IMG/VR virus record: IMGVR_UViG_3300045988_174698
DNA: 64,000 nt
Source of the DNA: a virus
Strand: one strand, 5' to 3'
Shown here: positions 1 through 64,000 of the stretch, piece after piece
Position numbering within the stretch: the first letter of the stretch is position 1
How the letters are laid out: each line of letters starts with the position of its first letter
The notes under the pieces: model-generated
What the model was told of the DNA's origin: nothing
The model's database searches: none
The model's input: the letters and a program-made list of their open reading frames with translations, nothing else
Made by a program: the position numbers and the translations under genes

Positions 1-66
1 CTTACTTTTACAAAAGCTGGGTCTTTCCTAGTTTCTAAAGTTCTTGATGTTAACCCAGTAAAATAA
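1..66 (+). CDS. 3' end of an upstream gene (partial; ...LTFTKAGSFLVSKVLDVNPVK, stop TAA 64-66)
   Basis: Open frame from the window edge to a TAA. No function can be inferred. Confidence 0.3.
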   Translation, partial: LTFTKAGSFLVSKVLDVNPVK

Positions 67-79
67 TATATTTTAAGGA

Positions 80-1504
80 ATGAAAAATATTAAACCAGAT
101 ATTGATCTTCAAAATTCAATCGAACGTAGTAGGATTACTGAATCTAGAGAGTATTACAAAGGCAAGTCTTTTAATTTTGCTAAAGAATGGCACCCTGGAA
201 TAAATTATTTTAATGATAATTATATTACTGACTTTGTATCTTATAAAGGAACTTTATTAGTATGCCGTAGAACACATCTTTCTAGTAATAGTAACAGACC
301 TGAGCTACTATTTGAAGATCCAAAAGATTCAAATCAGCCAACTGGAGTAAAATCTGAATATTGAGATTTTATATTGGCTGGAACTCCAGGACCTGGAGGA
401 AAAGTATATATCCCTAACTATAATACATCTACTGGAGAACTTTCTTGAGTTATATCTGATAATATAGAAAGTATTGACCCTGTAAATATAAAAGGGGAGG
501 ACGGTAAAGATGGAAGAGATGGTAAAGATGGAAAGAATGGAACAAATGGAAAAGATGGTGATACTTATGTTCCACAATCAGAGCTTGATAATAACTACAT
601 AGTATTTAAATCTTTACAAGGAAAGGAAACTATTAAAGTAGATTGTAGTAACTTAAAGGGAGAACCTGGAGAGAGAGGTGAAAAGGGTAATGATTGAGTA
701 TTTAGTAAAGTTAATACTATAACATTATCCCCAAATGATAAGGGATATGCAGATATATCTGCAGATACTCCTGGAAGTGAATCAACAACTTATACTTTAA
801 CTTTAGGAATCCCTCAAGGAAAAACAGGTCTTAAGGGGAATAAGGGAGAAAAAGGAGAGAAAGGAGATCAAGGAGAAAAAGGAGAAGCGGGTCCTACCCC
901 TCTTTTTAAACTTATAAGGAATGAGAGTACAAGATCTATAGATTTATATTGATCTATTGATGAAGATTCAGACTGAGTGAATCTAGGAAGTGTTGGGGGA
1001 AAATCTCCAAAGCTATTAAGAGTTTTTGATGTTGCAGAACATCCCAATGTTCAAAATAGTACTAGACGAGATGATCGTATAGTATGGGGGTATGATGGAA
1101 TTTCTGTTAGTGAATGGACAACTCTATGTTATTTAGATGAACTTAGAGGAGATGAGAATATATGAATAAGTACTAAAGAAATTAAGCCAGGTGAAGGCAA
1201 TCCTCCAGTGATGGAAGTTAGAGACCCTAATAATCCTGAAGAGATAATACAAGTAGAAGATAAAGACAAAATATGATATGATCCATTTGATATTAGTTTA
1301 GATGAATTTAGTTCATTTGAATTTGTATTCAATGCTTATAAGGAGGCGGGGGGTCAATTAAGTGAGGATGCTTTTAGAAATACCTTTGCTAAAGTCGATT
1401 TATCTAGTTATTATACTAAAATTGAAGTAGATAAAATTAAACAAGATTTAGAAAAGTTAATCCAAGACACATCGTCTATGGTGTGAAACGATGTTATTAA
1501 TTAA
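80..1504 (+). CDS. tail fibre protein with collagen-like G-X-Y repeats (~474 aa; 7 in-frame TGA=Trp)
   Basis: ATG at 80 with TAA just upstream in frame. Track ORFs 80-364 and 977-1165 share a frame and the gap between them has no TAA/TAG. Gly-X-Y runs are present (GEDGKDGRDGKDGKNGTNGKDGD; GEPGERGEKG; GNKGEKGEKGDQGEKGEAGP). It ends at TAA 1502-1504. Confidence 0.7.
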
Positions 1505-1514
1505 ATTTTAAACA

Positions 1515-2633
1515 ATGGCAAGTGTTATAAAATTTTATAGAGGACTTAGTTCTGATTATAATCCTGTAACCCATGCTGATGGTATTTTCTTTACAACAGA
1601 TACTCATAAAATTATGATGAACGGCTCCGAGTATGGAGGTGATTCTAGTAAGAAAGTATCTGATGTAACATTAAATGAAAATGGCAACGGTATTGTAATT
1701 ACATATACAGATTTATCCACTAAGAATTTAGACTTTGTGAAAGCAAGTTCTTTGGTCGACGGTTTAATGTCAAAAGAGGACAAAGCTAAACTTGATAGTC
1801 TAGATCCTACAGCAAGTGGTTCTTACGAATCTTCATTAGATCCTACAGTAGCAACTGTAGAGAAACTTGGAGGTATTGCGGCAGGTACAACTGTGAAACA
1901 ACTTACAGGTAAGAGTTATGATGAAATCTTTGATACTCTTATCTTCCCAACAGTTAATCCTACATTTACTGCTCCTTCTGCAAGTATCTCTTTAAAGAGT
2001 TATTCAAATATTCAAGAGATTGGAGCTGATGCTCCTACTGCAGCAAACTTTAATGTAGGATTTAATCCTGGAGCAATTACTTTGGCTGGAAAGAAACAGA
2101 ATAATAGAGCTGGCGCACAGGATGTAGAAGCTTCTAAGATTCTTTATGGCTCAACTAAAGTTGAATCTCTTCCATCAAAAGTAACAGCTGGTGCAATGGA
2201 TTATTACTATCGTGCATCTTATGCAGAGGGTCCTCAACCTAAAGATTCAAAGGGAAACAACTATCAAACTCCTCTTGCTGCTGGAAATGTAGATTCTGGA
2301 AAAGTAACTGTATCAGGATATCGTGCAGCTTACTCAGGCTTAGTTTCTACAAATGCAATTACAGAAGATGTTATTAAGGGAATGACCAAAACAGTTTCTG
2401 CAAAGAAGGCTATTAAAGTTTCTGGTCCTATTTCTGAACAATATATCTGTTTTGCAGCTCCAAAAGGGTGGGCAGTTTCAAATATTAAAGACAGTAATAA
2501 CTTTGATGTTACTAGTACATATACAACTAGTACCGTTTCAGTTACTGGTTTAGATGGTCAAGCTGTTAATTACACAGTATATTTATCTGGTAAGATGACG
2601 CAACCTGGTACTTACTATGTAAACTTTAACTAA
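1515..2633 (+). CDS. tail fibre-like structural protein (372 aa, no TGA)
   Basis: Intact ORF in the track. Its N-terminus (KFYRGLSSDYNPVTHADGIFFTTDTHKI) resembles the N-terminus of ORF 3855. Composition is Ser/Thr/Gly-rich and fibre-like. Confidence 0.7.
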   Translation: MASVIKFYRGLSSDYNPVTHADGIFFTTDTHKIMMNGSEYGGDSSKKVSDVTLNENGNGIVITYTDLSTKNLDFVKASSLVDGLMSKEDKAKLDSLDPTASGSYESSLDPTVATVEKLGGIAAGTTVKQLTGKSYDEIFDTLIFPTVNPTFTAPSASISLKSYSNIQEIGADAPTAANFNVGFNPGAITLAGKKQNNRAGAQDVEASKILYGSTKVESLPSKVTAGAMDYYYRASYAEGPQPKDSKGNNYQTPLAAGNVDSGKVTVSGYRAAYSGLVSTNAITEDVIKGMTKTVSAKKAIKVSGPISEQYICFAAPKGWAVSNIKDSNNFDVTSTYTTSTVSVTGLDGQAVNYTVYLSGKMTQPGTYYVNFN

Positions 2634-2635
2634 TC

Positions 2636-3796
2636 ATGGCAGAATATTTTGGTAAAGGTATTTCGGTAGGTTCAGGTTTTGATTTAGGTGCGAATCTACC
2701 ATTAGATAACAGAACGATTCAAGCTACGGTAGCTGATCGTGATGCAATGCCAACAATTCAGTTGGTAGAAGGTCTTTTCGTTTATGTAAAAGAAAATAAG
2801 ACCGCATATATTCTTAAAGGATTTGATCCTGACGGATCTAATCGTGTTTGGGAAACTGTTGCTACAGGAAAAGTAGTTGATATTATTAATTCACTTGAAA
2901 GTGATAGAACAGATGCTGCTCTTTCTGCAGCACAAGGTAAGGCTTTAAAAACTCTTGTAGATGAACTGAAAGCTTCAGTCGCTGCAGCTCTTGACTATAA
3001 GGGTACTAAAGATACCTATGATGCACTTCCTTCAGAAGGAAATAAGAAAGGTGATGTTTGGAATGTAGTAGCTGCTCATGAGGGCACGCCTGCAGGTACA
3101 AATTATGCCTGGGATGGAGCTAAATGGGATCCTCTGGGAGGTACAGTAGATCTTTCAGGTTATTATACAAAGTCACAAGTAGATGATGCAATTTCTGCAG
3201 CAAAAACAGAGCTTAAGGCAGCGGATACAGCTTTAGAAGGACAGATTGCTACTGTTACTAATCAACTTAATAACAAAGTTGATAAAGTTGAAGGATCAGG
3301 TTTAATCTCAGATACAGATTTAAATCAAATTAGAACTAATAAATCTAATATCGAAAGTCTACAAACATCTGTTGGAGGTAAGCAAGAAGCTCTTACTGAG
3401 GGTCAAGCTGTTTCAATTACAGAGGAAAATGTTATTGATGTTAAGTTAGATCCAGCTTCAGATGCAGCCCTATCAAAATCAGCCGAAGGTCTTAAGTTAG
3501 ATCTTAGTGGAGTAAAAGGCTCAACCGTAAAGGTTGGAGTTGCTATTACTGGCGGTGCAGAAATTGGGGCAGATCAAACAATTGCTGCTGGTATGCAAGC
3601 TCTTAGTGATAGTATTAGAACCGCTGTTGCAGGTGGTATTACATCATTAACTAGCCCTGATGAGACTGTTACTGTTACAGGTACAGGTACTTCTAGAGGT
3701 TTAGCTGTAAATATATCTAAATTAGTGTCATCAAGTTCAGCTATCCAAATTGGAGAAGATAACAAGCTTGATTTGTATTGAATGGAAATTGAGTAA
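2636..3796 (+). CDS. tail fibre protein (~386 aa; ends LDLY-W-MEIE with one TGA=Trp)
   Basis: Track ORF 2636-3781 continues through TGA to TAA at about 3794-3796. It has coiled-coil/Ala-rich fibre-like composition. Confidence 0.65.
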
Positions 3797-3854
3797 ATAA
3801 CCTTTCCCACTCCCTCATGAAAATTAGAGGGGGGGGTAAATTTAAAAAAAAAAT

Positions 3855-4061
3855 ATGCAATTAAGTTTTCAAAAAATTACAACAGTTCCAACAAGTGATC
3901 TTGTAGCAGGTAGAATATATTTTGAAACATCAACAGGTATGATTAAAGTAGCAACAAGTGCTACTGATGTTGATAAATTTGGTGATGGTGTAAAATCTGC
4001 GAGTTGAGATGAGGGAGCCAAAACCTTAAAGATTGTAAATGAGAGTGGATATGAAATCTAA
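3855..4061 (+). CDS. 68-aa ORF encoding a fibre N-terminal anchor-like domain, terminated by an in-frame TAA
   Basis: ATG 3855. MQLSFQKITTVPTSDLVAGRIYFETSTGMIKV... parallels the N-terminus of gene 1515. One TGA=Trp. TAA at 4059-4061 lies in the same frame as the downstream fibre ORF. Confidence 0.5.
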
Positions 4062-5459
4062 TTAAATCTTTCAGATGTAGCCTCTGCTTCTGCAGTTACT
4101 ACAGAATTAGCAAAGAAATTAAGTTTAGGATCATCTGGAGATGCTGCAGGTACTCAAAGCTATTATGGTTTAAAGAAAGATATTTCTGCAGCACAGACAG
4201 CTGCTACAAATGCAGCAAAAACATATACAGATGGGGAAATTGCAAAAATTCCCGCAGCTATTGTTTATAAAGCAGATGGCACAACAATTACCCAGAGTGG
4301 AGATAGTACTGTTACTTTTACAGTTGGCACGATTGCTCAGAATAAAGTCACAGGATTAGAAAGTGCACTTGCTAGTAAGGCTTCCACAACAGATCTTAAT
4401 GCAGTAAAAGCTACAGCTGAGGCTGCTGCTCCTCAAGCTACAACATATACTAAAACTGAAGTAGATAATAAGGTATCTGCTGCAGTTGGAAGTGTATATA
4501 AAATGAAGGGTTCTGTAGATGACGCCACAGCTCTTCAAGCTTTAACAGGAGTAGCTATTGGTGATACATATAATGTAATTGCTGCAGGCTCTTTAAATGG
4601 AGAACCTTTTGAAGCAGGCTCAAATTTTGTAGCTATTAAAGCTGGTGCAGGTAATCAAGAAGGAATGTGGGATAAGCTAGGAGGAACCATTGACTTATCT
4701 GCTTATGCTAGAAGCGCAGATGTGGCTAATACTTACGCTACTAAAACTGCAGTAACTTCTGAAATTGCTACTAAAATCGGAACTTTAGACAAAGCTGATA
4801 CTGCTGTCGAAGGTCAGGTTGTTTCTGCAGTTTCTGAAACTGATGGTATTATTACTGTTTCTCGTAGAGCACTTGTAGCAGGCGATATTCCTACTTTAGC
4901 TACTTCTAAAATCTCAGGACTTGATACTGCTCTTAATGGAAAGGTCCCAACTACAAGAACCGTTAATAGTAAATCACTATCAGCTGATGTAGTACTTGCT
5001 GGTACAGATATTCTAGTTGGAGGTGATGGAACATACAGCACTAATAATCTTCAGGAAGCTATTGAAGCTATTGATGGAAGAATTGTCCAGGCGGCTGCAT
5101 CTGGAGTACAGTCATTTGGTGGAAAAACTGGCGCTATTACTGTTAGAGGAGGACAAGCTGCTACTGCTCCTGCGGTTAATTTAACAATGTCAGACAATGA
5201 GCTCCAAGCTGCTGTTATTGGGGTTGCTACCGCTGCACAAGGTGCTAAAGCTGATACGGCTCTTCAGAGTTCCAGTATTACTTCTGGTTCAGTTAATGGT
5301 ACAATTGCTGTCAAAGGATCTAATGTATTTGTCAAAGGTCTAGGCTCCTCAGCATATACTGAAACCTCTGCATTTGACGCTGCTGGTTCCGCAGATTCTG
5401 CTCTTAAGTCTGCAAAAGAGTATGCTGATAATCTAATGGTATGGGCTGAATTTAATTAA
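4062..5459 (+). CDS. tail fibre distal portion; open in frame from 4062 but first ATG only at 4503 (possible readthrough or pseudogene)
   Basis: The same frame as 3855-4061 stays open from 4062 to TAA 5457-5459. It has Ala/Thr-rich fibre composition with no ATG/GTG/TTG in frame before 4503. Confidence 0.5.
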   Translation, partial: LNLSDVASASAVTTELAKKLSLGSSGDAAGTQSYYGLKKDISAAQTAATNAAKTYTDGEIAKIPAAIVYKADGTTITQSGDSTVTFTVGTIAQNKVTGLESALASKASTTDLNAVKATAEAAAPQATTYTKTEVDNKVSAAVGSVYKMKGSVDDATALQALTGVAIGDTYNVIAAGSLNGEPFEAGSNFVAIKAGAGNQEGMWDKLGGTIDLSAYARSADVANTYATKTAVTSEIATKIGTLDKADTAVEGQVVSAVSETDGIITVSRRALVAGDIPTLATSKISGLDTALNGKVPTTRTVNSKSLSADVVLAGTDILVGGDGTYSTNNLQEAIEAIDGRIVQAAASGVQSFGGKTGAITVRGGQAATAPAVNLTMSDNELQAAVIGVATAAQGAKADTALQSSSITSGSVNGTIAVKGSNVFVKGLGSSAYTETSAFDAAGSADSALKSAKEYADNLMVWAEFN

Positions 5460-5466
5460 TAATAAC

Positions 5467-5505
5467 TGGGGATAGAGACTGTATCCCTGTCCCCTTCTTT
5501 TTTTA
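5467..5505 (+). terminator. rho-independent terminator candidate
   Basis: The hairpin GGGGATAGAGACTGTATCCCTGTCCCC is followed by a T-run immediately after the fibre stop. Confidence 0.5.
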
Positions 5506-5517
5506 TACTAGTATATT

Positions 5518-8500
5518 ATGGCAATTAGAAATAAATTTATCCATTTTAAAACTAGGGCTGCATTTAATTCATATTTAGAAACACATGCGGACGATTTATA
5601 TAATTATACAACTTTTATAAAAGAAACAAAAGAAATTTATACTCATGGACAATTTTATAAGTCTAGTAATAAATGGGCTATTTCAAGCCTAACAGGCAAC
5701 TCTGACTATGCAACATTAGCTTATAATAATGGTAAGGTTGGGGATATATTTGACATGTCCTCTGGGACTACTGTTCATGGTATATTAGGTACAATTAATG
5801 ATAAGAAATGATATATATTCTATAAAGATTCTATTAGAGAATATATATATAATACAGATACAAAAAAATTTACAGCAGGAGCTACAATTAATCTTGCTAA
5901 TGACTCTGAAATTCCAGATCCTGCTACTGTGGCTCCTAAAATGGATGGTACAGCTGCTGTAGGATCATCTAATAAATATGCACGTGAAGACCATGTGCAT
6001 CCTTCAGATAATACCAAACAGGATACTCTTGTTAGTGGAGAATCAATTAGAACAATTAACAATCTTTCTTTATTAGGGGAAGGTAATATTAATGTAGGCG
6101 ATGTTCCTTCTATTACAGTAGAACATGAGCAAATACCAAATGAGACAGATTTTAATAGAGTTGCAGAAGCTGCGGCAAATAATAGAGCTGTTTTAATTAG
6201 AATTAAAACTACTGAAATGACGTTAACCTCTAATTATTGACAGTATACCTCTTCAGAATCTCAGAGAGGCTTTGTTGCTTATGCAACATATTTATCAGAA
6301 ACTAATAACATAACTCTGACGGCACATATTATAGAAAATCAACCAGTTATGGTAGAAACTTATGATAAAGAATTACAAGAAGAGTTAGTTTCTGGGACTA
6401 ATATTAAAACTATTAATGGTACTGCTATACTAGGATCAGGTAATATAGACACTCCAGATAGTAAGGTTACTAGTGCTGCTAATCACTATACTCCTGTTGG
6501 AGGAAGTGCTACATCTGGAACTATTATAAATTCTATTACTAAGGATGAGAAAGGACATATTATAGATATAGGGGTTGCTAATGGTATAGATGCTGGTAAA
6601 ATTACCTCGGGAGTTATTGATATTGAGAGATTGCCTAAGGGAGCACTGGAGCGTTTAGTAATAGTTGCAAATAAAGCAGCAAGACTAGCTTTAACCACTG
6701 AACAAGTACAAGAAGGCGATACTGTTAAAGAGAAAGATACAGGTCACATGTATTTTGTTATTGATTCTTCTAAATTAAATAGTGAAGATGGCTACTCTAT
6801 TTATACAGCAGGAGCAGCATCTAGTGTGCCGTGGTCGGGAGTGACAGGTAAACCTGATTTAGTTAACTCGGTTAAGTTAGTACTGCCAAGTTCCATATTC
6901 ATTAATTCTGAAAGTACACTTACAGGAAATGCAGAATTAGGATCATCTTTAAGTACACAAAACGCTAATACAGTATGAGCAGCTCCAAGTGGCACATCTG
7001 GGGTACCAACATTTAGGAAATTAACTTTCCTAGATATGAATACAGTAACGTCAGATGAATTTAACTATATACCACAGACATTTAAAGGAGGAAGGCTAGT
7101 AATTAATTATAAAAACTCTGCTGGGGGTCAAAATACTGACAACACTATAACAGAATACCAATTTGGAGATGGGGCCAGTAATCTTACATACATAACAGCA
7201 AAAGGTTTTAAAACTTCGGAAAATCATGGACACAGGGTACTATGTTCAAATGGGTCTTCCAAATTATTGTATGGACCATCAACTCCTGGAACAGCAGGAC
7301 AAGTATTAATTTCAAATGGGGGATCAGCTCCTGAATGGGGAAAAGTACCTATAACTAGTGTAGGAGGTCCTACTGTTGACACTGCAACTTCTAATACTGT
7401 ACCATATGGAATTACTTCATATATTGGGGAGTACCGTTCTGATAAATTAGCGTTTATAAAGAGCACTGATTTATATGGAGAAATGAGTAAAAACAACGGA
7501 GAATCATGAACTGAAGATCCTCAAGGAAGTAGTAGACTTATAAGTTTATTTACTTCACAAGATAATAAGTATGGTCTACAATTAATAGATACAGAAGATG
7601 TTAGCACAACCACTCAATATAGACTTACTATAAATAATAGTGACAGGTATTGTACTATTGATTGAATATATATATATGTGTCTACTAACGGCTCTGGTTA
7701 TAATTGCTTTATAGAAGCATATAATCCTAGTTCTGAATCTTGAGATATAATATCTCAGGATGCTGTTTTACAGGGGTGATCGGGACCTAATTTTAGAGCT
7801 TTGACATCTTCTATATATTATAACAATTCCCCAAGTACAGCTTCTCAATATTCGAAACTAAGGTTTACATTTTCAACTAAAAGTGTTAGTGAAAACCATG
7901 GCGGACAACTAACAGTCTATAGAATTTCTGGATATGGTACTTATGGCTGGAGAATGCCTAATAATACAGCTAAGGTGGGTCAAATATATTCTTGGGATAA
8001 TGCTCAAAATGTCTCTTTTCCAGGAAGTGTATCGGCTTGAAAATTTATCAGTAATGGGGGTACTAGTACTAATGTAACAATGGGAGATGGATCTCTAAAA
8101 GATCTTAAAACTAAACAACTAGTTGTAAACGGTACTATAAATAATTTTTATTCATCAGATAGTGTTGAGGTTAGACTTTACGCTCCTACTTCAGGTGGTA
8201 CTAGTGGGCAGATTCTTGTATCTAATGGTAATAATGCTCCTAACTGAGCATCCTTAGATAGTTTAGGATATCTACCATTAACAGGAGGTACAATTTCTGG
8301 AAGTTTAAGGGTTAGTGGTCACATTAATCCCGTAAACAATGGAGTTTCAAATATTGGAGAGAGTGGTAAGAAATTTAAGGACATATATGCTACTACTCTT
8401 CATGGAAATTTTAATGAATCTACAACATTTGCAGCACCCCATCCTAACCCAATATATATTGATAATACTAATAATAGTACTGATGGTGTTTATTTAGTAT

Positions 8501-10146
8501 TGAAGAATAAAGGAGTATATGTTTCTTCATTTGGAACTACTAATGAAACTACTAATTACATTGAGACCTTTATGTTACATAGAAAATCTGATCAATCTAA
8601 TAGCTATAAACTATCAATTAGAGATGACGGAAACGCTTATATACGAGGTAAAATAATAGCAACACAAGAATGGGTAACAAATAATATATCAGGATTAAGT
8701 ACTAATATTAGTAGTCAAGGTTCTGTAATTGCTTCACTTGGACAGTACTTAATTACAGGGGCAGATGCAAATGCAACTACTACTACAAGTACAGTAAAAA
8801 TTAAGTTAAAGCAAATAGGAAGATCCACAGCTACGAGTGCAAGTGCTTTTGGTTCTCCAAGTTTAGAATCATCTGGTGTAACTATTCCTGCTGCAACAAC
8901 AACTACAGCAGGAGTAATGACTGCTACTGATAAAAGTAATCTTAATACAGCTTATAGTTGAGGAAATCATGCTTCCGCAGGATATTTAAAGGGTATTCCA
9001 GAAGCAACCTCAGGCTCTTATGGAGGAATAAAAATAGGGTATCAAGCAGCTGATAAAAGTTATGCAGTACAATTAGATAGTAATGGTAAAGCTTATGTAA
9101 ATGTGCCTTGAGAAAAGGGAACTGGCACTATAACACAGATTAATGCAGGTCTTGGTATGAAACCAAAGCTAATAACTGGGAGGGGCACGTTAGATTTAAG
9201 TTTGAGATCTAGTACACAGATGTCACTAAGTTCTCAAAATGCTTCTACTGTATCTGGAAAAGTATATGCAGTTCAACTAGATAAAGATGGATATTTAGGT
9301 GTAAGTGTACCTTGAACAGATACAAATACAAACTATTATCCAACAACATTTACATGAACAAATGGAACCAGTAAAGGTCCAACAGGTTCACTAACTGGTA
9401 CTGGAATGAGTGCTGTTTCGTTTGGCTCTATACCTATAGCTAGTCTAAGTAATTCTGGTGTTATAACTACTGAAGCACAAGAAATAAGCGGCGAGAAATA
9501 CTTTAATAATGGAGTATTTGTTGGATTAAGCGGGAGTGTTAGTAGAGGTATTATAGACGGGAAGGCCTTTGGGTATGATGGACTAGCTATTGTTTCAGAT
9601 AGCAATGTGTATATAGCTCCAGATAACAATATTGTATATTTTGGATACGATGGGGATACATATATACAAGATGGAGTATTTAGTGGAACCGCTAGTAAGG
9701 CAAATATGGTTACAGGAGCATTAACTATACATAGTGGATCTACGAATATAACATATAATGGATCAAAGACAGAAGAGATTACAATTCCTAGAAATCGACA
9801 AACTAACCTAACTAGACAAGCATATGGGAGTGATTCGTCAATTTCTGTTAAAAAAGGTATATGTTATTATCATAACACAGGTTCACTATGGGCGACAAGT
9901 ATTAATCTATCTTTAAATACAGCTGACTGAAGTAGTATAGAAAGCACTAATGATACAGAGATAATTGAAACGTCTATGGTAGTAGTTGAAAGCGCATATC
10001 CTGTTACTTTTAGTTCAAACTCAATGTTAAAAGTGCAAAAAGATATTCCGTTAACTGGAGATGCAGGAACATATAGAGTTTATGTTTTTTCAAGAATAAC
10101 ACCAACTCTAGTTGCTGTAAACTGTGCTGTATATAAAGCTTCTTAA
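5518..10146 (+). CDS. giant tail fibre / receptor-binding protein (~1542 aa; ~16 in-frame TGA=Trp)
   Basis: Track ORFs 5518, 5929, 6349, 7036, 7801, 8500 and 9406 are all in frame 1. I read the gaps codon by codon (6241-6348, 7510-7800 and 9931-10146 with position checks) and found no TAA/TAG. It ends at TAA 10144-10146. Composition is fibre-like (S/T/G/N-rich) with repeated YxSTNGxT-type segments. Confidence 0.7.
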
Positions 10147-10157
10147 TATAATTAGTT

Positions 10158-12389
10158 ATGAGTGTAAAATATTTTGATAAAAATAAAAATAAATGAGTTA
10201 TTTTCCCTGGAACAGTTGGGGCTCCTGGAAAAAATGGAAAAGACGCATATGATATTGCAGTAGAGCATGGATATGAAGGATCAGAAGAAGAGTATAACAA
10301 TACTCTTCTTCAAATTCCTGAAGTTGTTAATAAATTAGAAACTATAGACAACACTCCTACTAAAGGAAGTAATAACTTAGTAACTTCTGGAGGAGTAAAA
10401 GATGCTATTGATAGTTTAGATGCTAGTTTATCAGGATCTATTGAAAATATTATCGATGTTGAAATAAGTAATCAGATCAAGAGCTCTATAGTTGATAATT
10501 TATTAACAGATGATGTTAATAAATCACTATCTGCGAAACAAGGTAAAATTTTAAAAGGTATAATTGATAATTTAGCTAATATACAATTCTTAGTAGTTGA
10601 TGTATTACCATCTAGTGATATTAAGAGTAATATCATATACTTAGTCAAAAAGAAAGGATCAGGGACAGATGTTCATGATGAATATATTTATATTGAAAAC
10701 AACTGAGAAAAAATTGGGGATACCTCTATTGATTTGACTAACTATTATACAAAGGATCAAGTTGATTCTCAGATTCAAAATGTTAGGGAAGATATTCCTA
10801 GTATTCCTGATGTTAATATAGTATTAAGTGGTAGTGGTAATGTAATTACAGAATTAGCAGTTGATTCTGTTAATAAGCATAAATTAGTAGCTTCTAAAAG
10901 TATTTCAGTATATACAAAAGAAGAAGTAGACGAGAGACTTAGTGAAAGTGGTTATGGAGATGTAACGGCAGCTGCTGAATTTTCGACAGCAGATAGAGTA
11001 ATTACTTCTAATGGTCAAGGTAAAGTCATTAAAGATTCTGGAGTATTAATTGGAAATTTAGCAAAGTTATCAGATGTTCCTAAGACACTAACTGATTTAA
11101 ATGTAACCTCAACAGATATTACAGATATTTTAGGATATATTCCTGCTGATTCTGCACAGGCTGGTATGGGGGATGTTACAGGTCCTACTTCGGCTATTAA
11201 TAATAATTTTGCTTCTTTTAATAATAACAGTGGAAAAGTTATTAAAGACTCTGGATATAATCCTGACTCATTCGCCAGATTAAATCATACTCATACAGTA
11301 TCTCAAATTACTGATATGCCAACTCCAATAACAGTAGATTCAGAATTAAACAGTACTTCTGAGAACCCTGTTCAGAATAAGGTTATTAACAACGCACTGT
11401 CTTCTAAAGTAGATACTTCTACATTAAGCAACTATGTTACAAAAGATGAGATAGCAGAACTTGGAGGAGGGGATGTAGTTGCAGTTGGAGATTTAGCAAA
11501 TAATATGTTAGTAATAGGTGCAGGTACAAAATCTGTTTCAGCTTCTAATATTCCAATATCTGATATATCAACTCTTAAGACTAATGTTACACAACTATCT
11601 GATAGTATAGATGAACTAACCCAACAAGTATTAGAACTTGATTATGTTAATTCTATAGATATTAGGGGAGATTCAGGGAATCCTATTTCTATTAATTCTC
11701 AAAATCATACAATTTCTGTTAGTGGAGCTGATAATTACTTAGCTACTACGGTTGAAAATAATACTGGTGATTTGAAATTATTAATTGGTCATAAATCAAA
11801 TTATGATCACGTGCCAACAGTAAATCAAGTAGCTAGTGAGGATCGAATTGCATTTGTACCCTCAGAAATGACTTCCTATCGATTAGGAGTTATTGGTAAG
11901 GATATTAGAATACCTGCTACAGGAATAGATGGACTAGCAGATGTAGCTAAAAGTGGATCTTATAACGACCTTACTGCAACTCCTGTATTTAAGTCTTTAC
12001 ATATTTCTGCTGGAGAACTTACTAAAGTTTATGACCCAACTGTTGCAAAAGTGGATATTGATTTAAATCCTCCCCTAGATAATAGATATGAAAAATTATT
12101 AGGTATTAGTTTGTCTGCAGGTGATCCTGGAACATTTATTGAGGTTACAGAAACAGCCCACACAATCAATGTTTCTAATCTAACAGCCTCTAGATCTGAG
12201 GCCATAGTAGTTGTTAGAGGAGATTGTACAGTTAATTTTTCAGGAACTAATATATATATTATAAACAATGCTAGTGATTTAGCAGGGACATCTACTCAAA
12301 GAAAAGTTTATACTGTAAAAAGGATTGAAGATGATTCAAACAATCCAATGGTATTAATTACATGTGCCCTATATAACCCTAATAATTAA
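10158..12389 (+). CDS. tail fibre protein (~743 aa; 2 TGA=Trp)
   Basis: ATG 10158 (MSVKYFDKNKNK-W-VIFPGTVGAPGKNGKDAYD...). I verified codon by codon that it is in frame with track ORF 10734-12389 with no stop. Ends at TAA. Confidence 0.7.
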
Positions 12390-12390
12390 T

Positions 12391-12681
12391 ATGTTATCTA
12401 TTATTAAAGAATTATTGTTGAAAATTATTAATGATATTGACACAGGCAATTTAAATTTAAGTGCAAAGGAGTGTGAAGAAGTTATTGACTATTTGTCTTT
12501 CATAAGTAATAAGAATGAAAAGCTTAGTAAATATCAAGCTTGTAAATATTTAAACATCAGCAGAGCTACTTTTGATAATTATGTTCGTGCAGGCAAAATT
12601 CCAAAAGGAAGAAAACAACAAGGATTTAAAGAGTTATTCTTTTATAAGAAAGATTTAGATAAATTTAAAGAAAATAATTAG
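12391..12681 (+). CDS. small helix-turn-helix DNA-binding protein (AlpA/excisionase-like, ~96 aa)
   Basis: Contains ...KYQACKYLNISRATFDNYVRAGKIPKGRK..., a typical HTH. The ATG overlaps the fibre stop and it ends at TAG 12679-12681. Confidence 0.55.
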   Translation: MLSIIKELLLKIINDIDTGNLNLSAKECEEVIDYLSFISNKNEKLSKYQACKYLNISRATFDNYVRAGKIPKGRKQQGFKELFFYKKDLDKFKENN

Positions 12682-12707
12682 TAACATGACGCTAACTATT
12701 CTTTGGT

Positions 12708-12745
12708 TGTAATCCTCTTAAGTTGAGAAACTTAAGAGGATTTTT
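12708..12745 (+). terminator. rho-independent terminator
   Basis: The hairpin AATCCTCTTAAGTT-GAGAAA-CTTAAGAGGATT is followed by TTTTTATTTT. Confidence 0.6.
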
Positions 12746-12765
12746 TATTTTGTATAGTAACGTTA

Positions 12766-12794
12766 TGTTTTACGTTATTGTGATTATATCTTTG
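12766..12794 (+). promoter_or_regulatory. Bacteroidota-type promoter candidate (-7 TAtcTTTG at ~12787-12794)
   Basis: A TAnnTTTG motif lies 58 nt upstream of ATG 12852, with a TTT-containing -33 region. Confidence 0.4.
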
Positions 12795-12851
12795 TATTGT
12801 TGATCAACGAAACAAAAAATTAAATGTTTAACAATTTAAGTATTTTTTAAT

Positions 12852-13766
12852 ATGGCAGAGGAAAAAACTTATGTGTTTGGTGAAGGTGCAGGTAATGGTA
12901 TTTTAGGCCTTTTAGGTCCTATGCTTTCACAAAGAGGAGTAGATCCAAACGTTCTATTAGCAATGCAAGGCCGTAATAATGATGGATTTGGCGAGGGAGG
13001 CTGATTCATTTGGGTAATTTTCCTATTCTTCCTTATGGGTTGAGGAGGTAATGGGTGAGGTAATAATGGTGCTGGTGGCTTAGGAAATCAGCTTAATAAT
13101 GATTATGGTAGAGAGATGTTGTTACAAGCTATTAATGGAAATGGAAATGCAATTAGTCAGCTAGCTAGCACACTTAATTGCGATATTAACGCAGTACAGA
13201 CTGCAATTAATTCTGTTCAGAGTCAGATTCAGTCTGTAGGTAATCAAGTTGGGATGAGTGGCCAACAGATTATTAATGCTATACAGGCAGGTAATTGTCA
13301 GATTGCTTCCCAGTTAGCTTCATGCTGCTGCGATGTACGTGAGACAATAACAAAACAGGGCTATGATAACCAATTAGCTACTTTGAACCAAACAAATATT
13401 CTTGGCAGTAAAATAGATCAGCAGACAACATTAATTAATGATAAGTTCTGCCAGCTGGAAATGCGCGAGATGCAGAACAAAATTGATGCTCTTCGTGAGG
13501 ACAAATCTGCTTTGATTAATCAGCTAAGTCAAGAACATCAAACAAGTGCTATTCAAGCCTACCAAACTCAGACTATTGCTCCTGTGAATGCAGCTCTAGT
13601 AGCACTTCAAAGAGAAGTAGATAGTATTAAGTGTAAATTGCCCGAATCAGTATCTGTTCCGTACTCTCCAGTAGTTGGTGTACCAACTTGTGTTGCAGCT
13701 CAATTTGGTTTAAATGCACTTGGTTATAGCAGTGGATTGTGGAATAATGGTAGTATTTGGGCCTAA
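12852..13766 (+). CDS. membrane-anchored Gly/Trp-rich protein with Gln-rich coiled coil and Cys cluster (~304 aa)
   Basis: ATG 12852. I checked position by position that it is in frame with track ORF 13116-13766 across three TGAs. The hydrophobic segment GGWFIWVIFLFFLMGWGGNGWG has three of its Trp codons as TGA. A Q/N-rich region follows, then a CCCD motif. Confidence 0.6.
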
Positions 13767-13779
13767 AAATTAAAATAAT

Positions 13780-14130
13780 ATGGCTAATACAATATTACGA
13801 TTTATAAATCAGGGAGGTATTCCTTGTATTGAAGATACAGGAGTTACTCTTACAACTACTGCAGCGACTTTTTCATTTAATAGACATCCGTTTGTACGAG
13901 GGAATTTTTCTGGACTCATACTTGTTAAAATAACAAGTACATTTACAGCACCAACAACAGCGGTAGATATTCAGTTTGTAACAACTGGGGTAGCTAATTC
14001 AACTCAAACTGTATATGAGTCAAATACAACGACTGCAGTTACTACTGCTACTTGGCCTGGGCCAGGTATTTATTTAGCAATGTACGATCGTGAGTCAGAT
14101 AAATTAGTTTTATTAACAGGAATTGCTTAA
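13780..14130 (+). CDS. hypothetical protein (116 aa, Thr-rich)
   Basis: Intact ORF in the track, tightly packed with its neighbours. Confidence 0.55.
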   Translation: MANTILRFINQGGIPCIEDTGVTLTTTAATFSFNRHPFVRGNFSGLILVKITSTFTAPTTAVDIQFVTTGVANSTQTVYESNTTTAVTTATWPGPGIYLAMYDRESDKLVLLTGIA

Positions 14131-14132
14131 TT

Positions 14133-14642
14133 ATGTTTCAATCACTTAGACCAAATAACCAGGTATTTATATTACATAAAGACAGAGCTATATTAGAAAC
14201 AGGTTCTGTTGTTAGTGTATCGACACCAATGCCAAAGTATCCTGTACAACCAATGTTTGGACAACCTCAGGAAATGGTAGTAGATATTGTAGTTAAAGTT
14301 AATAATCAAGATATTACATATCAAAAGATTCCAGCAAATTTAGATATTGCAGATTTTAATAATAGTAATATTGTTCTGTCAGATAATAGAGAAGCTATGA
14401 ATTCGGAAATTGCTTCTTTGAAGCAGAAAAGTATTGCTATTATTAATAGTATAGATTTTCATAAGGAAATGATCTCAAACTGTGATAAAATTTTGTCAGA
14501 ATTAAATCCTGAATTTGCAGAGAAGCAACAACAACAATTGGAAATTAATTCTCTTAAAACGCAGATGGGTGAAATGGCAAAAAGTATTACTGAGTTAATG
14601 TCTATGAACAAGAAACTAATATCACAACTAAATAAGGAATAA
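14133..14642 (+). CDS. hypothetical protein with C-terminal coiled coil (169 aa)
   Basis: Intact ORF in the track. Confidence 0.55.
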   Translation: MFQSLRPNNQVFILHKDRAILETGSVVSVSTPMPKYPVQPMFGQPQEMVVDIVVKVNNQDITYQKIPANLDIADFNNSNIVLSDNREAMNSEIASLKQKSIAIINSIDFHKEMISNCDKILSELNPEFAEKQQQQLEINSLKTQMGEMAKSITELMSMNKKLISQLNKE

Positions 14643-14645
14643 CGT

Positions 14646-14855
14646 ATGAGAGTTTGAGAAATTAGAGAAGGCCGCGATAGAGAAATGGATTATCGAATGG
14701 GTATGCGTGATAGATCAGAGAAGATCGAGAAGATTGAAAAAGAGGCATACGAATGTGGCTACGAGGACGGATATGACAAAGCTATGGAAGAAATGATGGG
14801 AGAACGATCAGGTTATAGATCTTCGTATCGTTCTAGTTATCGTGGAGGTCGGTAG
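14646..14855 (+). CDS. small Arg/Glu/Tyr-rich protein (~69 aa; MRV-W-EIREGRDRE...SYRSSYRGGR)
   Basis: ATG 14646 with one TGA=Trp, ending at TAG 14853-14855. It is absent from the track only because of the TGA. Confidence 0.4.
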
Positions 14856-14857
14856 TT

Positions 14858-15277
14858 ATGAATAGAAATAGACTAGATATAAGAGACAAAATGCCATCAG
14901 GTATGGAAGAGTATTTATCACAAAATGGATGACATTTTAATAAGAAACTTTGTGAGTGAGCTATATCTAACATGTGAAAACTTAATTCTGATGGAAAGAA
15001 AGAACATATTTCAATTACTCCAAAAGAAGAAATTAAACAACAGTTTAAAAACTATGGAATAACAGTTGATAACTGTGTTGGATATGATGTAATGTTTGTA
15101 TATCACATGGGTAAATCTGACTATTTAGGATCATCAATTATAGACGAACGTTGTTTATTACTTTATGTAAAAGATTATATTGATGATCCTGATGGATATG
15201 ATGGATTACCAATGACTCGATTTTACGCAGATTGCATTGGTAAAGGCACTCCAATAATGTGAGAAGATATGATTTAG
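14858..15277 (+). CDS. hypothetical protein (~139 aa; 4 TGA=Trp)
   Basis: ATG 14858 and TAG 15275-15277. The open frame spans four TGAs. Confidence 0.5.
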
Positions 15278-15278
15278 T

Positions 15279-15725
15279 ATGATAGTACAGAATATTTATT
15301 TAGAAGATTGAGACTGGCATGTGACTGTATATTATGCAGTAGATACTTATTATGCAGATGAAATTTTAGAAGAGTTAGAATCAATCGGGTGTAGTTGATC
15401 AGAGCTTGTAAAAGCAGAAGATTTGTTAAGAAGTGGGCAATATAATACAGGAATTACTTACTCAAATTTTAAACATAGGTGTTCTGTGGTTGTTATCGGA
15501 TTAACAACATCTGCTGAAGAATTTCAAAATACTTTTGATCATGAAAAAGGACATTTAGCTATGCACATATGTTCTGCTCTAAGAATACACCCACAAGGAG
15601 AAGAATTTCAATATTTAACTGGCGAGATAGGGCAAGCTATGTTTAAAGTAGCTAAACGATTCTTATGTGATAACTGTCGAAAAAAGCTAGTCATAGAATT
15701 TAGAGAGATAGATAATAAAAAATAA
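15279..15725 (+). CDS. ImmA/IrrE (DUF955)-like HExxH zinc metallopeptidase-like protein (~148 aa)
   Basis: ATG 15279, in frame with track ORF 15423-15725. The motif TSAEEFQNTFDHEKGHLAMH has HExxH in the context typical of DUF955, with a Glu downstream. Confidence 0.5.
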
Positions 15726-15734
15726 AAAGTTAGA

Positions 15735-15765
15735 TAATGCCACAGAAATGTGGCATTTTTTTATT
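15735..15765 (+). terminator. rho-independent terminator
   Basis: The hairpin GCCACAGAAATGTGGC is followed by TTTTTTTATTT. Confidence 0.55.
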
Positions 15766-15788
15766 TATACGTAATATTTATATAAAAA

Positions 15789-15820
15789 TTTGGTTATTTA
15801 TTAAATATTATATAATTTTG
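15789..15820 (+). promoter_or_regulatory. Bacteroidota-type promoter candidate (TTTG ~15789-15792; TAatTTTG 15813-15820)
   Basis: TTTG, a 21-nt spacer, then TAnnTTTG, 31 nt upstream of ATG 15851. Confidence 0.45.
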
Positions 15821-15850
15821 TATCATTATCTAACTTAAATAAGAATTAAT

Positions 15851-16177
15851 ATGAGTAAAGACACATGTAAATTTAATTTAAATGTAGCAACTAGATTAAT
15901 GCTACTTATGAATCTACCAGAACAAGGTTCTGTAATTGAGATGATTTCAAAAAGAAATATTCGTAAAAAAATTGACTTTTCTAGTGAAGAACTTGAAGAT
16001 CTTAATATCAAAAATGAAGATGGTAGGATTACATGATCTTCGGAAGCTCCTTCAATTGAAGTAGAATTTACAGACAGTGAGATTAACTTGTTAAAGTCAC
16101 TTATTGATAAACTAGATAAGTCTGGGTTAATTACAGATAATATCCTAGATTTTATTGAGAAAATATTAAAAGACTAA
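15851..16177 (+). CDS. hypothetical protein (~108 aa; 1 TGA=Trp)
   Basis: Track ORF 15851-16036 continues through TGA to TAA 16175-16177. Confidence 0.5.
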
Positions 16178-17364
16178 TGGGAACATTATCTAATAATTCT
16201 AAAGTTGGAGATAAAGGTAAAGACTTGATTCTACAGACATCTGGTAGAGTTTATGTTCAAGTAAAAGATAGATTTTATCCGATAAACTTTAGAGATACAG
16301 ACAATCCTAATTCTTCAGAAAATTCTAACACCTCTAATAATTCCAATATAAAGGGAGTATTAATAGTTGATAATCTTGAAACGTATAGTGGAGAATATCC
16401 TGGTGATGGAACTCTTGTTATAGACAGCTCTTCTGGTAGTTTTTATCAAGCTTCTAATAATTCTTATACTAAACTTCCATCTTCAGCTGTTAGTGATTTT
16501 AAATCTCCTATTAATATACAATTAGAAGATGCTTCTCAATCTCCCTTAGTTATTAACTCTAATGCTTTAGTAGAAAATCTAAATGCAGAATATTTATCTG
16601 GATATTCATCACGTGATTATACTAAAAAGGCTTCTAATGAGAGGATTGAAGGTAATTGGTCTTTTCCAACATTAGTTGTAGATAAAATAGTAAACAAATC
16701 TGGAACGACGTATTTTGATTTATCAAGAGGAGAGTTGATGACAAGTTCTTTAGTTACTAATACATTTAGTAGTAATAGTACTAGAACTTCTATTGTTAAA
16801 AAAACATCTAACGGAGATATTTACATTCAATTATCCAGTGAAATGTTTACTCCGTCAATATTAGGACTTTCAGGAGAGACGGTAACTACTACTGAAGAAG
16901 ATGGATCAGAAAAAGAGCAAGTTAATTACTCTCCATGGATATATATTACTGTTGGTAATGAGCATGATAAATATTCTACCAATGGAGTATTATCAAGTTC
17001 TACATATAAATTTACCACAGATGGTGAGGCTGCTATTGGAAAGGTTAAAAAAGAAGATGTGGACGGTAAGATAAGTTACTCTCCGTGGATAAATATTAAT
17101 TCCAATGAAGCTATTTTAAGTGCTGAAACTTATCAATTTAAATCAGATAAAACTGCTACTATCGGCCCAATTGTTTTAAATAATGATGGTACTATATCTA
17201 TAGGAAACTATACAATAGATACTAAGGGTAATCTAAACATTGGGCATATCAAAATTCATGCAGATGGAACAGCTACTATAGGAAGCGGAGAATATCAAGC
17301 TACAATTGATGCTGAAGGTAAATTTCAAATACCAGAAAAATGTATTATAAAAGAAAATATTTAA
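16177..17364 (+). CDS. tail fibre / tail spike-like protein with C-terminal repeats (395 aa)
   Basis: Intact ORF. It carries repeated SPWIxI...TYxF(K/T)...ATIG segments. Confidence 0.6.
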   Translation: MGTLSNNSKVGDKGKDLILQTSGRVYVQVKDRFYPINFRDTDNPNSSENSNTSNNSNIKGVLIVDNLETYSGEYPGDGTLVIDSSSGSFYQASNNSYTKLPSSAVSDFKSPINIQLEDASQSPLVINSNALVENLNAEYLSGYSSRDYTKKASNERIEGNWSFPTLVVDKIVNKSGTTYFDLSRGELMTSSLVTNTFSSNSTRTSIVKKTSNGDIYIQLSSEMFTPSILGLSGETVTTTEEDGSEKEQVNYSPWIYITVGNEHDKYSTNGVLSSSTYKFTTDGEAAIGKVKKEDVDGKISYSPWININSNEAILSAETYQFKSDKTATIGPIVLNNDGTISIGNYTIDTKGNLNIGHIKIHADGTATIGSGEYQATIDAEGKFQIPEKCIIKENI

Positions 17365-17371
17365 TAAAGTG

Positions 17372-17403
17372 TTTGGAAATTAAGAATTAATATATTATAT
17401 TTG
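17372..17403 (+). promoter_or_regulatory. Bacteroidota-type promoter candidate (TTTG 17372-17375; TAtaTTTG 17396-17403)
   Basis: Consensus spacing of 21 nt, 54 nt upstream of ATG 17457. Confidence 0.45.
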
Positions 17404-17456
17404 CCACAAATATCAAAACAGATTAATAATCAATTAATAAGAAAAAATAAGAAAAT

Positions 17457-18563
17457 ATGCCAAATCATTTTGAATTTAATGCGGATAGCTTTGACGAGCT
17501 ATTAACAGGAGAGGATAATTCAGTTTCAAGTCCTGAAAATGATAGTCCAGTTACCGCAGATACTATCGGAGGAGAAAATCTTCTTAGTCACTCAAGTAAT
17601 GATTCAGATCCAGTAGAGCCTAAAGAATCGGATCAAGATAAAAATATAGAAACTAGTAACAATAGCGACTTTTTGACATCCTTTTTAAGTGAGTATGGTC
17701 TTAAAGATGGTAAAGTAACTTATGAGAATGATGACGGTACTACGGAAGAAGTAGATTTTGATAGTTTAGACTCAGAGGAAAAAATAAATATTCTTAAAGA
17801 ACTTACTTCTCCAAATCTTAGCAAAGATGAAATAGAGGTAATTAATTATTTGCGTTCAAATAATGCAACAATACAGGATGTAATTACTTATTATTCTCAA
17901 AAAGCAGTAGAAGATTATATTAAAGAAAATGGTCCAATTGAAAAACAATACAGTGTAGATGAATATTCAGATGATGAACTATATATTGCTGATTTAAAAT
18001 CAAAATTCAGCGATATGAGTGAAGATGACATCAAAACTGATTTGGAGATTGCTAAAGAGAATGAGGAACTATTTAAGAAAAAGGTTGATATAATTCGTAA
18101 ACAATATAAAGCACAAGAAGAAGAAACAGCTAAAGAAAGAATAAAAGAACAAGAGGAACAATTTAATAATTTTAAAACTTCTCTTGAAAGTCAACTAAAT
18201 GACTTTAATTCTATTCCTATGGATTATAAAGATAACAAGTCAGATAGTCTGCAAATAGAAGAGTCTGAGAAGGAAGAGATTTATAAGTATATTTTAAATC
18301 AAGACGAGAACGGTGCAACACAATTCTTTAAAGATTTAAATGACCCAAAGACATTAGTAGAACTTGCATGGTTTGCACTTTATGGAAAGGAAGCTATTTC
18401 AGATATTACTAATTATTGGAAATCTCAGCTTAAAAATACAAGAAAATCTGTAGATAATAAGCCGCAGACTACTGTTGTCTCTTTAGATAAAAATAAGTCA
18501 AAAGATAATTTTACTAATCACCATAAATCTGCGGAGACAGAATATGGTGAAAATTTATTATAA
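17457..18563 (+). CDS. acidic coiled-coil protein, scaffold-like (368 aa)
   Basis: Intact ORF, very Asp/Glu/Lys-rich, immediately upstream of the capsid-candidate gene. Confidence 0.5.
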   Translation: MPNHFEFNADSFDELLTGEDNSVSSPENDSPVTADTIGGENLLSHSSNDSDPVEPKESDQDKNIETSNNSDFLTSFLSEYGLKDGKVTYENDDGTTEEVDFDSLDSEEKINILKELTSPNLSKDEIEVINYLRSNNATIQDVITYYSQKAVEDYIKENGPIEKQYSVDEYSDDELYIADLKSKFSDMSEDDIKTDLEIAKENEELFKKKVDIIRKQYKAQEEETAKERIKEQEEQFNNFKTSLESQLNDFNSIPMDYKDNKSDSLQIEESEKEEIYKYILNQDENGATQFFKDLNDPKTLVELAWFALYGKEAISDITNYWKSQLKNTRKSVDNKPQTTVVSLDKNKSKDNFTNHHKSAETEYGENLL

Positions 18564-18582
18564 ACTTAAAAATTAAATAAAT

Positions 18583-21500
18583 ATGAGAATTACAAGTTTT
18601 AGTTCTTCCCATGCTCAGATGGGTTCAACCAGAACTTATGAAGACTTTCATAAGTGGCTAGGTGATAAACCTGAGCGTTTAGGTATTGTATCTAATTTGT
18701 ATAAACAGTATACTGCAACAAGTCTTACTGAAGCACTGATGAATGTTTATACAATGGAAAAGGGCAAGCCTAGTAAATTTCAGTCTCTTAATTCATTCTT
18801 ACTTGAGTGGGAAATTGATGTTAATTTTGTTAAAAGAATTCCTATCCTTGCAGTTGAAGGAGATGGTTCGAATGGTTCTGAGGTTATTTTCCATTTCCCA
18901 GAGCGTTACTACGAGATGTATGACGTGTTTGTAATTGAAGAGACCCGCCAGCAATGTATGGTTATGCTGTCTCCAGTACGTCGTTCTGACGCGGTTGTAG
19001 AATATGTATGCCGTGTTATTGATAATGACTATAAGGAAGTACTTGATGTAGATAGTATTGTAGGTACTGACACTCGTTTTATTACGAATCATATGCCTGA
19101 ATTGCATGAAACAGGGTCGATATTAGTGGGCCCCACTATAATGCGAGTTATAGTTGAAAATTCTTTTAATTGCTGGAAACTCCTATAAAGTTGATACGTT
19201 TATAGGACAATCAGCAGCCAAGACTTAGATAAAGCAATCGCATAGCGAAGCTCTAAGTAAGGTTCAACGACTATCCCGAAAGGGAGTAGGGCAGAGATGT
19301 TCGAAATGGAGAAAATCTTATCAAAAAATGAAATATTTAGTATATTTAACTTACTGTATAACCAGTAAAAAATATTATATAGGTGTTCATATGACTAAAA
19401 ATCCAGAAGTTTGGGATTTTTATATTGGAAATGGAATATACACTAATAGGCCAGCTAGTTACAAAAAAGCTACAACTCCTCTAAAACGGGCTGTGTGTAA
19501 ATATGGAATAAATGCCTTTAGGAGAATAACATTAGCAGTTTTTGACACAAAAGAGGAAGCTTATAAATTAGAAGCGACTATTGTAAATGAATCTTTTGTA
19601 AGAGACCAAAACACCTATAATATAAAATTAGGAGGATCTGGTGGATGTCCAGAAATTCTAAAGAAGAAAGTGTATATGTACAATTCAAACGGAGATTTTG
19701 TTAAAGAGTTTAATACATTAAAAGAATGTATAGATGAAATAGCTCCGAATGCTCGTAATCAAAGTCATATATCTAGAGCAATTAAAAATGGATCTAGAGT
19801 TTATAATTATCAATTTTCTTATGAAAAAGTACCATTTATGAAGAAGTGAAAAACTGAAGTAAATAGTGCTAATTATTCAAATGCTCAGAGAAATAGAGAC
19901 ATGAGGAAAGTAGGAAAATATGATGATGACTGGAATTTAATAGAAGTATTTGAAAATACTGCAGAATTGCGGAAAGCTGGATATAGAAATGCTTATGCTG
20001 TATTAAAAGGAGTACGTGAACACTGTAATGGTTATAGATTTAAGTATATAGAATAAGATTAAGATATAGTCTACTCTTTATAGTAATATAAAGTATATAA
20101 GTCACTAAGTATCAATCAAACATCGAGAAGCATAGAACGATGATTGGGACAACTCGTTGTGATATTGATTATTCAGCTAAATATATGGCTTTGGAAGATC
20201 AGTTTATCAATATTGCAACAAAGGACAAAGATTTTACTTACAAGCTTTCTGGTGCAGAAAAAGTTTGTCTTGATAGCTATATGGCTGCTCGTAATAACAA
20301 GCTTTTATTCTCCAAAGGTAACTTTGATGTAAATGGTAAGACTACTATTTCTGATGAAATTGGTCGTCCTATTGTCACTACTGAGGGTAAGAGAATTTGC
20401 CCCTATGCTTAGTAATGAGCATGGAAATAAGCTCTTTAATTCAGGGAAAGCTGAGATGCCAATCCTGAGCGAAGCTAAATAGTAATATTTAGAACGTGCA
20501 ACGACTAGTTAAAGTAGTCCTATAAAGGATAAAATAACCACGAAAGGGAGCCATCCAGAAATGGATGAAGATATAGTCTGATCATATACGAAATCAAGTA
20601 TATGAAGTAGATGGTAAACTCATCTACGATAACAAAAATGATAATTCCTCAAATTGAACGCTTTGCAACGAAGTATGTATTTAATAAATTAACTACACGT
20701 ATCTTTGAAGGTGCTATGAATGAAATGGCTACTAAGTCAGATGAGCCCACAGGCAATTCTTGGGTATTTATTTGTAACACTAAAATGTGGCAATCTGTCC
20801 AGAGAACAATGGCTACATGGATTCGTGACTGGAAAACTACTGGTTGTTTCGTATGGTCACAAGGTGCTAAGGATTATGTTGACCTTGGTGCAACTTATCA
20901 GTCATATGAATTTGCGGGTAAATCTATCTTATTGCCCGCTGCAGCTTAGAGGCTGTATAAATAAAATTATTTAATTGCTGGAAACTCCTTATAGTTCTAT
21001 AAACTACAAAGTAATATGGAAATATAAACTTGAAAGTTTAAAAATTATAGAAATTGGACAATCAGCAGCGAAGCTCCTTAGTAAATATAATACATGGAGA
21101 ACGTTCAACGACTAGTAAGTCCTATTTAATAGGCATAGGTTAATATTAACCGAAATAATAATTATCTTATGGAATTAAAATATATTGTATATGTTACTGT
21201 TAACCTTTGTAATGGAAAATTATACTTTGGTGTACACAGAACAAATCCTGATATTTTTGATGGGTATATTGGTTGCGGTATTTATAGGCAGTCAAATGCT
21301 ATAAAAAAATATCCATTACACACAGCTGTTAAAAAATATGGGTATGATAACTTTAGAAGAACTATTATACAGATATTTCCAGACACAGATGAGGGTAAAA
21401 AACAAGCGTATGATTTAGAAGCTCAGCTTGTAAATACTACATTATTACGAAGTAAGAATGTATATAATTCAAAAGTTGGGGGAGAAGGTGGTTGTAATAT

Positions 21501-23720
21501 TGAACAAAAAAGAGTATATAAATATTCTTTAGATGGGGAGTTTTTACAATCGTATAAAAGTATAAATGAAGCGGCTTTAAGTTTAGTAACTAATTCTGAT
21601 CTTTATACTATTATAAAGAGTATTAGAAATAATTGTTTGGGATACTCATCTTCAGCATACAACTTCTTTTGAAGCTATAAAAAAGAATTTACTTATCATA
21701 GCAATAAAGTTCAAGTAGCTCAATACACTATTAGTGGTAAATTTATAAGACACTATAATAATATTACAGAAGCTGAACAAGAACTACAAATTAATACGAT
21801 CAAGCAGGCTATTAGTAAAAAGTGTTTAGCTGGTGGGTTTCAATGAAGAGTTTATAACAAAGATGATTCTGATATAAATAGCTATTATACAAATAGTATT
21901 AAAAACAATAGTACCCCAATAGTAATGATAAGTCTTGATGGTAAAATTACTAAGAATTATTCTTCAATAAATGAGTGCGCTATGGAAAATAATTTAAGTA
22001 GTTCTCAGATTAACAGAGTGTTAAAAAATATAATACGCAGTCATAAAGGATTTAAATTTAAATATATTTAACAAAGATAATGATATAGTCTGGTTTAATT
22101 AGAAATAATTAAAGTTAAGAATAAGATGATTTTCCGTCTTGATCGGTCATTAGACCTAGAGTTCCCTAAGAAGGCTTATGGTATATTCCTTGACCTGACT
22201 ACAGATTCAAATGGTACTCCTGGTATTATGATGTTTACTTTCCGTGGCGGAGATATTATCCACAATGTTATTAGAGGCGTAAAAAGAAATTATTCTGCCT
22301 GCGCCGCATAATAGTGATATTATGAAAAATAAAATTTCCTTAATTGCTGGAAACCTGTTAAATGGCAATCAGCAGCTAAGCGTTAGAATATGCAAGCGTA
22401 ATTACGAAGCTCTAACGAAAGTTCAACGACTAGTCTGGAAGACTTAGATTAAAAAATTAATCGAAATGGGAAATAACTTAAAAACAATAGTATATTTAAC
22501 AACTAATATAATTAATAAAAAGATATATGTTGGAGTTCATGATACTGAAACTCCAGAGATCTTTGATGGATACATTGGTAATGGAATTAATATTAATTAT
22601 CCATCTTCTAATAGACATCCCTCATGTCCGTTTCACTATGCTGTGAAAAAATATGGATTTGATAATTTTATAAGATCTACTATAAAGGTATTTGATAATA
22701 GAGAGGATGCTCTCAAATTAGAGAAATTAATAGTAGATGATAAATTTATAGCGAGAAAAGATACTTATAATATAGTAATTGGTGGGGGAGATCCTCCAAA
22801 AAATGCAATACCTGTATATCAATATGATTTAAATGGCACTTTTATAAGAAAATATAATTCTATTTTTGAGGCGAGCAAATTGGTTAATGGTGCTGCAGGT
22901 ATAAGATCTGCCATAAATTATAAAACTACTAGTGGAGGGTATTTATGGAGTGATATATATATAGAATCTTTAGATCCAAATATGTATTACATAGTAGATC
23001 AAAAAAAGGAAATATATTTATATCACACAAATGGAATTTTGTACAAGAAATTTAATTCAATATCTGAGACTTTAAAGGAATTAAAAGTTAGTCTCGGTCC
23101 AGTACAAAGAGCCATTATAACGAAAACAAAGATCAAAGGATATTATATTAGTGATACATTATTAGAAAAATTTATACCAATCAGATACAAAAAACATAAT
23201 ACTGGTGTATATCAGTATAGTTTGGATGGAGAGTATTTAAATTACTATAAGAGCTGTTTAGAAGTAGCAAGATTACTTGGAAAACAGTATAATAGTATAT
23301 CTCATTGTATACGACTTGGTAAACCGTGTGGTGGTTACCAGTGGTCTTGAGAAAAAGTAGAAAAAATGGCTCCTTACAAAGTTACAATAAAAACTAGAAA
23401 AGTTGGTCAGTTTACTTTAGATGGTAAATTGGTAAAAACATATAATACTGTTAGAGAGTGTAGAAAGGAATTTGGAAATGTAAGTAGAGTTTTAAAAGGA
23501 TTGGTTAATAAATGTAAAGGATATACTTTTAAATATATAGATTAAGTTAGTGATATAGTCTAATCTTATACGAAAGTGTAAGTCCACATGGGGTGGAAAA
23601 AGCGGACTTGAGTCTGGTGAAGTTTCGAGTCCAGTTGCTGGAGCCAAGATTGTTAACTGGGGCTATCATGGAGTAGGTGTGATGAATCCCTATCGTTCTG
23701 CAATCCTTGAAGAAGTTTAA
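18583..23720 (+). CDS. conserved virion gene (candidate major capsid protein, ~493 aa mature) interrupted by four group I introns
   Basis: Proposed exons are 18583-19142, 20136-20410, 20615-20946, ~22120-22309 and ~23593-23720. They sum to 1482 nt (494 codons). I chose the junctions from P1 U-G pairing, codon phase and a terminal G. Exon 5 reads ...GKSGLESGEVSSPVAGAKIVNWGYHGVGVMNPYRSAILEEV and ends at TAA 23718-23720. The capsid identity rests on position and size only. Confidence 0.5.
19143..20135 (+). mobile_element. group I self-splicing intron 1 with GIY-YIG homing endonuclease gene
   Basis: Core elements are P (TTAATTGCTGGAAAC, 19166), Q (CAATCAGCAGCC), R (GTTCAACGACTAT), and S (AAGATATAGTCT) near 20065. 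The P1 hairpin ACTATAAT-GCGA-GTTATAGT puts a U-G pair at the 5' splice site. The 3' end is set by phase and a terminal G (...GCATAG). Confidence 0.65.
19328..20056 (+). CDS. GIY-YIG homing endonuclease (intron-encoded, ~242 aa; 1 TGA=Trp)
   Basis: KYLVYLTYCITSKKYYIGVH...YIGNG...NIKLGG are GIY-YIG motifs. The C-terminal NUMOD-like modules end ...NGYRFKYIE. The track ORF 19328-19849 continues 69 codons through TGA. Confidence 0.8.
20411..20614 (+). mobile_element. ORF-less minimal group I intron 2 (~204 nt)
   Basis: Core elements are P-like AATTCAGGGAAAGC, Q-like CAATCCTGAGCG, R GTGCAACGACTAG and S GAAGATATAGTCTGA. P1 pairs exon ATGCTT with GAGCAT, giving a U-G pair at 20410. In-frame TAG/TAA/TGA sit at the intron start and an in-frame TAG at 20608-20610. 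Confidence 0.55.
20947..22119 (+). mobile_element. group I intron 3 with GIY-YIG homing endonuclease gene
   Basis: P1 is CAGCT-TAGA-GGCTG with a U-G pair at 20946. P is at 20975 (TTAATTGCTGGAAACTCC), followed by Q CAATCAGCAGCG, R GTTCAACGACTAG and S TGATATAGTCTGG near 22080. An in-frame TAA lies at 22096-22098. The 3' end is approximate (22119 or 22125). Confidence 0.65.
21169..22071 (+). CDS. GIY-YIG homing endonuclease (intron-encoded, ~300 aa; 2 TGA=Trp)
   Basis: KYIVYVTVNLCNGKLYFGVH...YIGCG carries the GIY-YIG motifs. Repeated NUMOD-like modules include AGGFQ-W-RVY with TGA at the Trp position. It ends ...KGFKFKYI at TAA 22069-22071. Confidence 0.8.
22310..23592 (+). mobile_element. group I intron 4 with GIY-YIG homing endonuclease gene
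   Basis: In-frame TAA-TAG-TGA lie at the 5' end. P is at 22340 (TTAATTGCTGGAAACC), followed by Q CAATCAGCAGCT, R GTTCAACGACTAG and S GTGATATAGTCTAATC near 23549. The 3' end is placed by phase and a terminal G (23592 or 23595). Boundaries are +/-10 nt. Confidence 0.55.
22466..23545 (+). CDS. GIY-YIG homing endonuclease (intron-encoded, ~359 aa; 1 TGA=Trp)
   Basis: TIVYLTTNIINKKIYVGVH...YIGNG carries the GIY-YIG motifs. Four tandem NUMOD-like modules include GGYLWSD (TGG) and GGYQWS-W-EK (TGA). It ends ...KGYTFKYID at TAA 23543-23545. Confidence 0.8.
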
Positions 23721-23762
23721 TATTTGATATTACAAGTAATATAAAAGATATATTAATTTTAG

Positions 23763-23800
23763 AGTACTCCCTAATTTAGGGAGTACTTCTAAAACTTTTT
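23763..23800 (+). terminator. rho-independent terminator after the spliced gene
   Basis: The hairpin GAGTACTCCCTAATTTAGGGAGTACT is followed by TCTAAAACTTTTT. Confidence 0.5.
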
Positions 23801-23835
23801 AGATAAAAAATTTATTTCAAAGACAAAAAAAAATA

Positions 23836-24648
23836 ATGAATAAAATAACTCTTAAGAATGTATATGGGAGGGAGAAGAAGTATTATCTTCAACCTATGAA
23901 ACAAAAGAACGGAACGAACTTTCCTTTTGTAAAGAAAGTTAGATATAATGAACATGGAGATAGCGAAATGATTTTAAGTCCTGATGAACTTAATGATCCT
24001 GAAAGAGATTATTTCATTCCAGAGGATGAACTTATTGAGATATATAGTGGGCGTACTTTTAACCTAGATGACCCATATGAACGTAACCTTTGGAAATGTA
24101 TTGAAACAAATCCTGTAATTGCACCAGAAAGAACAGCTAAAGATAAGTATGGCAATTATCTTATTGATGGTACACAGGAAAGATACGGTCGAGCAGATTT
24201 TTATGTTGAACGAGAGGGAGAAGTTTCAAAGAGAAGAGTCTCACGTATTCAGCTTGTTACAAAAGCATTTGTATTCATTGAGAATGATTCTCCTGCGGGG
24301 CGCATTACTAAGTGTAAACTTTTAGGTAAAGCTATGAGAAATGCACCTGATACTGATGTACAAGATTATTTATATAGCCGTGCACAAAAGAATCCTCAAG
24401 AAATCATTGACCTATATACTGGGTCGGATCAAGCACTGAAACTTCTAATCATTGATGCAAAAGATAAAAATATTATTACCAATCAGAGTGGAATTTGGAT
24501 GTTTAGTGAAACTATGTTAGGAGCAACAGATGAAGCTATTATCATGTACTTAAAAAATCCAGAGAATCAGAATATTTATGATTCAATTAAGAATCTTACT
24601 TTCCCTGATATGGTAGTAAAAAGGACCGCAAAAGAAAAAACAAAATAG
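23836..24648 (+). CDS. hypothetical virion-module protein (270 aa)
   Basis: Intact ORF in the track. Confidence 0.55.
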   Translation: MNKITLKNVYGREKKYYLQPMKQKNGTNFPFVKKVRYNEHGDSEMILSPDELNDPERDYFIPEDELIEIYSGRTFNLDDPYERNLWKCIETNPVIAPERTAKDKYGNYLIDGTQERYGRADFYVEREGEVSKRRVSRIQLVTKAFVFIENDSPAGRITKCKLLGKAMRNAPDTDVQDYLYSRAQKNPQEIIDLYTGSDQALKLLIIDAKDKNIITNQSGIWMFSETMLGATDEAIIMYLKNPENQNIYDSIKNLTFPDMVVKRTAKEKTK

Positions 24649-24678
24649 AATATTATATAATTTTATTAAACAAGTAGA

Positions 24679-25533
24679 ATGACACTTAGGAACGTTTACG
24701 AATTCGCTTTAGTAGAATGCAACAAGTTAAAAGCTCCTTCTATTTTATTAGAAGATTTTATATACTTGTTTAATAAAGCTATTCAACAATATGTAAATAG
24801 TGTATACAATAGAGCTGAATATAATCAACAAAGTTCAGATGATATTGGGTTTTTACAAACTACTGCTACTATAACAGTTGGAGAAGTTACTCCAAAGCAA
24901 GAATTTAATGATACAATTTGAGAGTTAGAATTACCAAAAGATTACGTACACTTACTTAATTGTATGGCAGAGTTTGTTGGTAGTGATTCAAAATCTAGAT
25001 GTGGGAATGGTATTTTAAAAACTATTACCTCCCCATGTCAAAGATTAACAGCAGATATGTACCCTGGTATTATTAATAATTATTATATGAGACCTTCTCA
25101 TAAAAAACCTTATTATTATATTATTAATCATAATACTGAGAGTCAAACTCCAACAAATCCAAACATGGATGCAGAATTTGGATACAATCCAGAATTTATT
25201 GGAGAAAATGAATATCGTTTCTATGCATTAAAGCCTAATGAAAGTAGAGTTGTAAACCAGTCTATTGTAAAAATTGAGATACATAGTGGAGATTCTCAAT
25301 GAACATTAAATAAGTTATATGTTACTTATTTAAAATCTCCAAAGTATTACTCAATGACACAAGACCAGATATTAGCTATAATCGATGATACACCAATTTT
25401 GGAATTTCCTGATTATGTGTGTTACGAAATAATCAACATTTATGTTAGGTTATTTTTAGAAAATGCAAGTGATCCAAGATTACAAACAAATATTCCTATT
25501 AATCAGACTATAGCTGTACCTGGAAGTAAATAA
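24679..25533 (+). CDS. hypothetical virion-module protein (~284 aa; 2 TGA=Trp)
   Basis: Track ORFs 24679 and 24964 share a frame. I counted codons through the two TGAs to TAA at about 25531-25533. Confidence 0.55.
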
Positions 25534-25558
25534 TTATTAATTTAAAATTTAGAAAAAT

Positions 25559-26674
25559 ATGTGGAATTTTCAAAAAGAAGTAGTACTTAACAGTCTTGAT
25601 AATGTTGAGGTTGTAGAAGGTACAGATAAAGGTCTTGGTAAACCTGCAATTGATAAAAAAGTACGCTTCCATGATGGAGGTGAGTATTTTGCTAAGTATA
25701 TTGTAGATCACAAGATTTATGAAACTGATCCTATTACAGGAACTAACTTTAAGTTAGTTTTACATGCTCCCTCTGCTATTCTAGGACAACATGTACAGAT
25801 TTTAATTGAGCTTGGGCTTGATAATGACTACCGTGGAGATTATGGCTCAGCTCTTTGGTATTTTCGTAAGCCGATTTTAGTAGATGTTGTTCTTCCAGAA
25901 CATAATGAAGCAGCTGCTAAAGTTATTTACGATGCTATTACAGCTGCTATTCCTGAAGAATATAAATTTGTTAATACATCTTATTCAGGTGGTAATGTAA
26001 CTATTGATGGATCTGATTCTTATCAAAAAGTACGGAAGGTTGTTATTAGTCGTTATGATTGTGATGAACGTTGTGCTGGAAGTTCAGAAGAGCCTGTAGA
26101 AATTGTTAATGTGTCCGCAGGTGCTCTTAAGAAAGGTAATGATTATGTTACATATACTCCAAACAATGTTGAATTTGGTACCTATGAATACCTTCTTCAT
26201 AATCTACGCCTTCCAACTTATGCAAATCTTCGTTTTACTTCACCTTCTGCTCCAGAAATGCCTGTTCCAGGTGTTAAGTATACTCAGTTTAGCTTTGCCT
26301 ATTGTGTTCCTCGTGGAATTCATTTTGGAGGTTTATCAGTTGCTGGTCAGACAAATCATTCGACAACATTACATACTTTCTTTGTAGCTTCTTCCTTAGT
26401 AACAGAATTTAAGAAAAAGTTCAAAGAGATTGGTTTTGTAGATGATGACTTTGAAACTATTGGTAGAAATGACGGTCAGCACGAAATTACTATTCTTCCT
26501 GATGCTTATGCTTCATCACAAGATTTAGCAAATGCAGCTGCAATTAAGGCAAATAGTGATGCTGATGCAGATCTCAAATCTAAGGTTAAGGAAAACCGAT
26601 CTGCAATTAAGAAAGCCCACGCCGCCGAAGGAGCTGATCCAAGTGAGGCTCAAGGACTTGAAGATATAGAATAA
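25559..26674 (+). CDS. hypothetical structural protein (371 aa; alternative capsid/head-decoration candidate)
   Basis: Intact ORF with no TGA, of a size compatible with a capsid-associated protein. Confidence 0.55.
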   Translation: MWNFQKEVVLNSLDNVEVVEGTDKGLGKPAIDKKVRFHDGGEYFAKYIVDHKIYETDPITGTNFKLVLHAPSAILGQHVQILIELGLDNDYRGDYGSALWYFRKPILVDVVLPEHNEAAAKVIYDAITAAIPEEYKFVNTSYSGGNVTIDGSDSYQKVRKVVISRYDCDERCAGSSEEPVEIVNVSAGALKKGNDYVTYTPNNVEFGTYEYLLHNLRLPTYANLRFTSPSAPEMPVPGVKYTQFSFAYCVPRGIHFGGLSVAGQTNHSTTLHTFFVASSLVTEFKKKFKEIGFVDDDFETIGRNDGQHEITILPDAYASSQDLANAAAIKANSDADADLKSKVKENRSAIKKAHAAEGADPSEAQGLEDIE

Positions 26675-26675
26675 T

Positions 26676-26909
26676 ATGTCTAAGTTCGTTGTTTCAGCTA
26701 CTATAGATGATCCTAGCCTTAAAGCAGATGCTACTTTTGAGTATAGGGTTACAGATAATAGAAACTATATTATTGATAAATATGGAGGAGTTGAAGCAAA
26801 ACCTGGTTATACACCTCAAATAGGAGATAAGTATACAGTAGAAACTTTATATAGATCTAATGAAGGATATATATATAAGTCATATAAAACTTTTACTGTA
26901 AAAATATAA
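26676..26909 (+). CDS. small hypothetical protein (77 aa)
   Basis: Intact ORF, followed by a terminator. Confidence 0.5.
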   Translation: MSKFVVSATIDDPSLKADATFEYRVTDNRNYIIDKYGGVEAKPGYTPQIGDKYTVETLYRSNEGYIYKSYKTFTVKI

Positions 26910-26922
26910 TATCAATACAGAT

Positions 26923-26955
26923 AGCGGGGTGGGAGTTAATCCCGTCCCGCTTAAT
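26923..26955 (+). terminator. rho-independent terminator candidate
   Basis: The hairpin GCGGGGTGGGAGTTAATCCCGTCCCGC (with G-U pairs) is followed by TTAATTTTAT. Confidence 0.45.
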
Positions 26956-26962
26956 TTTATAT

Positions 26963-27643
26963 ATGTATATTATGACACTACAACAAATATCTAGTGCAGT
27001 TTATAACTCTGTTGTTGGAGGATTAACAGGCATAACTTCAAATCCTAAGATTTCTATAGAACAATTAGAAGATGAAGTTGTTGCAGAGCGCAATCAAGTT
27101 ATGAGAGAGTATTTATTAAAAGGAGTTTTAACATTAGATGAATTATTTCTTGCAATTAATTGTGTAGAAGTTAATTGTGATTATATGTCTAAGTGCTGTG
27201 AGCTTCAAATTGGAGAAAAAGCTTTACATTTTGAAATACCACCTATTATCTATATTAAAGGAGTTGATACAATTAGGTTTATAGGTAGTATTGATAGAAA
27301 TATAAAGTATAATGTTTATACAGATGAGTCTTATAGATTTCATAAGCATCGTAGGAGAGGAGCTCAAAGTCCCTATGTGTATGTAGACACTGCAATTAAT
27401 TCCAATGGTAATATGGATGGATATATATTTAATGTTCCTTTTGTTAAATATATTTCTATTATAGCTTTATTTCAAGATCCTAGAAAGTTATTAGAGTGAG
27501 ATTGCTGCTCTGAAGATCCTAATACGTACCTAGATTGTGGAATCTTAAGTAATGAAATTATACGTAGAATGACTGAGAAATATGTAAGATGGTTCCGTCA
27601 ACTTGCAAGTCCCGTTACACCTAATGATCAACAACCTCGATAA
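26963..27643 (+). CDS. hypothetical protein (~226 aa; 1 TGA=Trp)
   Basis: Track ORF 26963-27499 continues 48 codons to TAA. Confidence 0.5.
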
Positions 27644-27645
27644 CT

Positions 27646-28335
27646 ATGAACAGAAATAATTTTAAATCAGTATATTCTCAAGCATATATTTTATATGGCA
27701 CATCAATAGATACTACAAATTTTGAGGATATTTGCTTAAATGGATGAGAATTAATTGGAAATAGGCAAACTAGTTTATATAAATATACTACTCATACACA
27801 AGATAGAAAAATTAAGTTACCATGTAATGTAGAATTTATTGAAGCTGTATTTGGAAGACGTATGGATGCTCAAACTACTAACGATTACAGTGTATACCCT
27901 AATGTTTACAATCAATGGGTTGAGGAGTATATTGAATCTTGAAAACGAGATAAAAGTGTTTTTTATAATAGTGGAGTATTACTTAAGTATCGACAAGAAG
28001 GGGATTATTTAGTATTTGATCAAGACTATGCAAATGTTACAATCCTCTACCATGGTATTATTGTTGATAAGGATGGACTACCGTATCTTACAGACAAAGA
28101 AGTACAAGCATTAGCTGCGTATTGTGCTTATATAGATATATATAAGAAAAGTTTAATTCAGAAGGATGGAAATTTATTTCAATTAGCAGCGGCTGTTAAG
28201 AATGATTGGTTACGTTTATGTAATTCTGCAAGAATTCCTGCACATTTATCTCAAAATGATATAAATAATGTATTAGATGTAAAAACTAGATGAGATCGTA
28301 AAATGTATGGGAAAAAATTCTCTCCTATATTATAA
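27646..28335 (+). CDS. hypothetical protein (~229 aa; 3 TGA=Trp)
   Basis: ATG 27646 opens a frame of 230 codons (counted) to TAA. It is absent from the track because of the TGAs. Confidence 0.45.
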
Positions 28336-28348
28336 AGCAAACAAAAGT

Positions 28349-28786
28349 ATGAATTATGGAATGTTTAAGCATGCATTTTCTGTAGAAGAAATTTATACAG
28401 GATTAAATAAAAAATTATTAAAGGGCAGATGAGTAAAAAATAGATATAAAAATCCAAAGCAACTTGCTGCAAAGATTTTTAAAGATTGTTTTTATGAGAT
28501 ATTATTGGATATTATTGAGAATAATGTTACCTTTGTATTGCCTCTTAAGTATGGTAATTATGCTGAAATTTATATGAAGCAATTTTCTGATGAAGAGTTT
28601 AAGAAACTCTATAAATATGGAAAGTTTAAAAATATAGACTATGTACTTTCTCAGTTTACAGGTAATGAATTAGTGTATAAGTATAGTACTAGAACAGTTG
28701 ATACTAAAGAAAAACCTATATATGTAAACAAGGAACTCAAAAAACTAATTGAGAAACACACAAACGAGGCTAAACAATATTATTAG
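28349..28786 (+). CDS. hypothetical protein (~146 aa; 1 TGA=Trp)
   Basis: ATG at about 28349, in frame with track ORF 28505-28786. Confidence 0.45.
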
Positions 28787-28787
28787 T

Positions 28788-29324
28788 ATGATTAAAGAAC
28801 TTGATGATTACTTAGATATATTAGAAAATAAATATCCACATATTTCTAGATATGAGCTTAAAAGAGTTTTAGAACATGGATTTCATACTTTTTACACATT
28901 AAATAAAAAAGGAGCTGACCTTCAAATACATAATAAAGATTACACTGCTTATTGTGGTAAGATGTTTATAGATAATCATAAACGAGCACTATATAATAAT
29001 ATTAAAACTAGAATAAAACTACGATTAAAGTATAAGTATATTCAGGAAGAATATAATGGTATATACTATTTTGGTCTTAGTGAAGCAGAATGGGAGTTTT
29101 ATCAATCTCAGATAACCTCAAAAAGGCGTAATAAAATCAAATTTACTAATCTGAAATTGTATAAAATAAAAGAAGAATGTTTCCTAGATAAATCAAAGAA
29201 ACACTTTTTTATACTATATTATCCTATTGATGTAGGATGGTTATTTACAGAAGAAACAATAACAACAAGAAACTTTAAACATTTTGCAGATAGAGATGTT
29301 AAAGGTAAGATTGTTACAATATAA
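28788..29324 (+). CDS. hypothetical basic protein (~178 aa; alternative start 28749)
   Basis: Track ORF 28749-29324. ATG 28788 avoids overlap with the upstream gene. Confidence 0.45.
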   Translation: MIKELDDYLDILENKYPHISRYELKRVLEHGFHTFYTLNKKGADLQIHNKDYTAYCGKMFIDNHKRALYNNIKTRIKLRLKYKYIQEEYNGIYYFGLSEAEWEFYQSQITSKRRNKIKFTNLKLYKIKEECFLDKSKKHFFILYYPIDVGWLFTEETITTRNFKHFADRDVKGKIVTI

Positions 29325-29330
29325 ACAATT

Positions 29331-32300
29331 ATGGATACAAAACAAGCACAAATTAATGTTTTCACAGAAGGACTTAATACAGATTTACATCCATTAACTA
29401 CCCCCAATAATATTTTGACTGACTGTATCAATGGCACAGTTATTACTTATAATGGAAATGAATTTATATTACAAAACGATATGGGTAATTATAAGCTTGA
29501 AAAAGCTAAATTACCTTCAGATTATATACCAGTAGGGGTTAAGGAATATGGGGGGATTATTTATATTGTTTCCTATAATCCTATTGATAAATTATGTCAG
29601 ATTGGTTCATATCCTTCCCCTCAAACATTGTTTGATAATAGTGATGACAAAAAAAACGAGCAAGATTACTTAGGGATTGAAATGAAACCTTTAGATGTTA
29701 GTGATCTTAATGCCCTATTTAATGATGAAATACCAGATAGTATACCAAAATATACAAAGTTATCGGAGTTACAAACTCTTGTTATATTAATGAATCCCGA
29801 AAAGATGCAAGATTTGTATCTTAATCCTGGAGATAAATACTGATTAGAAAAAAATGGAGACGAGAGTAGTACTTGAAAATTTCAATTTAGAAAGTACTAT
29901 TCGTTAAATGAGGATAAAAAACTATATGATATAACTAATAGTGTTGAAGAAAAGAATATTCCTTATACAGATTCTTCAAGTATGTCAAATGTAACATGGT
30001 CTTGTCCAGGATGAATATGTGCAAAACCTGAGTTATATAACATAGACTATTTTAATTTATATATAACAGATCTAGACTATCCTCGTTTAATCATAAATGA
30101 TCAAAAGAAGAAAAAATCTAGTGGTTGTGTATCTTTCTCTATTCAAACACAGACTCAAATATATAATAAAGATGTAGCAGATAGAATTAGTACTGTTTAT
30201 AGTAATATAGTTGGATATAAGCTTATATATGAAGACTCAACTATTAATGATAATTATTGAAACCTTATAGATGTTCATAATCTAAAAAAAACTGAGTATG
30301 ATAATTTAACTATTATAGGGTTAGATGGAAAATCTGGGGAGTGTATTCCATTATTAGAAGAATGTAATGAGAATTATCAAGAAGTAAATTCATCTAATAA
30401 AGAAGTTGAATATTCTAAATTAAAACAAATTGTAATCAAAGCTATTCCATATATACAAGATACAAAAAATAGTGAAAATCTTGGTTATATTTTTGACCAG
30501 TATACAGTTGAGTATGTTATTGATATTGATGATCTGCTAGAATCAACTGATATACAAATATTTGATACTTATAAGTATTTAATTAATGATTCTCAAGTAA
30601 ATATTAATATGAGTATTTTTACTCCTGTTAATAATTTATCTTCACTTGATAGTATTAAATTAAAAATATACTCAGTAGAGGCAAATGATACTAAGAACGG
30701 ATTCAAAAAAGGAACTTGTGTATTAGATTACAATAAAGATTTAAATTTATGAGGACAAAATCTTATATCTCTGGAATTTGATGATAACTTTAAAAAGGAA
30801 AATATTTATATATTATCAATAGAATCCTCAGATATACTTATAAGAGAACAGATTCTCATTACTTCTGAATTAATGAATAGTTTTTATAATAGGTATAATC
30901 AATACCAACTTATTTCAGGAGATGAGTGAATTGAAGGATTAATAGAGCATTTACAAGTTAGAAGTTCAACATTCTCCTCCACTACGGAAGAGTATGAAGA
31001 AGACAACGGATATTTCTTTGAAAATTCAATAAAAAGTATATTTGATGATTTTTGTTTACAGCTTGATGAAGATACATTATTTAAAAATAAAAATATTAAT
31101 GATATACAAACAACGGAAAATAATCCAGCTAAAAAATATAGTGGTTATTTAAAAAGAAAAACAATTAAAGGTAAACTAAATAAAGGAACTATAGAATGTG
31201 ATCTAGATACTGGAGATAGTATATGGTCTGATATATCTTATAATACTAAGATAACAAATAATAAACTTGTATACAATACTACCCAAGGAGATAATAACTC
31301 AGAGCTAATAGTTTTTGATAATTCATGATCTGAAGACAATATTAGTATAAAGAATTTAGTAGCTGATGGAGTTCTAATAGACTGAGAAGGTAAAATTCCT
31401 GTCGTAACTGCTAATCGTCAGTATTTACTTGAAAGTATACCCTGATATTTCTATTCTTTTAATAACATAGGTAATGAAGACAATGCCGTAAGGTGGATAC
31501 CCAAAGAACCTACAAATAAAGAAAGTAATTTAGATGGGTGAAAAAAGCTTAAAGAATATTCTACTATTGGGAAATATAGTGAAAATACAGCAAAGTTAGG
31601 TATAGCTTTTTCTAAGTATAATGAGACTCTTAGATGCTCCTTGGCCATTATTAACTTTTCAACTAAAGGTGGTTTATATGATGGAGCATGATCTGAAGGA
31701 TCAGCATCATTATTTGAATATGATGCCAACAAAGAAAATAAAGTAACTCCAACTTTTAGATTTACAAAAAATGATGCAACTAGTAACAGTGTGGAATGGG
31801 TATGAGAGTCAAGTAGTAGTGGACCAGGAAAAGAAGATTGGCGTACATTACTTCCTATTATGACTAAAAAACTTCAAGGAGCACATTTACCTTTATTTGT
31901 TCCTATACTATTTAGGCTTCATGGAAATTATGATGGTCCTGCTCCTGCTGGTGTGGGTTTTGGCTGAAGATTTCCAGATTGTACTGTAGTAGAAGATACA
32001 AATTGAATCAGCTGTGGAATAGGAGTTCTCTATTACTCAGAGAATATAAAAAGTTTTGGAGTAGCTTTATTACAGCTAGTAACTCCAGATAGTGGTAGTG
32101 TCGGAAAGGGGAAGTATATAAACGGCGGAGACGTAGATAACTCCAGTTCAACATATACTACTTTAAACACCATTGGAAAAACATGATTTAATAATAATTA
32201 TATTGCATCAATATTATTAGCAGTTAGTCTACATATATATTCTCTAAAGAATCTAAAGACTAAAAATGTATATTTGTTAACAGAATCTATATCTAATTTA

Positions 32301-32975
32301 TCTACTTCTATAAATGATGTTTTTCTAGAATTTAATAGAGAAGATAGAGTTGTTGATATTCAATATAATAGAGTCTCTTTATTAGATGCTAAAATTGATA
32401 TTGATTTTGAAGAATCAGGAAAGTACTCTAATGTAAACTTAAAAAATTTAGGAAGAATAACAGACCAAAAAATTGTTAAATCTAATAGTGTAAAAGTTGA
32501 AAATATAGAATGATATACTTTAGATAGTATAAACAATATAAACTTTAATTATCAAAGTTTATTTAATTTTATTGACGAGTCAAGAAATAAAATATTAGAA
32601 TATAGTAATGTCGACCCAAGTTCATTATTATGTGATTTACCAACCACACGAGATAATCCATTGTATAATTTTGCTCACGCATTAACTGCAATGTTAAAAG
32701 TACATAATGCGTCTAGTAACAATAATAATATTTATAATGATATAATTTGCAATAAAGATTTTACTACAGATGATATAGGTGGTGATGTTGCTCCTGCAAT
32801 GAGAGATGGAACTATTGGTAACTCTATACTTCCAACTATATCTATAATAAATGAATCGGATAGAATAACTATTTTAGAACCGCCTGAAACAATGGGCAGT
32901 AATATTGATTCTTTAATGCAAGTTACTCAGGAATTTAAAGAGACTTACAAGAGTATAACAACAGACATAACATAA
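29331..32975 (+). CDS. giant virion-associated protein (~1214 aa; ~15 TGA=Trp), function unknown
   Basis: Track ORFs 29331, 32274 and 32661 are all in frame 0. My read-through shows regular TGAs (checked at 30012, 30258, 30750, 30927, 31326, 31383, 31443, 31539 and 31689) and no TAA/TAG. I could not verify frame continuity unambiguously around a GGGG run near 31797-31817. Confidence 0.5.
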
Positions 32976-35900
32976 TGAAATTAAATCTTACGGCAAAAAA
33001 ATTTTATAGTGAGGGAGATATTACTCATGAATATAACCCACTTCATAACAAACTAACAGAAGATGGTAGTCTTCAAGATTTTGTTACTGATGAAATTTCA
33101 TTAGATCTAAATAATCCAGTAAGTATTGAATGCCAACCATCATATGATGGAACTGTTAATCTAATAATTAATGATGATAAAAACCCTCCTAGAATAGTAA
33201 ATACTACTTATACAACAATAGAGGATAATCGCTATAGGAGAATAGTTAGAAATCAAACAGAGCAGACAAATATCTATAGAGAAGGTAAGATAGACACTCA
33301 AACTAGATTATTTAGAAATATAAATAAGATTCCAAAAATAGATCTTGTAAATGTATCTTATTCTGGACAATTAAAAGGAGGTAATTATACTTTTTATATT
33401 AAATTAGCAGATAATGATTACAATAAGACAGATATTGTAGCTGAATCTGGTATGATTTCAATATTTAAAGGATCATTACATGAAATTAACACTATATCAG
33501 GAACATTAGAGGATGAGAGAACAGATAAGTCTATAACTTTGATGTTAACTAACATTGATGTTTCTTTTAATAAGATATTCATTTACTGCAAAAGAGAATA
33601 TTCTGATTTAAATGGAGTAATTAAAGATGAGACATACTTTATTACTAAGCCATGTGAAATTAAAGGCACAAGTCAGACTATAACTATTAATGGGTTCGAG
33701 GAGATTACATCTATAAATGAAGAAGAATTAAACATTAAATATAACATATGTACTGGGGTTAAAACACAAGCTCAGGTTCAAAACATGTTATTTCTAGGAA
33801 ATATACAGCAAACTATATTGGATAATGCAACTCTTCAGAATTTATCATATTATATAAGAGTAAAATTAGTTCAAAGAGAAGATAGTATAGGTTATATTAA
33901 TCCTGGGTCTTATACTAAGATTTCTGAAGATGAAATTACAAAAACAGAGTATTATCATCCTTTAAATATATATTATTATTTAGGATATTGACCATCGGAA
34001 TTATATAGACTTGGAATAGTGTATATTTTTAATGATGACTCATTAAGTCCAGTTTATAACTTGAGAGGATGTGAATTTAGTGATTTGGACACAGTAAATT
34101 ATATAGGTGTATATAATAAGGATGAACATATTTCACAAGATGAATTTTTTATTCCTAATACGGATGGTACAAACTTATCTAATACTAAAGGAGTATTTAA
34201 ACTCCCAGATAAGAGTATCTATAGTAAAGACGGAACAAAAGGAGTACATCCTTTAGGATTTGAATTTACATTCGATTCAGGATTAATTAATGAATTAAGG
34301 AACAATAAAAAACTTAATATAAAAGGATTCTTCTTTGTACGTCAGAAAAGAATTCCAAACATTTTATGTCAAGGATTCTCAATAGGAGTAGACAGAACAT
34401 CTTATATACCATTAATATACGGAGTACAGGATGAAGAGGGGTATACTACAGAATCCTTTATAGATTCTAGCTTAGGTTTAAGTACTGATTATAGTAGTAG
34501 ATTAATTAGTACAGCTAATATACAAAGTAGTGGATTATTAAGTGTTGACACTATAGTAAACTATCAATTACAATCTATGTTTGATAATTCTGAGTTTATT
34601 GTAGAAAAAGCATATGAAACCATGAATAGTGAAGATAAGTTATCAACGTCATTATCTAATAAACGTCATTACTATATAAATACTATTAAAGAATCCGCAG
34701 ATAAAAAGTATGCAACTAAGGCCAAATGTGTATATATAGATACTGATATACCATTAAAATATTATGATAGCTATGGATTTTCAACCAGAGTAGGATCATC
34801 AGAGGACTGTAAAGATGTTAGGTTTTTAGGTTCAAAAAATTATGAACAAAATAATAATAAAATAGTAAGAGGAATCTATTGTCCTTTTATTGGAACTAAT
34901 AAAGTTTTAGATCCAAGTTGTATCTATAATATAAAATCTGGAAATTATTCTTCTACATTTATGAGTGAGTATTTTAAGATCAGAGGTAATGATCTCTCTC
35001 CATTTATGGCAATTAGTCCCAGATACGAATTGAATGATAGTAAGTTACAGTCTCGTTACGATTTATATAAGAGGACACAAGATAAAGTTGAGTTGATTGA
35101 AGAGAATGTACTAACTATTGATAAAAATAAATATGTTAATACATCTACGGAGGAATACTATTTAGAAGAAGTAAAATTCACTCCAACTGTATTTAGAGGG
35201 GATTGTTTTACAAATACAGTAACAGTTAGAATTATAAGGAATTTTATAGATTCTGAAACTCCAACTAATGATATAATAGTTGATCCAGAAACTTGGAAAA
35301 ATGGGTATAAAGGATATAATCAAACTACTACCTCTGATTGAAAAGAGATTAACAGAGCAGATGTGAATACTGTACCTCTTGGAATGTGAGTTACTTATAA
35401 ATGTCTTTCAAATTATAATTTAGGGCTACGATCTGAGGATACATCTTATGTTGATGAAATGGCATTAATGGGAAATCCAAGAGGCTTCTATCCTTTACAT
35501 GGTATAAATACAGCTCCGTCAAGTAAAATACCCGAAAGTACTCTATTAAACGCAGGATATTCTACAACAGTACCTTCTAAAAAATACTTTACATCCCCTG
35601 ATGTACCTTATGTAAAGGATGTATTTGATACTAGAATTATGTTTAGTAATGTACAAGTAGAGGATGACTTTAGAAATGCATATAGAATATTTCAAGGGTT
35701 AGATTATAAAGATATAGAAAGACAATATGGGGCTATTGTAAAACTAATATCTTATGGAACTAACTTATTCTGTGTCTTTGAACATGGATGCGCCTTAATT
35801 CCTATTAATGAAAAAGCACTTATAGCTACTACTACAGGTCAATCTATACACATGTATGGTGCAGGAGTTTTACAAAATCAAGTTACTCCTATTTCTCAAG

Positions 35901-37723
35901 ATTATGGAAGTATTTGACAAGAATCAATTATTAGAACACCAAATGCAATTTATGGGGTTGATACTTACGCTAAAAAAATCTGGAAATACAATGCAGAAGG
36001 ATTTAGGCTAATATCTGATATGGTAGTTCAGAGATTCTTGAATGATAATATAATATTAAATGAAGAGGATAAGTATCCTATAGTAGCATTAAAGAATGTA
36101 AAGACTCACTACAATAACTATAAAGGTGATGTAATGTTTACATTCTATAATGGAAATAAGGTATGAGATTTATGCTATAACGAACGTCTAGAGAAGTGAA
36201 TCACTAAATATAGTTGAACTCCTTTATCTTCAGCCAATGTTAATAACATTTTCTTAACTTTGGATCGTCAGAGAGCTTCATTATATGGAATTATATATGA
36301 TAATATTAACACAAATTCAGGAGCTCATATTGAGGAAAGATTCGAAGAAAACGAGGTTGATAAATTAAATAATGAAAAAGAGAGTTTAGAGAAGGGAAAT
36401 TTACCAGAGAATTCTACTAGAATAGAAGAAATTGATAGAAGGATTGAATATATTGATAAAAACTTTATTTCTGGAAGAACCTGTGGTAATCTATGAGAAT
36501 ATGATAATATCAAGAGAACTATAGTTATTAAAGGCTATGATTTCTTTGAGAAATTTGGAATAAGAATAACATCTATTACATCATCTATTTTAGATACAAA
36601 TGGAGTTGAGCATATAGTTGAGTTCACAGATTCTCCAAAAACAGAATATGATATTAAATGTAAAATTATTAATGGATCTTACAAACCAGATGGTTCAGAA
36701 TCTGAAATAGAATATTCTCAATACTTAGTTGGAGATATAGATCCAGAAAGACTTCAGAAAAAAATTGGTATAATCCAAAATGGAAGGAACTTGGAATTAA
36801 CTATAAATGATTTTGAAGAAGTTTCAAAATTATTATATTTAAAAATTGATTTTGAAGTAACTCCAAAAATAGTTTCTACATATATAGATAATTCTGAGAA
36901 TATTTCAAGTCAAACTAATGAAAATAAAGTATCATCTTCTAGTAATTCATTTAAGGAATCTATAGTATTAATTAGAGACTATAACTATTTAGTTCAGTCT
37001 AAGATGGAGGATAAAGTTAAAGAATATGATCTACTACTTAAGAATGGATTCTATATGCATGGTAGAGCGGGTGTATTTGATGAAATAAATTATTTCGATC
37101 AAAATCCAAATAATGAGATACATCCAACTAAATGATATGACAAACAAGAACCATTTGAGTTTGAGTTTGTAGTAAATAATCCAGCAGGAATTCATAAGGT
37201 ATTTGATAATTTAGTCTTAATATCTAATAATGTAGAGCCAAATAGTTTAGAATTTGAATTAGTTGGTGATGTTTATGATTTTAATAAAGCTGGGATTTAT
37301 CAATCAGAACATGTAGATAAGGAATCTTATTGAAATCCTGATGGATCTTTTGATGAAGATAAATATAACAATGATAAACATTCTAAAGAATTTAGTGGGA
37401 CTGAATATAGCCAAGAATTTAGTGATAATATATCTATTGATAGAGATCCTGTGTTAAATCAATATTTTATCAAGGTAGATCAACCTGTTCTTAATATTAA
37501 GAGAGTAGGAAGGCGTTTAGGAAATATTGAATATAAGGAAGATAGGTGATATAATACTATTACTCCAATTCACTATAAAATTAAACGTAAAGACGGAGTA
37601 AAATCTGACTTAAAGTCTACTAGAATTAGAGACAAGTGATTAAAAATTAGAATTAAGTATACTGGCGATAAACTAGTAGTTATAAATGCAATCCAAACAT
37701 TATTAAGATTAAGTTATGCTTAA
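32975..37723 (+). CDS. giant virion-associated protein (~1582 aa; ~13 TGA=Trp), function unknown
   Basis: Track ORFs 32975, 34019, 35459, 36260 and 36791 are all in frame 2. My read-through of the gaps shows only TGAs. It ends at TAA at about 37721-37723, overlapping ATG 37716. Confidence 0.6.
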
Positions 37724-39068
37724 ATATAATTTGAATAACTGGGTTTCCCTTTCTAATGCTGCTTTTGGTGGCAACGGAAAGGGAACTGGTAAAATAACTA
37801 TACCAAATGCTATAGGGACTCAAAGTATAGTTAAAAAATCAGATTTAGGTCCTGTTATCAGTGAATCTAAATTAATATCTGCAACTAAATCTCTAAATAA
37901 AGTTGCACCAGTAAAAGAGGATAAAGCTTTAAATAAAAAGATACAAACAGAAGTTAATAATAAACTCTCAAAATCAGCTAACAAACCGTCTTTTGGGCAG
38001 AAATTATCTATGCTTGATGCAGAACATGGAGAAACATTTAATGCAATAGGATCTGCAATTAGTGGGATTAATGCATCATTAATAGGAGATGAAAAAACTG
38101 GTAAGGGGGCTGAGACAGCTCATAGTATAACTAACACCGTTAATTCATTAATTCCTAGTAGTGGTATAGGAAGTATGGCAAATGCTGCTGGAGGAATGAT
38201 TGGAAACCTAATAGGAGGCACTAAAGATAGAGTTCATGGTACTGGATCTGCAGTTGTTGGCACAGTTTCTAAAGTGGCAAGTAATTTTGGTCCAGTTGGT
38301 ATGGCTGTTGGCGCCGCTTTAAATTTATTAAATGGCATTGGAGGTAAGAGAGTAGATTCATTAGCTGACATGACTGACCAATTTGGGTCAGGTTATGGAG
38401 GTTCACAATCAGATGTTTCGGAATCTATTAGTAAGTACTCAGGGAAAAAGGCTGGATTGTTTGATTTTGGATTTGCCAAAAAAGGAAATAAAGCAATACA
38501 AGAAGCTAGAAAAACTCAAAATACAATATTGGGTATTATGGATGAGGCTAAACTAAGAAAATCAAACTCTGCAGCGGATACTTATTTATCTCAAAATCAA
38601 AATAGATATGCAGGATATGAGCCTAAACTATTATTGTCTAAGAGAGGTATGAAATTTCCTGAATTAGATCGTGCTAGAGAAATCATTAGTTCCTGATCAA
38701 CCAAATCTACAGAAAATCAAGATACTCAGAAATTTCAACTTGGAGGTAAAATGAACCTAATTCCAGAGGGAGCTTTACATGCTAGAAAACACAATTTAGA
38801 GGAAGTAAATCCAGAATTAGAAGGGCAAATTACAAAAAAAGGTATTCCAGTAATAACTCATTCAGAAGGAGGAGTTACTCAAACTGCGGAGATTGAAAAG
38901 AATGAATGAACTCTTAGAAAAGAATTTACCGATCAACTAGAATCTTTGTATAGTCAATATCAGGAGGATCCTTCAGATGATATAGTTATAGAAGCAGGTA
39001 AACTAGTTTGTTTTGAGTTGTTAAAGAATACAGATGATAGGAGTGGTTTAATTAAAAGTATAAAGTAA
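37716..39068 (+). CDS. Gly-rich internal virion / ejection-like protein (~450 aa; 2 TGA=Trp)
   Basis: Track ORF 37716-38696 continues 124 codons (counted) to TAA 39066-39068. It has Gly/Ala/Ser-rich low-complexity segments (GIGSMANAAGGMIGNLIGG..., GMAVGAALNLLNGIGG). Confidence 0.55.
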
Positions 39069-39069
39069 T

Positions 39070-39963
39070 ATGCCATTGGATATAAGATCACAAGTTGTTA
39101 CAGCTCTGGATAATATTAATAGAAATCCAGAGCTGTATACTCCTACAAAACCAACTATACCTTTAGAAGCAAGAATTAATGATCTAAAAGAAACTAATCC
39201 TAACAAATATAGAGAATATATTTCTACATTAACATCTTCTGCAAATAGTGGAAATGAAGAAGCCAGAGAGTTGTTAGGAAAGATAGGAGAGGATGCTGCT
39301 AGGCAGAGAAGAGGGTATGAAGGATTAAACGAATTTATGGCAGCTTCAACTGGAGGATTACCTGGAATAATTGCAAATTACTTACCTAAAATAATAGGAA
39401 GTGCTTGAAATGGATATAGTATGTTTGATCCAGATAGTCCTGGCCTATTTACTAAAAATTACCAAGAAACACACCCTAAAACTACACTTGGCCTAAATAT
39501 AGCATTAGGGGCCATAGCTGGATATCCATTTATAGTTAAACAAAAGCCTTTAAAAAGTGATATTCCAATCAATGCTACTATAAATACTAATAAGCCAATA
39601 TTTTATCCAAAACTTCATTTTGTAAAAAATAGTCAACATAATAATATCACTTATTTTGATATATTTGCTGGGAAAAATAATAATATTGGTAAAGTTGCTT
39701 TAGAAACTATAGGAAATAATCAGGCACATATTCATCCTGAGTTGAGTCGTAATTTGAGAGGAAAAGGATTTGGAAAAGCTACATATTTAAATATGCAACA
39801 AAAGTATCCAAATTTACAAATTCGCTCATATTTACAGAATGCTGGAGAACAAGGAATCAGTGAAGCTGCTAAACGTGTTTGAAAATCCTTAGTTCAAGAT
39901 GGAGCAGCCTATTCTATTGGGGATAATTATTTATTTAAACCTAATTTATGAAAGAAACAATAA
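39070..39963 (+). CDS. protein with C-terminal GNAT-family N-acetyltransferase-like domain (~297 aa; 2 TGA=Trp)
   Basis: Track ORFs 39070 and 39421 share a frame (…IIGSA-W-NGYSMF…). The segment ...IGKVALETIGNNQAHIHPELSRNLRGKGFGKATYLNMQQ... is a classic GNAT motif A (R-x-x-G-x-G/A after a beta strand). Confidence 0.5.
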
Positions 39964-40565
39964 TTGAAATAGCAGATAAGAAATATAAGGTCTTAGTTGC
40001 AGAAACTGAAGAAGAAAAAACCCAAGGACTTTCTAATGTAGAGTCTATGGAGGATTCAGAGGGTATGTTGTTTAATTACTCTAGTAATCCACAAGGTTCT
40101 CTAGTATTTAATACTAAAGATATGGATTTTCCTATTGATATTATCTTTATAAATGATGATGATGAAGTAGTTGCAGTAGAATATGGGGAACCTAAATCAG
40201 ATGAAGTTATAGAGTGTATTACAGATCCTGATGAAAAATTAGTATATGTTCTTGAAGTTAATGCTAATTCTGGAATTCAAATAGGAGATGAATTAGACTT
40301 TGAGGATGATGATATTTCTGATGAAGAGGTAGAAAAGATGTATATATTAGGATCAGATGGCAAGCCTCAAATGGATCTAGTTGGTGGTGAGCGGATTATA
40401 TCAATTAAAGAAACTAAATCATTAATTAGTAAAGCGAAACGTGCCAATAAATCTAAGAAGGATTCTGACTACAAGAAATTAGGAAAATATATATTCAAAA
40501 TATTAAAAAAACAAGATGAAAGAAAACCAGAATATGTTTTGGGTCCTAATAAAAAAGGAGAGTAG
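39948..40565 (+). CDS. DUF192-domain protein with acidic C-terminal extension (205 aa)
   Basis: The conserved DUF192 pattern (…QGLS…GMLF…F.TKDMDFPIDIIFINDDDEVV…) is present. Intact ORF ending at TAG. Confidence 0.55.
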   Translation: MKETIIEIADKKYKVLVAETEEEKTQGLSNVESMEDSEGMLFNYSSNPQGSLVFNTKDMDFPIDIIFINDDDEVVAVEYGEPKSDEVIECITDPDEKLVYVLEVNANSGIQIGDELDFEDDDISDEEVEKMYILGSDGKPQMDLVGGERIISIKETKSLISKAKRANKSKKDSDYKKLGKYIFKILKKQDERKPEYVLGPNKKGE

Positions 40566-40765
40566 AATAATTCTACTCTCCATAAGAAGATACTAACTAT
40601 CCTCTTTAACCCTATATTATCTAATGTTTAATCTAGCATCTCCTTAGAGAATGAAATAGACTCTATTTTATATTCTTGGGTTGTGTTACAAAGATAATAA
40701 TATATATTTAATATGTCAAACAATTTATACAAAATTTATCACAGAAGTAATTTTTATAGAATTTA

Positions 40766-40797
40766 TTTGGATATTAAAAACTAAAGTATTATCTTTG
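40766..40797 (+). promoter_or_regulatory. Bacteroidota-type promoter (TTTG 40766-40769; TAtcTTTG 40790-40797) in a 313-nt AT-rich intergenic region
   Basis: Both elements match the consensus with 21-nt spacing, 82 nt upstream of ATG 40879. This is the largest non-coding gap in the window. Confidence 0.5.
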
Positions 40798-40878
40798 AGC
40801 ATTAAATGAATATATGATAATGAAAGAGTTAACTAGAAGAATTTATAAAATTATTAATTAAATAAAGTAAATATTTAT

Positions 40879-41163
40879 ATGAAGGTAATTAAATTTATGC
40901 AGGAAGGTGGTAGTGCTCCTGCACCTGCTGCACAACAGCCAGCAGCAGCACAGCAAGATCCACTTGTAGAAATTGCTAATATGATGGCTCAAGGATTACA
41001 GTCAGGTGACTGTAATATGCTAGCACAGGCTTGTGAGGCATTCCTTTCGTTACTTTCACAGGCACAAGCTCCTGCACAAGAACCAATAGGAGCTCCTGTT
41101 GATTCGGAGCCTGTTTTCAAGAAGGGTGGTAAGCTTGTAAAACGCAAGAAATGTCGTAAGTAG
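40879..41163 (+). CDS. small Ala/Gln-rich protein with basic C-terminus (94 aa); N-terminal VIKFMQEGG motif
   Basis: Intact ORF ending at TAG, followed by a terminator. Confidence 0.5.
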   Translation: MKVIKFMQEGGSAPAPAAQQPAAAQQDPLVEIANMMAQGLQSGDCNMLAQACEAFLSLLSQAQAPAQEPIGAPVDSEPVFKKGGKLVKRKKCRK

Positions 41164-41179
41164 ATCATTGAAAGATAAA

Positions 41180-41215
41180 AGGGGGATTGTAGATGATCAA
41201 TTCCCCTTTTTAAGT
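41180..41215 (+). terminator. rho-independent terminator candidate
   Basis: The hairpin AAGGGGGATTG...CAATTCCCCTT is followed by a T-run. Confidence 0.45.
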
Positions 41216-41234
41216 ATAATATAAGTGTGATAGA

Positions 41235-44200
41235 ATGGCACAGATAATTAAATATCAAAAAGGTGGTTCTACTTCTAATAAAAGATATGGTACTTTTACT
41301 ATTGATGGAAATAAGTTTGAAGTTGATGATAATTTTTTAAATCAATTGACAAACTATGGTAAATCATTAGACGACGAAACAGCCTATCAATTTAGTAAAA
41401 TTACAGATGCTCTAAGGAATGGAGAAAATTTATCCTATGATTCTAATGCTGATAGATTAGATGGAAATGTACAATTTGATGTTACAAATAGTCAAAATAA
41501 TCGATTGGGGAATCGTCGAAGTAGAATAGGAAGGTTTTTTGGTAATTCGTGAAGAGGTAAGGAAAATGCATCTAGAAATGCAATTAATGCTTTAAAGGGA
41601 TTTACTTATACTACTCCTACTCCTGGTAATTCGATATATGATTGATCTAATACTATAAATGTCGAGTATAAAAGAGACAAGGACGGGAACTATGAATTAG
41701 TTAATGGAAATAAAGTTTTTATACAAGGAGCTAATAATTTACAAGTTATAAGAAGACTTCAGGCCCTAAAAGATATTGCTAGTTATACTGATAAAGATAC
41801 ATTTAAGGGTTATGGTAATCTTGATAAACAAGCTTATATAGATCTTTACAATCGTTTAGGGGATGAAGGTATTAAGAGTTTAATAGAACGTGTGGAAAAT
41901 GGGACATGAACCGAAGAGGATAAGCTAGCTCTAGATGATATTGGTATATTTTTAGATAGTAATTCTACTAATAAAAATTCTTCAACTAACCAATCAACTT
42001 CTAGACTTACTGAAAAAGAAGTCAGAGATAACATTGATCCTAATACTCACTCCATTGCTGGTTTAAAAGTTACTACAAATCCAGATGAGTCATATAATTT
42101 AGTAGATGTAGATGGAGATCAAGTTTTTGGTGGTAGTCGAGTATACATAAATGACGAAGTTCTAAGAGATAAGCATCAATTTGATCCCTTAAAAGGATGA
42201 TTTTGGTTTGATGGTAAATTAATCCCAAAGAGTGTTGCAGAAGATGATAACTCAGTATTTTATAGAAACCTAGATCAGTGGATAAATAGCAATAAGAATA
42301 ATATATATGGTACTAATGGAATAGATGTTTGGGGAAATAGTTCTAATCCTTTTACAAGTTATAATGATTCTTTCTTTCTTCCTGGATTAAGAAATAATAA
42401 TAGAGGAATGATGTTTAGAACATTAAAAGATCCCAATGATCCAAATTCAGTAGTATATGAATATTATGATAAAGATTCTGCTAGAGATAGATATGGATTT
42501 GTAACTCCTGAAGCAGTTAAAAGATTAAAGTACAATATTAACACTGGAGAATCTGAGGAGTTAGATCCATTATCAGGAGTTTCTATAAATTACGAGGATA
42601 TTACTAATCCAGTTACTAAATGGTCAGAAAGAGCAAAAGGATACTATGAAATTAATATTCCAGGTTCTAATGGCACCACAGCTGCAACAATCTTTCGAAA
42701 TCCATATGATGTAAATGATGTATGATTTTATAGAGATGGAATGGAACAACCTTATCAAATGACACCAGAAGAAGTTCAATCTTTAATAAACTCAGGAGCT
42801 CTTTCTGCTAATCCTGAAAATCATACATTTACTGGTGCATTATCTCGTAAATGACAGGAAATTCTTTCTCAAAATACTCAGAATTTTAGAGGCAATACAT
42901 TAGGAGGTGTAATTATAGATTCTTCGTTACTTCCAATTTCTACTTTAATTAGAAGTTTATATACTACTAGAACTCCTATGGTTAATGGAGAAAGATGAGA
43001 TAGAGCATCTAGAAACATATTTGATAATAAACCTAAGTTTCAATCAGGAGGTAGAATCAATGCAGCAAAAGTTTCTAATATTGAAAATGATACCACAGCT
43101 AAGACAATAACTGAAAGAACTGACAAAGATGTTGCTAAAACCTCTTTAAAAAATGGAGATTGAAAAGATTTAACTAAAGCGGATAAGATGCAAATAGCTA
43201 GCATTGCTGGCGATTTAGCATCATTAATTGCAGCTATCCCTACTGGTGGTAATCCAGTAGCTGGTGCTTTAGGGTATGGATCAACTCTTGCTCAGTTTGG
43301 AGCTGATGTCAGCCGTGATGGTTTTGATTTAGGAGACCTTGGTAACTTAGCTCTAGGACTGGGATTAGATACAATAAGCTTACTCCCTGGTGTTGGAATT
43401 GGTGGTAAAATGGCTAAAATGAGTAAAACAGTTAAAAAATCTGCTTCATTATTAAAGAATATACTATTAGCCTCAGGAGCTACTAGTGCAGTATCAGCGG
43501 TTAACAATATAGTATCTGGTAAAGGAACTTTAGATGATTGAAAAAGTTTATCTACTGGTCTTTTTGCTGTTAAAGGAATAAAGAATGAAGTCCAAAATAT
43601 AAGATCTACTCAATATAAAGGAAAATCACCTAAATTAGAAGCTAAGACAAAAGAAAGCTTAAAAAGAGAATATATTGATAAAGTAGTTGCTGATAAGGAA
43701 TTAGGATTTGTTGATGGCCAGCCAGCTCGATGGGCTAACTCTGATGGTACTGTTAAGAACTATAAGCAAGCAATTGAAGATTTAACTAAATCAGGCCATC
43801 TAAAAATATCTAAAGCACAAGAGGCTAAATGAACAGCAGAGGCTGCCAAATCTAAAACAAATTCTACTATATCAAATATATTTTCGGGAAGTTGAAATCC
43901 TATGAGTAGAAATTATAGATTTAGAATGTCTAATAGACAACTTCCAGATGATTTTGATATAAGATCTTTAGCAGGCCACACTTCTAAATTAAGAACTTTA
44001 GGAAGAGTTATTAGAAGAAATCCTGAAATTGCTTCTCAATTACAGTCTAATGGATGACTACTTCCATCAACTTTACAGTTTAATTCTAGATATGGAGGAG
44101 ACTGGTTTTATAGAAATCCTGTATTTAAAAGATTTATTAAATTTAAAGCTCCTTCTACGTTAATGTTATCCGAAAGTACTGGAGTACGAGATATACCTGT

Positions 44201-45572
44201 GACTTTAAGTGGCATAAAAAATCCTACTGAGATTCGTAATATTGATCCTTATTTACAACAAGTTGATGACTATATTGGGTTAAGATTTCACAAAAAGGGT
44301 GGTAAGATTATTAAAGCACAAGGAGGTTCTAATAGTAATTGATTTCTTGATAAAAATGGGAAACCAGTAAATGAGCACAGTGAATCAGTTATTGTTACTG
44401 CAAAACCAATAGATGTTTTTTCAAACCCTAGGCTTCCCTCAGATTTCTTAGGAGTTAAGCCTTTAAATGACATTGATCCTAAATTAAGAGAGTCATTAAC
44501 TAAACAGTCTAAAGGAATTAATACAAATAATATTGAGAAGCCATCTTCAAGTATGTTTGGTTCTAGTAGAGATTTAAAATGATCTGGTATTAATCCTGAT
44601 ATGTTACTTGGTATTGGTGATTTTATAGCATCTACAAGAGGTATTAATCGTACTGCTCAAAAGATGAAAGACGCTATTCGTAAGGGAATGATAGGTTCTC
44701 AACAGCAAATGCCAACTGAATTCTACTCTAGATTTAGTGATAATGGTTTGAATAGAATGTATGATGATCGAATCAAGGAAATGCGAAAATATAAAACAGT
44801 CACTAGTGATCCAAATCAAGTAATGGCTGAGAGGTTGATGAGAGATGCAGGAATTGATCAAATAAAGGGAGAAAGAGATACTAAATTTTCACAAATGATA
44901 GATCAGTATAACGATAAACTACTTGCTCAAAAGCAACAGTATGCAAATATAAGAAATCAAATTAGTAATGAAAATAGGAATCGTTGGTATCAAGGATTAG
45001 CACAACTTGATATGGCAGATGCTAATAAGATAGGACAACAAACACAAAATGTTAAAAATCTTATTTATCAATTTAGGCAGGATTATGCTAAAGATTTACA
45101 GAATAGAACTGCTATTGAAGATAAGTTGGATTCTATTAATGCTGAAACTAAATATCAGAATGATTTAAAACAACTTTTTGAAAGCTTTGGTGGTTTTAAC
45201 AGTATGTCTGCAAGTGAAAAAGAGCAATGAGGAAATAATTGGTTAGGATATATAAGTTATAAATATCCTGATCAAGTGTCTAATATACGTAGTAAAGCAT
45301 TTTTTGATATTTATCAAGATCAAGCTAATGATCCTAAGAGAAGACATTCTTGGATTAGATGATTTGATGATTTAAATGTCCCTAGGTATGTTAGTCAAGT
45401 ATCTCCAAAACTATCTGATTCTAAATATTTTAGGTATAAAAGAGGAGGTACAATTCAAAGGTTTAGAGAAACAAATGAACAAGCATTTTTAGATCAGCAA
45501 AAAGCTATTAATAAAGCTGTGAATGACTTAAATAATAATATCATAAGGCTTTTTATAAAAATGATGTCATAA
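41235..45572 (+). CDS. giant cargo/ejection-like protein (~1445 aa; ~13 TGA=Trp) with Gly-rich hydrophobic segments and a DVDGD motif
   Basis: Track ORFs 41235, 42408, 43188 and 44601 are all in frame 0. My read-through shows TGAs only, and I counted the tail to TAA 45570-45572. The N-terminus reads MAQIIKYQKGGS. GGNPVAGALGYGSTLAQFGADV...GLGLDTISLLPGVGIGG resembles a tape-measure/ejection protein. It also carries NLVDVDGDQVFGG. Confidence 0.6.
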
Positions 45573-45573
45573 T

Positions 45574-47451
45574 ATGAAGATAAAAAGATATCAAACAGGG
45601 GGTATATACTATACCCCCTTTTCTAGAGATTCAATAGCTCAGCAAGAATCTCAAAACACACCAAGTACAACAACAGATAATAAAAAAGAAGAACTTATAC
45701 AGAAGGAAATTATTAATGTACTGAAGGAAAATGGGCTTCCTAATGATGTTGATTATTTTCTGTCTAGAGCTAACACATTTCTAAGAAAGTCTCAAAATTT
45801 AGGATCGCTGTTTGAAGGAAACCAGGAAACATCTTACGATATGTCAGATTTAATTAGAATACAATCTTTGGCTAATAGAATTAAACATAATAACAGTTTA
45901 TATCAACAGGCTAGCAAACAAATTAATGATGAAGGAGCTGGATCAGAAGTAGCTATTACTAATACTGGTGGCATGTATGTTTTTGATAATGATAATGGCG
46001 TTAAAATAGTATCTTTAGATACATATTATGAAAATCCAGATAAATATAGGATATTAACAAACTCGGAGTTAATCCGACTTAGAGAAGAACAACCAGAGTT
46101 AGCTTACAATAGTGATATTCTAACTGACTTATCAAATACTGTTGGCATGGAGTCAATAGTAGATTATGTGAAATCAACTATTGGTGCTTTTGGTACTAAT
46201 AAATCTTCAAATCAATTTGATAGATATACTTCGAAGCAAAAAGATCAAATTGAAAAAGGATTTGAACAGTTGTTGGGTTTTGATTCTCCTGATGGCATAT
46301 ATAAAGTTACAGAATCTACTAATACTTCTGATCAAGGATATAGTGACGATAAAAGCTTAGAAGCTGCTGTTAATTATCTTTATAGAACATTACCTAGAAA
46401 TATGAAAAATGTCTTAAGAGCCAATGCAACAGCTGAAGGTTTAAATCCAAATGACCCCAAAGATGTTCAAAATTTATTAAAAATAGCAGTTATTGAACAT
46501 ACTGATCATACTAGGGAAATTAAACAACAATTAGATTATGATTCTACAGCTAGTAGTGCTAGTGGAAAAGGGTCATCAAGTAAACAGGTTGAAATGACTC
46601 GTGAGGAAATGATTACTACTGGAAACGGAGGCGTTCAATATACTCCTATAACTATTGCACATTCTAAGTCTAAAGGAGGTATAAAAGCTTTAGCACAGCC
46701 TTATGGCAAACCAATAGATACCACTGGTAAGCAAATTGGTATGGGTACACTTAGAGATGTGTTTGCTAAAGAAGATAGACTGGGATCAAGTTTAGCTTTA
46801 AACTCAATAACATTTGGAAATAGATTACTTACAGAAAGTGAATTAGATAAAGTAGTTTATGATGGAGTAAGTAATATTGAAAGAACATACTTACCGATTG
46901 ATCAAAACATATATGTGACAACAGGTAAGAAAACTCCTGATCTAGATGCACAAAATAGGTTTGAAAAATTCCAAGAATGACTTAATGCTGGATATGGAGT
47001 CACTCCAAATAGTATAACTATGAAGTTGAACGAACTAAATCTTGATATTTATAGAGAACCAGAAACAGGAGAATGAGCATTTAGAGAAGCCCATCCTTTT
47101 ATTATTGTCAATGGGTATGTTAGTGATAAAGCTGTTGACATTGATGACTCTGAATGAGTTGATCATGTAAATAGGGACGAGGGGTCTTATATATTTGATT
47201 TATACTCTAAATATATTAATTATGGGTCAGATACTCCTTCGAAAAGTAAACATAGAAATAACTTTGATGGAGGATTATTTGGTATAGGAGACGCATCCTC
47301 AATGTATAAAAGTGCTATATTTATTCCAATAACAGATAGTGCTATTGCAACAGTAGTATCTAATCATCAATTAACAAGTGCTAGTAATTATACAGATATG
47401 TTAAATCGCAGGAGACTACTACAGGAGTCTCAAATACAGACAAATTTCTAA
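45574..47451 (+). CDS. cargo-like protein (~625 aa; 3 TGA=Trp); N-terminus MKIKRYQTGGI
   Basis: Track ORF 45574-46980 continues 157 codons (counted) to TAA 47449-47451. Confidence 0.55.
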
Positions 47452-47453
47452 TT

Positions 47454-50400
47454 ATGATTGAGCAGAAGAAAAATGATTGGTTGGCGACCTTATTCTTTTC
47501 GCCTAATAAAACTCCACAAGACTTAGCTAATTTAGGTATAACAACTGATAATTCCAGCTTATTAGACAAGGAGTATTACAAAAAAGTTCCTCAAATACAA
47601 GAAGCTTTTAAAGACAAGTCTGGTAATTTTGACGATAATAAATTTGATCAGTACTATCAAACAGCTTTAAAGTTATATAATGATGCTGATAATAGTAAAT
47701 TAGTTCAGGATTTACAGGATTTCTATGAATATGATCCTAATGATTACTTTGCTCCTATAGGGGGGAAAGTAACGAATATGAGACCAAAATTAGTTCAATT
47801 TTCTAATCCTGAGAGAAGAAGTAGGGGACTAAGTAATCTTAGAGAATCTTCTGCTCCAACAATGTCTATTAGAGAAGTTGCTCAAACTAATAAGGTATTT
47901 AACTTTGATACCCAGCAATTTGAAGATTGGACTCCTAATGATTGAGGAGGATTATCAGCAGTGACAAGACCTACATTAGTATTAGCTCAATGAGATGAAG
48001 ATGGGGAACATGAGATTAATGGTAGGATTGTTAAGCACAATAAAGGAGACCTAAAATTCAATGAAAGTGGAGATCCTTTTTATGAGACTCTGGGAAATAG
48101 AGATATTGCAAATAAAGATATATTGCATATATCTGACACTTTAACTATCGATGGTAGCAAGTGAGATAAATATAATTTCTTTGATTCAGACGATCTGGAT
48201 AAAAGTGTCGTTGGCACAATGGCTAAAACAGCTTTTAAGGTTGGTATGATGTTTATTCCAGGTGTTGGAAAATATTATGGAGCGATGACTGCTGCTAAGG
48301 AATTAGGAAAATTATTTCCTGTACTTTTTAAAAGTATTGAAGGCATCGCAACTGGAGATATATCAACATCAAGATCAGCTCAGATGGCAACTGATATACA
48401 AGCATGATTTTCTCGGTTCGATAGTAGCGTCTCTGACTATGGAAGACAGAGTTTTTGGAATGTAGAAAATTTAGGTAAATTAATTGAAGATAGCTCTATG
48501 CAATTATTCCAACAAAGAGTTATTGGAAATATTCCAAAGATGTTTATTCCAAAAAATTCTATTCCTAGTGAAAATGCCATTAAATGAGGTAGAGGATTAG
48601 CTTTAGCTTATATGGCTGGAACTTCTTCCACTGAAGCGTATAATGCGTTTAAGGAAGCAGGTGCTTCAGACAGAGTAGCGGGTTTAGGTATGTTATCTAC
48701 TATGGGAGCTATGTATGGTTTGATGAATAATGACTATTTCAAAGACTTTTGGTTTAGAGATACATATTTAGATAAGGCGAAAGTCCGCTCTGTTGTTAAG
48801 GAAGCTGCTGAACAATTATCATCTAAAGAATTTGCATTAGAGACCGCTAAGAAAACATCTACTTCTAAAGGAGCAGCTAAATGGCTTCTAGATATGCAGA
48901 AGAACATAGTAAACCGCATATCTAAGATGAAACCTGGAAATCTAATTCATGATTCTCTAAATGAAGGTGTTGAGGAAACTGTAGAAGAAATAACATCTGA
49001 TGCAATAAAAGCATTATATTCAGGTTTAAATGCACTAGGTATTGCTGATAAAGAAAGGAATTACAACTTTGGAATTACTCCAGAGGATATGATATCTAGA
49101 TATTTTACTTCATTTGTAGGAGGTGGTATTGGTGGCGCTGTATTTAGTTTACATAATAGATTTGATAGGAAAAATAACCCCATACTTAATAGTACACTAA
49201 CTCAAAATGATGATTCTCTAAAAGAGATAATTTATCTTTTAAGAGATGGTAAGGAGAACCAATTAAGAATGGAGTTAGATAGATTACATAAAGCTGGTAA
49301 GTTAGGTAGTACAAATCTTTCAGGCACTGAGTTAGAGTTTGTCAAAGATGGTAATATTACAAAAGCTCAGTATAAAAGTACCAGTTCTGGTGATTCACAA
49401 AATGATCTTTTATATCAACAAATAGGATTTTATATTGATAGAATTAATGAAGTTCTTAAAGAGGAAGGGTTAGATTTAAGTGATGCTGAGTTACAATATA
49501 TTACCCAACAAGCTGATATAGCAGGCAAGTCTATTGAAGAGACTAGGCAAGGGTATCTAAATCTTAAGAAGTTAAGCAAACAACAAACAATAGAGGATAA
49601 GATTATCTCATCTGGTTTGTATAGTCAAATTTTTGAAGATTGGAATAATTTAACTTCTGAAATAATCAAAACCAAAGTAGAACTAGAAAACTTGTTGACT
49701 CCAGCAGATAATGAACCAAAAACTCCAAAAGATATTGAAGCTCGTATTGAGGCTATGAGAAATAATAGTGAATATCAACGTCTTAGACTTAAGATAGACA
49801 CTCTTAGAGCTCAACGAGATGAAATACTTACTGGAAAGAAAAATGATTTCTATACAGGGCAGTTATTATTTGCTGCAAGTCCTCAATTAGTAGACAATTT
49901 TGTATCAGGATTTGGTATACATAATTATACTCGTTGGAAGTATAAGAAAGAATATGATAGTCTTCAGCAAGATGAAAAAGATAAAATTGATGCTGAATAT
50001 CAAGCATATAGTTCTTTAGAAGAAAAACAAAAAGTACTAACTGCTTATAATATTTTCTCTGAGATGCAGGAAAGTATGATTAATACTATGAAATCAGTAG
50101 GAGAAAAGATTAAAGATAGTAGTAAAATATACCTACCAGGAGCTACAGACTACAATGTTATATATGATCAAATTTCTAATAGACTAAAAGAGAGTAGAAC
50201 TGCTCTAGATAAGGCTATTGAAAATCTTCCAGAAGGAATATCATCTAATGAGGAAATAGATAATTTAAAATTAGATATTTCTAGGTTAGAGAACCACTTA
50301 AATCAAATTAAAAGCCTTAAATTTGAAGTCTTAAATCCAGCATTAAGCGAAGAAGGACGTAATATTCTTTATAGACCTGTAAGAATAGCAGATACAAGCT

Positions 50401-53400
50401 TAGCGTTTGATAACTACACTGATTCATATCTTGGCTATTTAGAATATATTAAGAATAATAATCTATATCTTGACTTAGTTGACTCAGATTTATCTAGTAT
50501 ATTATATAATTGAATTCAAATTAATAATTTAGAGAGTAATAATCAAGCTAATTGAATTAATAGAATTCAGTCTATTCTTGACAGTCAAGGAATTGACTTA
50601 GAAGGAATGGATGATGATATAGCAAACTTATCTAGTGAGTTGATTAAGATAGTTGATTATATTAAAAAGAATAATATTTCAGGAGCATTAGATCACTACA
50701 ATTATATTCTTAGAAGCGATCTGTCTGATACATTTAGTAATATATATCAGCTTGATTTAAAGAGTATACTACCAATTTTATTACCTTCTTTTGGAAGTAG
50801 ATCGTTCTATGATTATTTAGGAGAGGTACTAAATATCAAATCACAAATTGATACTAATCCTATATATGAATTAATTGAAGCGGCTTCAAATGTCGCTGGG
50901 TTAGATAATCAAGAGGTAACTAAATTAATTAGAGAGGAACAATTTAACTTTATTAACTCCAAGAAAGTAGAAGACTTTATTATCAGAGATAGACATTCTC
51001 TTGATAAATTAAAAGAAACAGTTAAATTAATTGATGCTATCTCAGCAATACTTGATGCTTCAGTAGATGGGGGCTTTAATAGCAAAATTAATGAATTTAG
51101 AGAATCATTAGAAAAAGAACTGTTACCTATAATAAGTGTTCAAGGGCAAATTAATATTATTTCTGATCTAGCACGAGTTAAGAATCAGTTAATAACCTTA
51201 ATAGATATTTCTGAAAGAAATCAATCTCAGAAACTTAGAGAGCAGAGAGATATAGCTATAAATATGAAGTCTAAATTTATTAGCTTGCTAACTGATGATA
51301 CTTCTATTCTTAAGGATAGGTTTATTAAGATATTCGGTATTGATTTAAAACAATTATCCTCAGATATTGAAATACCTTCTAGTGGAGAAGATATAGACTT
51401 TCCTCAATTAGAGCAAGCTTCTATAGCATTAGAAACTCGTATTTTTGAAGCAGTTAAAGATCTAAATCTTTCTGCTGATGAAGTAGCCGACAAAATAGTT
51501 TCGTTATTTGATAGTAATGAACTAGTAAAGTCAGCTCCAACTACTCTTAGTAAAAATCCTAGCACTGAGATTACTGTATATGATCAAATGGTTTATATTT
51601 CCACAATACTATCAACTCCTTCTCAAAATTTTTATAAAAAATTAAAAGAAGTAATTAGTAGCGAGGAATTTAGAAACGCTCCAATATTTTCTCAAGAATA
51701 CGCAGTAAGAGTAGCTTATTCTCAAATACTAAATAAGGATTTATTTAATAGTATTATAATTAAATTAAAAGATATTTTCCAGGATAATCCTGATACATAT
51801 ATTAAAACTAAAAGTCCTTTATTTAATTTTACAGTAGTATTTGGAGGAGCTGGAGTTGGTAAGACTAAAGGTGTTGCATTCTTATTAAAGAAGATGTTTG
51901 AAGATGCAAATTATATAACCTCAGCTCCAACGAGAAAGCAAACGGATAGACTTACAGATAGTGTTGAAAGTGATGGAAATTCATTTACTAAGAATGAACT
52001 TATAGAAAAAATACTGGGACGACAAATAAAGGATTCTGATATTTCATACATTAAGGATGGTGATAATAATATTAGTATTACTAGTAATGTTAATATAGAA
52101 GTTCTTAAAACTAATCTATTTGGTGATTCTAAGAATAAGATCTTATTTATAGATGAGATTAGTTGATATGATAGAATAGAGCTAGAGTTGATTAGTAAAT
52201 GAGCTAATACTAATAATGTATCAGTAATAGCATTTGGAGATTATAAACAGAATGCAGTTCAAACAGTATTTGGAAAGGAAGTTATTGATAGTGGAATTGA
52301 GGATACTATTAATATTAAAACTCCTGATCTTATTGCTCCACTACGACCTGATAATATAGCTAAATATGATAATTATATATCCTTGTCTCAGAGATTAGAC
52401 GAGATATATAAGCAATATTATAATAACCCTGCTATAGAGCCAAAATATCTTAGTGAATTTGCTGAAAAGTATTTACAATCTAATCCTATTGAGTTTAAAT
52501 ATTTTGAAGATAGTTTTATATTTGGAGGAGAAAAAATTATTAAAGAAGATGAAGTATTTTCACATATAGAAAAGTTAAAACAGTATTCTTCAGATATTGC
52601 AATAATTACGGACAATCCTAAGAAATATAACACTACCAAAGGAGTTAAAATTGTTCCTTTAAATAGTGTCCAGGGTGATGAATTTGATTATATTATTATT
52701 GATAAAAACTTTGGATTAACAAATGAAGGTAAAAGTCGAGGAGAATTCTATAAATTAAAAGATTTATATACTCTAACTCAACGATCAAGAAAAGGATCAA
52801 TTATTGTATCTAGAGGACTAGGAAATACAATATCTTCTAAACAAGATTCGACATCATCTGGAAACATTGAAATGCCAGAATCTCAAATTCAAGATTTTAA
52901 AGAATGAAGAATAAATGCTATTCCAGATATTACTGAATCAATAGAGTTTGAAGAATATCAATCTCAACAGCCTAATAATGAACAAGCTAACGCTCCTGTA
53001 GAGCCTGCTAATAATTCAGTAGCTACAGAAAATAGCACTCCTACTACAAGCCCAATAGAAAGAGATACTGAAGTTGAGTTTACCAATCCTATAAAGCCAG
53101 AGGTACACCAAGTATCTATGGCTCCTGAGCATACAGAACCTGTAAATAACTTACAAAATACTGTTACTTCAGATATCGAGACTAGTAAACCTATAACTAG
53201 ACCAGCTAAACCAGTAGTAGGAGCTAATGAATATGTAAGTACAGCGGAGAGTTGGATTGATTTTATTAATAATGATCTAATTAAATTTTATCAAACTACT
53301 GATAATAATTTGAAGAATATTATTAATACTACTCCTGAAATTACAGTACAAATTTCAAATTTAGTAAGAGCTTTCTTTGTTAATAATAGACATAAAGATA

Positions 53401-55142
53401 ATAAAGAAATATTTGAAGCATCTCTTAAAATATTGTCTAGAGAAATTCAATCGTTTATTCCTGGATCATTAGGTCGTAAGTATTCTAATGAGATTCTAAA
53501 TCTATTAAAAACTACTCCTAAATTTTATATTATACCATATAATAATAGGGGACTATTAGTAGTAAGATTAACATTAGATTCTAAAACTGTTGATTTCCCA
53601 TTGTTAGTTACAGATCCAGTTATTGGAGAGTACTTTGGGGATATTTTAGCAGTATCGCCTCTTCGTAAGGAAAGTGCTATAGATTCAAATACTTCAGTTA
53701 ATTTATCAAATTTTAGACAATCAGCTATTAATCCAAAAGGATACTTTAGAGCATTTAATAAACCTGTTGTATTATCAGTAAATTCTGCGGAGAGAACTAA
53801 ATATAGTGGCGATCAACAAGAATGATTAAATCAAAGAAATAATGGTAATACATTTATGGTTGTGTCAAGTGACCCTTATGTAACTGATGATGATTTTAAA
53901 GAATTCTTAGCAGCCACTACTAATGGTTCTATTAAAACATATAGTACTCAACATGATTACAGATTTGCTCTAATTGGGATGAACTGATTAGTGTCTATAG
54001 ATGATATCATCAAGCAGTCTAATAATAGGAAAAATTATGATATTATTCCAGGATATAGAAGCTCAGTGATTGCTAAGTATGTATATAAAGTAGCTCCAGA
54101 TAGAGTTAGAGAGGCTATTAGAATACATTTAAATACCTCTAAATATCCTAACCAGCGTATTAGAATAAATGGTATAGTGTATAAAGATGCAGAATTAGCT
54201 ATCCAAAATATATCTAATGATTCTAATATAGAGTTTGGTTATGAAATTAATGGAGACTTTAAATATCAGTCTGGAGTAGCTACTATGAATACTATTTTGT
54301 ATAAGATAGTAAATAGAGAATCAGTAATTTCAATTAATGATGGTCAAATTGAACAATTAAAACAGTTATGTTTAGAGGCTCCTGAATTTAAAATGGGTAT
54401 TTATGGAAGAGATGTTATTGATACTCAAGTTAATCCTGCTGGAGATTATTGGTATGCTATTCAAGGTCATGATTATAATACTAATATACCCATGATTATT
54501 GGTAATGACTATAGTATTGATTTGTCAGCAGTTAATAACGAACAAGCAGCAGAAGATAAAAAAGTAGTAGAATCTGTTAACGAACAATTACAAGAGTTAA
54601 AACTTAATGAAGTTATTGTCACTAAAGATAACATAGATACAGCTATTGAATCTATTAATTCTGAAATAGCTTCTAAAGTTCAATCTACAGAATTTGATGT
54701 AGTTAAAGTTGAAGGAAAAGCAATTACAACAGAATCAGTATTTGATCCTAAAGTAATGATATCTAATCAACTAAATACTCCAAAAGAAACTATTCATTTT
54801 TATAGAGATAAGATTTCTGACTTTGAACCATTTTTTGTATCTTTGCAAGACAAGAATTATACATACGTTCTTGAAAAGAAAAATAATGTGTGAAATATTA
54901 GAACATTTAATATAGCAGATGCGTATATTAAATTTAGAGATGCTATGAATAGTATGAGTGATATTATTGTAGCTAATCCTAATTTAAGTAAGTATATAAC
55001 TGCTTTAATATTAAATCAGGAAGTAGATAAATTAACTGCAGAATCTTATTGAAATGAAATTAATAGTAACACTGCATTAATAGGGCTGCAGCAAGAAGTT
55101 GAAGAATATTTAATTAATAAATTAAAGAACAATGAGTGTTAA
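47454..55142 (+). CDS. colossal protein (~2562 aa; ~9 TGA=Trp) containing a RecD/Pif1-like SF1 helicase core
   Basis: Track ORFs 47454, 48219, 48612, 50607, 52383, 53118 and 53991 are all in frame 0. I read every gap and found it in frame with no TAA/TAG, ending at TAA 55140-55142 (counted). The helicase motifs are Walker A VVFGGAGVGKTKG (~51840), Walker B ILFIDEIS, motif III VIAFGDYKQN, and motif V/VI NSVQGDEFDYIIIDKN. Confidence 0.6.
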
Positions 55143-58100
55143 GTGTGGATACACAATTAAGTATTATCCTCTATTAAGCAGAGTCTTTAATACAAGTACA
55201 GATGAAGAATTTAAATCGTTTTTAGAGGAATATTTTATAGATCCAGATAGTGTATATAGAATGTTCTTGGGTGGGATTTCAACAAATCCTACCCAGACAT
55301 CTATATTTGAACCTAAGAAAATTAGTAGTAGAACTGGATGAGAAGTAAAAACTGATAGTAAATCAGCACAACAGTTTTATATTGGACAGTCTGTTCAATA
55401 TAATAAGATGACAAGTGACTTTGTTAAGAGAATTATATCTTTATCAGTATTTGATCTAGCAAGTGAGCAGTTTATAGATGCTAATAGAAAAGTTGGAGAT
55501 CTAACAGTATTAAATAGAGGTATTTTTGAATACAAAAAGGAGTTGCTATGATATGTATTATCATATTTAGGAAAACCTTCTCCTAATTTGGATAGTATGA
55601 CTGACGTAGATATTGAATCTACTATAGAAAGTACACTATCTGAATTTAGTAGTTATATAAATAATTCTCCTAATCTTGATAATAAATATTATCAAGCTTA
55701 TAATTCATATGTAACTCTTAGAACATTTGACGATCTATTAAAGCAATTAACACCATTTGTCTCTATTAATCCAGAATATAGTAAGTCTTCAATATATTCT
55801 AGAAATAGATATATTTATAATGGTCCTAATGTTACTCACTATACAGGATTTAGTACTAATGAATTTATGTCTCAAGAAGAAAGTGTTAGTGACCTTGCTA
55901 AGATACTCTTAAATTATCTTCCAGAAGTTAATATAAATGGAGATATTATTGATGGGACCTCTATTTCGTTATCTGGGTTTAATTCTGTAATGGGGAAGAT
56001 GAAATTATGAGCTGAAGAAAGTTCTAATCCAGAAGTAAAAGAAGAGCTTAAGAAAGGAACTAAAATGGATGTTAGTAAGCTCATATCTTTATATGAACAA
56101 GAACTATCTAACAGAAAAGTTTCTAATCCTGAGCATATAACTTATTTAAGATCAAAGTTATCAGCTATAAAAAGATTTATATATGACTCTAAAATGCATG
56201 AGGATATTAAAGACATGTTTACACATCTAATGGAAAAAACTGTTCTCTCAAGTTATGTTAGTTATGAGCAGAAAGATGGTAAAAGCATGGAAGTTAGAAA
56301 TCTAACACAACGTCCTATTAAAATGCAAAGAGAAGCAATAGTAGAAACAGTAAAGGCTATTACTCAATATTGAAAGCAAAATAGATCTAGATTTAATGAG
56401 TTACTTAGGAAGTATAATGTTAGAGGTATAGGTTCTGTTATATCTATTGGAGATAGTAGAATTACATTAGAGGGAAATGGAAAAATATCTATTACTGGTC
56501 CTATAAGTAATTTTAATGAAATAGTTGGGGACTTTGTTAATTTATTAATATCAGATGATTTTGATCAGGTAGCTAGTCAAGTATTTCCAAATAGTAACTA
56601 TACTAAGTATGAGTTATATGCTCCTGTATTAGGAACTGTAATTTTTGATGTTATCAACAACAGTAATACTAATCTCAATTTTGGACAGAGTAATGATTTA
56701 GGTAGAGTACTCAGTGTTATTAATGGATCAGATACAGTTAATGTCATTAAAAATGCAGAAGGTAATAACTTACCATTATATCAGATGATTTGTTTAAGTT
56801 ATCAACATAATGGTGTTTTTAATGAAATTAGTAAACAGATTGATGATAAAGATCTATATATGTCACAGTATCATGACAATGCTGTATATAAAAATATACA
56901 ACATGTCAAAAGTCCTAAAATTCGATCAGAAGTAACTATTAATGGAGTTACAAAGCAATCTTCTGCTCTTACAGCAAATGACGTTATGCACTTATCTATT
57001 GTATATGACTTTTATCAAGGCCTAACTATGGATCAATCTCATACTGAAGGATCTAGGTCTAAATCAGGAATTGTTGGTATTCAAAGTCATGTATATTCTG
57101 ATAAGAATAAACACTTTGTAATGCAGTTTGATTTAAATCAAACATGAGATTTTGGCAACGGTAATTCATTTAATATCAAATCTGTCCTAGATCAGTACTT
57201 TAAATCTGGAAATGAAATTGATTTAGAACCTATAAAGAAAGCTTGGTTTGAAAGTAATAAATCTCAGATAGAGAGTGTGATAGAAACTATTCTATCAGAT
57301 TATAGACAAGTATATCCAAATAAAGAATTTAATTCTATACATGATATTAAGGTATTCTTAGCTAAGAATAAAATAAATAAGGTTAGGGAAGATTTTGCTA
57401 GAGCTAATGTTGAATTTATTGATGAAATACATGCATCTAAAACTAAAGCAGGATGAGTGTTTAATGAAACTTTAGAAAATTTTGCTAATATATTTAGTAA
57501 TAGAGATAAGTTTAATGAGTTTTACAAAAGTCAGTTTACTAAATTTTTAGAGGATAGTTCTGGAGCTTGGTCCACTATTTCAGTAGATCAAAATATTGTT
57601 AACTCTTTTAAACAGAATAATCCTAAATTTGTAAAGGATGGTAAACTTCTCAAAGAAGTTAATGGGGTTATTAATCCTTTATTAGGTGCTTATTTTATTA
57701 CCGATTCATTTCTATCAAATGAATATAATAAAATGATGGTCGGAGATGTCTATGCTCACCCTAATAAAGAAAAAGAAAGTCCTACCACAAATGGATATCT
57801 AGATCATAGTCTAGCTTCTAGATGAATATCTCAGGTAAAACGTATGGTTATTTATGGAGCTACATATCATTCTCTCGCACAAGGTTTAAAAAATGGAGTG
57901 CCAGAAAGAGTTAAAATGGCTGTTATGTCTGATATGGGATCAAATGTAAGTAACATATCTGGAATGTCTAGTACTGTAGATTCTATGGATGGTTCAGGTT
58001 ATACTAGTCCATTTATGTCTAGATGAGAGAATGTATCTCTTATAGACGCTGCAGTAGGAGCTAACAAGAAAACTATCTTTCATGATGTTGATGCTAAACA

Positions 58101-61100
58101 CGGACTACCGAAATTACTTAAATGGGCTGAATATGAGATAACTAATGCTATCAGAAGAAATAGTTCTGATACTAGTATGGAAAACATCTTCAAGAAAATG
58201 CACAGTTTGGAATTGCCTTTAGATGTTACCATAGATTATGACAAGCAATTTGATGATCTATTCTTTAGGGATAATGTCAGTGGAAAATATTATAAAATAT
58301 TACATATTAATATCTCAAATAATGTAGCTCATAGAGAATTAGTTGAAGTTACTAAAGAAGGTGTTCCTATTAATCCTGATAATATTATTACTAATGATAA
58401 GCTAATTAAAAGTATATATGATATAGATCAAACATTTGGTGGTGCATGAGCTATGAAAATAGATAATCGTACCAATAATCTTCAGTATTCAGAACATAAT
58501 CTAGATTATACTAATCAAATTATTTGTGATTATGATCTTAAAGATTCTATGATTAGTTGGTTGGTAAATAAGTCAGCTATTAAAGTTGGAGCTTCAAATA
58601 TTAATGATGTAACTTCTTGAAATGATGGTACTCCATTATTATTTACTACAATGTCTACTAAGTTTGGAGGTGTTCAAATGAATGCTGATCATGAACTTGA
58701 TGAAGCAGAGGTAACTGAAATGACTCAAATGATTAGTGGTCTTGAACAAAACGGATATACTCATCATTTAGCAACACGAGTTTATGAAGAAATTGGTAAA
58801 TTCTGTTATGATGCTATTAGTAAAATTCAGGATATTATTTATAATGGAAATAAGGATGATCTTTACAAAATATTTGGAAAAGCTGTTATTAACGCATTTG
58901 CTGGCGGTAGTAAGGATACTCTAGGTTTAGCTCAGTCCTTTGTAAAACTTGCTCAGGAAGGACTAGAAAATAATAATTTAGAATATAGAATACCTTTTAG
59001 TTCTTCATCTATCAATGGCATTTTTAACTCTACAGTCACATCCTCTCTAGTAAGAGATGCGATTAGGCGTCACTACAATGGTGTTGCGGCAGTATTAAAT
59101 CCCTCATATAATGTAGTTCAATATCATACAATTAATGGTAACAATTATCGATATGAAGAATTAATAGATTTAATTGCAGAAGCTACAAGAGGTACAACTT
59201 ATGAGGGAATGACCGTAGATGATGCTGTAAATAAAGTTTTTGTTGTTGATACAAATGGAAATGTGGTTGTAAATCCATTTATTGATGATATTACTCCAGA
59301 TAACCCAGTAGATTTTGAGGATACTATTATCGTATGAGGAGAAAATAATCAAGTAGTAAAAATAGATAAAATAGATAGTTACAATAAATATATATACTAT
59401 CGATTATATGAGCCTGGGCGTATTAGTAGGTGGACAACTAAAGCTAAAAATCTTAAAGGATCAGATACTACTTTTGTAGCTAATGGACGTAAATATAGTA
59501 TGTTTGAAAGTCCTTATACTCAGGTGCTTCATTATTTTATTGAAAGTGATAGTAGTGCTACTAATATAGAGACCCTTAGAGATGAGCTACGTAGTGAAGT
59601 AATAAAATCAATACCTAATGAAAGAGCTGATGAAAATGTTATAGAGAATATAGTAAATAGCAGATTACAACTTATAGTAAATGAAATTACTCCATTTATG
59701 CCAAAAGGATTTACAGAAAAAACTTCATTTACAAAATATATTCCTAATATTAAAAAAGCTTTAATCAAAAAGCAGCAATCTGTTCTTAATAATTTAGCTG
59801 ATGGTAAGCCTATTGATTGAGGAGGATTAATGTTAAATGCTACAGAGTATAAAGTTATCCCAGCACAGATTATTATGGGTAAGCTTTATGCTAAAGAGTT
59901 AGGATTGCTTCCTGGTGATTCTATTGCTAAAATTAAGGAACAAGGTCCAGAGTTCTTTATAAATAGAATTGATGGCTACTACAATTTCTATGATAATGCA
60001 GATGAGTTAACTTATGACTGAACTTTATTTGATGGTGCAGGAAATAAGTTATATGTTAAACTTAGAAATCCTAAGATTAATGAACTGTTTACTAATTCAT
60101 CTTTAGATTCTGATTATAAGATTATTGATGGTTCAGTATACTTTAATGGTAATGAAATCTGCTCTTCTGAAGGAAAACAATTCTTAAAATATACTGATTC
60201 TGATAATGTTCAACATAATGTAGTTATTATTGATTCAATAGATAGACTCAAAGAGTTAGAAAATTCTAAGATGTTTACCTATACTCATAGAAATTATAGA
60301 ATTGATAACTATGTTGACTTAGTAAAAGAAGAGTTTGGAGAAGGAACATCTATTCAATTAACTTACCGACCAACTGGAAGTAGAAAATATACTACTAGTA
60401 ATATTGCTGAATTTAATGATAAACTTGAAATAATTCGAGCATTAGCTGAAAATCAAGATTATAATTGAACTAAACAAATTAGAAAATTAGCAGAAAATAA
60501 GTATAAATCTTTTGAAAAGAGTTTATATTTTGTTGGTACACGTATTCCTTGTCAGTCTATGCAATCGTTTGCTCCTATGGAAATTATTACATTTACTGAT
60601 AGTGAAGTAAATGAGGTATACGTTCCGACACAAATTTTCTACTTGGAAGGATCTGACTTGGATAAACTTTCTATGTTCAAGTAAAACTCTTTTAATTGCT
60701 GGAAACCCCTAACGTAAAGACGAGGGCAATCAGCAGCCAAGCCGTAACAAAACGGAAGGTTCAACGACTAATATTAATAACTTAATAATTCGACTTTAAT
60801 AGTATGAAACAGTTAAAAACACATTTAAATAAAATAGGAAGAAATTTAATAATTGCTATGTCTATAGGGGATGGGCATATAGCTAAAAAAGGATATTTAG
60901 ATATAAATCATTGTGAAGCTCAGAAAGAGTATTGTTTATGAAAATGGCAACTTTTAAAAGATAATGGAGTTAAAGTTGGCACGTTTAGAGAATGAAAACA
61001 AATAAATGGATATTCTAAAGGTAAAGAAGTAACTAAATATGGATTTCAAACAACAGTACTTGATTTTTGTAAAGTACTTAGACGAGTTGAATATGAGTAC

Positions 61101-64000
61101 GGAAAAACTAAATATAATAAAAAGTTACTTAAGCGACTTGGAGCTCAAGGGTTAGCAATATGAATAATGGATGATGGAGCATTACTTCGTAGATCTAAAA
61201 CAAATAAAGATGGAATACGAACATATTCAGGATTTTATATTACAATATCTACGTATTGTCCATTAGAGCAAGCTAATGATATTATAGAATATTTTAATGA
61301 AGAATGAGATATTTATCCGACTAAGGTTTTTGATAAAAGGCAGCAATCCTATATAATTAATTTTTGTGCCAGAGAAGGTAGAAAATTAATAGAAATTATA
61401 AAACCTTATATGTGTCCCCACATGATGTATAAGGTTCTTCCTGATAAAATAGAATGTGAAAACTACATGAAGTTATTAAAAGAAACAGCTGAAACTGCTG
61501 TTGAAGGTACACTAGAAATAGTGGAAATGGAGAGCGCGAAAGCGAAGATATAGTCTGATCTATATAGAAATATATAGTTAACACAATTGATAGATAAACA
61601 ATATATCCTTGGCTATTCATTATCATCTAATGGTCGTATTAATACTGATGAAAACTCAGCACCTTATTTACGAGCTGATGCATTAAGAAATAGAGTTGTA
61701 GATGGTGTATTTAGTATTATTCTTAATCCTAGAAACCAAATTAACTTAACAATGCCAGTAACTACTGATCGAATGCAAAGTCTTGCTAAAAGATCTAAAA
61801 TGGGTGAAGCTGCTAAATATATGAGTCCTTACAATCCAGCAAGTAAGTACTTAATGCAGATTCAAAATATGGTTGGTAAAGCAGTTATTGGTAATGTTGC
61901 TACGGCATTAAAAAGTTTCTTTGCCTTAAGCAACGTATATAATACCAAGTTTAGAGAGATTAATGAAGCAATTCAAACTGGTAATTTTGATATAGCTAGA
62001 ACGATGTTAAAAAGATATACATTTATCCATAATGATAGACTAATAACATTAGCTAATGTTAATATGGAAGTATTTGAGAGTCTACCTGAAAATACTCCTG
62101 AAGATATTAGACAAACTCTAGCTCAAGTAATTAGTTATGAGGATGCCTTAGATGATCAATCTATGGTACTTGGAGAACTTTTAAATAGTGCTACTGATTT
62201 TTTCATCAGAAAATTATTGAATAACTTGCCTATATTAATTTTTATTATTATCTTTGCACTATAGATAAAAATAATTTAAAACAAATTAATATGGCAAAGA
62301 AATTAACAAATGAAGAAGTTGAAAAACTTCATAAAATGTATTTAGAAGGAATGACTTGTGAAGAAATTGGAAAACTTACAGGTCATAAAACAGAAACAGT
62401 ATCTAAATATCTAAAAGAGAATTATGATATAAAGCCTCAAAGAAAAATTGATTTAGTAATTTTATCAAAACTAGCAAAAGAGGGAAAAACAACTAAAGAA
62501 ATGGCAGAATATTTTAATGTACATCCTTCTGCTATATGCTATTGAAAAAAGTATTTTAATGAAGGAGATCTAAAGATTTCGCACCCTTTTTTGCAAGAAG
62601 ATCATCAATTATCTCATCTACAAGAACAAATGATTCTTGGCAGTTTATTAGGAGATATGAACATAGGAAAACCTAGAAAACATCATCCTACTTGTAGATT
62701 ATCCTTAGTACACTCAATTAAACAAAAAGAATTATTTATGAAGAAAGTAGAAATTCTTGGAGAATTTATGAGTAATTATAGAGAATATAGTTATTTAGAT
62801 AATAGAACAAATAAAATATATTCTACTATAAGAGGAAATAGTAAATCTCATAAAGTATTTAATGATATGTATAATAAACTATATATTAATGATATTAAAA
62901 CAATTACTAAAGAATATTTAGATATGATTAATCATCCAATAGCATTAGCTTACTGATTTATGGATGATGGAACGAATTCTGGACAAATAGCTACAAATTG
63001 TTTTTCTTTTGAAGAGGTTAAATTACTATCGAATTGACTAGAAAACAAATTTGGTATTATTACAACAATGCACAAAAATTTAAGAAATTATACTTTATAT
63101 ATAGTTGCTAGCTCTAGATTTGAATTTGATAATTTAATTTCTCCTTATATTATTCCTTCTATGAAATACAAATTAAAATTTTCTGAAATAGCAGAGTCAG
63201 TTAACTCCGTGAAAACGGGAAAGCCCTTAGAGATTTAAATACTAAACTATTATAGTAATATGATAGTGGCTAAGCTAATCACTTAGATATAGTAATAAGT
63301 TTAAATATTGGGTAATCCGTTACTAAGCTTCCTAATAGGAAGAAAGTTCAACGACTATCGAAATGCAGAAATGACAGAGTAGAGTAGAACTTAAGTAAGT
63401 TCGAAGTGCGGAGATCCTGTATAGGATAAGATATAGTCTGAACTCATAGGAAACTATGAGAGAACTTATGGAAACGATAAGTTCGTAACAAAATTGAATG
63501 CAAAGGAATTAATCCTTAAAAAAATTAATGCAGATACAAACTGGGTAGATATTTATACTATTTCTCTTATGTTAGGTGAATCACTAGATGAAATTGGTAA
63601 TTTAATGATTGATGATGATATAACAGAACTAGTAAATGATTTTACTACTAGTATGTTTAGTGATGAACAGAACTATGATAAAGTTCGTTATGTTGCTGAT
63701 AAAGCATATACCTCTGAAGGAGAGAAAAAAGAGAAATATCTACAATTGCTGGATAAAGTTATATCTGCGGATGAAGTACGTATCTTAGGAAAGATACTTA
63801 AAATTAATCAAGGTCTTCCTACAAACACTTCTGATTTATATAGTTATATTAAATCTATTGAAAAATATATAGAAAGTAGGTTTAATAGACAAATACTAGA
63901 AAAACAAGAAGAATATTTAAGAATTGAAAAGGAGTTAGAAAAAACTTGATTAACTCCTGAAAAGAAGGAAATATTAAAAGAGGAACGAAGATTACAAAAA
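55132..64000 (+). CDS. giant gene (exon 1 ~1850 aa with ~11 TGA=Trp) interrupted by two group I introns; continues beyond the window
   Basis: Eleven track ORFs from 55132 to 60468 are all in frame 1, with TGA-only junctions. Exon 1 is in frame to AAG 60679-60681, then a TAA. Exon 2 is at about 61575-62262 (LTQLIDKQYILGY...FIIIFAL). Exon 3 starts at about 63450-63477 and is open to the window end. Splice sites are approximate. Confidence 0.5.
60682..61574 (+). mobile_element. group I intron 5 with double-motif LAGLIDADG homing endonuclease gene
   Basis: Core elements are P TTAATTGCTGGAAACCCC (60692), Q CAATCAGCAGCC, R GTTCAACGACTAAT and S AAGATATAGTCTGA (~61543). An in-frame TAA lies at the 5' end and a TAG at about 61572-61574 before exon 2. 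The 5' splice site may lie about 15 nt upstream. Confidence 0.6.
60804..61553 (+). CDS. LAGLIDADG homing endonuclease (double motif, ~249 aa; 4 TGA=Trp)
   Basis: Motif 1 is LIIAMSIGDGHI and motif 2 is LAI-W-IMDDGAL, where the Trp is a TGA. The ORF ends at the TAG inside the S element. Confidence 0.75.
62263..63470 (+). mobile_element. group I intron 6 with LAGLIDADG homing endonuclease gene located upstream of the ribozyme core
   Basis: There is no P/Q at the 5' end. The core lies downstream of the ORF, with a P6-like hairpin CTTCC-TAAT-AGGAAG, R AAGTTCAACGACTATCG (~63340) and S AAGATATAGTCTGA (~63430). Boundaries are approximate. Confidence 0.5.
62291..63238 (+). CDS. LAGLIDADG homing endonuclease with N-terminal HTH extension (~315 aa; 3 TGA=Trp)
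   Basis: The N-terminal HTH is MAKKLTNEEVEKLHKMYLEGMTCEEIGKLTGHKTETVSKYL. Motif 1 is ILGSLLGDMNIG and motif 2 is LAY-W-FMDDGTN. I counted the codons through to TAA 63236-63238. Confidence 0.75.

What the first reader, a model, noticed from the sequence alone, without database searches (positions are those of the whole stretch)
1..64000. Genome-wide TGA=Trp recoding (code 4) in a crAss-like, Bacteroidota-type phage
The ORFs in the track are bounded almost exclusively by TGA. Each successive ORF sits in the same frame as its predecessor, and the intervening sequence has no TAA or TAG. Examples are seven ORFs in frame 1 across 5518-10146, seven in frame 0 across 47454-55142, and eleven in frame 1 across 55132-60681. 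TGA falls exactly where Trp is expected in repeated modules. The homing endonucleases show GGYLWSD with TGG beside GGYQWS-[TGA] and AGGFQ-[TGA]-RVY. A LAGLIDADG motif reads LAI-[TGA]-IMDDG, and a membrane helix reads GG-[TGA]-FIWVIFLFFLMG-[TGA]-GGNG-[TGA]-G. TAA and TAG terminate genes. Standard-code annotation therefore turns 4-8 kb genes into 60-600-aa fragments. The promoter motifs point to a Bacteroidota host. No Bacteroidota is known to use code 4, so the phage presumably supplies its own suppressor machinery from outside this window.
Basis: partly seen in the sequence, partly recalled or inferred. Interest (0 to 1): 0.8.

Follow-up and report, generated by a model that had tools for sequence, protein, structure and literature searches.

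The report
TGA-as-tryptophan crAss-like gut phage
This window is the virion-gene block of a large (about 168 kb) Zeta-group crAss-like gut phage that reads the stop codon TGA as tryptophan, a phenomenon already described for this phage group; the tRNA that probably does the reading lies outside the window and is hidden from standard tRNA finders by an intron.

Summary
With TGA as a sense codon, + strand ORFs of at least 600 nt cover 56.4 kb of the window, against 29.5 kb under table 11. Making TAG or TAA sense gains nothing. The 41 genes hold 133 in-frame TGA and 80 TGG. All end in TAA or TAG.

TGA means Trp. A syntenic standard-code relative (MT835470) has TGG at 11 of 32 aligned TGA sites and Gly at 1. 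TGA and TGG interchange freely among closer relatives.

The phage is a Zeta-group crAss-like phage: muzzle, ring and capsid profiles match, genomes are 167-169 kb, and its lineage includes OLVX01000015. TGA-to-Trp recoding of late genes in this group is published (Yutin 2021; Borges 2021/22; Zeta paper 2025), so the finding is correct but already known. Public gene calls already use code 4.

By tiling the rest of the genome from near-identical contigs I found the likely suppressor. It is a tRNA-Trp-like gene with anticodon UCA, split between anticodon positions 34 and 35 by a 609-633 nt group-I-like intron that encodes an endonuclease. It also carries a conserved extra hairpin whose loop mimics the CCA anticodon loop. 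TGA use switches on at this gene. I found no report of such a tRNA.

The MCP and RNA polymerase genes in the window are also split by introns.

The parts
80..12389 (+). Six tail-fibre-like genes: 80-1504, 1515-2633, 2636-3796, 4503-5459, 5518-10146 and 10158-12389. Together they hold 25 in-frame TGA.
   Evidence: PHROG tail-fibre and collagen-repeat hits. Phage_fiber_rpt and Collagen on the identical products in public contigs. Three paralogues end in the same motif...W-x-E-[IF]-[EN]. The W is TGA in two (80-1504, 2636-3796) and TGG in one (4503-5459).
12852..13766 (+). Gly/Trp-rich membrane protein (phrog_16490). Three of its Trp codons are TGA and three are TGG.
   Evidence: PHROG hit at 6e-55. 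Codons checked.
18583..23720 (+). Major capsid protein gene in 5 exons: 18583-19146, ~20107-20403, 20641-20928, 22120-22281 and 23592-23720. It has no TGA and 8 TGG.
   Evidence: tblastn of the unsplit 475-aa MCP of MT835470 maps residues 1-192, 185-287, 285-380, 378-433 and 434-475 onto these pieces. The spliced product hits Pfam Crass_capsid at E=7.5e-5, 21.7 bits, below the cut-off of 27. P(0 of 8 TGA) = 4e-4 at the window-wide ratio.
19147..20106 (+). MCP intron 1: group I intron with a GIY-YIG homing endonuclease ORF (19328-20056, 1 TGA).
   Evidence: Rfam Intron_gpI 44.5 bits, E=3e-9, at 19112-19406, plus a 3' piece at 20059-20091. Pfam GIY-YIG is weak. The 34-nt core at 19262-19295 is identical to sequence in 146-151 kb Escherichia, Salmonella and Campylobacter phage records.
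20378..20640 (+). MCP intron 2: ORF-less group I intron.
   Evidence: Rfam Intron_gpI 73.4 bits (gathering score 50), E=1e-16, at 20378-20598.
20929..22119 (+). MCP intron 3: group I intron with a GIY-YIG/NUMOD endonuclease ORF (21169-22071, 2 TGA).
   Evidence: Intron_gpI 41.5 bits, E=3e-8, at 20910-21154, plus a 3' piece at 22078-22110. NUMOD1 and I-HmuI_NUMOD-like domains.
22282..23591 (+). MCP intron 4: group I intron with a GIY-YIG/NUMOD endonuclease ORF (22466-23545, 1 TGA).
   Evidence: Intron_gpI 39.1 bits, E=1e-7, at 22295-22568. NUMOD1 at 9e-25, plus GIY-YIG.
27646..28335 (+). Tail ring protein (3 TGA).
   Evidence: Pfam CrAss_Ring_1 28 bits, cut-off 27. The same family is recorded on the orthologues in L007-L009.
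29331..32975 (+). 1214-aa virion protein with 16 TGA and 5 TGG.
   Evidence: The N-terminal 105 aa are 60% identical to the syntenic ORF of MT835470.
32975..37723 (+). Crassvirus muzzle protein, 1582 aa, 12 TGA.
   Evidence: Pfam crAss_MUZ at 1.2e-31, 110 bits. There are 1992 homologues; the best is 99% identical and full length. It is 36% identical over 1203 aa to MT835470.
41235..55142 (+). Three large proteins placed where crAss-like phages encode virion cargo/transcription-block proteins: 41235-45572 (16 TGA), 45574-47451 (3 TGA) and 47454-55142 (2562 aa, 14 TGA).
   Evidence: Synteny with MT835470. AAA_19/AAA_30 are recorded on the 2563-aa and 2608-aa orthologues. The cargo role is inferred from position only.
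55132..64000 (+). RNA-polymerase-like giant gene in at least 3 exons: 55132-60663, 61590-62198 and 63497 onward past the window end. Its DxDxD motif reads DLD|ID across the first junction.
   Evidence: Single unsplit ORFs of 2977 and 3077 aa in relatives L098 and L100 align contiguously to the three pieces, at residues 1855|1856 and 2069|2070. A DxDxD motif split by insertions is described for Zeta RNAP genes in PMC7886860.
60664..61589 (+). RNAP intron 1 with a LAGLIDADG endonuclease ORF (60804-61553, 4 TGA).
   Evidence: Pfam LAGLIDADG_2 at 9e-19. Absent from L090, L098 and L100. Its 5' end shares sequence with MCP intron 1. No Rfam group I hit.
62199..63496 (+). RNAP intron 2 with an HTH + LAGLIDADG endonuclease ORF (62291-63238, 3 TGA).
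   Evidence: Pfam LAGLIDADG_2 at 7e-35, plus HTH_38 and HTH_23. Absent from L098 and L100. No Rfam group I hit.
15789..15820 (+). Candidate Bacteroidota-type promoter (TTTG-N-TAnnTTTG). Similar sites lie at 17372-17403 and 40766-40797, each in an intergenic gap just upstream of a gene.
   Evidence: The pattern has 8 matches against 3.5 expected, and 4 of 100 shuffles reach 8. Consensus match only; weak evidence.

Best explanation
The window is the late (virion and virion-packaged polymerase) block of a roughly 168 kb Zeta-group crAss-like phage. In this block UGA is translated as tryptophan, while UAA and UAG terminate.

The most likely decoder is a phage-encoded tRNA that lies outside the window, in the early block. 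It derives from tRNA-Trp and has anticodon UCA. Its gene is interrupted between anticodon positions 34 and 35 by a mobile, group-I-like intron of 609-633 nt that encodes an endonuclease. The tRNA can therefore exist only after transcription and splicing.

Genes upstream of the tRNA gene avoid TGA and can be read by the unmodified host machinery. Genes downstream (replication genes, then the whole late block, including the homing endonucleases) contain TGA and yield full-length protein only once the suppressor has accumulated. This makes the code change a translational timer.

Shown:
- TGA = Trp in the late genes.
- The split tRNA gene exists, and its cloverleaf covaries among variants.
- TGA usage changes at the tRNA gene.

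Inferred:
- The intron splices.
- The tRNA is charged with Trp.
- The code change has a timing role.
- The host identity.
For: ORF restoration is specific to TGA, with 133 TGA and 80 TGG in frame and a normal Trp frequency.

Codon comparisons (residue-level tally):
- Against standard-code MT835470, window TGA aligns with TGG at 11 of 32 sites and Gly at 1.
- Against L008: TGG 14, TGA 10.
- Against L009: TGA 20, TGG 7.
- Window TGG aligns with relatives' TGA 3-7 times.

Paralogous motifs in the window use TGA and TGG interchangeably.

Tiling. The lineage genome was tiled completely from overlapping contigs at 94-100% nucleotide identity. Default tRNA scans find only 9 tRNAs, none with UCA.

The split tRNA. 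Intron-aware ARAGORN finds tRNA(UCA) at L203 11243-11969, in OLVX01000015.
- The same exons occur in 11 of 13 loci of the lineage, with two intron forms.
- Diverged forms occur in more distant relatives.
- Across seven variants, 95% of cells pair and 16 of 27 pairs show changes on both sides. That includes 6 of 7 acceptor-stem pairs, which join the two exons. 0 of 500 shuffles reach this, and slid controls score 0.10-0.12 against 0.52.
- Its closest matches among 188 distinct phage tRNAs are tRNA-Trp(CCA), and its anticodon arm and G73 resemble tRNA-Trp.

Switch in TGA use. In L203 ORFs, the 11 kb upstream of the gene hold TGA 1 and TGG 28. The 9 kb downstream hold TGA 19 and TGG 18. Fisher P = 2e-5.

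Literature. Late-gene TGA-to-Trp recoding with suppressor tRNAs is described for this group in PMC7886860, PMC12386605 and 10.1101/2021.08.26.457843.
Against: - No protein or RNA data, so decoding as Trp rests on alignments.
- The tRNA gene was read in near-identical genomes of the lineage, not in the contig the window came from.
- The intron is not confirmed as group I. Rfam gives no hit for the ORF-bearing forms and only 16.4 bits, E=0.12, for the ORF-less form. No intron-less allele was seen.
- The tRNA has an unusual 22-26 nt extra arm, and ARAGORN labels it 'SeC'.
- A few ORFs upstream of the tRNA gene contain TGA (for example L166 3304-4182 with 4, and L128 5897-6511 with 3), so the early/late separation is not clean.
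- No TrpRS or release factor was found, but only 11 early ORFs were scanned, plus regions with precomputed Pfam.
Confidence: 0.85

Rival explanations
1. TGA encodes glycine (code 25), or another amino acid such as Cys, Sec or Ser, rather than Trp.
For: Code 25 phages exist. ARAGORN calls both UCA tRNAs 'SeC', and both carry a long extra arm like type II tRNAs.
Against: Opposite window TGA, Gly occurs 1 of 32, 3 of 53 and 4 of 55 times. TGG occurs 11, 14 and 7 times and is the only strongly enriched sense codon. TGA+TGG gives a normal 1.08% Trp content. TGA sits at the W of conserved endonuclease and fibre motifs where paralogues use TGG. The split tRNA is most similar to tRNA-Trp. 133 sites with no shared downstream element do not fit Sec.
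Confidence: 0.02
2. The host itself uses code 4, and the phage simply follows it; no phage-driven code switch is involved.
For: Published host predictions for the related opal-suppressing Zeta genomes are empty or name Holdemanella and Faecalibacillus, low-GC Firmicutes.
Against: The 11 kb of early genes just upstream of the tRNA gene use TGG 28 times and TGA once, which implies translation where UGA still stops. Close relatives use the standard code (MT835470) or TAG recoding (MT835492). The phage carries its own UCA tRNA. Shine-Dalgarno motifs are absent (3 of 41), which does not fit Firmicutes or Mollicutes.
Confidence: 0.04
3. UGA is read without a dedicated phage suppressor. Near-cognate reading by host tRNA-Trp(CCA) would follow phage inhibition of RF2 or modification of host tRNA. 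The split tRNA gene would be a disrupted relic.
For: Only 35% of code-4 phages have a detectable suppressor, and 4 of 5 opal Zeta genomes have none listed. The intron is not confirmed as self-splicing. The phage encodes other translation factors, namely IF3 here and tmRNA in relatives.
Against: Both halves of the tRNA are kept with compensatory changes across the intron, which a relic would not show. The gene is present in 11 of 13 loci. TGA use begins at the gene. 14-16 UGA per gene would need very efficient read-through.
Confidence: 0.08
4. The in-frame TGAs are assembly or sequencing artefacts, or they mark decaying pseudogenes.
For: None beyond the fragmented table-11 ORFs.
Against: The same proteins occur on hundreds of independent contigs. 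One window protein is indexed in 220 blocks of the collection, on contigs up to 169 kb. TGA positions are conserved in relatives (52 of 62 in L007). TAA and TAG are absent in frame over 19,757 codons.
Confidence: 0.01

Closest known systems
Zeta-group crAss-like phages (Yutin et al. 2021, PMC7886860; proposed family Echekviridae, PMC12386605)
   Same: - Genome of 167-169 kb, within the published 145-192 kb range.
- Late genes recoded TGA to Trp.
- Standard-code, TAG-recoded and TGA-recoded members at short distances.
[quoted passage not shown]
- RNAP gene broken inside the DxDxD motif.
- tRNA genes at the start of the early block.
- The lineage includes OLVX01000015, which both papers treat as Zeta.
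   Different: Nothing essential for the window itself. In PMC12386605, no UCA suppressor is listed for 4 of the 5 opal-suppressing genomes of this clade. Here a split one is found.
Stop-codon recoding as a lytic-cycle timer (Borges et al., 10.1101/2021.08.26.457843)
   Same: - Standard-code early genes.
- A suppressor tRNA encoded ahead of the recoded genes.
- Recoded structural genes.
- Homing-endonuclease ORFs that also carry in-frame TGA.
   Different: No TrpRS/RF1 'code change module' was found. Replication genes downstream of the tRNA are also recoded. The most abundant structural protein (MCP) avoids TGA completely.
Bacterial group I introns in tRNA anticodon loops (cyanobacterial and plastid tRNA-Leu(UAA) intron; from my own knowledge)
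   Same: - Insertion between anticodon positions 34 and 35.
- The 5' exon ends in U and the intron ends in G.
- Variants occur with and without endonuclease ORFs.
   Different: - The host gene is a suppressor tRNA of a phage.
- The Rfam group I model scores only 16 bits on the ORF-less form.
- Self-splicing is not shown.
tRNA-Trp(UCA) of code-4 organisms (Mycoplasma, mitochondria; from my own knowledge) and phage tRNA-Sup(TCA) such as that of phage Lera (PMC12386605)
   Same: A tRNA-Trp-like body with C34 changed to U, reading UGA. G73 discriminator.
   Different: - The gene is split.
- A conserved extra arm has a loop, CUCCAAA, that copies the tRNA-Trp(CCA) anticodon loop, and its stem covaries.
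- A second, unrelated 91-nt UCA tRNA occupies the same locus in other relatives.

Membership tests
Crassvirales, Zeta group | Crassvirus-specific virion proteins (muzzle, ring, major capsid) | tested here: met
   crAss_MUZ 110 bits (cut-off 27) on the 1582-aa product. CrAss_Ring_1 28 bits (cut-off 27). Crass_capsid only 21.7 bits (cut-off 27) on the spliced MCP.
Crassvirales, Zeta group | Genome of about 145-192 kb | tested here: met
   Contigs carrying identical window proteins are 167,850 and 169,073 bp. Close relatives are 167,649 and 168,412 bp.
Crassvirales, Zeta group | Placement with recognised Zeta genomes | tested here: met
   The early block of the lineage is 97-98% identical to OLVX01000015.1, which PMC12386605 cites as a Zeta TerL source from Yutin 2021. 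No TerL tree was built.
Crassvirales, Zeta group | Giant RNAP-like protein with DxDxD motif | tested here: inconclusive
   The sequence reads DLD|ID across the exon 1/2 junction, and orthologues are single ORFs of about 3000 aa. No profile or structure comparison with a known RNAP was made, and Pfam finds nothing.
Genetic code 4 in a phage (TGA = Trp) | Long ORFs restored only when TGA is sense | tested here: met
   56.4 kb against 29.5 kb. TAG-sense and TAA-sense give 30-32 kb.
Genetic code 4 in a phage (TGA = Trp) | TGA aligns with Trp (TGG) in homologues that use the standard code, and not with Gly | tested here: met
   MT835470: TGG 11 of 32, Gly 1. Closer relatives show TGA/TGG interchange.
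Genetic code 4 in a phage (TGA = Trp) | A tRNA with anticodon UCA | tested here: met
   None in the window. One is present, intron-split, in the early block of the same lineage.
Genetic code 4 in a phage (TGA = Trp) | Trp found at UGA positions in the proteins | not testable with these tools
   Needs metaproteomics.
Group I introns | Match to the catalytic core (Rfam RF00028) | tested here: met
   MCP introns score 73.4 bits (above the gathering score), 44.5, 41.5 and 39.1 bits, with E from 1e-7 to 1e-17.
Group I introns | The same test for the tRNA intron and the two RNAP introns | tested here: inconclusive
   tRNA intron: no hit for the ORF-bearing form; 16.4 bits, E=0.12, full-length alignment, for the ORF-less form. 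RNAP introns: no hit, but precise absence from relatives.
tRNA-Trp | Cloverleaf with G73 and an anticodon arm like tRNA-Trp; closest relatives are tRNA-Trp | tested here: met
   The two best matches among 188 distinct phage tRNAs are Trp(CCA). Alignment. Covariation.
tRNA-Trp | Charged by TrpRS with tryptophan | not testable with these tools
   Needs an aminoacylation assay.

The most novel reading that the evidence does not exclude
The suppressor of this lineage may be an undescribed kind of tRNA with two unusual features.

First, it is a tRNA-Trp(UCA) whose gene is split by a mobile group-I-like intron. This would explain why most code-4 phages appear to lack a suppressor, and it would make the code switch depend on RNA splicing.

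Second, its 'variable arm' is a selected copy of the tRNA-Trp CCA anticodon stem-loop. The loop CUCCAAA is invariant, while the stem shows compensatory changes at 5 of its 6 pairs. This arm may present the cognate anticodon to the host TrpRS, so that a tRNA reading UGA is still charged with Trp.
Probability: 0.2. Interest if true: 0.75.

Novelty: already known. Interest (0 to 1): 0.35.

Why it matters
For the window itself the lesson is practical. Table-11 annotation shreds these genes, and code 4 together with intron-aware gene models is needed to read this very common gut phage. Public pipelines are inconsistent here: some contigs of the same phage are called with code 4 and others with code 11.

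The wider point concerns an acknowledged gap. Suppressor tRNAs are 'missing' from about 65% of TGA-recoded phages. In this lineage the tRNA is present but split by an intron. A systematic intron-aware rescan could therefore close much of that gap. It would also show whether splicing adds a control step to the code switch.

Tried and rejected
- Nucleotide search of GenBank phages found only a 34-nt intron-core match. Close relatives are absent from that collection apart from MT835470 and MT835492.
- PHROGs gave nothing for the capsid-region proteins.
- Default ARAGORN and Rfam tRNA scans of the window and about 150 loci found no UCA tRNA in the window's own lineage.
- An 'anticodon (tg)' tRNA-like gene in relatives, and a pseudo-tRNA next to tRNA-His, were examined and rejected as suppressors.
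- A motif scan for YTTCARN loops flanked by 5-bp stems found nothing, because the loop is split.
- A scan of bacterial genomes returned only two small, distant contigs and gave no host clue.
I therefore could not read the tRNA region on the window's own contig.
- Lowering ARAGORN thresholds with introns allowed gives many false calls inside coding regions. Only the UCA call recurred across loci and covaried.
- No TrpRS, RF1 or RF2 was found among the early ORFs scanned or in the precomputed Pfam lists.
Full report

Yes. The window is 31% G+C, with positive GC and AT skew throughout. All credible genes lie on the + strand.

Stop-to-stop ORFs of at least 600 nt on the + strand cover different amounts depending on which codon is made sense:
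- Table 11: 29.5 kb
- TGA sense: 56.4 kb
- TAG sense: 30.2 kb
- TAA sense: 31.8 kb

The code-4 map is a tightly packed array of 41 genes. It includes genes of 4.6, 3.6, 4.8, 4.4, 7.7 and 5.6 kb.

Within these genes there are 133 in-frame TGA, 80 TGG, and no TAA or TAG over 19,757 codons. Terminators are TAA (31) and TAG (10). TGA+TGG makes up 1.08% of codons, an ordinary tryptophan content.

Every quoted motif has exactly the codons claimed.

**2. What does TGA encode?**

The closest GenBank phage is MT835470 (human faeces). It is syntenic over the whole structural block at 25-60% amino-acid identity, and it uses the standard code.

I masked window TGA as X before alignment. At the codon level MT835470 then has TGG at 11 of 32 aligned TGA sites and Gly at 1. 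This matches the conservation of the window's own TGG codons (10 of 27).

Three closer relatives fetched from public assemblies also need TGA as sense. They show free interchange:
- Window TGA against TGG: 14 times in L008 and 7 times in L009.
- Window TGG against TGA: 3 and 7 times.

Inside the window, paralogous motifs use both codons. Three tail-fibre genes end in ...W-x-E-[IF]-[EN], with W as TGA twice and TGG once. The GIY-YIG and LAGLIDADG endonucleases do likewise.

Code 25 (Gly), selenocysteine and artefact are therefore excluded for practical purposes.

A second GenBank relative, MT835492, instead needs TAG as sense: 38.6 kb of long ORFs against 2.4 kb. All three coding states thus occur in this clade.

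**3. What phage is it?**

Profile matches:
- The 1582-aa product of 32975-37723 matches the Crassvirus muzzle protein (110 bits).
- 27646-28335 matches tail ring protein 1 (28 bits).
- The spliced capsid gene matches Crass_capsid weakly (21.7 bits, below the cut-off of 27).

Identical window proteins sit on contigs of 167,850 and 169,073 bp and are indexed in 220 blocks of the collection. The early block of the lineage is 97-98% identical to OLVX01000015.1, 168,412 bp. PMC12386605 cites that record as one of the Zeta-group genomes of Yutin et al. 2021.

Yutin et al. describe for this group exactly what is seen here:
- Genomes of 145-192 kb.
- TGA-to-Trp or TAG-to-Gln reassignment, mostly in late genes.
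- Code switches at short phylogenetic distance.
- RNAP genes broken inside the DxDxD motif.

The 2025 Zeta paper and the Borges et al. preprint describe the same coding behaviour.

Many public gene calls for this phage already use code 4. Examples are the 1542-aa and 1582-aa products. The finding is therefore correct but already known.

**4. Host**

Shine-Dalgarno-like motifs are almost absent upstream of the 41 starts: 3 of 41, against a 15% background. The Bacteroidota promoter pattern TTTG-N17-23-TAnnTTTG occurs 8 times against 3.5 expected. Three of these hits are in intergenic gaps just upstream of genes. This fits a Bacteroidota host but does not prove one.

Published predictions for the opal-suppressing Zeta clade are empty or name Holdemanella and Faecalibacillus. 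A scan of bacterial genomes gave no clue.

**5. Split genes inside the window**

The major capsid gene (18583-23720) is in five exons, mapped with the unsplit MT835470 protein. All four interruptions match the group I intron model, at 73.4, 44.5, 41.5 and 39.1 bits. Three of them carry GIY-YIG/NUMOD endonuclease ORFs.

The RNA-polymerase-like gene starting at 55132 is in at least three exons. Relatives have it as one ORF of about 3000 aa.
- The first interruption (60664-61589, with a LAGLIDADG ORF) falls inside DLD|ID.
- The second (62199-63496) carries an HTH-LAGLIDADG ORF.
- Neither matches Rfam's group I model.

The endonuclease ORFs themselves contain TGA. The capsid gene has none among its 8 Trp codons (P = 4e-4).

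**6. Where is the suppressor?**

The window has no tRNA. I tiled the rest of the genome from overlapping pieces of near-identical contigs. These were IMG/VR 3300045988_159576, OLVX01000015 and several ENA/Logan contigs. Overlaps are 94-100% identical and the circle closes.

Default scans find nine tRNAs in the early block and no UCA anticodon:
- Leu-UAA and Leu-UAG
- two CAU
- Gln, Thr, His, Asn
- Ser-UGA

This agrees with the literature's 'missing suppressor'.

Intron-aware ARAGORN then found a tRNA with anticodon UCA at L203 11243-11969:
- Exon 1: AGGAGCTTAGTGTAATGGTAGCACAGCGGTCTT
- Intron: 633 nt, with an HNH-like ORF that itself contains 2 TGA
- Exon 2: CAAAACCGTAAACGGGAGCCTCCAAAACTCCAGGTGAGGGTTCGAATCCTTCAGCTCCTGC

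The insertion lies between anticodon positions 34 and 35. The 5' exon ends in U and the intron ends in G.

The same exons occur in 11 of 13 loci of the lineage, with a 609-nt or a 633-nt intron. Diverged versions occur in more distant relatives, with introns of 605, 707 and 1244 nt and an ORF-less intron of about 440 nt.

Across seven variants the cloverleaf is strongly supported:
- 95% of cells pair.
- 16 of 27 pairs change on both sides.
- 0 of 500 shuffles reach this.
- Slid controls score 0.10-0.12 against 0.52.

Six of the seven acceptor-stem pairs covary, and these pairs join the two exons. The halves must therefore work as one molecule.

The spliced tRNA is closest to tRNA-Trp(CCA) among 188 distinct phage tRNAs. 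It shares G73 and the CU-NCA-AA loop context with tRNA-Trp.

The intron is only weakly recognisable as group I. The ORF-less form scores 16.4 bits, E=0.12, and the ORF-bearing form gives no hit. Self-splicing is therefore inferred, not shown.

**7. An unexpected feature of that tRNA**

Between the anticodon arm and the T arm lies a 22-26 nt extra arm. Its loop is CUCCAAA (UUCCAAA in one variant), which is the anticodon loop of tRNA-Trp(CCA).

The stem changes with compensation among variants:
- GGAG/CUCC
- CUGG/CCAG
- GUAGGG/CCCUAC
- GGAAG/CUUCU
- GGGGU/ACUCC

Five of the six stem pairs show changes on both sides.

Rfam's tRNA model can even align this hairpin as the anticodon arm, at 20 bits, below threshold.

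I can only speculate about its role. One idea is that it offers the cognate CCA anticodon to the host TrpRS. I found no paper describing either the split suppressor or this arm. Absence from this library is not proof of novelty.

**8. Position effect**

In L203, ORFs in the 11 kb upstream of the tRNA gene hold TGA 1 and TGG 28. ORFs in the 9 kb downstream hold TGA 19 and TGG 18 (Fisher P = 2e-5).

Further downstream, the replication genes (helicase, DnaB, primase, RNR, PolA) and the whole late block are recoded.

This fits the published model in which the suppressor is made from standard-code-compatible DNA and then unlocks the recoded genes. The separation is not perfect, because a few ORFs nearer the start of the early block contain TGA.

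No TrpRS or release factor was found among the ORFs scanned. An IF3 homologue is encoded at the end of the early block, and relatives carry tmRNA genes.

**9. Verdict**

The phenomenon and the phage group are already in the literature, so the finding itself ranks low for novelty.

The part worth following up lies outside the window. It is an intron-split, tRNA-Trp-derived UCA suppressor with an anticodon-loop-like extra arm. It offers a concrete, testable explanation for suppressors that seem to be missing from recoded phages.

Noticed in passing
L203 11243-11969 (OLVX01000015.1); also L201, L202, L212-L214, L218, L219, L221, L222, L224, L179, L112: tRNA with anticodon UCA, split between anticodon positions 34 and 35 by a 609-633 nt intron carrying an endonuclease ORF. 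Default ARAGORN and Rfam do not see it. The cloverleaf covaries across 7 variants.
   Followed up: yes
L203 11918-11943 (within exon 2 of that tRNA): An extra arm whose loop, CUCCAAA, copies the tRNA-Trp(CCA) anticodon loop. The loop is invariant and the stem covaries. Its function is unknown.
   Followed up: partly
L180 12162-12252 (also L172, L182, L185, L186, L188, L189, L196); L178 12952-13759: A second, unrelated 91-nt tRNA with anticodon UCA sits at the same locus in other relatives. In L178 it is interrupted at the anticodon loop by about 600 nt related to the 3' part of the same intron, so the intron appears to home into UCA-tRNA genes.
   Followed up: partly
L002 (MT835492.1) and L001 (MT835470.1): Two GenBank relatives that are unannotated and labelled UNVERIFIED. 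MT835492 needs TAG as sense (38.6 kb against 2.4 kb of long ORFs). MT835470 uses the standard code.
   Followed up: partly
window 18583-23720: The major capsid gene uses TGG for all 8 Trp codons, while the window overall uses TGA for 62% of them (P = 4e-4). The most abundant virion protein avoids the recoded codon.
   Followed up: partly
window 19262-19295: A 34-nt stretch inside MCP intron 1 is 100% identical to unannotated sequence in 146-151 kb Escherichia, Salmonella and Campylobacter phage records. It is probably a conserved group I intron core.
   Followed up: no
L090 17265-17771 (-): The phage encodes a full-length translation initiation factor IF3 homologue (IF3_N 2e-9, IF3_C 2.5e-32) at the end of the early block, without TGA.
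   Followed up: partly
L133 13487-13890, L136 13951-14357, L137 17257-17635, L143 15695-16073 and others: tmRNA genes with tag peptides ending in ...LMAA or ...VLAA in related Zeta phages. The window's closest relative shows only a weak partial tmRNA match (L166 1326-1424, 16.7 bits).
   Followed up: no
L111 9530, L166 17529, L203 20829: ORFs that follow endonuclease-bearing insertions begin with the same peptide, KALEIT.... This is probably the conserved 3' end of one intron family read in frame. The helicase, RNR, PolA and other early genes are also split.
   Followed up: no
L212-L224 against L003-L009: Public gene calls for the same phage are inconsistent. Long contigs are called with code 4 (1542-aa and 1582-aa products). 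Many shorter ones are called with table 11 and show fragments, for example a 108-aa plus a 211-aa helicase piece.
   Followed up: no
L166 17894-20348 and 16123-16773: The early block carries a class II glutamine amidotransferase, an Amidoligase_2 protein, a Peptidase_C26/GATase, a GMP reductase/IMPDH-like enzyme and an HD-domain protein. All are TGA-free and of unknown role.
   Followed up: no
L166 5895-5965: A degenerate tRNA-like sequence (Rfam tRNA 31.7 bits, partial) next to a run of nine G, beside tRNA-His. It sits where relatives have tRNA-Lys(UUU).
   Followed up: partly
window 80-1504, 2636-3796, 14858-15277, 39070-39963: In four genes the last TGA lies only 3-5 codons before the TAA/TAG stop. 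Under the standard code these proteins would be nearly full length.
   Followed up: no

What the first reader, a model, noticed from the sequence alone, without database searches (positions are those of the whole stretch)
3855..4503. In-frame TAA splits a tail-fibre gene between its N-terminal anchor domain and the fibre shaft
ORF 3855-4061 encodes a 68-aa domain similar to the N-terminus of fibre gene 1515 (…GRIYFETSTGMIKV vs …DGIFFTTDTHKIMM). It ends at TAA 4059-4061. The same frame then continues open with fibre-like coding sequence for 147 codons without any ATG, GTG or TTG until ATG 4503. There are three possible explanations. The first is programmed TAA readthrough or suppression, which would be plausible in a phage that already manipulates termination. 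The second is a recent nonsense mutation, leaving a fibre pseudogene or a phase-variable fibre. The third is an assembly error.
Basis: seen in the sequence. Interest (0 to 1): 0.6.

Follow-up and report, generated by a model that had tools for sequence, protein, structure and literature searches.

The report
Natural knock-out allele of a phage tail-fibre gene
The in-frame TAA is a real single-base nonsense mutation (Ser codon TCA to TAA) that switches off one of several tail-fibre genes in a gut phage, and it is one of at least eight independent knock-outs of the same gene found in near-identical phages from different people, so it is a natural loss-of-function variant and not programmed read-through or an assembly error.

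Summary
ATG 3855 opens a frame that stops at TAA 4059-4061. The same frame then runs 147 codons with no ATG, GTG or TTG, up to ATG 4503, and ends at 5459. The phage reads TGA as Trp.

All 21 IMG/VR orthologues, 8 further metagenome loci and the 120 best protein clusters encode one uninterrupted protein of about 534-553 aa. Codon 69 is Ser (TCA/TCT) in 20 of the 21 and Phe in one. Near-identical strains mostly carry the intact gene: 60 contigs hold the commonest intact allele.

The window's allele (TCA>TAA, with GAG>TAT three codons upstream) occurs in at least 10-14 contigs. These come from independent samples and assemblers, so it is not an assembly error.

The same gene carries other independent lesions:
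- nonsense at Q2, Q6, W51, E53 and E63
- two frameshifts
- 3-kb deletions that make chimeric fibres

It has no synonymous differences at all, whereas neighbouring genes have 11 synonymous and no nonsense differences.

No ochre-suppressor tRNA, stimulatory RNA structure or Rfam element was found.

Verdict: this is a segregating loss-of-function allele of a dispensable fibre that evolves fast. Read-through is not supported. Interest is modest, and rests on the recurrent knock-outs rather than on the TAA.

The parts
3855..4061 (+). Truncated 5' part of the tail-fibre gene: 68 sense codons plus the TAA. It covers most of the N-terminal beta-rich domain.
   Evidence: It is called as a 68-aa product in independent contigs L027, L029, L030 and L036. 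The N-terminal domain is modelled at residues 4-73.
4005..4007 (+). In-frame TGA read as Trp (codon 51). It shows that the phage uses TGA as a sense codon.
   Evidence: TGG stands at the same codon in relatives L043-L048. TGA recoding holds across the window.
4050..4052 (+). Codon 66 is TAT (Tyr). The majority allele and all more distant orthologues have GAG, GAA or AAG here. This two-base change is linked to the TAA and may be the scar of an earlier GAG>TAG knock-out that reverted to Tyr.
   Evidence: The intact Y66/S69 allele exists (P0025, P0026, P0028, P0030). No TAG intermediate was found.
4059..4061 (+). The premature ochre stop (codon 69). It is TCA (Ser) in intact alleles of the same strain and TCA/TCT in 20 of 21 IMG/VR orthologues. 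The change is a single C>A at 4060.
4062..5459 (+). The rest of the fibre reading frame (codons 70-534 plus the TAA stop). It is still intact and identical to the functional allele, but has no canonical start before 4503.
   Evidence: There is 100% query coverage in 534-553-aa homologues. The central part matches tail-fibre or tail proteins of crAss-like phages and phrog_23008 'tail fiber protein'.
4503..5459 (+). Internal ATG ORF of 318 aa. It is the only part that could be translated on its own from a canonical start, and gene callers report it when the gene is broken. It starts at the best-folded domain of the model (residues 216-277).
3829..3853 (+). Poly-G tract (3829-3836) and poly-A tract (3844-3853) just upstream of the start codon. 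Their lengths differ between otherwise identical strains (6-11 G, 9-12 A).
4446..4468 (+). 23-nt repeat (encoding YTKTEVD) shared with 1412-1434 in gene 80-1504. It is the junction of natural 3-kb deletions that fuse that gene's N-terminal part to this fibre's C-terminal part.

Best explanation
The TAA at 4059-4061 is a genuine ochre nonsense mutation (Ser69 TCA>TAA) that segregates in a natural population. It lies in one of several tail-fibre genes of a TGA-recoded gut phage of about 168 kb, probably a Zeta crAss-like phage.

Inferred consequence: release factors end translation after 68 residues, inside the last strand of the N-terminal domain. The remaining 465 codons are then not made as part of a fibre. 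At most, an anchorless 318-aa fragment could start at ATG 4503. Virions would lack this fibre yet still propagate, because the phage carries at least five other fibre-like genes (80, 1515, 2636, 5518, 10158).

The allele is young and sits on a Y66 haplotype. It is one of at least eight independent lesions of the same gene in near-clonal genomes. With the complete lack of synonymous change, this points to selection on the presence, amount or kind of this receptor-binding fibre, and not to a translational recoding device.

Shown:
- the sequence itself
- the sense codon in all orthologues
- the allele frequencies
- independent recurrence of lesions
- absence of recoding signals in the parts examined

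Inferred:
- termination at the TAA
- loss of the fibre from the virion
- a selective advantage
For: Orthologues:
- 21 of 21 IMG/VR loci have a sense codon at this position, Ser in 20 and Phe in 1.
- 8 of 8 further metagenome loci are intact.
- The 120 best protein clusters are full length.

Same strain:
- 9 of 10 distinct places found through the neighbouring gene 1515 have the intact 534-aa gene, and 1 has the 68+318 split.
- The intact allele P0024 is on 60 contigs. The window allele is on 10 contigs (P0001) plus 4 (P0004).
- Identical TAT...TAA DNA occurs in L027, L029, L030, L036 and L060, from different samples and assemblers.

Other independent lesions:
- Q2 CAA>TAA
- Q6 CAA>TAA
- +1A frameshift in the A-run at codons 6-8
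- W51 TGA>TAA
- E53 GAG>TAG
- E63 GAG>TAG
- a frameshift near codon 126
- deletion chimeras

Variation:
- The gene has 0 synonymous changes against about 14 missense base changes, 6 nonsense sites and frameshifts. Neighbouring genes have 11 synonymous, 19 missense and 0 nonsense. Fisher p=0.0016, or 0.009 for missense only.
- All 6 nonsense sites lie in codons 1-69, although 56 codons in the detectable range 1-216 could become stops. (19/56)^6 is about 0.0015.

No recoding signals:
- no tRNA in the window
- no fold beyond shuffled controls after the stop, z=+0.6
- no Rfam match
Against: - Translation was not measured, so low-level read-through or reinitiation cannot be excluded.
- The downstream frame is perfectly intact. 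That would also be expected if it were still expressed, but the allele is too young for decay to be informative: only about 3 differences in 13 kb between carriers.
- About 62 kb of the phage genome, including most of its tRNA block, could not be read for this strain. An unusual suppressor therefore cannot be ruled out.
- Relatives carry an amber-suppressor tRNA(CUA), so the TAG alleles in other strains may be leaky. That tRNA would not read TAA.
- Broken alleles were partly found by a search that favours them, the 318-aa product. The ratio of nonsense to other changes is therefore inflated. The clustering of the nonsense sites and the missense-only Fisher test, with its zero synonymous count, do not depend on it.
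Confidence: 0.85

Rival explanations
1. The TAA is decoded at useful efficiency by programmed read-through or by an ochre-suppressor tRNA of the phage or its host. The full-length fibre is then still made, perhaps late in infection or in small amounts.
For: The phage already reads TGA as Trp. Relatives carry an amber-suppressor tRNA(CUA) and several tRNAs with abnormal anticodon loops. The downstream frame is intact. The allele persists in several human samples.
Against: - The stop is absent from every orthologue and from most members of the same strain.
- Other strains carry stops of both kinds at other codons, and frameshifts, which no read-through device explains.
- The context is TAA followed by T. 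From general knowledge this is a strong terminator in E. coli; it was not tested for this host.
- There is no stable structure after the stop and no Rfam element.
- No tRNA(UUA) was found in the window, in about 105 kb of flanks and relatives, or in relatives' tRNA arrays.
- Table 1 of PMC12386605 lists only TCA and CTA suppressors in 43 Zeta crAss-like genomes.
- TAA ends 34 of the 45 ORFs taken as genes in the window.
Confidence: 0.05
2. Sequencing or assembly error: the true sequence has TCA at 4059-4061.
For: Three G:C>T:A changes lie within 11 bases (4050, 4052, 4060) of an otherwise identical gene, a pattern that oxidative damage can produce.
Against: The same three changes occur together in at least 10-14 contigs from different samples, studies and assemblers: metaSPAdes 'NODE', MEGAHIT 'k127' and Logan. 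The intermediate haplotype, TAT with TCA, exists independently in 20 or more contigs.
Confidence: 0.02
3. Neutral decay: the fibre is simply unnecessary, and the TAA is one of many random lesions drifting in a gene under relaxed constraint. There is no selective advantage.
For: Many different lesions are tolerated and transmitted. The phage has several other fibre genes.
Against: - Under neutrality, 25-30% of substitutions should be synonymous and 2-3% nonsense. Observed: 0 synonymous out of about 20.
- The same missense changes recur on different backgrounds, and 19 of 27 raise positive charge.
- Nonsense sites are confined to the N-terminal domain.
- The gene is intact across hundreds of divergent relatives, so it is maintained in the long run.
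Confidence: 0.08

Closest known systems
Side tail fibre (stf) frameshift of laboratory phage lambda PaPa (Hendrix and Duda 1992; from my own knowledge, not checked here)
   Same: A simple point lesion inactivates an accessory tail-fibre gene. Relatives keep the gene intact, and the phage stays fully viable on its remaining fibres.
   Different: Here the lesion is an ochre nonsense codon and not a frameshift. It arose in the wild and not in the laboratory. It is one of many independent lesions of the same gene in circulating gut strains.
Excess nonsynonymous strain variation in tail-fibre genes of gut crAss-like phages (Siranosian et al., bioRxiv 10.1101/460113)
   Same: [quoted passage not shown] The fibre studied here shows the same excess: 0 synonymous changes against 14 or more missense.
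   Different: That study found nonsense variants under-represented genome-wide in p-crAssphage. Here nonsense and frameshift alleles of a single fibre gene recur and reach consensus level in several samples.
Stop-codon recoding in crAss-like and Zeta crAss-like phages (TGA>Trp, TAG>Gln, with suppressor tRNAs; PMC12386605, bioRxiv 10.1101/2021.08.26.457843)
   Same: The window is TGA-recoded, is from the human gut, has low G+C and belongs to a genome of about 168 kb. The contig of relative L017 has exactly the length (173,322 bp) of the opal-recoded Zeta phage c815351 in Table 1 of PMC12386605.
   Different: Recoding places the reassigned codon at conserved sense positions in many genes. The TAA here is a single site in one allele of one gene, and TAA is the main true stop of this phage.
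Programmed stop-codon read-through, for example the A1 protein of phage Qbeta (from my own knowledge)
   Same: An in-frame stop separates a short N-terminal product from a long C-terminal extension in a virion protein.
   Different: Qbeta's stop is UGA, is conserved, and the extension is essential. Here the stop is UAA, is not conserved, and is replaced by other lesions elsewhere in the gene.
Retroelement-driven (DGR) diversification of tail fibres in Zeta crAss-like phages (PMC12386605)
   Same: Rapid, targeted diversification of a receptor-binding fibre in the same phage group.
   Different: No template repeat of the region occurs in the window. The changes are not adenine-specific. They lie in the N-terminal domain and along the shaft, not in a C-terminal lectin fold, and they include stops, which these retroelements normally avoid.

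Membership tests
Programmed stop-codon read-through | The stop codon is conserved at the same position in related genomes | tested here: not met
   21 of 21 IMG/VR orthologues, 8 of 8 metagenome loci and most contigs of the same strain have a sense codon.
Programmed stop-codon read-through | A leaky stop context or a stimulatory RNA structure just downstream | tested here: not met
   The context is TAA-T. The fold of 4040-4160 is no better than shuffled controls, z=+0.60. No Rfam family matches 3500-5600 at E<=1.
Programmed stop-codon read-through | A read-through protein is actually made | not testable with these tools
   This needs proteomics or ribosome profiling.
Stop-codon reassignment (TAA as a sense codon) | The codon occurs in frame in many genes at conserved amino-acid positions | tested here: not met
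   With TAA and TAG as stops, + strand open frames already cover nearly the whole window. This is the only gene with a long start-less continuation. TAA ends 34 of the 45 ORFs taken as genes. The residues replaced by TAA or TAG in the various alleles are Gln, Trp, Glu and Ser, not one amino acid.
Stop-codon reassignment (TAA as a sense codon) | A cognate suppressor tRNA (anticodon UUA) | tested here: inconclusive
   None was found in the window, in about 105 kb of flanks and relatives, or in the partial tRNA arrays of relatives. The arrays hold tRNA(CUA) but no tRNA(UUA).
Natural loss-of-function allele of an accessory tail fibre (lambda stf type) | Orthologues and sister strains carry an intact gene, and the lesion is a simple mutation | tested here: met
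   TCA>TAA is a single C>A change at 4060. The intact allele is on 60 contigs.
Natural loss-of-function allele of an accessory tail fibre (lambda stf type) | Carriers of the lesion are viable and transmitted | tested here: met
   The same haplotype sits in contigs of up to 168 kb from several independent samples. Viability is inferred from this persistence.
Natural loss-of-function allele of an accessory tail fibre (lambda stf type) | The protein is a tail fibre, and other fibres are present | tested here: inconclusive
   Annotation evidence is weak but consistent: phrog_23008 'tail fiber protein' at E=5e-5, tblastn matches to tail-fibre or tail proteins of crAss-like phages, a UniRef name 'Tail fiber protein', and neighbours with Phage_fiber_rpt and collagen-like repeats. 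There is no structural or experimental proof.
Diversity-generating retroelement target | A template repeat nearly identical to the variable region, adenine-specific changes and a nearby reverse transcriptase | tested here: not met
   The window holds no repeat of 3855-4503 longer than 23 nt. The changes are G>T, G>A, C>A and C>T. The rest of the genome was not searched.
Phase variation by slippage in a simple repeat | The on/off change is caused by a length change of a repeat tract in or before the gene | tested here: not met
   The TAA is a base substitution. Slippage does occur in the same gene in other strains: A6>A7 at codons 6-8, a G-run near codon 126, and the poly-G and poly-A tracts upstream. 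The locus as a whole therefore has this behaviour, but the feature in question does not.
Zeta crAss-like phages (opal-recoded clade) | Genome of about 155-190 kb, TGA recoding in late genes, and relatedness of signature proteins | tested here: inconclusive
   Contigs of the strain are 164-172 kb and the phage is TGA-recoded. The L017 contig length equals that of c815351. The fibre's central domain matches crAss-like phages. No signature protein (capsid, portal, terminase) was placed in a tree, and PHROGs did not recognise the five other window proteins submitted with the three fibre-like proteins.

The most novel reading that the evidence does not exclude
The fibre gene is switched off and on again at the population level by point mutation. 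Nonsense codons arise repeatedly inside the N-terminal docking domain and are later repaired to new sense codons. Tyr66 (GAG>TAG>TAT) would be one such scar. Lys at codons 2 and 53 (Q2K, E53K) could in principle be others, but a direct single-base change explains each equally well.

Relatives carry an amber-suppressor tRNA(CUA). TAG alleles could therefore be leaky, conditional states and TAA alleles tight ones. That would give a graded, heritable control of which receptor-binding fibre occupies the baseplate. Deletion chimeras would offer a third state.
Probability: 0.12. Interest if true: 0.65.

Novelty: new member of a known kind. Interest (0 to 1): 0.35.

Why it matters
For annotation, the two ORFs 3855-4061 and 4503-5459 should be joined and flagged as one disrupted tail-fibre gene. 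They are not two genes and not a recoding site. TAA remains a true stop in this TGA-recoded phage.

For biology, the locus gives a ready-made natural allelic series of one receptor-binding fibre in an uncultured but widespread human-gut phage:
- intact alleles
- many charge-raising missense variants
- at least eight independent knock-outs
- domain-swap chimeras

If a host is ever found, these alleles say which fibre to test for host range. They also suggest that losing a fibre can be favoured in the gut.

Tried and rejected
- Nucleotide searches of GenBank phages with the locus and with a 4.3-kb gene found nothing. The strain and its group are absent from that collection.
- Pfam gave no domain for the fibre. 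A PDB sequence search gave nothing.
- The AlphaFold model was poor overall (mean pLDDT 48). I used it only for rough domain limits and ran no fold search on it.
- The proposed homology to the N-terminus of gene 1515 could not be confirmed.
- A retroelement (DGR) explanation was rejected: no template repeat and the wrong mutation spectrum.
- At first the stops seemed confined to codons 51-69. More alleles at codons 2 and 6-8 then appeared, so the claim is now 'within the N-terminal domain'.
- I considered CRISPR escape as a cause of clustered SNPs. I did not test it, because the collection scan needs exact patterns of unknown spacer boundaries. It would also not explain the frameshifts and deletions.
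- I walked along relatives' contigs with all 8 viral-collection scans to reach the tRNA block. This gave partial arrays only, with tRNA(CUA) but no tRNA(UUA) or tRNA(UCA).
- TAG-terminated genes are not followed by a back-up TAA more closely than TAA-terminated ones. The window therefore gives no sign of amber suppression.
Full report
**1. The observation**

The window has 31% G+C, and nearly all its genes lie on the + strand. Under the standard bacterial code the genes are fragmented. If only TAA and TAG are stops, + strand open frames of at least 100 aa total 20,436 aa, close to the 21,333-codon length of the window. The phage therefore reads TGA as a sense codon.

In the finding's gene, codon 51 is TGA here and TGG in relatives, which indicates Trp.

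With that code, the frame starting at ATG 3855 runs 68 codons to TAA 4059-4061. It then continues open for 465 more codons to TAA 5457-5459. The first ATG, GTG or TTG after the TAA is ATG 4503, 147 codons later. The coordinates and the description in the finding are correct. For every other gene-sized ORF in the window (those counted as genes), the first start lies within about 33 codons of the preceding in-frame stop.

**2. Orthologues**

A scan of IMG/VR with the joined protein returned 21 loci. Their match runs from residue 1 to 533 across the stop position, at 58-89% identity. All have a sense codon at that position: TCA or TCT (Ser) in 20 and TTT (Phe) in one. The closest of them read ...GGA GAG GAA ATC TCA TTA..., against ...GGA TAT GAA ATC TAA TTA... 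in the window.

A DNA-pattern scan of metagenome contigs gave 8 more loci, all intact. A protein search gave 1,873 relatives. The best 120 clusters are 483-610 aa, most of them 534-553 aa, and nearly all cover 100% of the query. The gene is therefore normally one ORF, and the TAA is a C>A change in a Ser codon.

**3. The same strain in other samples**

A look-up of the exact 318-aa product of 4503-5459 found it in 69 blocks of public assemblies. Three of the six distinct places returned (L027, L029, L030) have exactly the window's DNA, TAT at codon 66 and TAA at codon 69.

A look-up through the neighbouring gene 1515-2633 does not depend on the state of the fibre. It gave 10 distinct places: nine with an intact 534-aa gene and one with the 68+318 split.

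Exact-sequence counts:

| Allele | Contigs |
|---|---|
| Intact, E66/S69 (P0024) | 60 |
| Intact, Y66/S69 variants (the five listed among 15 of the cluster's 107 members) | 3+8+5+3+2 |
| Window's 68-aa product | 10 |
| Window allele called from Met29 | 4 more |

The carriers come from ENA and Logan assemblies of different runs, made with different assemblers. The allele is real, is transmitted, and is in the minority. Assembly error is excluded for the allele.

**4. More lesions in the same gene**

The other places found through the broken products carry different lesions on almost identical backgrounds:
- W51 TGA>TAA (L031)
- E53 GAG>TAG (L026)
- E63 GAG>TAG (L028)
- Q2 CAA>TAA (seven places)
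- Q6 CAA>TAA (L051)
- +1 A in the A-run at codons 6-8 (L054, L058)
- an extra -1 A on top of the window allele in a low-coverage contig (L060)
- a frameshift in the G-run near codon 126 (P0009)

There are also larger rearrangements:
- 781- and 755-aa chimeras join the N-terminal part of gene 80-1504 to the C-terminal 330 residues of the fibre. The junction is a shared 23-nt repeat (1412-1434 and 4446-4468), and genes 1515 and 2636 are deleted. The 781-aa form alone was read on at least 15 contigs.
- A 1,523-aa fusion joins the fibre to gene 5518.
- A 487-aa allele has an internal deletion.

The neighbouring genes are intact in all these loci.

**5. Pattern of variation**

Across 27 sequences of the gene from this strain group I found no synonymous difference. 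There are about 14 missense base changes, six nonsense sites and the frameshifts. In the same loci, genes 80, 1515 and 2636 and the first 2.8 kb of gene 5518 together have 11 synonymous, 19 missense and no nonsense differences.
- Fisher's test gives p=0.0016 for all substitutions.
- It gives p=0.009 when the nonsense sites, which my searches favoured, are left out.

Random single-base changes in this gene would be 25-30% synonymous and 2-3% nonsense.

All six nonsense sites lie in codons 2-69. Yet 56 codons in the range my searches could detect (1-216) can become TAA or TAG in one step, and only 19 of those lie in codons 1-69. The chance of that is about 0.0015.

Among 27 distinct missense variants in full-length alleles, 19 raise positive charge. 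Several recur on different backgrounds: E189K, D467N, G362R, G95R and Q321K/R.

Codon 66 needs two changes to go from GAG to TAT. One route passes through TAG, the very mutation seen at the GAG codons 53 and 63. Tyr66 may therefore be the scar of an earlier knock-out that reverted. The TAG intermediate itself was not found.

**6. Tests for recoding**

- The base after the stop is T.
- The 120 nt around and after the stop fold no better than shuffled sequence (z=+0.60).
- Rfam has no match in 3500-5600.
- The window has no tRNA gene.

I extended the search to 8.5 kb upstream and 8 kb downstream of the window in the same strain. I then walked along relatives' contigs. About 105 kb of contiguous genome holds no tRNA.

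The tRNA region was reached only in relatives. It holds ordinary tRNAs, some with abnormal anticodon loops. Three of the seven arrays read from the last scan hold a tRNA with anticodon CUA, an amber suppressor. None has anticodon UUA.

A published survey of 43 Zeta crAss-like genomes lists only TCA and CTA suppressors (PMC12386605, Table 1). TAA ends 34 of the 45 ORFs I took as genes in the window.

Nothing supports decoding of this TAA. An amber suppressor could make the TAG alleles of other strains leaky, but it would not read TAA.

**7. What the gene and the phage are**

Evidence that the gene encodes a tail fibre:
- The protein matches PHROG 23008 'tail fiber protein' weakly (E=5e-5).
- Its residues 159-307 match proteins annotated as tail fibre or tail protein in crAss-like phages.
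- One database names its C-terminal part 'Tail fiber protein'.
- Its neighbours carry fibre repeats and collagen-like repeats.

An AlphaFold model built on 33 homologues is poor overall (pLDDT 48). It shows a beta-rich N-terminal domain at residues 4-73 (pLDDT 55-76), a long low-confidence helical or coil region, and a confident domain at residues 216-277. Codon 69 lies in the last strand of the N-terminal domain. 'Between anchor and shaft' is therefore roughly right but not exact.

The claimed similarity to the N-terminus of gene 1515 is not significant.

Evidence on the phage group:
- Contigs of the strain are 164-172 kb.
- The phage is TGA-recoded and comes from the human gut.
- One relative's contig has exactly the length of the opal-recoded Zeta crAss-like phage c815351.

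I take membership in that group as likely but unproven.

**8. Conclusion**

The feature is a natural ochre nonsense allele of a tail-fibre gene. It most likely ends translation after 68 residues and removes this fibre from the virion. The phage remains viable because it has other fibres.

The recurrence of independent lesions, their restriction to the N-terminal domain, the absence of synonymous change and the recurrent charge-raising substitutions together indicate selection on this receptor-binding protein, including selection for its loss.

The assembly-error explanation is refuted. Programmed read-through is unsupported.

Termination at the TAA, loss of the fibre from the virion and the selective advantage are inferences. 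Read pile-ups, the full tRNA set of a carrier genome and proteomics would settle them.

Noticed in passing
window 3829-3853: The poly-G tract (8 G here, 6-11 in other assemblies) and the poly-A tract (10 A here, 9-12 elsewhere) just upstream of the fibre start codon vary in length between otherwise identical strains. With some G lengths an upstream ATG comes into frame and gene callers report 547-548-aa products. This could modulate expression, or it could be homopolymer assembly noise.
   Followed up: partly
window 1412-1434 and 4446-4468: A shared 23-nt repeat (encoding YTKxEVD) is the junction of natural ~3-kb deletions. They fuse the collagen-like gene 80-1504 to the C-terminal part of the fibre and remove genes 1515 and 2636. 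The 781- and 755-aa chimeras occur in 15 or more contigs.
   Followed up: yes
window 3855-5459 (population data, P0024-P0038): There are no synonymous differences among near-clonal strains. There are 27 distinct missense variants, of which 19 raise positive charge. Several recur on different backgrounds: E189K, D467N, G362R, G95R and Q321K/R.
   Followed up: partly
window 3855-10146 (P0005, P0007, P0003, P0006): Other structural alleles exist: a 1,523-aa fusion of the fibre's first ~415 residues to the distal part of gene 5518, and a 487-aa fibre with a 47-residue internal deletion. Gene 5518 also appears with products of 1,474, 1,295 and 1,547 aa in some contigs.
   Followed up: no
L062 18643-19149 (about 7 kb beyond the window's end, - strand): The phage encodes a homologue of bacterial translation initiation factor IF3 (Pfam IF3_N and IF3_C). 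It lies next to a deoxynucleotide monophosphate kinase gene.
   Followed up: no
window 60804-61553 and 62291-63238: There are two LAGLIDADG homing-endonuclease genes (Pfam hits on record). Two paralogous ORFs at 21169-22071 and 22466-23545 share a GIY-YIG-like N-terminus (my reading of the sequences, not tested). Mobile elements appear to be interspersed among the structural genes.
   Followed up: no
L132 4895-4975, L138 5773-5853, L139 7323-7403 (relatives' tRNA arrays): Three of the seven arrays read from the last scan hold a tRNA with anticodon CUA (an amber suppressor), although these phages recode TGA. No tRNA(UCA) was seen in the parts covered. Several loci also have 'tRNA-???' calls with abnormal anticodon loops, and L103 has one tmRNA-like call.
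   Followed up: partly
L065 1743-4309 (about 6-8 kb upstream of the window's start in a sister strain): A 736-aa gene of other strains is split into 392-aa and 345-aa ORFs, with a 350-nt gap, in one assembly. This may be another disrupted or interrupted structural gene.
   Followed up: no
window 28788-32975: A second pair of ORFs lies in the same frame, separated only by a TAA (29322-29324). Here an ATG follows two codons later (29331), so these are ordinary adjacent genes and not a split gene.
   Followed up: yes

What the first reader, a model, noticed from the sequence alone, without database searches (positions are those of the whole stretch)
18583..23720. A single roughly 493-codon virion gene (capsid candidate) split into five exons by four group I introns
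Four copies of the group I catalytic core occur within 5 kb. The P/Q/R/S consensus is recognisable in each: TTAATTGCTGGAAAC, CAATCAGCAGC, GTTCAACGACTA and AAGATATAGTCY. Introns 1, 3 and 4 each carry a GIY-YIG homing endonuclease gene. Intron 2 is a bare ribozyme of about 204 nt. The exons are short open segments in defined phases. P1 hairpins place a U-G pair at the 5' splice sites (ACTATAAT-GCGA-GTTATAGT; CAGCT-TAGA-GGCTG; ATGCTT...GAGCAT). The exons sum to exactly 1482 nt (494 codons) when the only phase-compatible 3' sites with a terminal G are chosen. An acidic scaffold-like gene lies upstream and a terminator downstream. Four introns in one structural gene is an unusual load and implies the pre-mRNA must complete four ribozyme reactions to make capsid.
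Basis: partly seen in the sequence, partly recalled or inferred. Interest (0 to 1): 0.85.

Follow-up and report, generated by a model that had tools for sequence, protein, structure and literature searches.

The report
Four self-splicing introns in crAss-like capsid gene

Summary
The core observation holds. Window 18583-23720 (+) carries one gene split by four group I introns. Three carry GIY-YIG-type homing endonuclease genes and one is ORF-less.

The details are wrong. The true P1 helices (GGGU/GCCC type, with a U·G wobble) lie about 25 nt upstream. Corrected exons are 18583-19117, 20102-20388, 20641-20919, 22120-22280 and 23591-23720. They total 1392 nt (463 aa), not 1482 nt.

These junctions are confirmed by gapless alignment to uninterrupted homologs and by BLAST breakpoints against natural intron-free alleles. 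The corrected product matches Pfam Crass_capsid.

The whole window reads TGA as a sense codon, probably Trp. The endonuclease genes are intact only under that code (242, 300 and 359 aa). The capsid exons avoid TGA.

Near-identical phages carry different intron subsets, including a fifth site.

This is not new. Yutin et al. 2021 (Nat Commun, Fig. [quoted passage not shown] Splicing itself remains inferred.

The parts
18583..19117 (+). MCP exon 1 (535 nt, ends in phase 1, ...HETG + T)
   Evidence: ATG at 18583. The 5' splice site follows U19117, which pairs with G in P1. The alignment to intron-free homologs is gapless.
19118..20101 (+). Group I intron 1 (984 nt). P1 19114-19118/19129-19133, P2 19135-19154, P7 19269-19273/20067-20071, HEG in the P8 loop, terminal G at 20101.
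   Evidence: RF00028 5' half 44.5 bits and 3' piece 25.1 bits. Helices verified by script. Absent from L003 and L005 at exactly this position.
19328..20056 (+). Intron-1 homing endonuclease, GIY-YIG type, 242 aa, with one in-frame TGA (19847) read as sense
   Evidence: PHROG 314 E 6.6e-25. Pfam GIY-YIG 18.4 bits, below its cutoff. The C-terminus aligns with the other two HEGs beyond the TGA.
20102..20388 (+). MCP exon 2 (287 nt)
   Evidence: Reads FTKYQSNIEKHRTMIGTTRCD, matching the homologs' YVKYQSNIERHRGYITTHRCD.
20389..20640 (+). Group I intron 2, ORF-less (252 nt). P1 20385-20391/20396-20402, P2 20405-20422, P9 and P9.1 present, terminal G at 20640.
   Evidence: RF00028 73.4 bits, above the gathering score. 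Helices verified. Absent from L003 and L005 with breakpoint 20389/20641.
20641..20919 (+). MCP exon 3 (279 nt, phase 0 to phase 0)
20920..22119 (+). Group I intron 3 (1200 nt). P1 20914-20921/20932-20939, P2 20941-20956, extended P5, HEG in the P8 loop, terminal G at 22119.
   Evidence: RF00028 5' half 41.5 bits and 3' piece 20.7 bits. Helices verified. Present in L003 and L042, absent from L005.
21169..22071 (+). Intron-3 homing endonuclease, 300 aa, with two in-frame TGA codons (21670, 21844) at Trp-like positions (NFFWSY, GGFQWRVY)
   Evidence: PHROG 314 E 7e-22. NUMOD1 at 30.9 bits and I-HmuI_NUMOD-like at 45.2 bits lie downstream of the TGAs and pass their cutoffs.
22120..22280 (+). MCP exon 4 (161 nt, ends in phase 2, ...RG + GT)
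22281..23590 (+). Group I intron 4 (1310 nt). P1 22276-22281/22300-22305, P2 22307-22324, P7 22428-22432/23556-23560. The HEG start overlaps P3' and the ORF body lies in the P8 loop. Terminal G at 23590.
   Evidence: RF00028 37.7 bits (5' half) and 26.9 bits (3' piece). Helices verified. Absent from L003 and L005 with breakpoint 22280/23591.
22466..23545 (+). Intron-4 homing endonuclease, 359 aa, with one in-frame TGA (23348; GGYQWSW)
   Evidence: PHROG 314 E 2.9e-22. NUMOD1 86.7 bits, I-HmuI_NUMOD-like 37.6 bits after the TGA, GIY-YIG 20.5 bits below cutoff.
23591..23720 (+). MCP exon 5 (130 nt including the TAA stop). It uses a different genomic frame from exons 1-4.
17457..18563 (+). Upstream acidic 368-aa ORF (possible scaffold; function not shown)
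   Evidence: pI 4.32, 23% D+E. No Pfam or PHROG hit. The exact protein is recorded in 591 blocks of the public collection.
23757..23800 (+). Terminator-like hairpin (17-bp stem) followed by C-UUUUU
   Evidence: RNAfold -21.2 kcal/mol. The inverted repeat is conserved in L003 and L005. The simple terminator scan did not call it.

Best explanation
WHAT IT IS
This is the major capsid protein gene of a Zeta-group crAss-like phage (order Crassvirales) that reads TGA as a sense codon. Four IA-type group I introns of one ribozyme lineage interrupt it.

INTRON ARCHITECTURE
- Each intron follows a U that forms a U·G wobble in a short G-rich P1: exon GGGU or GGCGU pairs with guide sequence GCCC or GCGCC.
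- P1 is followed by a P2 hairpin, the conserved P3-P8 core with P7.1 (and in introns 3-4 a P7.2) insertions, and P9.
- Each intron ends in G.

SPLICING (inferred)
- After transcription, each ribozyme should excise itself by the standard two-step guanosine-initiated transesterification.
- This would join 18583-19117, 20102-20388, 20641-20919, 22120-22280 and 23591-23720 into a 1392-nt mRNA.
- That mRNA encodes a 463-aa capsid protein.

ENDONUCLEASES AND MOBILITY
- Introns 1, 3 and 4 carry GIY-YIG/NUMOD-type homing endonuclease genes in the P8 loop. These genes need TGA read-through, so the phage's recoding machinery must translate them. The capsid exons contain no TGA.
- The endonucleases most likely keep the introns mobile between co-infecting relatives. 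That would explain the mosaic occupancy and the clusters of synonymous substitutions around polymorphic sites.

SHOWN VERSUS INFERRED
- Shown: ribozyme cores, helices, junctions, homology of the product, and the population polymorphism.
- Inferred: catalytic self-splicing, endonuclease activity and homing.
For: RIBOZYMES
- RF00028 hits support all four introns.
- Complete P1-P9 helix sets were verified by script. P2, P6a, P8 and P9 differ in sequence between introns while staying paired.

JUNCTIONS
- The spliced CDS is 1392 nt, in frame, with every intron following U and ending in G.
- The alignment is gapless across all four junctions with the intron-free homologs MT835470 and MT835492.
- Homologs at 92% identity are uninterrupted genes of exactly 463 aa.
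- BLAST breakpoints against L003 and L005 fall at 20389/20641, 20921/22120 and 22280/23591. Nucleotide-level junction alignments agree.

CAPSID IDENTITY
- Pfam Crass_capsid 33.4 bits, above the cutoff of 27.
- Profile hit to 7qof gp32, E 9e-4.
- Top seven Foldseek hits are phicrAss001 capsid chains, E about 1e-14.
- CrAss_Ring_1 is encoded downstream.
- A cluster member is named major capsid protein in NCBI nr.

RECODING
- ORF coverage on the + strand rises from 37 kb to 59 kb when TGA is read as sense.
- NUMOD domains score above their cutoffs downstream of the in-frame TGAs.

MOBILITY
- Occupancy patterns among capsid genes about 97% or more identical are 1+2+3+4, 0+3, 2 and 2+3. Genes about 92% identical (L005, L012, L013) carry none.
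- There are 13 and 10 substitutions within 30 nt of sites 1 and 0, against 2.7 expected. Only 3 of 62 differences are non-synonymous.

VIABILITY
- The four-intron layout recurs on long contigs from independent samples.

PRIOR DESCRIPTION
- PMC7886860.
Against: - There is no transcript or protein evidence of splicing. The exact spliced product is absent from a collection of about 15 billion proteins.
- Introns 1, 3 and 4 score below Rfam's gathering threshold as split hits.
- The GIY-YIG catalytic domain is below Pfam's cutoff in all three endonucleases.
- The structure model is of low confidence (pLDDT 54.8). Foldseek TM-scores are only about 0.26.
- P1 helices are short, with 4-6 exon base pairs, and P5 of intron 4 is minimal.
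- The amino acid inserted at TGA is inferred from conserved Trp-like positions. No suppressor tRNA lies in the window.
Confidence: 0.9

Rival explanations
1. The 5' splice sites lie at the U·G pairs of the hairpins ACTATAAT-GCGA-GTTATAGT, ATGCTT...GAGCAT and CAGCT-TAGA-GGCTG, giving exons that total 1482 nt and a 493/494-aa product.
Against: - The Rfam alignments place these hairpins at P2.
- The 494-aa product has 16, 9 and 9 residues with no counterpart in any homolog, and it misses a conserved 14-residue segment at junction 1.
- It gives no Pfam hit, whereas the corrected product does.
- Natural intron-free alleles break at the corrected coordinates.
- Homologs at 92% identity are 463 aa.
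Confidence: 0.02
2. The gene is a decaying pseudogene, or the introns are splicing-dead insertions, and a functional capsid protein comes from elsewhere.
For: There is no direct splicing evidence. Yutin et al. raise the possibility of mobile elements 'out of control' in Zeta phages.
Against: - The exons carry no frameshift or stop and stay under purifying selection: 3 non-synonymous out of 62 differences against L003.
- All ribozyme helices, the U·G pairs and the terminal G residues are intact.
- The same four-intron layout recurs on long contigs from independent samples, and the flanking scaffold-like protein is recorded in 591 blocks of the collection. The phage appears abundant and viable.
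- tblastn with the capsid protein found no second copy in the 13-17 kb loci fetched from relatives. The window itself was not searched that way.
Confidence: 0.03
3. The intervening segments are not introns. They are free-standing homing endonuclease genes or inteins that split the gene into separately translated fragments, which then assemble or are joined at the protein level.
For: Endonuclease ORFs sit between the fragments. Inteins and split genes are common in this phage group.
Against: - Every gap has a group I core with covariance-model support, including the ORF-less gap.
- The fragments lack their own start codons at the true boundaries, and two junctions fall inside codons (phases 1 and 2).
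- No Hint or intein domain was found.
- The endonuclease ORFs are separated from the exon frames by stop codons.
Confidence: 0.02

Closest known systems
MCP gene of Zeta-group crAss-like cMAG OLRF01000054 (Yutin et al. 2021, Nat Commun 12:1044, Fig. 7a; PMC7886860)
   Same: [quoted passage not shown] Here exons 1-4 share one frame and exon 5 uses another.
- Three of the four gaps encode intron-type endonuclease domains.
- The MCP coding parts contain no recoded stop codon.
- The genome context matches: 145-192 kb, TGA or TAG reassignment, and many introns.
   Different: - I could not check whether the window is that same genome.
- The paper found the introns through protein domains and did not map ribozymes or splice sites.
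- This analysis adds exact junctions and shows that the fourth gap is a genuine ORF-less ribozyme.
- It also adds the shared GGGU/GCCC P1, TGA codons inside the endonuclease genes, and site-by-site polymorphism that includes a fifth site.
Staphylococcus phage Twort orf142, with three IA2 group I introns (Landthaler & Shub 1999, PNAS 96:7005, as cited in PMC11878797)
   Same: - A late structural gene carries several closely related group I introns.
- Similar guide sequences make exon skipping conceivable. Here the ends of exons 1-3 pair equally well with the guide sequences of introns 1-3.
   Different: - Twort has three introns and this gene has four.
- The Twort gene encodes a tail tube protein (PMC11878797), not the capsid protein.
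- From memory, the Twort orf142 introns lack endonuclease ORFs, whereas three of four carry them here.
- Splicing and exon skipping were shown experimentally in Twort and have not been shown here.
T4 td, nrdB and nrdD(sunY) introns, with I-TevI/I-TevII GIY-YIG homing (textbook knowledge, not tested here)
   Same: - IA-type phage introns that carry GIY-YIG endonucleases in a peripheral loop.
- Homing with co-conversion of flanking exon sequence.
- Optional distribution among close relatives.
   Different: - The T4 introns sit one per gene in nucleotide-metabolism genes.
- Here there are four in one structural gene.
- The endonuclease genes are written in a recoded genetic code.
Bastillevirinae DNA polymerase and terminase introns (PMC11878797) and Jug phage introns (PMC12880540)
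   Same: - Essential phage genes are split by up to three group I introns.
- Intron density per genome is high, at 18.5 per Jug phage genome on average.
- Metatranscriptome reads confirmed splicing in Jug phages.
   Different: - The phage lineages and target genes differ.
- These phages show no alternative genetic code.
- The capsid gene is not the reported target.

Membership tests
Group I intron (Rfam RF00028) | The catalytic core matches the covariance model at the curated gathering score | tested here: met
   Intron 2 scores 73.4 bits against 50, full length.
Group I intron (Rfam RF00028) | The same criterion applied to the ORF-bearing introns 1, 3 and 4 | tested here: inconclusive
   The large P8 insertions split the match. 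5' halves score 44.5, 41.5 and 37.7 bits (E 4e-9 to 2e-8). 3' pieces score 25.1, 20.7 and 26.9 bits. Each piece is below the 50-bit gathering score, but E-values are significant and the helix sets are complete.
Group I intron | The 5' splice site follows a U that forms a U·G wobble in P1 with the internal guide sequence | tested here: met
   GGGU/GCCC in introns 1-3 and GGCGU/GCGCC in intron 4, with 5-8 bp P1 helices.
Group I intron | The intron ends in G (omega-G) | tested here: met
   G at 20101, 20640, 22119 and 23590.
Group I intron | Excision restores an ORF colinear with uninterrupted homologs | tested here: met
   Gapless alignment, a 463-aa product equal in length to intron-free homologs at 92% identity, and breakpoints against natural intron-free alleles.
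Group I intron | Guanosine-dependent self-splicing | not testable with these tools
   This needs in vitro transcription and splicing, or RNA-seq.
Subgroup IA (IA2-like) | Extra P7.1/P7.2 helices between P7 and P3' | tested here: inconclusive
   P7.1 hairpins were found in all four introns and P7.2 in introns 3 and 4 by manual assignment checked by script. No subgroup-specific model was available.
GIY-YIG homing endonuclease | GIY-YIG catalytic domain (Pfam PF01541) above its cutoff | tested here: inconclusive
   Scores are 18.4-20.9 bits against a cutoff of 22.6. PHROG 314 'homing endonuclease' gives E 1e-22 to 1e-25. The VY...YIG, R, E and N motifs are visible in the alignment.
GIY-YIG homing endonuclease | C-terminal NUMOD-type DNA-binding modules | tested here: met
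   NUMOD1 and I-HmuI_NUMOD-like pass their cutoffs in the HEGs of introns 3 and 4. In intron 1 the match is sub-threshold.
Crassvirales major capsid protein (Pfam PF23898 Crass_capsid) | Profile match above the curated cutoff | tested here: met
   33.4 bits against 27, E 2e-8, for the corrected product. Homologs are precomputed as PF23898.
Crassvirales major capsid protein | Fold similarity to phicrAss001 gp32 (HK97-type) | tested here: inconclusive
   The top seven Foldseek hits are phicrAss001 capsid chains (E 2e-14 to 1e-12) over about 450-520 alignment columns. TM is about 0.26 because the model is of low confidence (pLDDT 54.8). The model was built from P0001, a 92%-identical homolog, not from the window's own product.
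Zeta-group crAss-like phages (Yutin 2021) | Genome of 145-192 kb, stop-codon reassignment, and high intron density | tested here: met
   Relatives' contigs are 156-179 kb. TGA is read as sense across the window. At least six group I introns lie in 64 kb.
Zeta-group crAss-like phages (Yutin 2021) | Phylogenetic placement by TerL, portal and MCP trees | not tested
   No reference Zeta sequences were available for comparison.

The most novel reading that the evidence does not exclude
One ribozyme lineage with a fixed guide sequence (GCCC) has colonised at least five positions in a single capsid gene. Each position follows GGGU or GGCGU. The spread would have been guide-sequence-directed (reverse-splicing-type) intragenic transposition. 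Endonuclease genes of two unrelated families (GIY-YIG and LAGLIDADG) would have been acquired or swapped afterwards. The ORF-less intron 2 shows no co-conversion footprint and would be the clearest trace of such endonuclease-independent movement.
Probability: 0.15. Interest if true: 0.55.

Novelty: already known. Interest (0 to 1): 0.3.

Why it matters
Correct annotation of abundant gut phages depends on recognising introns and recoding together. Standard gene callers break this capsid gene into 201-, 90-, 103- and 61-aa stubs plus truncated endonucleases.

The base-exact exon map and the P1 rule given here could help annotate the capsid gene of this very common phage lineage. They also give precise junctions for metatranscriptomic or proteomic validation.

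The biology is not new. Heavy intron load in Zeta-group crAss-like phages, including this five-fragment capsid gene, was published in 2021. Why these phages tolerate such a load remains open, but this window does not by itself make that question more testable.

Tried and rejected
- Megablast of the region against deposited phages found only 34-90-nt intron-core matches and no close relative.
- PHROGs and single-sequence phmmer against PDB gave nothing for the capsid protein.
I modelled the 92%-identical homolog P0001 instead. Confidence was low, so the fold match counts only as support.
- I planned a custom covariance model from introns 1-3 to test intron 4. MAFFT could not align the variable peripheral helices. 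Narrow-range Rfam scans did the job instead.
- The simple terminator scan found nothing. The hairpin was confirmed by folding.
- An exact look-up of the spliced product, which might have revealed an assembled spliced transcript, found nothing.
- I considered reverse splicing into pre-existing GGGU sites as the main route of spread. It is weakened because intron-free relatives almost never carry GGGT at sites 1-4: 0, 0, 1 and 1 of 81. Endonuclease-bearing polymorphic sites also show co-conversion-like substitution clusters.
- Pairwise 'identities' of the ribozyme parts (76-86% of aligned columns) come from gap-tolerant alignments and are inflated. I do not rely on them.
Full report
1. OBSERVATION

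An Rfam scan of the whole window gave one group I hit above the gathering score, the ORF-less intron at 20378-20598 (73.4 bits). A permissive scan of 18400-24000 added the 5' halves of two more introns (44.5 and 41.5 bits) and two 3' S/P9 pieces. Intron 4 was reported only when its two ribozyme segments were scanned alone (37.7 and 26.9 bits). Four group I cores within 5 kb on one strand is therefore real and far beyond chance.

2. SPLICE SITES

They put P1 about 25 nt upstream.

Two intron-free homologs from human faecal phage contigs (MT835470 and MT835492) settled the matter. It also misses a conserved segment at junction 1.

I moved the 5' splice sites to the U·G pairs of the GGGU/GCCC-type P1 helices. 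I then chose the in-phase acceptors that follow a G. This gives:
- Exon 1: 18583-19117
- Exon 2: 20102-20388
- Exon 3: 20641-20919
- Exon 4: 22120-22280
- Exon 5: 23591-23720

Together they make 1392 nt (463 aa). The product aligns without gaps across all four junctions.

Independent confirmation:
- Homologs at 92% identity are uninterrupted genes of exactly 463 aa.
- BLAST against a 97-98% identical relative (L003) that lacks introns 1, 2 and 4, and against an intron-free relative (L005), breaks at 20389/20641, 20921/22120 and 22280/23591.
- Nucleotide alignments across each junction agree.

3. RIBOZYME ANATOMY

A script confirmed P1, P2, P3, P4, P6a, P7, P7.1, P8 and P9 in all four introns, P5 in introns 1, 3 and 4, P7.2 in introns 3 and 4, and P9.1 in intron 2. 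P2, P6a, P8 and P9 differ in sequence between introns but stay paired. The endonuclease ORF sits in the P8 loop in introns 1, 3 and 4. The P7.1/P7.2 insertions point to subgroup IA, but no subgroup model was available to test this.

4. THE PROTEIN

- The corrected product hits Pfam Crass_capsid (33.4 bits against a cutoff of 27).
- A profile of 30 homologs finds phicrAss001 MCP gp32 as its top PDB sequence hit (E 9e-4).
- A low-confidence AlphaFold model of the 92%-identical homolog P0001 (pLDDT 54.8) finds phicrAss001 capsid chains as its top seven Foldseek hits (E about 1e-14, TM about 0.26). Other HK97-type capsids follow.
- A member of the same 90% cluster is named 'major capsid protein' in NCBI nr.
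- A CrAss_Ring_1 protein is encoded downstream.

The capsid interpretation is supported.

5. GENETIC CODE

Reading TGA as sense raises + strand ORF coverage from 37 to 59 kb of 64 kb. The three endonuclease genes each contain one or two in-frame TGAs at Trp-like positions (NFFWSY, GGFQWRVY, GGYQWSW). They become 242-, 300- and 359-aa proteins. NUMOD domains score above their cutoffs downstream of the TGAs.

The capsid exons contain 0 TGA and 8 TGG. Elsewhere in the window the counts are 129 TGA and 68 TGG (P about 2e-4). No tRNA gene lies in the window.

6. POPULATION VIEW

The exact upstream protein is recorded in 591 blocks of the public collection. The four-intron layout recurs on long contigs from independent samples.

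Capsid genes about 97% or more identical show different occupancy:
- Sites 1+2+3+4: the window and L006-L011.
- Sites 0+3: L003 and L004. Site 0 is a 906-nt LAGLIDADG intron after ATGGGT at codon 14.
- Site 2 only: L040. Here the intron is 868 nt and carries a LAGLIDADG ORF, yet it has the same P1/P2 and P9/P9.1 ends as the window's ORF-less intron 2.
- Sites 2+3: L042.

Genes about 92% identical (L005, L012, L013) carry none. In all, 81 of 91 surveyed loci are uninterrupted, although that survey favours uninterrupted genes.

Window-versus-L003 differences number 62 of 1392 nt, and only 3 are non-synonymous. They cluster around sites 0 and 1 (10 and 13 within 30 nt against 2.7 expected) and upstream of site 4. 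They do not cluster at the ORF-less site 2. This pattern fits endonuclease-driven homing with co-conversion.

All five sites follow GGGT or GGCGT, and four of the six GGGT tetramers in the CDS are intron sites. Intron-free relatives almost never have that sequence at sites 1-4. The P1-compatible exon sequence therefore travels with, or is selected after, the intron.

7. MECHANISM

The most likely mechanism is standard group I self-splicing of four introns from one late transcript. Intron mobility is maintained by the encoded endonucleases.

Because the ends of exons 1-3 pair equally well with the guide sequences of introns 1-3, exon skipping is conceivable, as in Twort. Only exon-3 skipping stays in frame.

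Splicing, endonuclease activity and homing are all inferred. None has been shown here.

8. COMPARISON WITH THE LITERATURE

Yutin et al. 2021 (PMC7886860) describe Zeta-group crAss-like phages with 145-192 kb genomes. [quoted passage not shown] The window matches this description point for point.

Earlier precedents for multi-intron phage genes:
- Bastillevirinae polymerase and terminase genes, with up to three introns (PMC11878797).
- Jug phages average 18.5 introns per genome, with metatranscriptomic confirmation of splicing (PMC12880540).

9. VERDICT

The coordinates and the P1 assignment are wrong, and the phenomenon is already published. This analysis adds a base-exact exon map and proof that the fourth gap is a true ORF-less ribozyme. 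It also adds the shared P1 design, the recoded endonuclease genes, and the site-by-site polymorphism. Interest is modest.

Noticed in passing
window 1-64000, + strand: The whole window reads TGA as a sense codon (code-4-like, probably Trp). ORF coverage on the + strand rises from 37 kb to 59 kb, and many apparent gene fragments fuse: for example 24679-25533 becomes one 284-aa ORF and 5518-10146 becomes 1542 aa. No tRNA gene lies in the window, so any suppressor tRNA is encoded elsewhere or comes from the host.
   Followed up: partly
window 16177-26674: The capsid gene and four neighbouring ORFs (16177-17364, 17457-18563, 23836-24648, 25559-26674) contain no in-frame TGA, whereas other ORFs in the window use TGA for about 65% of TGA+TGG positions. 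For the MCP alone the counts are 0 TGA and 8 TGG, P about 2e-4. The intron-encoded endonucleases inside the MCP gene do use TGA.
   Followed up: partly
window ~60635-61589: A fifth group I intron (RF00028 5' half 44.5 bits, E 1.7e-10) has the same P/Q/R/S motifs and a LAGLIDADG_2 ORF at 60804-61553 (249 aa, four in-frame TGA). It interrupts the large ORF that starts at 55132 and resumes near 61587-61590. Exact splice sites were not mapped.
   Followed up: partly
window ~62230-63497: A sixth group I core lies at 63242-63460 (RF00028 36.8 bits, E 4e-8). An HTH + LAGLIDADG_2 ORF at 62291-63238 (315 aa, three TGA) sits immediately upstream. It is not resolved whether this ORF is inside the intron's 5' part or is free-standing.
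   Followed up: partly
L003 7098-8003 (ERZ28658533 scaffold_19) = window position 18624|18625: A 97-98% identical relative carries a 906-nt LAGLIDADG-bearing intron after codon 14 of the capsid gene (ATGGGT|), a site that is empty in the window. It uses the same GGGU/GCCC P1 design.
   Followed up: yes
L040 6823-7690 and L042 (IMG/VR UViGs 3300045988_173136 and _180998): At capsid site 2 these relatives carry an 868-nt intron with a 208-aa LAGLIDADG ORF. Its first ~42 nt and last ~75 nt are identical to the window's ORF-less 252-nt intron 2, but the central core differs.
   Followed up: partly
proteins P0016 and P0013: P0016 (91% identical) ends ...FICNTR|INCHMCA, which suggests yet another intron site near residue 322. 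P0013 (73% identical) ends ...GV|NEYQFTCAA, which means it reads into an intron at site 4 in a more distant relative.
   Followed up: no
L002 6001-7425 (MT835492.1): This 41%-identical intron-free capsid homolog has four in-frame TAG codons, one of them aligned to Gln in MT835470. A related phage therefore uses TAG rather than TGA reassignment, and does so inside its capsid gene.
   Followed up: no
window 80-1504: This 474-aa ORF (eight in-frame TGA) contains collagen-like G-x-y repeats (GKDGRDGKDGKNGTNGKDG, GEPGERGEKG...). It precedes several Ala/Thr/Ser-rich fibre-like ORFs. Relatives' neighbouring genes carry Phage_fiber_rpt.
   Followed up: no

What the first reader, a model, noticed from the sequence alone, without database searches (positions are those of the whole stretch)
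40879..45700. Three consecutive genes begin with the same (I/V)(I/K)(K/R)(Y/F)(Q/M)xGG N-terminal motif
The motif reads MKVIKFMQEGGS in gene 40879, MAQIIKYQKGGS in gene 41235 and MKIKRYQTGGI in gene 45574. The proteins are otherwise unrelated, with sizes of 94, 1445 and 625 aa. A shared N-terminal tag on adjacent putative cargo proteins is reminiscent of capsid-targeting or propeptide signals. These sort internal proteins into proheads and are removed by the prohead protease.
Basis: seen in the sequence. Interest (0 to 1): 0.6.

Follow-up and report, generated by a model that had tools for sequence, protein, structure and literature searches.

The report
Conserved KYQxGG tag on crassvirus cargo proteins
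A short, strongly conserved peptide (roughly I-I-K-Y-Q-x-G-G) sits at the start, at internal boundaries and near the ends of the proteins that a crAss-like gut phage probably carries inside its particle and injects into its host, so it looks like a real, apparently undescribed signal whose job (docking or cleavage) is not yet known.

Summary
The three genes only have the stated sizes if in-frame TGA is read as Trp, which the data support. All three start with a [IV][IK][KR][FY](x)QxGG tag. The window is a Crassvirales-like phage: the muzzle protein and tail ring protein 1 lie just upstream, so the tagged genes occupy the position of the crAss001 cargo (ejection) proteins C1 and C2.

The tag is kept in every lineage examined, down to about 25% identity. 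It is kept in TGA-recoded, TAG-recoded and standard-code relatives, with synonymous Gly codons. AlphaFold places it in a disordered N-terminus.

It is not only N-terminal. The same box recurs inside the 450-aa and 1445-aa proteins and near the C-termini of the 94-aa and 1445-aa proteins. In 22 diverse homologues of the 1445-aa protein, the only invariant GG pairs are these four sites.

No protease was found in the sequence examined. A related FGG box in crAss001 gp45 is present, uncleaved, in the solved virion.

I favour a retained docking or assembly motif (0.4) over a cleavage site (0.25). The giant RNAP-associated proteins lack the tag, so it is not a universal packaging signal. I found no literature describing it.

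The parts
32975..37723 (+). Muzzle protein (1582 aa, 12 in-frame TGA). It anchors the locus as a crassvirus tail/cargo region.
   Evidence: Pfam PF25731 crAss_MUZ, E 5.4e-32, 111 bits against a cut-off of 27. PF25729 crAss_MUZ_C is weak.
27646..28335 (+). Tail barrel ring protein 1 homologue (229 aa).
   Evidence: Pfam PF24228 CrAss_Ring_1, 28 bits against a cut-off of 27, E 1.7e-6.
37716..39068 (+). 450-aa cargo-module protein. It has a Gly-rich hydrophobic middle and a conserved C-terminal module that begins with the box.
   Evidence: 2795 homologues. In 26 representatives K339, Q341, G343 and G344 are invariant. Relatives carry a degenerate N-terminal tag such as MHNKIxKxQxG or MRKLIKKYWVGGG. 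Weak hhalign match of residues 184-210 to the gp45 TM region.
38724..38747 (+). Internal box TQKFQLGG (aa 337-344 of the 450-aa protein).
   Evidence: The string KFQLGGKMNLIPEG is nearly identical in 119 of 120 listed homologues.
39948..40565 (+). DUF192 protein (205 aa), a conserved member of the module with no box of its own.
   Evidence: Pfam PF02643, E 4.6e-18. Present at the same place in L001, L002, L045 and L046.
40879..41163 (+). 94-aa protein made of an N-terminal tag, an Ala/Pro/Gln-rich linker, a helical part and a C-terminal basic box.
   Evidence: Both ends are conserved in L005, L011, L014, L017, L035, L045 and L046.
40885..40911 (+). N-terminal tag VIKFMQEGG (aa 3-11).
   Evidence: Orthologues read MKVKKFQEGG, MKIREYQEGG, MKIKKYQAGG..SKFQVGG and ..QKFQMGG.
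41110..41160 (+). C-terminal box plus basic tail PVFKKGGKLVKRKKCRK (aa 78-94).
   Evidence: PVF[KRA]KGG[KS] is kept in 7 lineages. Similar basic tails after GG end the classical crassvirus C1 proteins.
41235..45572 (+). 1445-aa protein (16 in-frame TGA), the largest tagged protein. It sits at the C1 position.
   Evidence: 135 homologues, none with a Pfam domain. The most conserved block is a Gly-rich hydrophobic region at aa 650-730.
41244..41267 (+). N-terminal tag IIKYQKGG (aa 4-11).
   Evidence: GG is invariant in 22 of 22 representatives at 30-65% identity.
43029..43052 (+). Internal box KPKFQSGG (aa 599-606). In many relatives it is a tandem GGxΦKxQxGG.
   Evidence: Q603, G605 and G606 are invariant in 22 of 22. 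The tandem form is seen in L011, L014, L017, L046 and L047.
44283..44327 (+). Internal double box RFHKKGGKIIKAQGG (aa 1017-1031).
   Evidence: K1020, G1022, G1023 and G1031 are invariant in 22 of 22.
45429..45449 (+). C-proximal box FRYKRGG (aa 1399-1405), about 40 residues before the C-terminus.
   Evidence: The K and GG are invariant in 22 of 22, reference positions 1405 and 1407-1408. Kept in all 8 lineages.
45574..47451 (+). 625-aa protein (3 in-frame TGA), at the C2 position.
   Evidence: 107 homologues. The AF2 model of a 71%-identical homologue has a well-folded core, mean pLDDT 77. Weak fold matches to crAss-like proteins and a phi14:2 'structural protein'.
45577..45603 (+). N-terminal tag KIKRYQTGG (aa 2-10), followed by the conserved IYYTPF.
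   Evidence: G9, G10 and Y13 are at least 90% conserved and P15 is invariant in 65 sequences. Residues 1-42 have pLDDT below 50.
47454..60684 (+). Two giant proteins (2562 aa with an SF1-helicase-like P-loop, and 1850 aa) at the position of the crassvirus RNAP-associated cargo. Neither carries the tag.
   Evidence: Pfam AAA_19/AAA_30 at residues 1459-1601. Their conserved N-termini, MIEQKKNDW.. and MSVKCGY.., have no box.

Best explanation
The box (consensus Φ-Φ-[K/R]-[F/Y]-Q-x-G-G, with a basic variant F-x-K-K-G-G-K-Φ-Φ-K) is a short linear motif of the smaller internal or ejection ('cargo') proteins of a large-genome crAss-like phage.

Proposed mechanism: it is a five-residue β-strand-like segment ending in a Gly-Gly turn, lying in otherwise disordered chain. 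It marks the N-terminus, the module boundaries and the C-proximal end of these proteins. It stays on the mature protein. It serves as a docking element for a shared partner inside the particle: the portal wing, the tail-barrel or muzzle lumen, or the other cargo proteins. That would let the C1/C2-type proteins be co-incorporated and held in a defined order for N-to-C extrusion through the tail.

What is shown:
- The motif exists and is clustered in the cargo module.
- It is under strong protein-level purifying selection.
- It lies in disordered context.
- It occurs at N-terminal, internal and C-terminal positions.

What is inferred:
- These proteins are virion cargo (from synteny).
- The motif binds a partner.
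- The motif is not cleaved.
For: 1. Locus identity. The muzzle protein and ring protein 1 lie upstream. The gene order MUZ, then small proteins, then a C1-sized protein, a C2-sized protein and giant proteins matches crAss001 gp44-gp47, whose gp45/gp46 are mass-spectrometry-confirmed cargo.
2. Selection acts on the peptide, not the RNA. Gly codons at the tags use all four synonymous codons, and in the TAG-recoded relative L045 the motif Gln is itself a recoded TAG.
3. In 22 representatives of the 1445-aa family (30-65% identity), only 83 of 1448 columns are invariant. Among them, the only invariant GG pairs are the four motif sites, each with its flanking K or Q.
4. The tag is among the most conserved parts of the 625-aa family, yet AF2 leaves residues 1-42 disordered while folding the core confidently. 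That combination is typical of a partner-binding linear motif.
5. Several features are easy to explain by binding and awkward for cleavage. Tandem copies lie 6-8 residues apart (GGxΦKxQxGG). A copy lies 10 residues from the C-terminus of the 94-aa protein. Every stand-alone ORF keeps the tag only 2-8 residues after its Met.
6. Classical crassvirus C1 proteins are full of related Φ-x(0-3)-GG boxes and end in basic tails after a GG. In the crAss001 virion, the ordered portal-bound domain of gp45 (425-552) starts exactly at A-F-G-G, and the tail-bound helix (214-245) starts 4 residues after A-Y-G-G. The boxes therefore sit where cargo chain becomes partner-bound, and at least one is retained.
7. 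An 82-aa ORF in relative L046 equals gp45 residues 369-428 (53% identity, E 7e-20) and is bracketed by boxes. The boxes delimit evolutionarily mobile modules.
8. In the standard-code relative MT835470, a further protein with a degenerate N-terminus (MKVIPKLQQGNT, no GG) carries a glucosaminidase domain. An internal box lies exactly at the end of that domain. A peptidoglycan hydrolase fits an ejected protein.
Against: - No partner has been identified, and no complex prediction was possible with these tools.
- Virion residence of these particular proteins is inferred from synteny only.
- Homology of the window proteins to crAss001 gp45/gp46 is not demonstrable. hhalign gives probability 20% for one TM-like stretch and nothing for C2.
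- The crAss001 boxes (AFGG, AYGG) are looser than the KYQxGG box and may not be the same element.
- The giant putative cargo proteins lack the tag, so it does not explain packaging in general.
- A conserved disordered peptide ending in GG is equally what a protease site looks like.
- My re-analysis of published MALDI peak lists did not find full-length gp45 in bands 1-10 of crAss001 virions. That leaves room for processing.
Confidence: 0.4

Rival explanations
1. The box is a maturation cleavage site (cut after G-G). Short N-terminal leaders of 9-11 residues would be removed from the 94-, 1445- and 625-aa proteins. The 1445-aa protein would be a polyprotein cut into pieces of about 595, 417, 382 and 40 residues by a phage or host protease. 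This resembles T4 or phiKZ propeptide removal, or the GG-X processing of adenovirus and African swine fever virus.
For: - Conservation is concentrated on the N-terminal (P) side of GG, with variable residues after it.
- The tags have a near-constant length from Met to GG.
- The tags are disordered.
- The boxes lie at module and domain boundaries, for example at the end of the glucosaminidase domain in MT835470 and around the gp45 369-428 module.
- After the tag, the 625-aa family continues with IYYTPF. This loosely resembles the untagged N-termini of classical C2 proteins, such as MPINFYTPTF in p-crAssphage gp46.
- Full-length gp45 was not detectable in bands 1-10 of the published crAss001 gel MALDI data, whereas gp47 was (52 matches in band 3).
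- Candidate enzymes exist in the order. p-crAssphage gp45 is annotated as fused to a zincin protease. crAss001 gp66 has retropepsin-like HHpred hits in the authors' table. A DUF192 protein of unknown function is a fixed member of this module.
Against: - No peptidase domain was found among the window proteins scanned, or in the Pfam hits on record for window genes up to about 27.6 kb and 10 kb upstream. There is no HExxH in the cargo proteins.
- The crAss001 model of gp45 425-552 spans G427-G428 without a break.
- Tandem sites 6-8 residues apart, and a site 10 residues from a C-terminus, would release tiny peptides with no obvious purpose.
- The motif does not fit known GG-specific protease consensus sequences. 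P4 is Gln or Lys rather than a hydrophobic residue, and the leader is too short for a double-glycine leader.
- The mass-fingerprint negative is weak: the protein is low in abundance, and bands 11-13 are missing from the stored file.
Confidence: 0.25
2. The box has no dedicated partner in the virion. It would be a flexible hinge or turn, plus basic and aromatic residues. Such an element could let long cargo chains fold back and thread through the portal and tail. Alternatively it could act after ejection, through interfacial membrane, peptidoglycan or DNA contacts while the channel forms.
For: - Gly-Gly preceded by an aromatic residue and flanked by Lys or Arg is typical of flexible, surface-active or nucleic-acid-binding linkers.
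- The boxes separate modules.
- The tagged proteins contain Gly-rich hydrophobic, TM-like blocks, as expected of channel-forming ejection proteins (PMC10172136).
- The 94-aa protein ends in a strongly basic tail.
Against: - A mere hinge would not need an invariant K/Q/aromatic register over 30-65% sequence divergence.
- A hinge has no reason to sit 2-8 residues from the initiator Met of four different protein families.
Confidence: 0.2
3. The resemblance is chance, low-complexity composition, or a nucleotide-level signal. One such signal would be a Shine-Dalgarno-like GGAGG, or an A-rich translation enhancer just after the start codon.
For: - Within the window alone, a blind comparison of N-termini is not significant after multiple testing.
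- Lys-rich, A-rich codons after ATG are common in AT-rich phages.
Against: - The motif is conserved in 107, 120 and 120 listed homologues of three families, and across three genetic codes.
- Gly codons vary synonymously (GGT 20, GGA 15, GGG 8, GGC 5), and few instances spell GGAGG.
- Internal and C-terminal copies are equally conserved.
Confidence: 0.02

Closest known systems
Cargo protein C1 (gp45) of Bacteroides phage crAss001 and C1-type proteins of other Crassvirales (p-crAssphage gp47/gp48, crAss002 gp30, DAC17 gp54)
   Same: - Same genomic position, immediately after the muzzle gene.
- Gly-rich TM-like segment.
- Many aromatic-x(0-3)-GG boxes, and basic tails after a GG at the C-terminus.
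- Boxes sit at the starts of the two segments seen bound to portal and tail barrel in the virion.
- One gp45 module (369-428) exists as a separate boxed ORF in a relative of this phage.
   Different: - No significant sequence homology between the window proteins and gp45.
- The published atlas states that the epsilon group lacks a detectable gp45 homologue.
- Here the box has a stricter form (ΦΦK[FY]QxGG) and is used as an N-terminal tag on three to four separate proteins rather than inside one.
- The motif is not mentioned in the crAss001 papers that I read.
Capsid targeting sequence (CTS) of phage T4 internal proteins (IPI-III, Alt) and propeptides of phiKZ-like inner-body proteins (from my own knowledge)
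   Same: A leader of about 10 residues is shared by otherwise unrelated internal virion proteins encoded side by side. It directs or accompanies incorporation. T4's MKTYQEFIAE even resembles MKIKRYQTGG superficially.
   Different: - T4 and phiKZ leaders are cut by a dedicated prohead protease after a Glu consensus (L/I-x-E, or S/A/G-x-E).
- Here no protease was found, and the motif ends in GG.
- Conserved internal, tandem and C-terminal copies exist, and a related copy is retained in crAss001 virions.
GG-X polyprotein and precursor processing by clan CE cysteine proteases (adenovirus protease, ASFV pS273R), and double-glycine leaders cut by C39 peptidases (from my own knowledge)
   Same: A Gly-Gly pair is preceded by a conserved short recognition stretch. 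Sites are distributed at N-termini and between modules of virion core proteins.
   Different: - Position -4 is Gln or Lys and the aromatic residue is at -5, not the hydrophobic -4 of (M/I/L)xGG or of double-glycine leaders.
- The leader has only 8-9 residues before GG.
- No CE or C39 protease was detected in the region examined.
Ejection (internal core) proteins of podoviruses T7 (gp14/15/16) and P22 (gp7/16/20)
   Same: A set of internal proteins stored near the portal and ejected before DNA to build a trans-envelope channel. Some carry peptidoglycan hydrolase domains, as does the MT835470 protein with the degenerate N-terminus.
   Different: As far as I know, no shared linear tag is described for those systems.

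Membership tests
Crassvirales virion tail/cargo module | Muzzle protein (crass fold) encoded immediately upstream | tested here: met
   PF25731, E 5.4e-32, 111 bits against a cut-off of 27, for 32975-37723.
Crassvirales virion tail/cargo module | Tail barrel ring protein | tested here: met
   PF24228 CrAss_Ring_1, 28 bits against a cut-off of 27, for 27646-28335. The match is marginal but above threshold.
Crassvirales virion tail/cargo module | Gene order: muzzle, then C1, C2 and giant RNAP-associated proteins | tested here: met
   Window order is 1582 aa MUZ, 450, 297, 205, 94, 1445, 625, 2562, 1850 aa. crAss001 order is gp44 to gp47. Relatives keep the same order.
Crassvirales cargo protein C1 (gp45 family) | Sequence or profile homology to gp45 | tested here: inconclusive
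   hhalign of the 450-aa family against gp45 gives only a 27-column match of Gly-rich TM-like segments, probability 20%. BLASTP and PDB searches found nothing. A relative's 82-aa ORF is 53% identical to gp45 369-428, but that ORF is absent from the window.
Crassvirales cargo protein C2 (gp46 family) | Sequence, profile or fold homology to gp46 | tested here: inconclusive
   hhalign of the 625-aa family against 5 classical C2 proteins gives no match, probability 0.06%. Foldseek against BFVD gives weak hits to crAss-like proteins (E 6e-5 to 5e-3) and the phi14:2 'structural protein' (E 3e-3), all with low TM-scores.
Crassvirales cargo proteins | Physical presence inside virions | not testable with these tools
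   The phage is uncultured and known only from metagenomic contigs.
T4-type capsid targeting sequence / prohead-protease propeptide | Short conserved N-terminal leader shared by unrelated internal proteins | tested here: met
T4-type capsid targeting sequence / prohead-protease propeptide | Signal confined to the N-terminus | tested here: not met
   Invariant internal and C-proximal copies at aa 605, 1022 and 1404 of the 1445-aa protein, aa 343 of the 450-aa protein, and aa 83 of the 94-aa protein.
T4-type capsid targeting sequence / prohead-protease propeptide | Prohead protease gene in the genome | tested here: inconclusive
   No peptidase family among the window proteins scanned, or in the Pfam hits on record for window genes up to about 27.6 kb and 10 kb upstream.
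T4-type capsid targeting sequence / prohead-protease propeptide | Leader removed in mature virions | not testable with these tools
   This needs proteomics. The only indirect datum is that crAss001 gp45 is modelled continuously through G427-G428.
GG-X processing sites (adenain / pS273R) or double-glycine leaders (C39) | Consensus with a hydrophobic residue at -4 (and at -7 and -12 for leaders of 15-30 residues) | tested here: not met
   Position -4 is Gln or Lys, the aromatic residue is at -5, and only 8-9 residues precede GG.
GG-X processing sites (adenain / pS273R) or double-glycine leaders (C39) | Cognate cysteine protease encoded nearby | tested here: inconclusive
   None found in the sequence examined. 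The full genome was not seen.

The most novel reading that the evidence does not exclude
The 1445-aa protein is a true polyprotein. In this reading the whole C1/C2-type cargo set of large crAss-like phages matures by cleavage after four to eight invariant K-[F/Y]-Q-x-G-G sites. The protease would be of a kind not yet recognised in tailed phages. Candidates are the module's own DUF192 protein or a retropepsin-like enzyme such as crAss001 gp66. This would be a GG-specific core-protein processing system analogous to those of adenovirus and ASFV, but in a bacteriophage.
Probability: 0.15. Interest if true: 0.85.

Novelty: new variant of a known kind. Interest (0 to 1): 0.58.

Why it matters
Crassviruses are the most abundant phages of the human gut. 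They carry megadaltons of protein cargo, yet nothing is known about how that cargo is selected, positioned or released.

A short, invariant and portable peptide shared by the C1/C2-type proteins gives a concrete handle. It can be mutated, fused to reporters, searched for in cryo-EM maps (including the unassigned muzzle-bound segment of crAss001), or looked for as a neo-N-terminus in proteomics.

It also links the 'epsilon-type' large crAss-like phages, said to lack a gp45 homologue, to the gp45 architecture through shared boxes and a shared module.

If the motif is a docking signal, it could be used to load foreign proteins into crassvirus particles. If it is a cleavage site, it would reveal a new phage maturation protease.

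Tried and rejected
- **DNA similarity to GenBank phages:** none.
- **PHROGs:** no family for any of the six module proteins. Only 'virion structural protein' PHROGs matched the muzzle gene.
- **Pfam:** only DUF192 in the module.
- **AF2 of the 450-aa protein:** too poor to use, mean pLDDT 45. The planned fold comparison of its C-terminal module with the portal-bound domain of gp45 could not be done.
- **PDB searches with the 450-aa protein and its profile:** only weak coiled-coil-like matches to coronavirus spike HR1 (E 0.002), taken as compositional.
- **Profile comparison with gp45 and with classical C2 proteins:** no convincing homology.
- **PDB Foldseek with the 625-aa family model:** nothing.
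- **Shine-Dalgarno-like or other RNA-level explanation:** rejected on synonymous codon variation. There are no Rfam hits in 36-48 kb.
- **TGA as Gly (code 25):** rejected. Codons aligned to TGA are mainly TGG, TAT and TTT. The first attempt, using very distant relatives, was uninformative.
- **Zincin idea prompted by the p-crAssphage gp45 annotation:** no HExxH in the window's cargo proteins.
- **Literature searches:** nothing found for a crassvirus cargo motif or protease, or for DUF192 function.
- **Peptide-mass-fingerprint re-analysis of the published crAss001 gel bands.** The method works: gp47 gives 52 matches in band 3. gp45 gave only chance-level matches in bands 1-10, and bands 11-13 were cut from the stored file, so the result is inconclusive.
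- **Alignment-based locus search with the widest alignment:** failed. A narrower one worked.
- **Look-up of the window's 170-aa protein to see downstream sequence:** not on record.

Full report
**1. What is in the sequence**

Under the standard bacterial code the region is broken into short ORFs. The frame starting at 41235 contains 16 in-frame TGA and no other stop until TAA at 45570. The frame from 45574 contains three TGA before its TAA. Reading TGA as sense raises plus-strand coding in long ORFs from 15,161 to 20,436 residues. It also gives a continuous, all-plus-strand gene map.

In alignments with relatives, the codon most often opposite TGA is TGG (68 of 455), followed by TAT and TTT. 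GGA accounts for only 12. TGA therefore most likely encodes Trp. They begin MKVIKFMQEGGS, MAQIIKYQKGGS and MKIKRYQTGGI. BLASTP finds nothing else in common between them.

**2. Is it more than chance?**

Inside this one window the case is suggestive, not proven. A blind best-segment comparison of all 42 N-termini ranks the 41235/45574 pair sixth of 861, at a score where two or three chance pairs are expected. A regex written after seeing the motif gives three N-terminal hits against 0.23 expected. It puts 8 of 9 total hits in the six-gene block that holds 16% of the residues (P about 3e-6).

Conservation settles the matter.
- The 625-aa protein has 107 homologues. Almost all full-length ones start MKIK[RK]YQxGGIxYTPF, down to 23-30% identity. 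G9 and G10 are invariant in 21 divergent sequences and at least 90% conserved in 65.
- I compared eight lineages: the window phage, relatives at 71, 67, 55 and 53% identity, and three distant ones. One of these (L045) uses TAG rather than TGA recoding. The 94-aa, 1445-aa and 625-aa families keep their tags. The 450-aa family carries a degenerate version, such as MHNKIxKxQxG.. or MRKLIKKYWVGGG.
- A standard-code GenBank relative, MT835470, keeps them too.
- The Gly codons at the tags use all four synonymous codons. In L045 the motif Gln is itself a recoded TAG. Selection therefore acts on the peptide, not on an RNA signal.

**3. The motif is not only N-terminal**

The same box occurs in frame at five further places:
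- 38724-38747, TQKFQLGG, inside the 450-aa protein.
- 41110-41160, PVFKKGGKLVKRKKCRK, the C-terminus of the 94-aa protein.
- 43029-43052, KPKFQSGG, in the 1445-aa protein.
- 44283-44327, RFHKKGGKIIKAQGG, in the 1445-aa protein.
- 45429-45449, FRYKRGG, in the 1445-aa protein.

These are positionally conserved in all lineages, often as a tandem GG-x-Φ-K-x-Q-x-GG.

The cleanest result comes from 22 non-redundant representatives of the 1445-aa family at 30-65% identity. Only 83 of 1448 columns are invariant. The only invariant GG pairs are at reference positions 10, 605, 1022 and 1407, which are exactly the four motif sites, each with its flanking K or Q. KFQLGGKMNLIPEG is almost unchanged in 119 of the 120 listed homologues of the 450-aa protein.

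No in-frame copy occurs in the two giant downstream proteins. One marginal regex hit lies elsewhere in the window, in the 1542-aa protein.

**4. What the locus is**

- The 1582-aa protein just upstream is a crassvirus muzzle protein (PF25731, E 5e-32).
- The 229-aa protein at 27646 matches tail ring protein 1.
- The window is part of a ~167.5 kb IMG/VR contig, and relatives are 160-176 kb. That size matches the large epsilon/zeta crAss-like groups (145-192 kb) described in the review I read.
- In crAss001 the muzzle gene gp44 is followed by gp45 (cargo C1), gp46 (cargo C2) and gp47 (RNAP-associated). All were detected in virions. gp45 was seen bound both to the portal (residues 425-552) and to the tail barrel (214-245).

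By position, the 1445-aa and 625-aa proteins correspond to C1 and C2. The 2562-aa protein (P-loop at 1459-1601) and the 1850-aa protein correspond to the giant cargo.

Sequence homology to gp45 and gp46 could not be shown. The AF2 model of a 71%-identical homologue of the 625-aa protein gives only weak fold matches to crAss-like proteins and to a phi14:2 'structural protein'. Assigning these proteins to the cargo class therefore rests on synteny.

**5. Links to classical crassvirus C1 proteins**

- crAss001 gp45 contains aromatic-GG boxes at residues 20, 209, 263, 332, 427 and 562, and a related D-G-G at 373. It ends in a basic tail after a GG.
- p-crAssphage gp47/gp48, crAss002 gp30, DAC17 gp54 and cr111 show the same pattern.
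- An 82-aa ORF in relative L046 is 53% identical to gp45 residues 369-428 (E 7e-20) and is bracketed by boxes, as that segment is in gp45.
- tblastn matches of gp45 to other crassviruses start and stop near these boxes.
- The portal-bound domain of gp45 in the solved virion begins at A425-F-G-G428. The tail-bound helix begins four residues after A-Y-G-G210.

The boxes therefore delimit modules, and at least one is retained in the mature particle.

**6. Structural context**

AF2 folds the core of the 625-aa family confidently (454 residues with pLDDT of 70 or more). It leaves residues 1-42, including the invariant tag, below pLDDT 50. AF2 could not fold the 450-aa protein. A highly conserved segment in a disordered region is the usual signature of a linear motif that is either bound or cut by something else.

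**7. Mechanism**

I considered four readings.

*Retained docking or assembly motif (favoured, 0.4).* This reading explains several things:
- why stand-alone ORFs keep the box right after the Met;
- why boxes come in tandem 6-8 residues apart;
- why one lies 10 residues from a C-terminus;
- why boxes coincide with the starts of partner-bound segments in crAss001, where one is visibly uncleaved.

A β-strand plus Gly-Gly turn that augments a sheet of the portal wing (described as SH3-like loops interdigitating with gp45), or of a tail-lumen protein, is a plausible physical form. That part is inference.

*Cleavage after GG (0.25).* In its favour:
- conservation is concentrated on the P side;
- leader length is constant;
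- the boxes sit at domain boundaries, for example at the end of the glucosaminidase domain of a protein in MT835470 whose N-terminus is a degenerate form of the tag without GG;
- candidate enzymes exist in the order;
- I could not find full-length gp45 in bands 1-10 of the published crAss001 MALDI lists, although gp47 was recovered with 52 matches.

Against it:
- no peptidase domain was found in the sequence examined;
- the motif fits no known GG-protease consensus;
- the crAss001 model is continuous through G427-G428.

*Generic hinge, or an element that acts after ejection (0.2).*

*Chance or an RNA-level signal (0.02).* Effectively excluded.

Because the giant putative cargo proteins lack the tag, it cannot be a universal capsid-sorting signal. 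It is specific to the smaller, C1/C2-type, probably tail-proximal and channel-forming set.

**8. Comparison with known systems, and novelty**

The closest functional analogy is the T4 capsid targeting sequence and the phiKZ inner-body propeptides. Two defining features fail or are untested here: N-terminal exclusivity, and a protease with its consensus site. GG-X processing sites and double-glycine leaders share only the GG.

The closest relatives by biology are the crassvirus C1 proteins. Their boxes are looser, and the papers I read do not remark on them. My literature searches found no description of this motif.

I rate it a new variant of a known kind: a shared linear signal on phage internal proteins. 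It is of moderate to good interest, because it offers an experimentally tractable entry into crassvirus cargo handling.

Noticed in passing
whole window, e.g. 41235-45572 (16 TGA), 29331-32975 (16), 5518-10146 (14), 47454-55142 (14): In-frame TGA is used as a sense codon throughout the structural genes. TAG and TAA remain stops. TGG is the codon most often aligned to TGA in relatives, so Trp is the likely meaning. A distant relative (L045) instead recodes TAG (112 in one gene), and MT835470 uses the standard code.
   Followed up: partly
window 19328-20056, 21169-22071, 22466-23545: Three paralogous genes have similar N-termini (..KYYIGVH.., ..KLYFGVH.., ..KIYVGVH..). The copies of the latter two in an identical contig carry NUMOD1 / I-HmuI-like hits. 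They look like homing endonucleases inserted between the tail-fibre and head or tail-barrel genes.
   Followed up: partly
window 39948-40565: A DUF192 (PF02643) protein is a fixed member of the cargo module in this phage and in all relatives examined, including one with an N-terminal extension (L046, 305 aa). Its function is unknown, and it is not among the crAss001 genes between the muzzle gene and gp47.
   Followed up: partly
window 40557-40581 and the 313-nt gap 40566-40878: A perfect 11-bp-stem hairpin (GGAGAGTAGAA TTA TTCTACTCTCC) straddles the stop codon of the DUF192 gene. It is followed by the only long AT-rich intergenic gap of the module, just before the first tagged gene. This could be a transcript boundary or an RNA stability element. 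There is no Rfam match.
   Followed up: partly
window 13780-14130 (tag-like stretch 13792-13818): A 116-aa protein outside the cargo block begins MANTILRFINQGGI, which resembles the tag. It scored as high against the 94-aa N-terminus as the 41235/45574 pair did. Conservation in distant relatives was not checked.
   Followed up: no
window 37716-39068, residues ~74-178 of the 450-aa protein family: The family profile gives weak matches (E 0.002-0.1) to heptad-repeat HR1 regions of coronavirus spike S2 in the PDB. This is probably coiled-coil composition, but such a region would suit a membrane-active ejection protein.
   Followed up: no
window 43180-43420 (aa ~650-730 of the 1445-aa protein): The most conserved block of the 1445-aa family is a Gly/Asp-rich hydrophobic stretch with 20 invariant positions of about 80 (..PTGGNPVAG..FGADVSRDGFD..LGLD..LPGVG..). 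It follows the box at aa 605 and is reminiscent of the TM-like segment of gp45.
   Followed up: no
L046 4617-4865: An 82-aa stand-alone ORF in a distant relative is 53% identical to crAss001 gp45 residues 369-428. The large crAss-like phages, reported to lack a gp45 homologue, therefore do carry at least one gp45 module as a separate gene.
   Followed up: partly
MT835470.1 113887-116832 (L054) and 106500-107327: Two further proteins with tag-like N-termini lie away from the cargo block in this relative. One is a 981-aa protein with a glucosaminidase domain (PF01832, residues 609-737), with a box at the end of the domain. The other is a 275-aa basic, Cys-containing protein resembling p-crAssphage gp48.
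   Followed up: partly
crAss001 (NC_049977), gp66; Supplementary table of PMC6235969: The authors' HHpred table lists gp66 (171 aa) with 99% probability hits to retropepsin-like aspartic proteases (3SLZ, 3OGP, 5C9F). This putative phage protease is not discussed in connection with virion maturation.
   Followed up: no
window 1515-2633 and 10 kb upstream (L055): The left part of the window and the sequence upstream encode a long series of tail-fibre-like proteins. They carry collagen-like repeats, Phage_fiber_rpt hits and a hyaluronidase-type N-terminus, MASVIKFYRGLSSDY...
   Followed up: no
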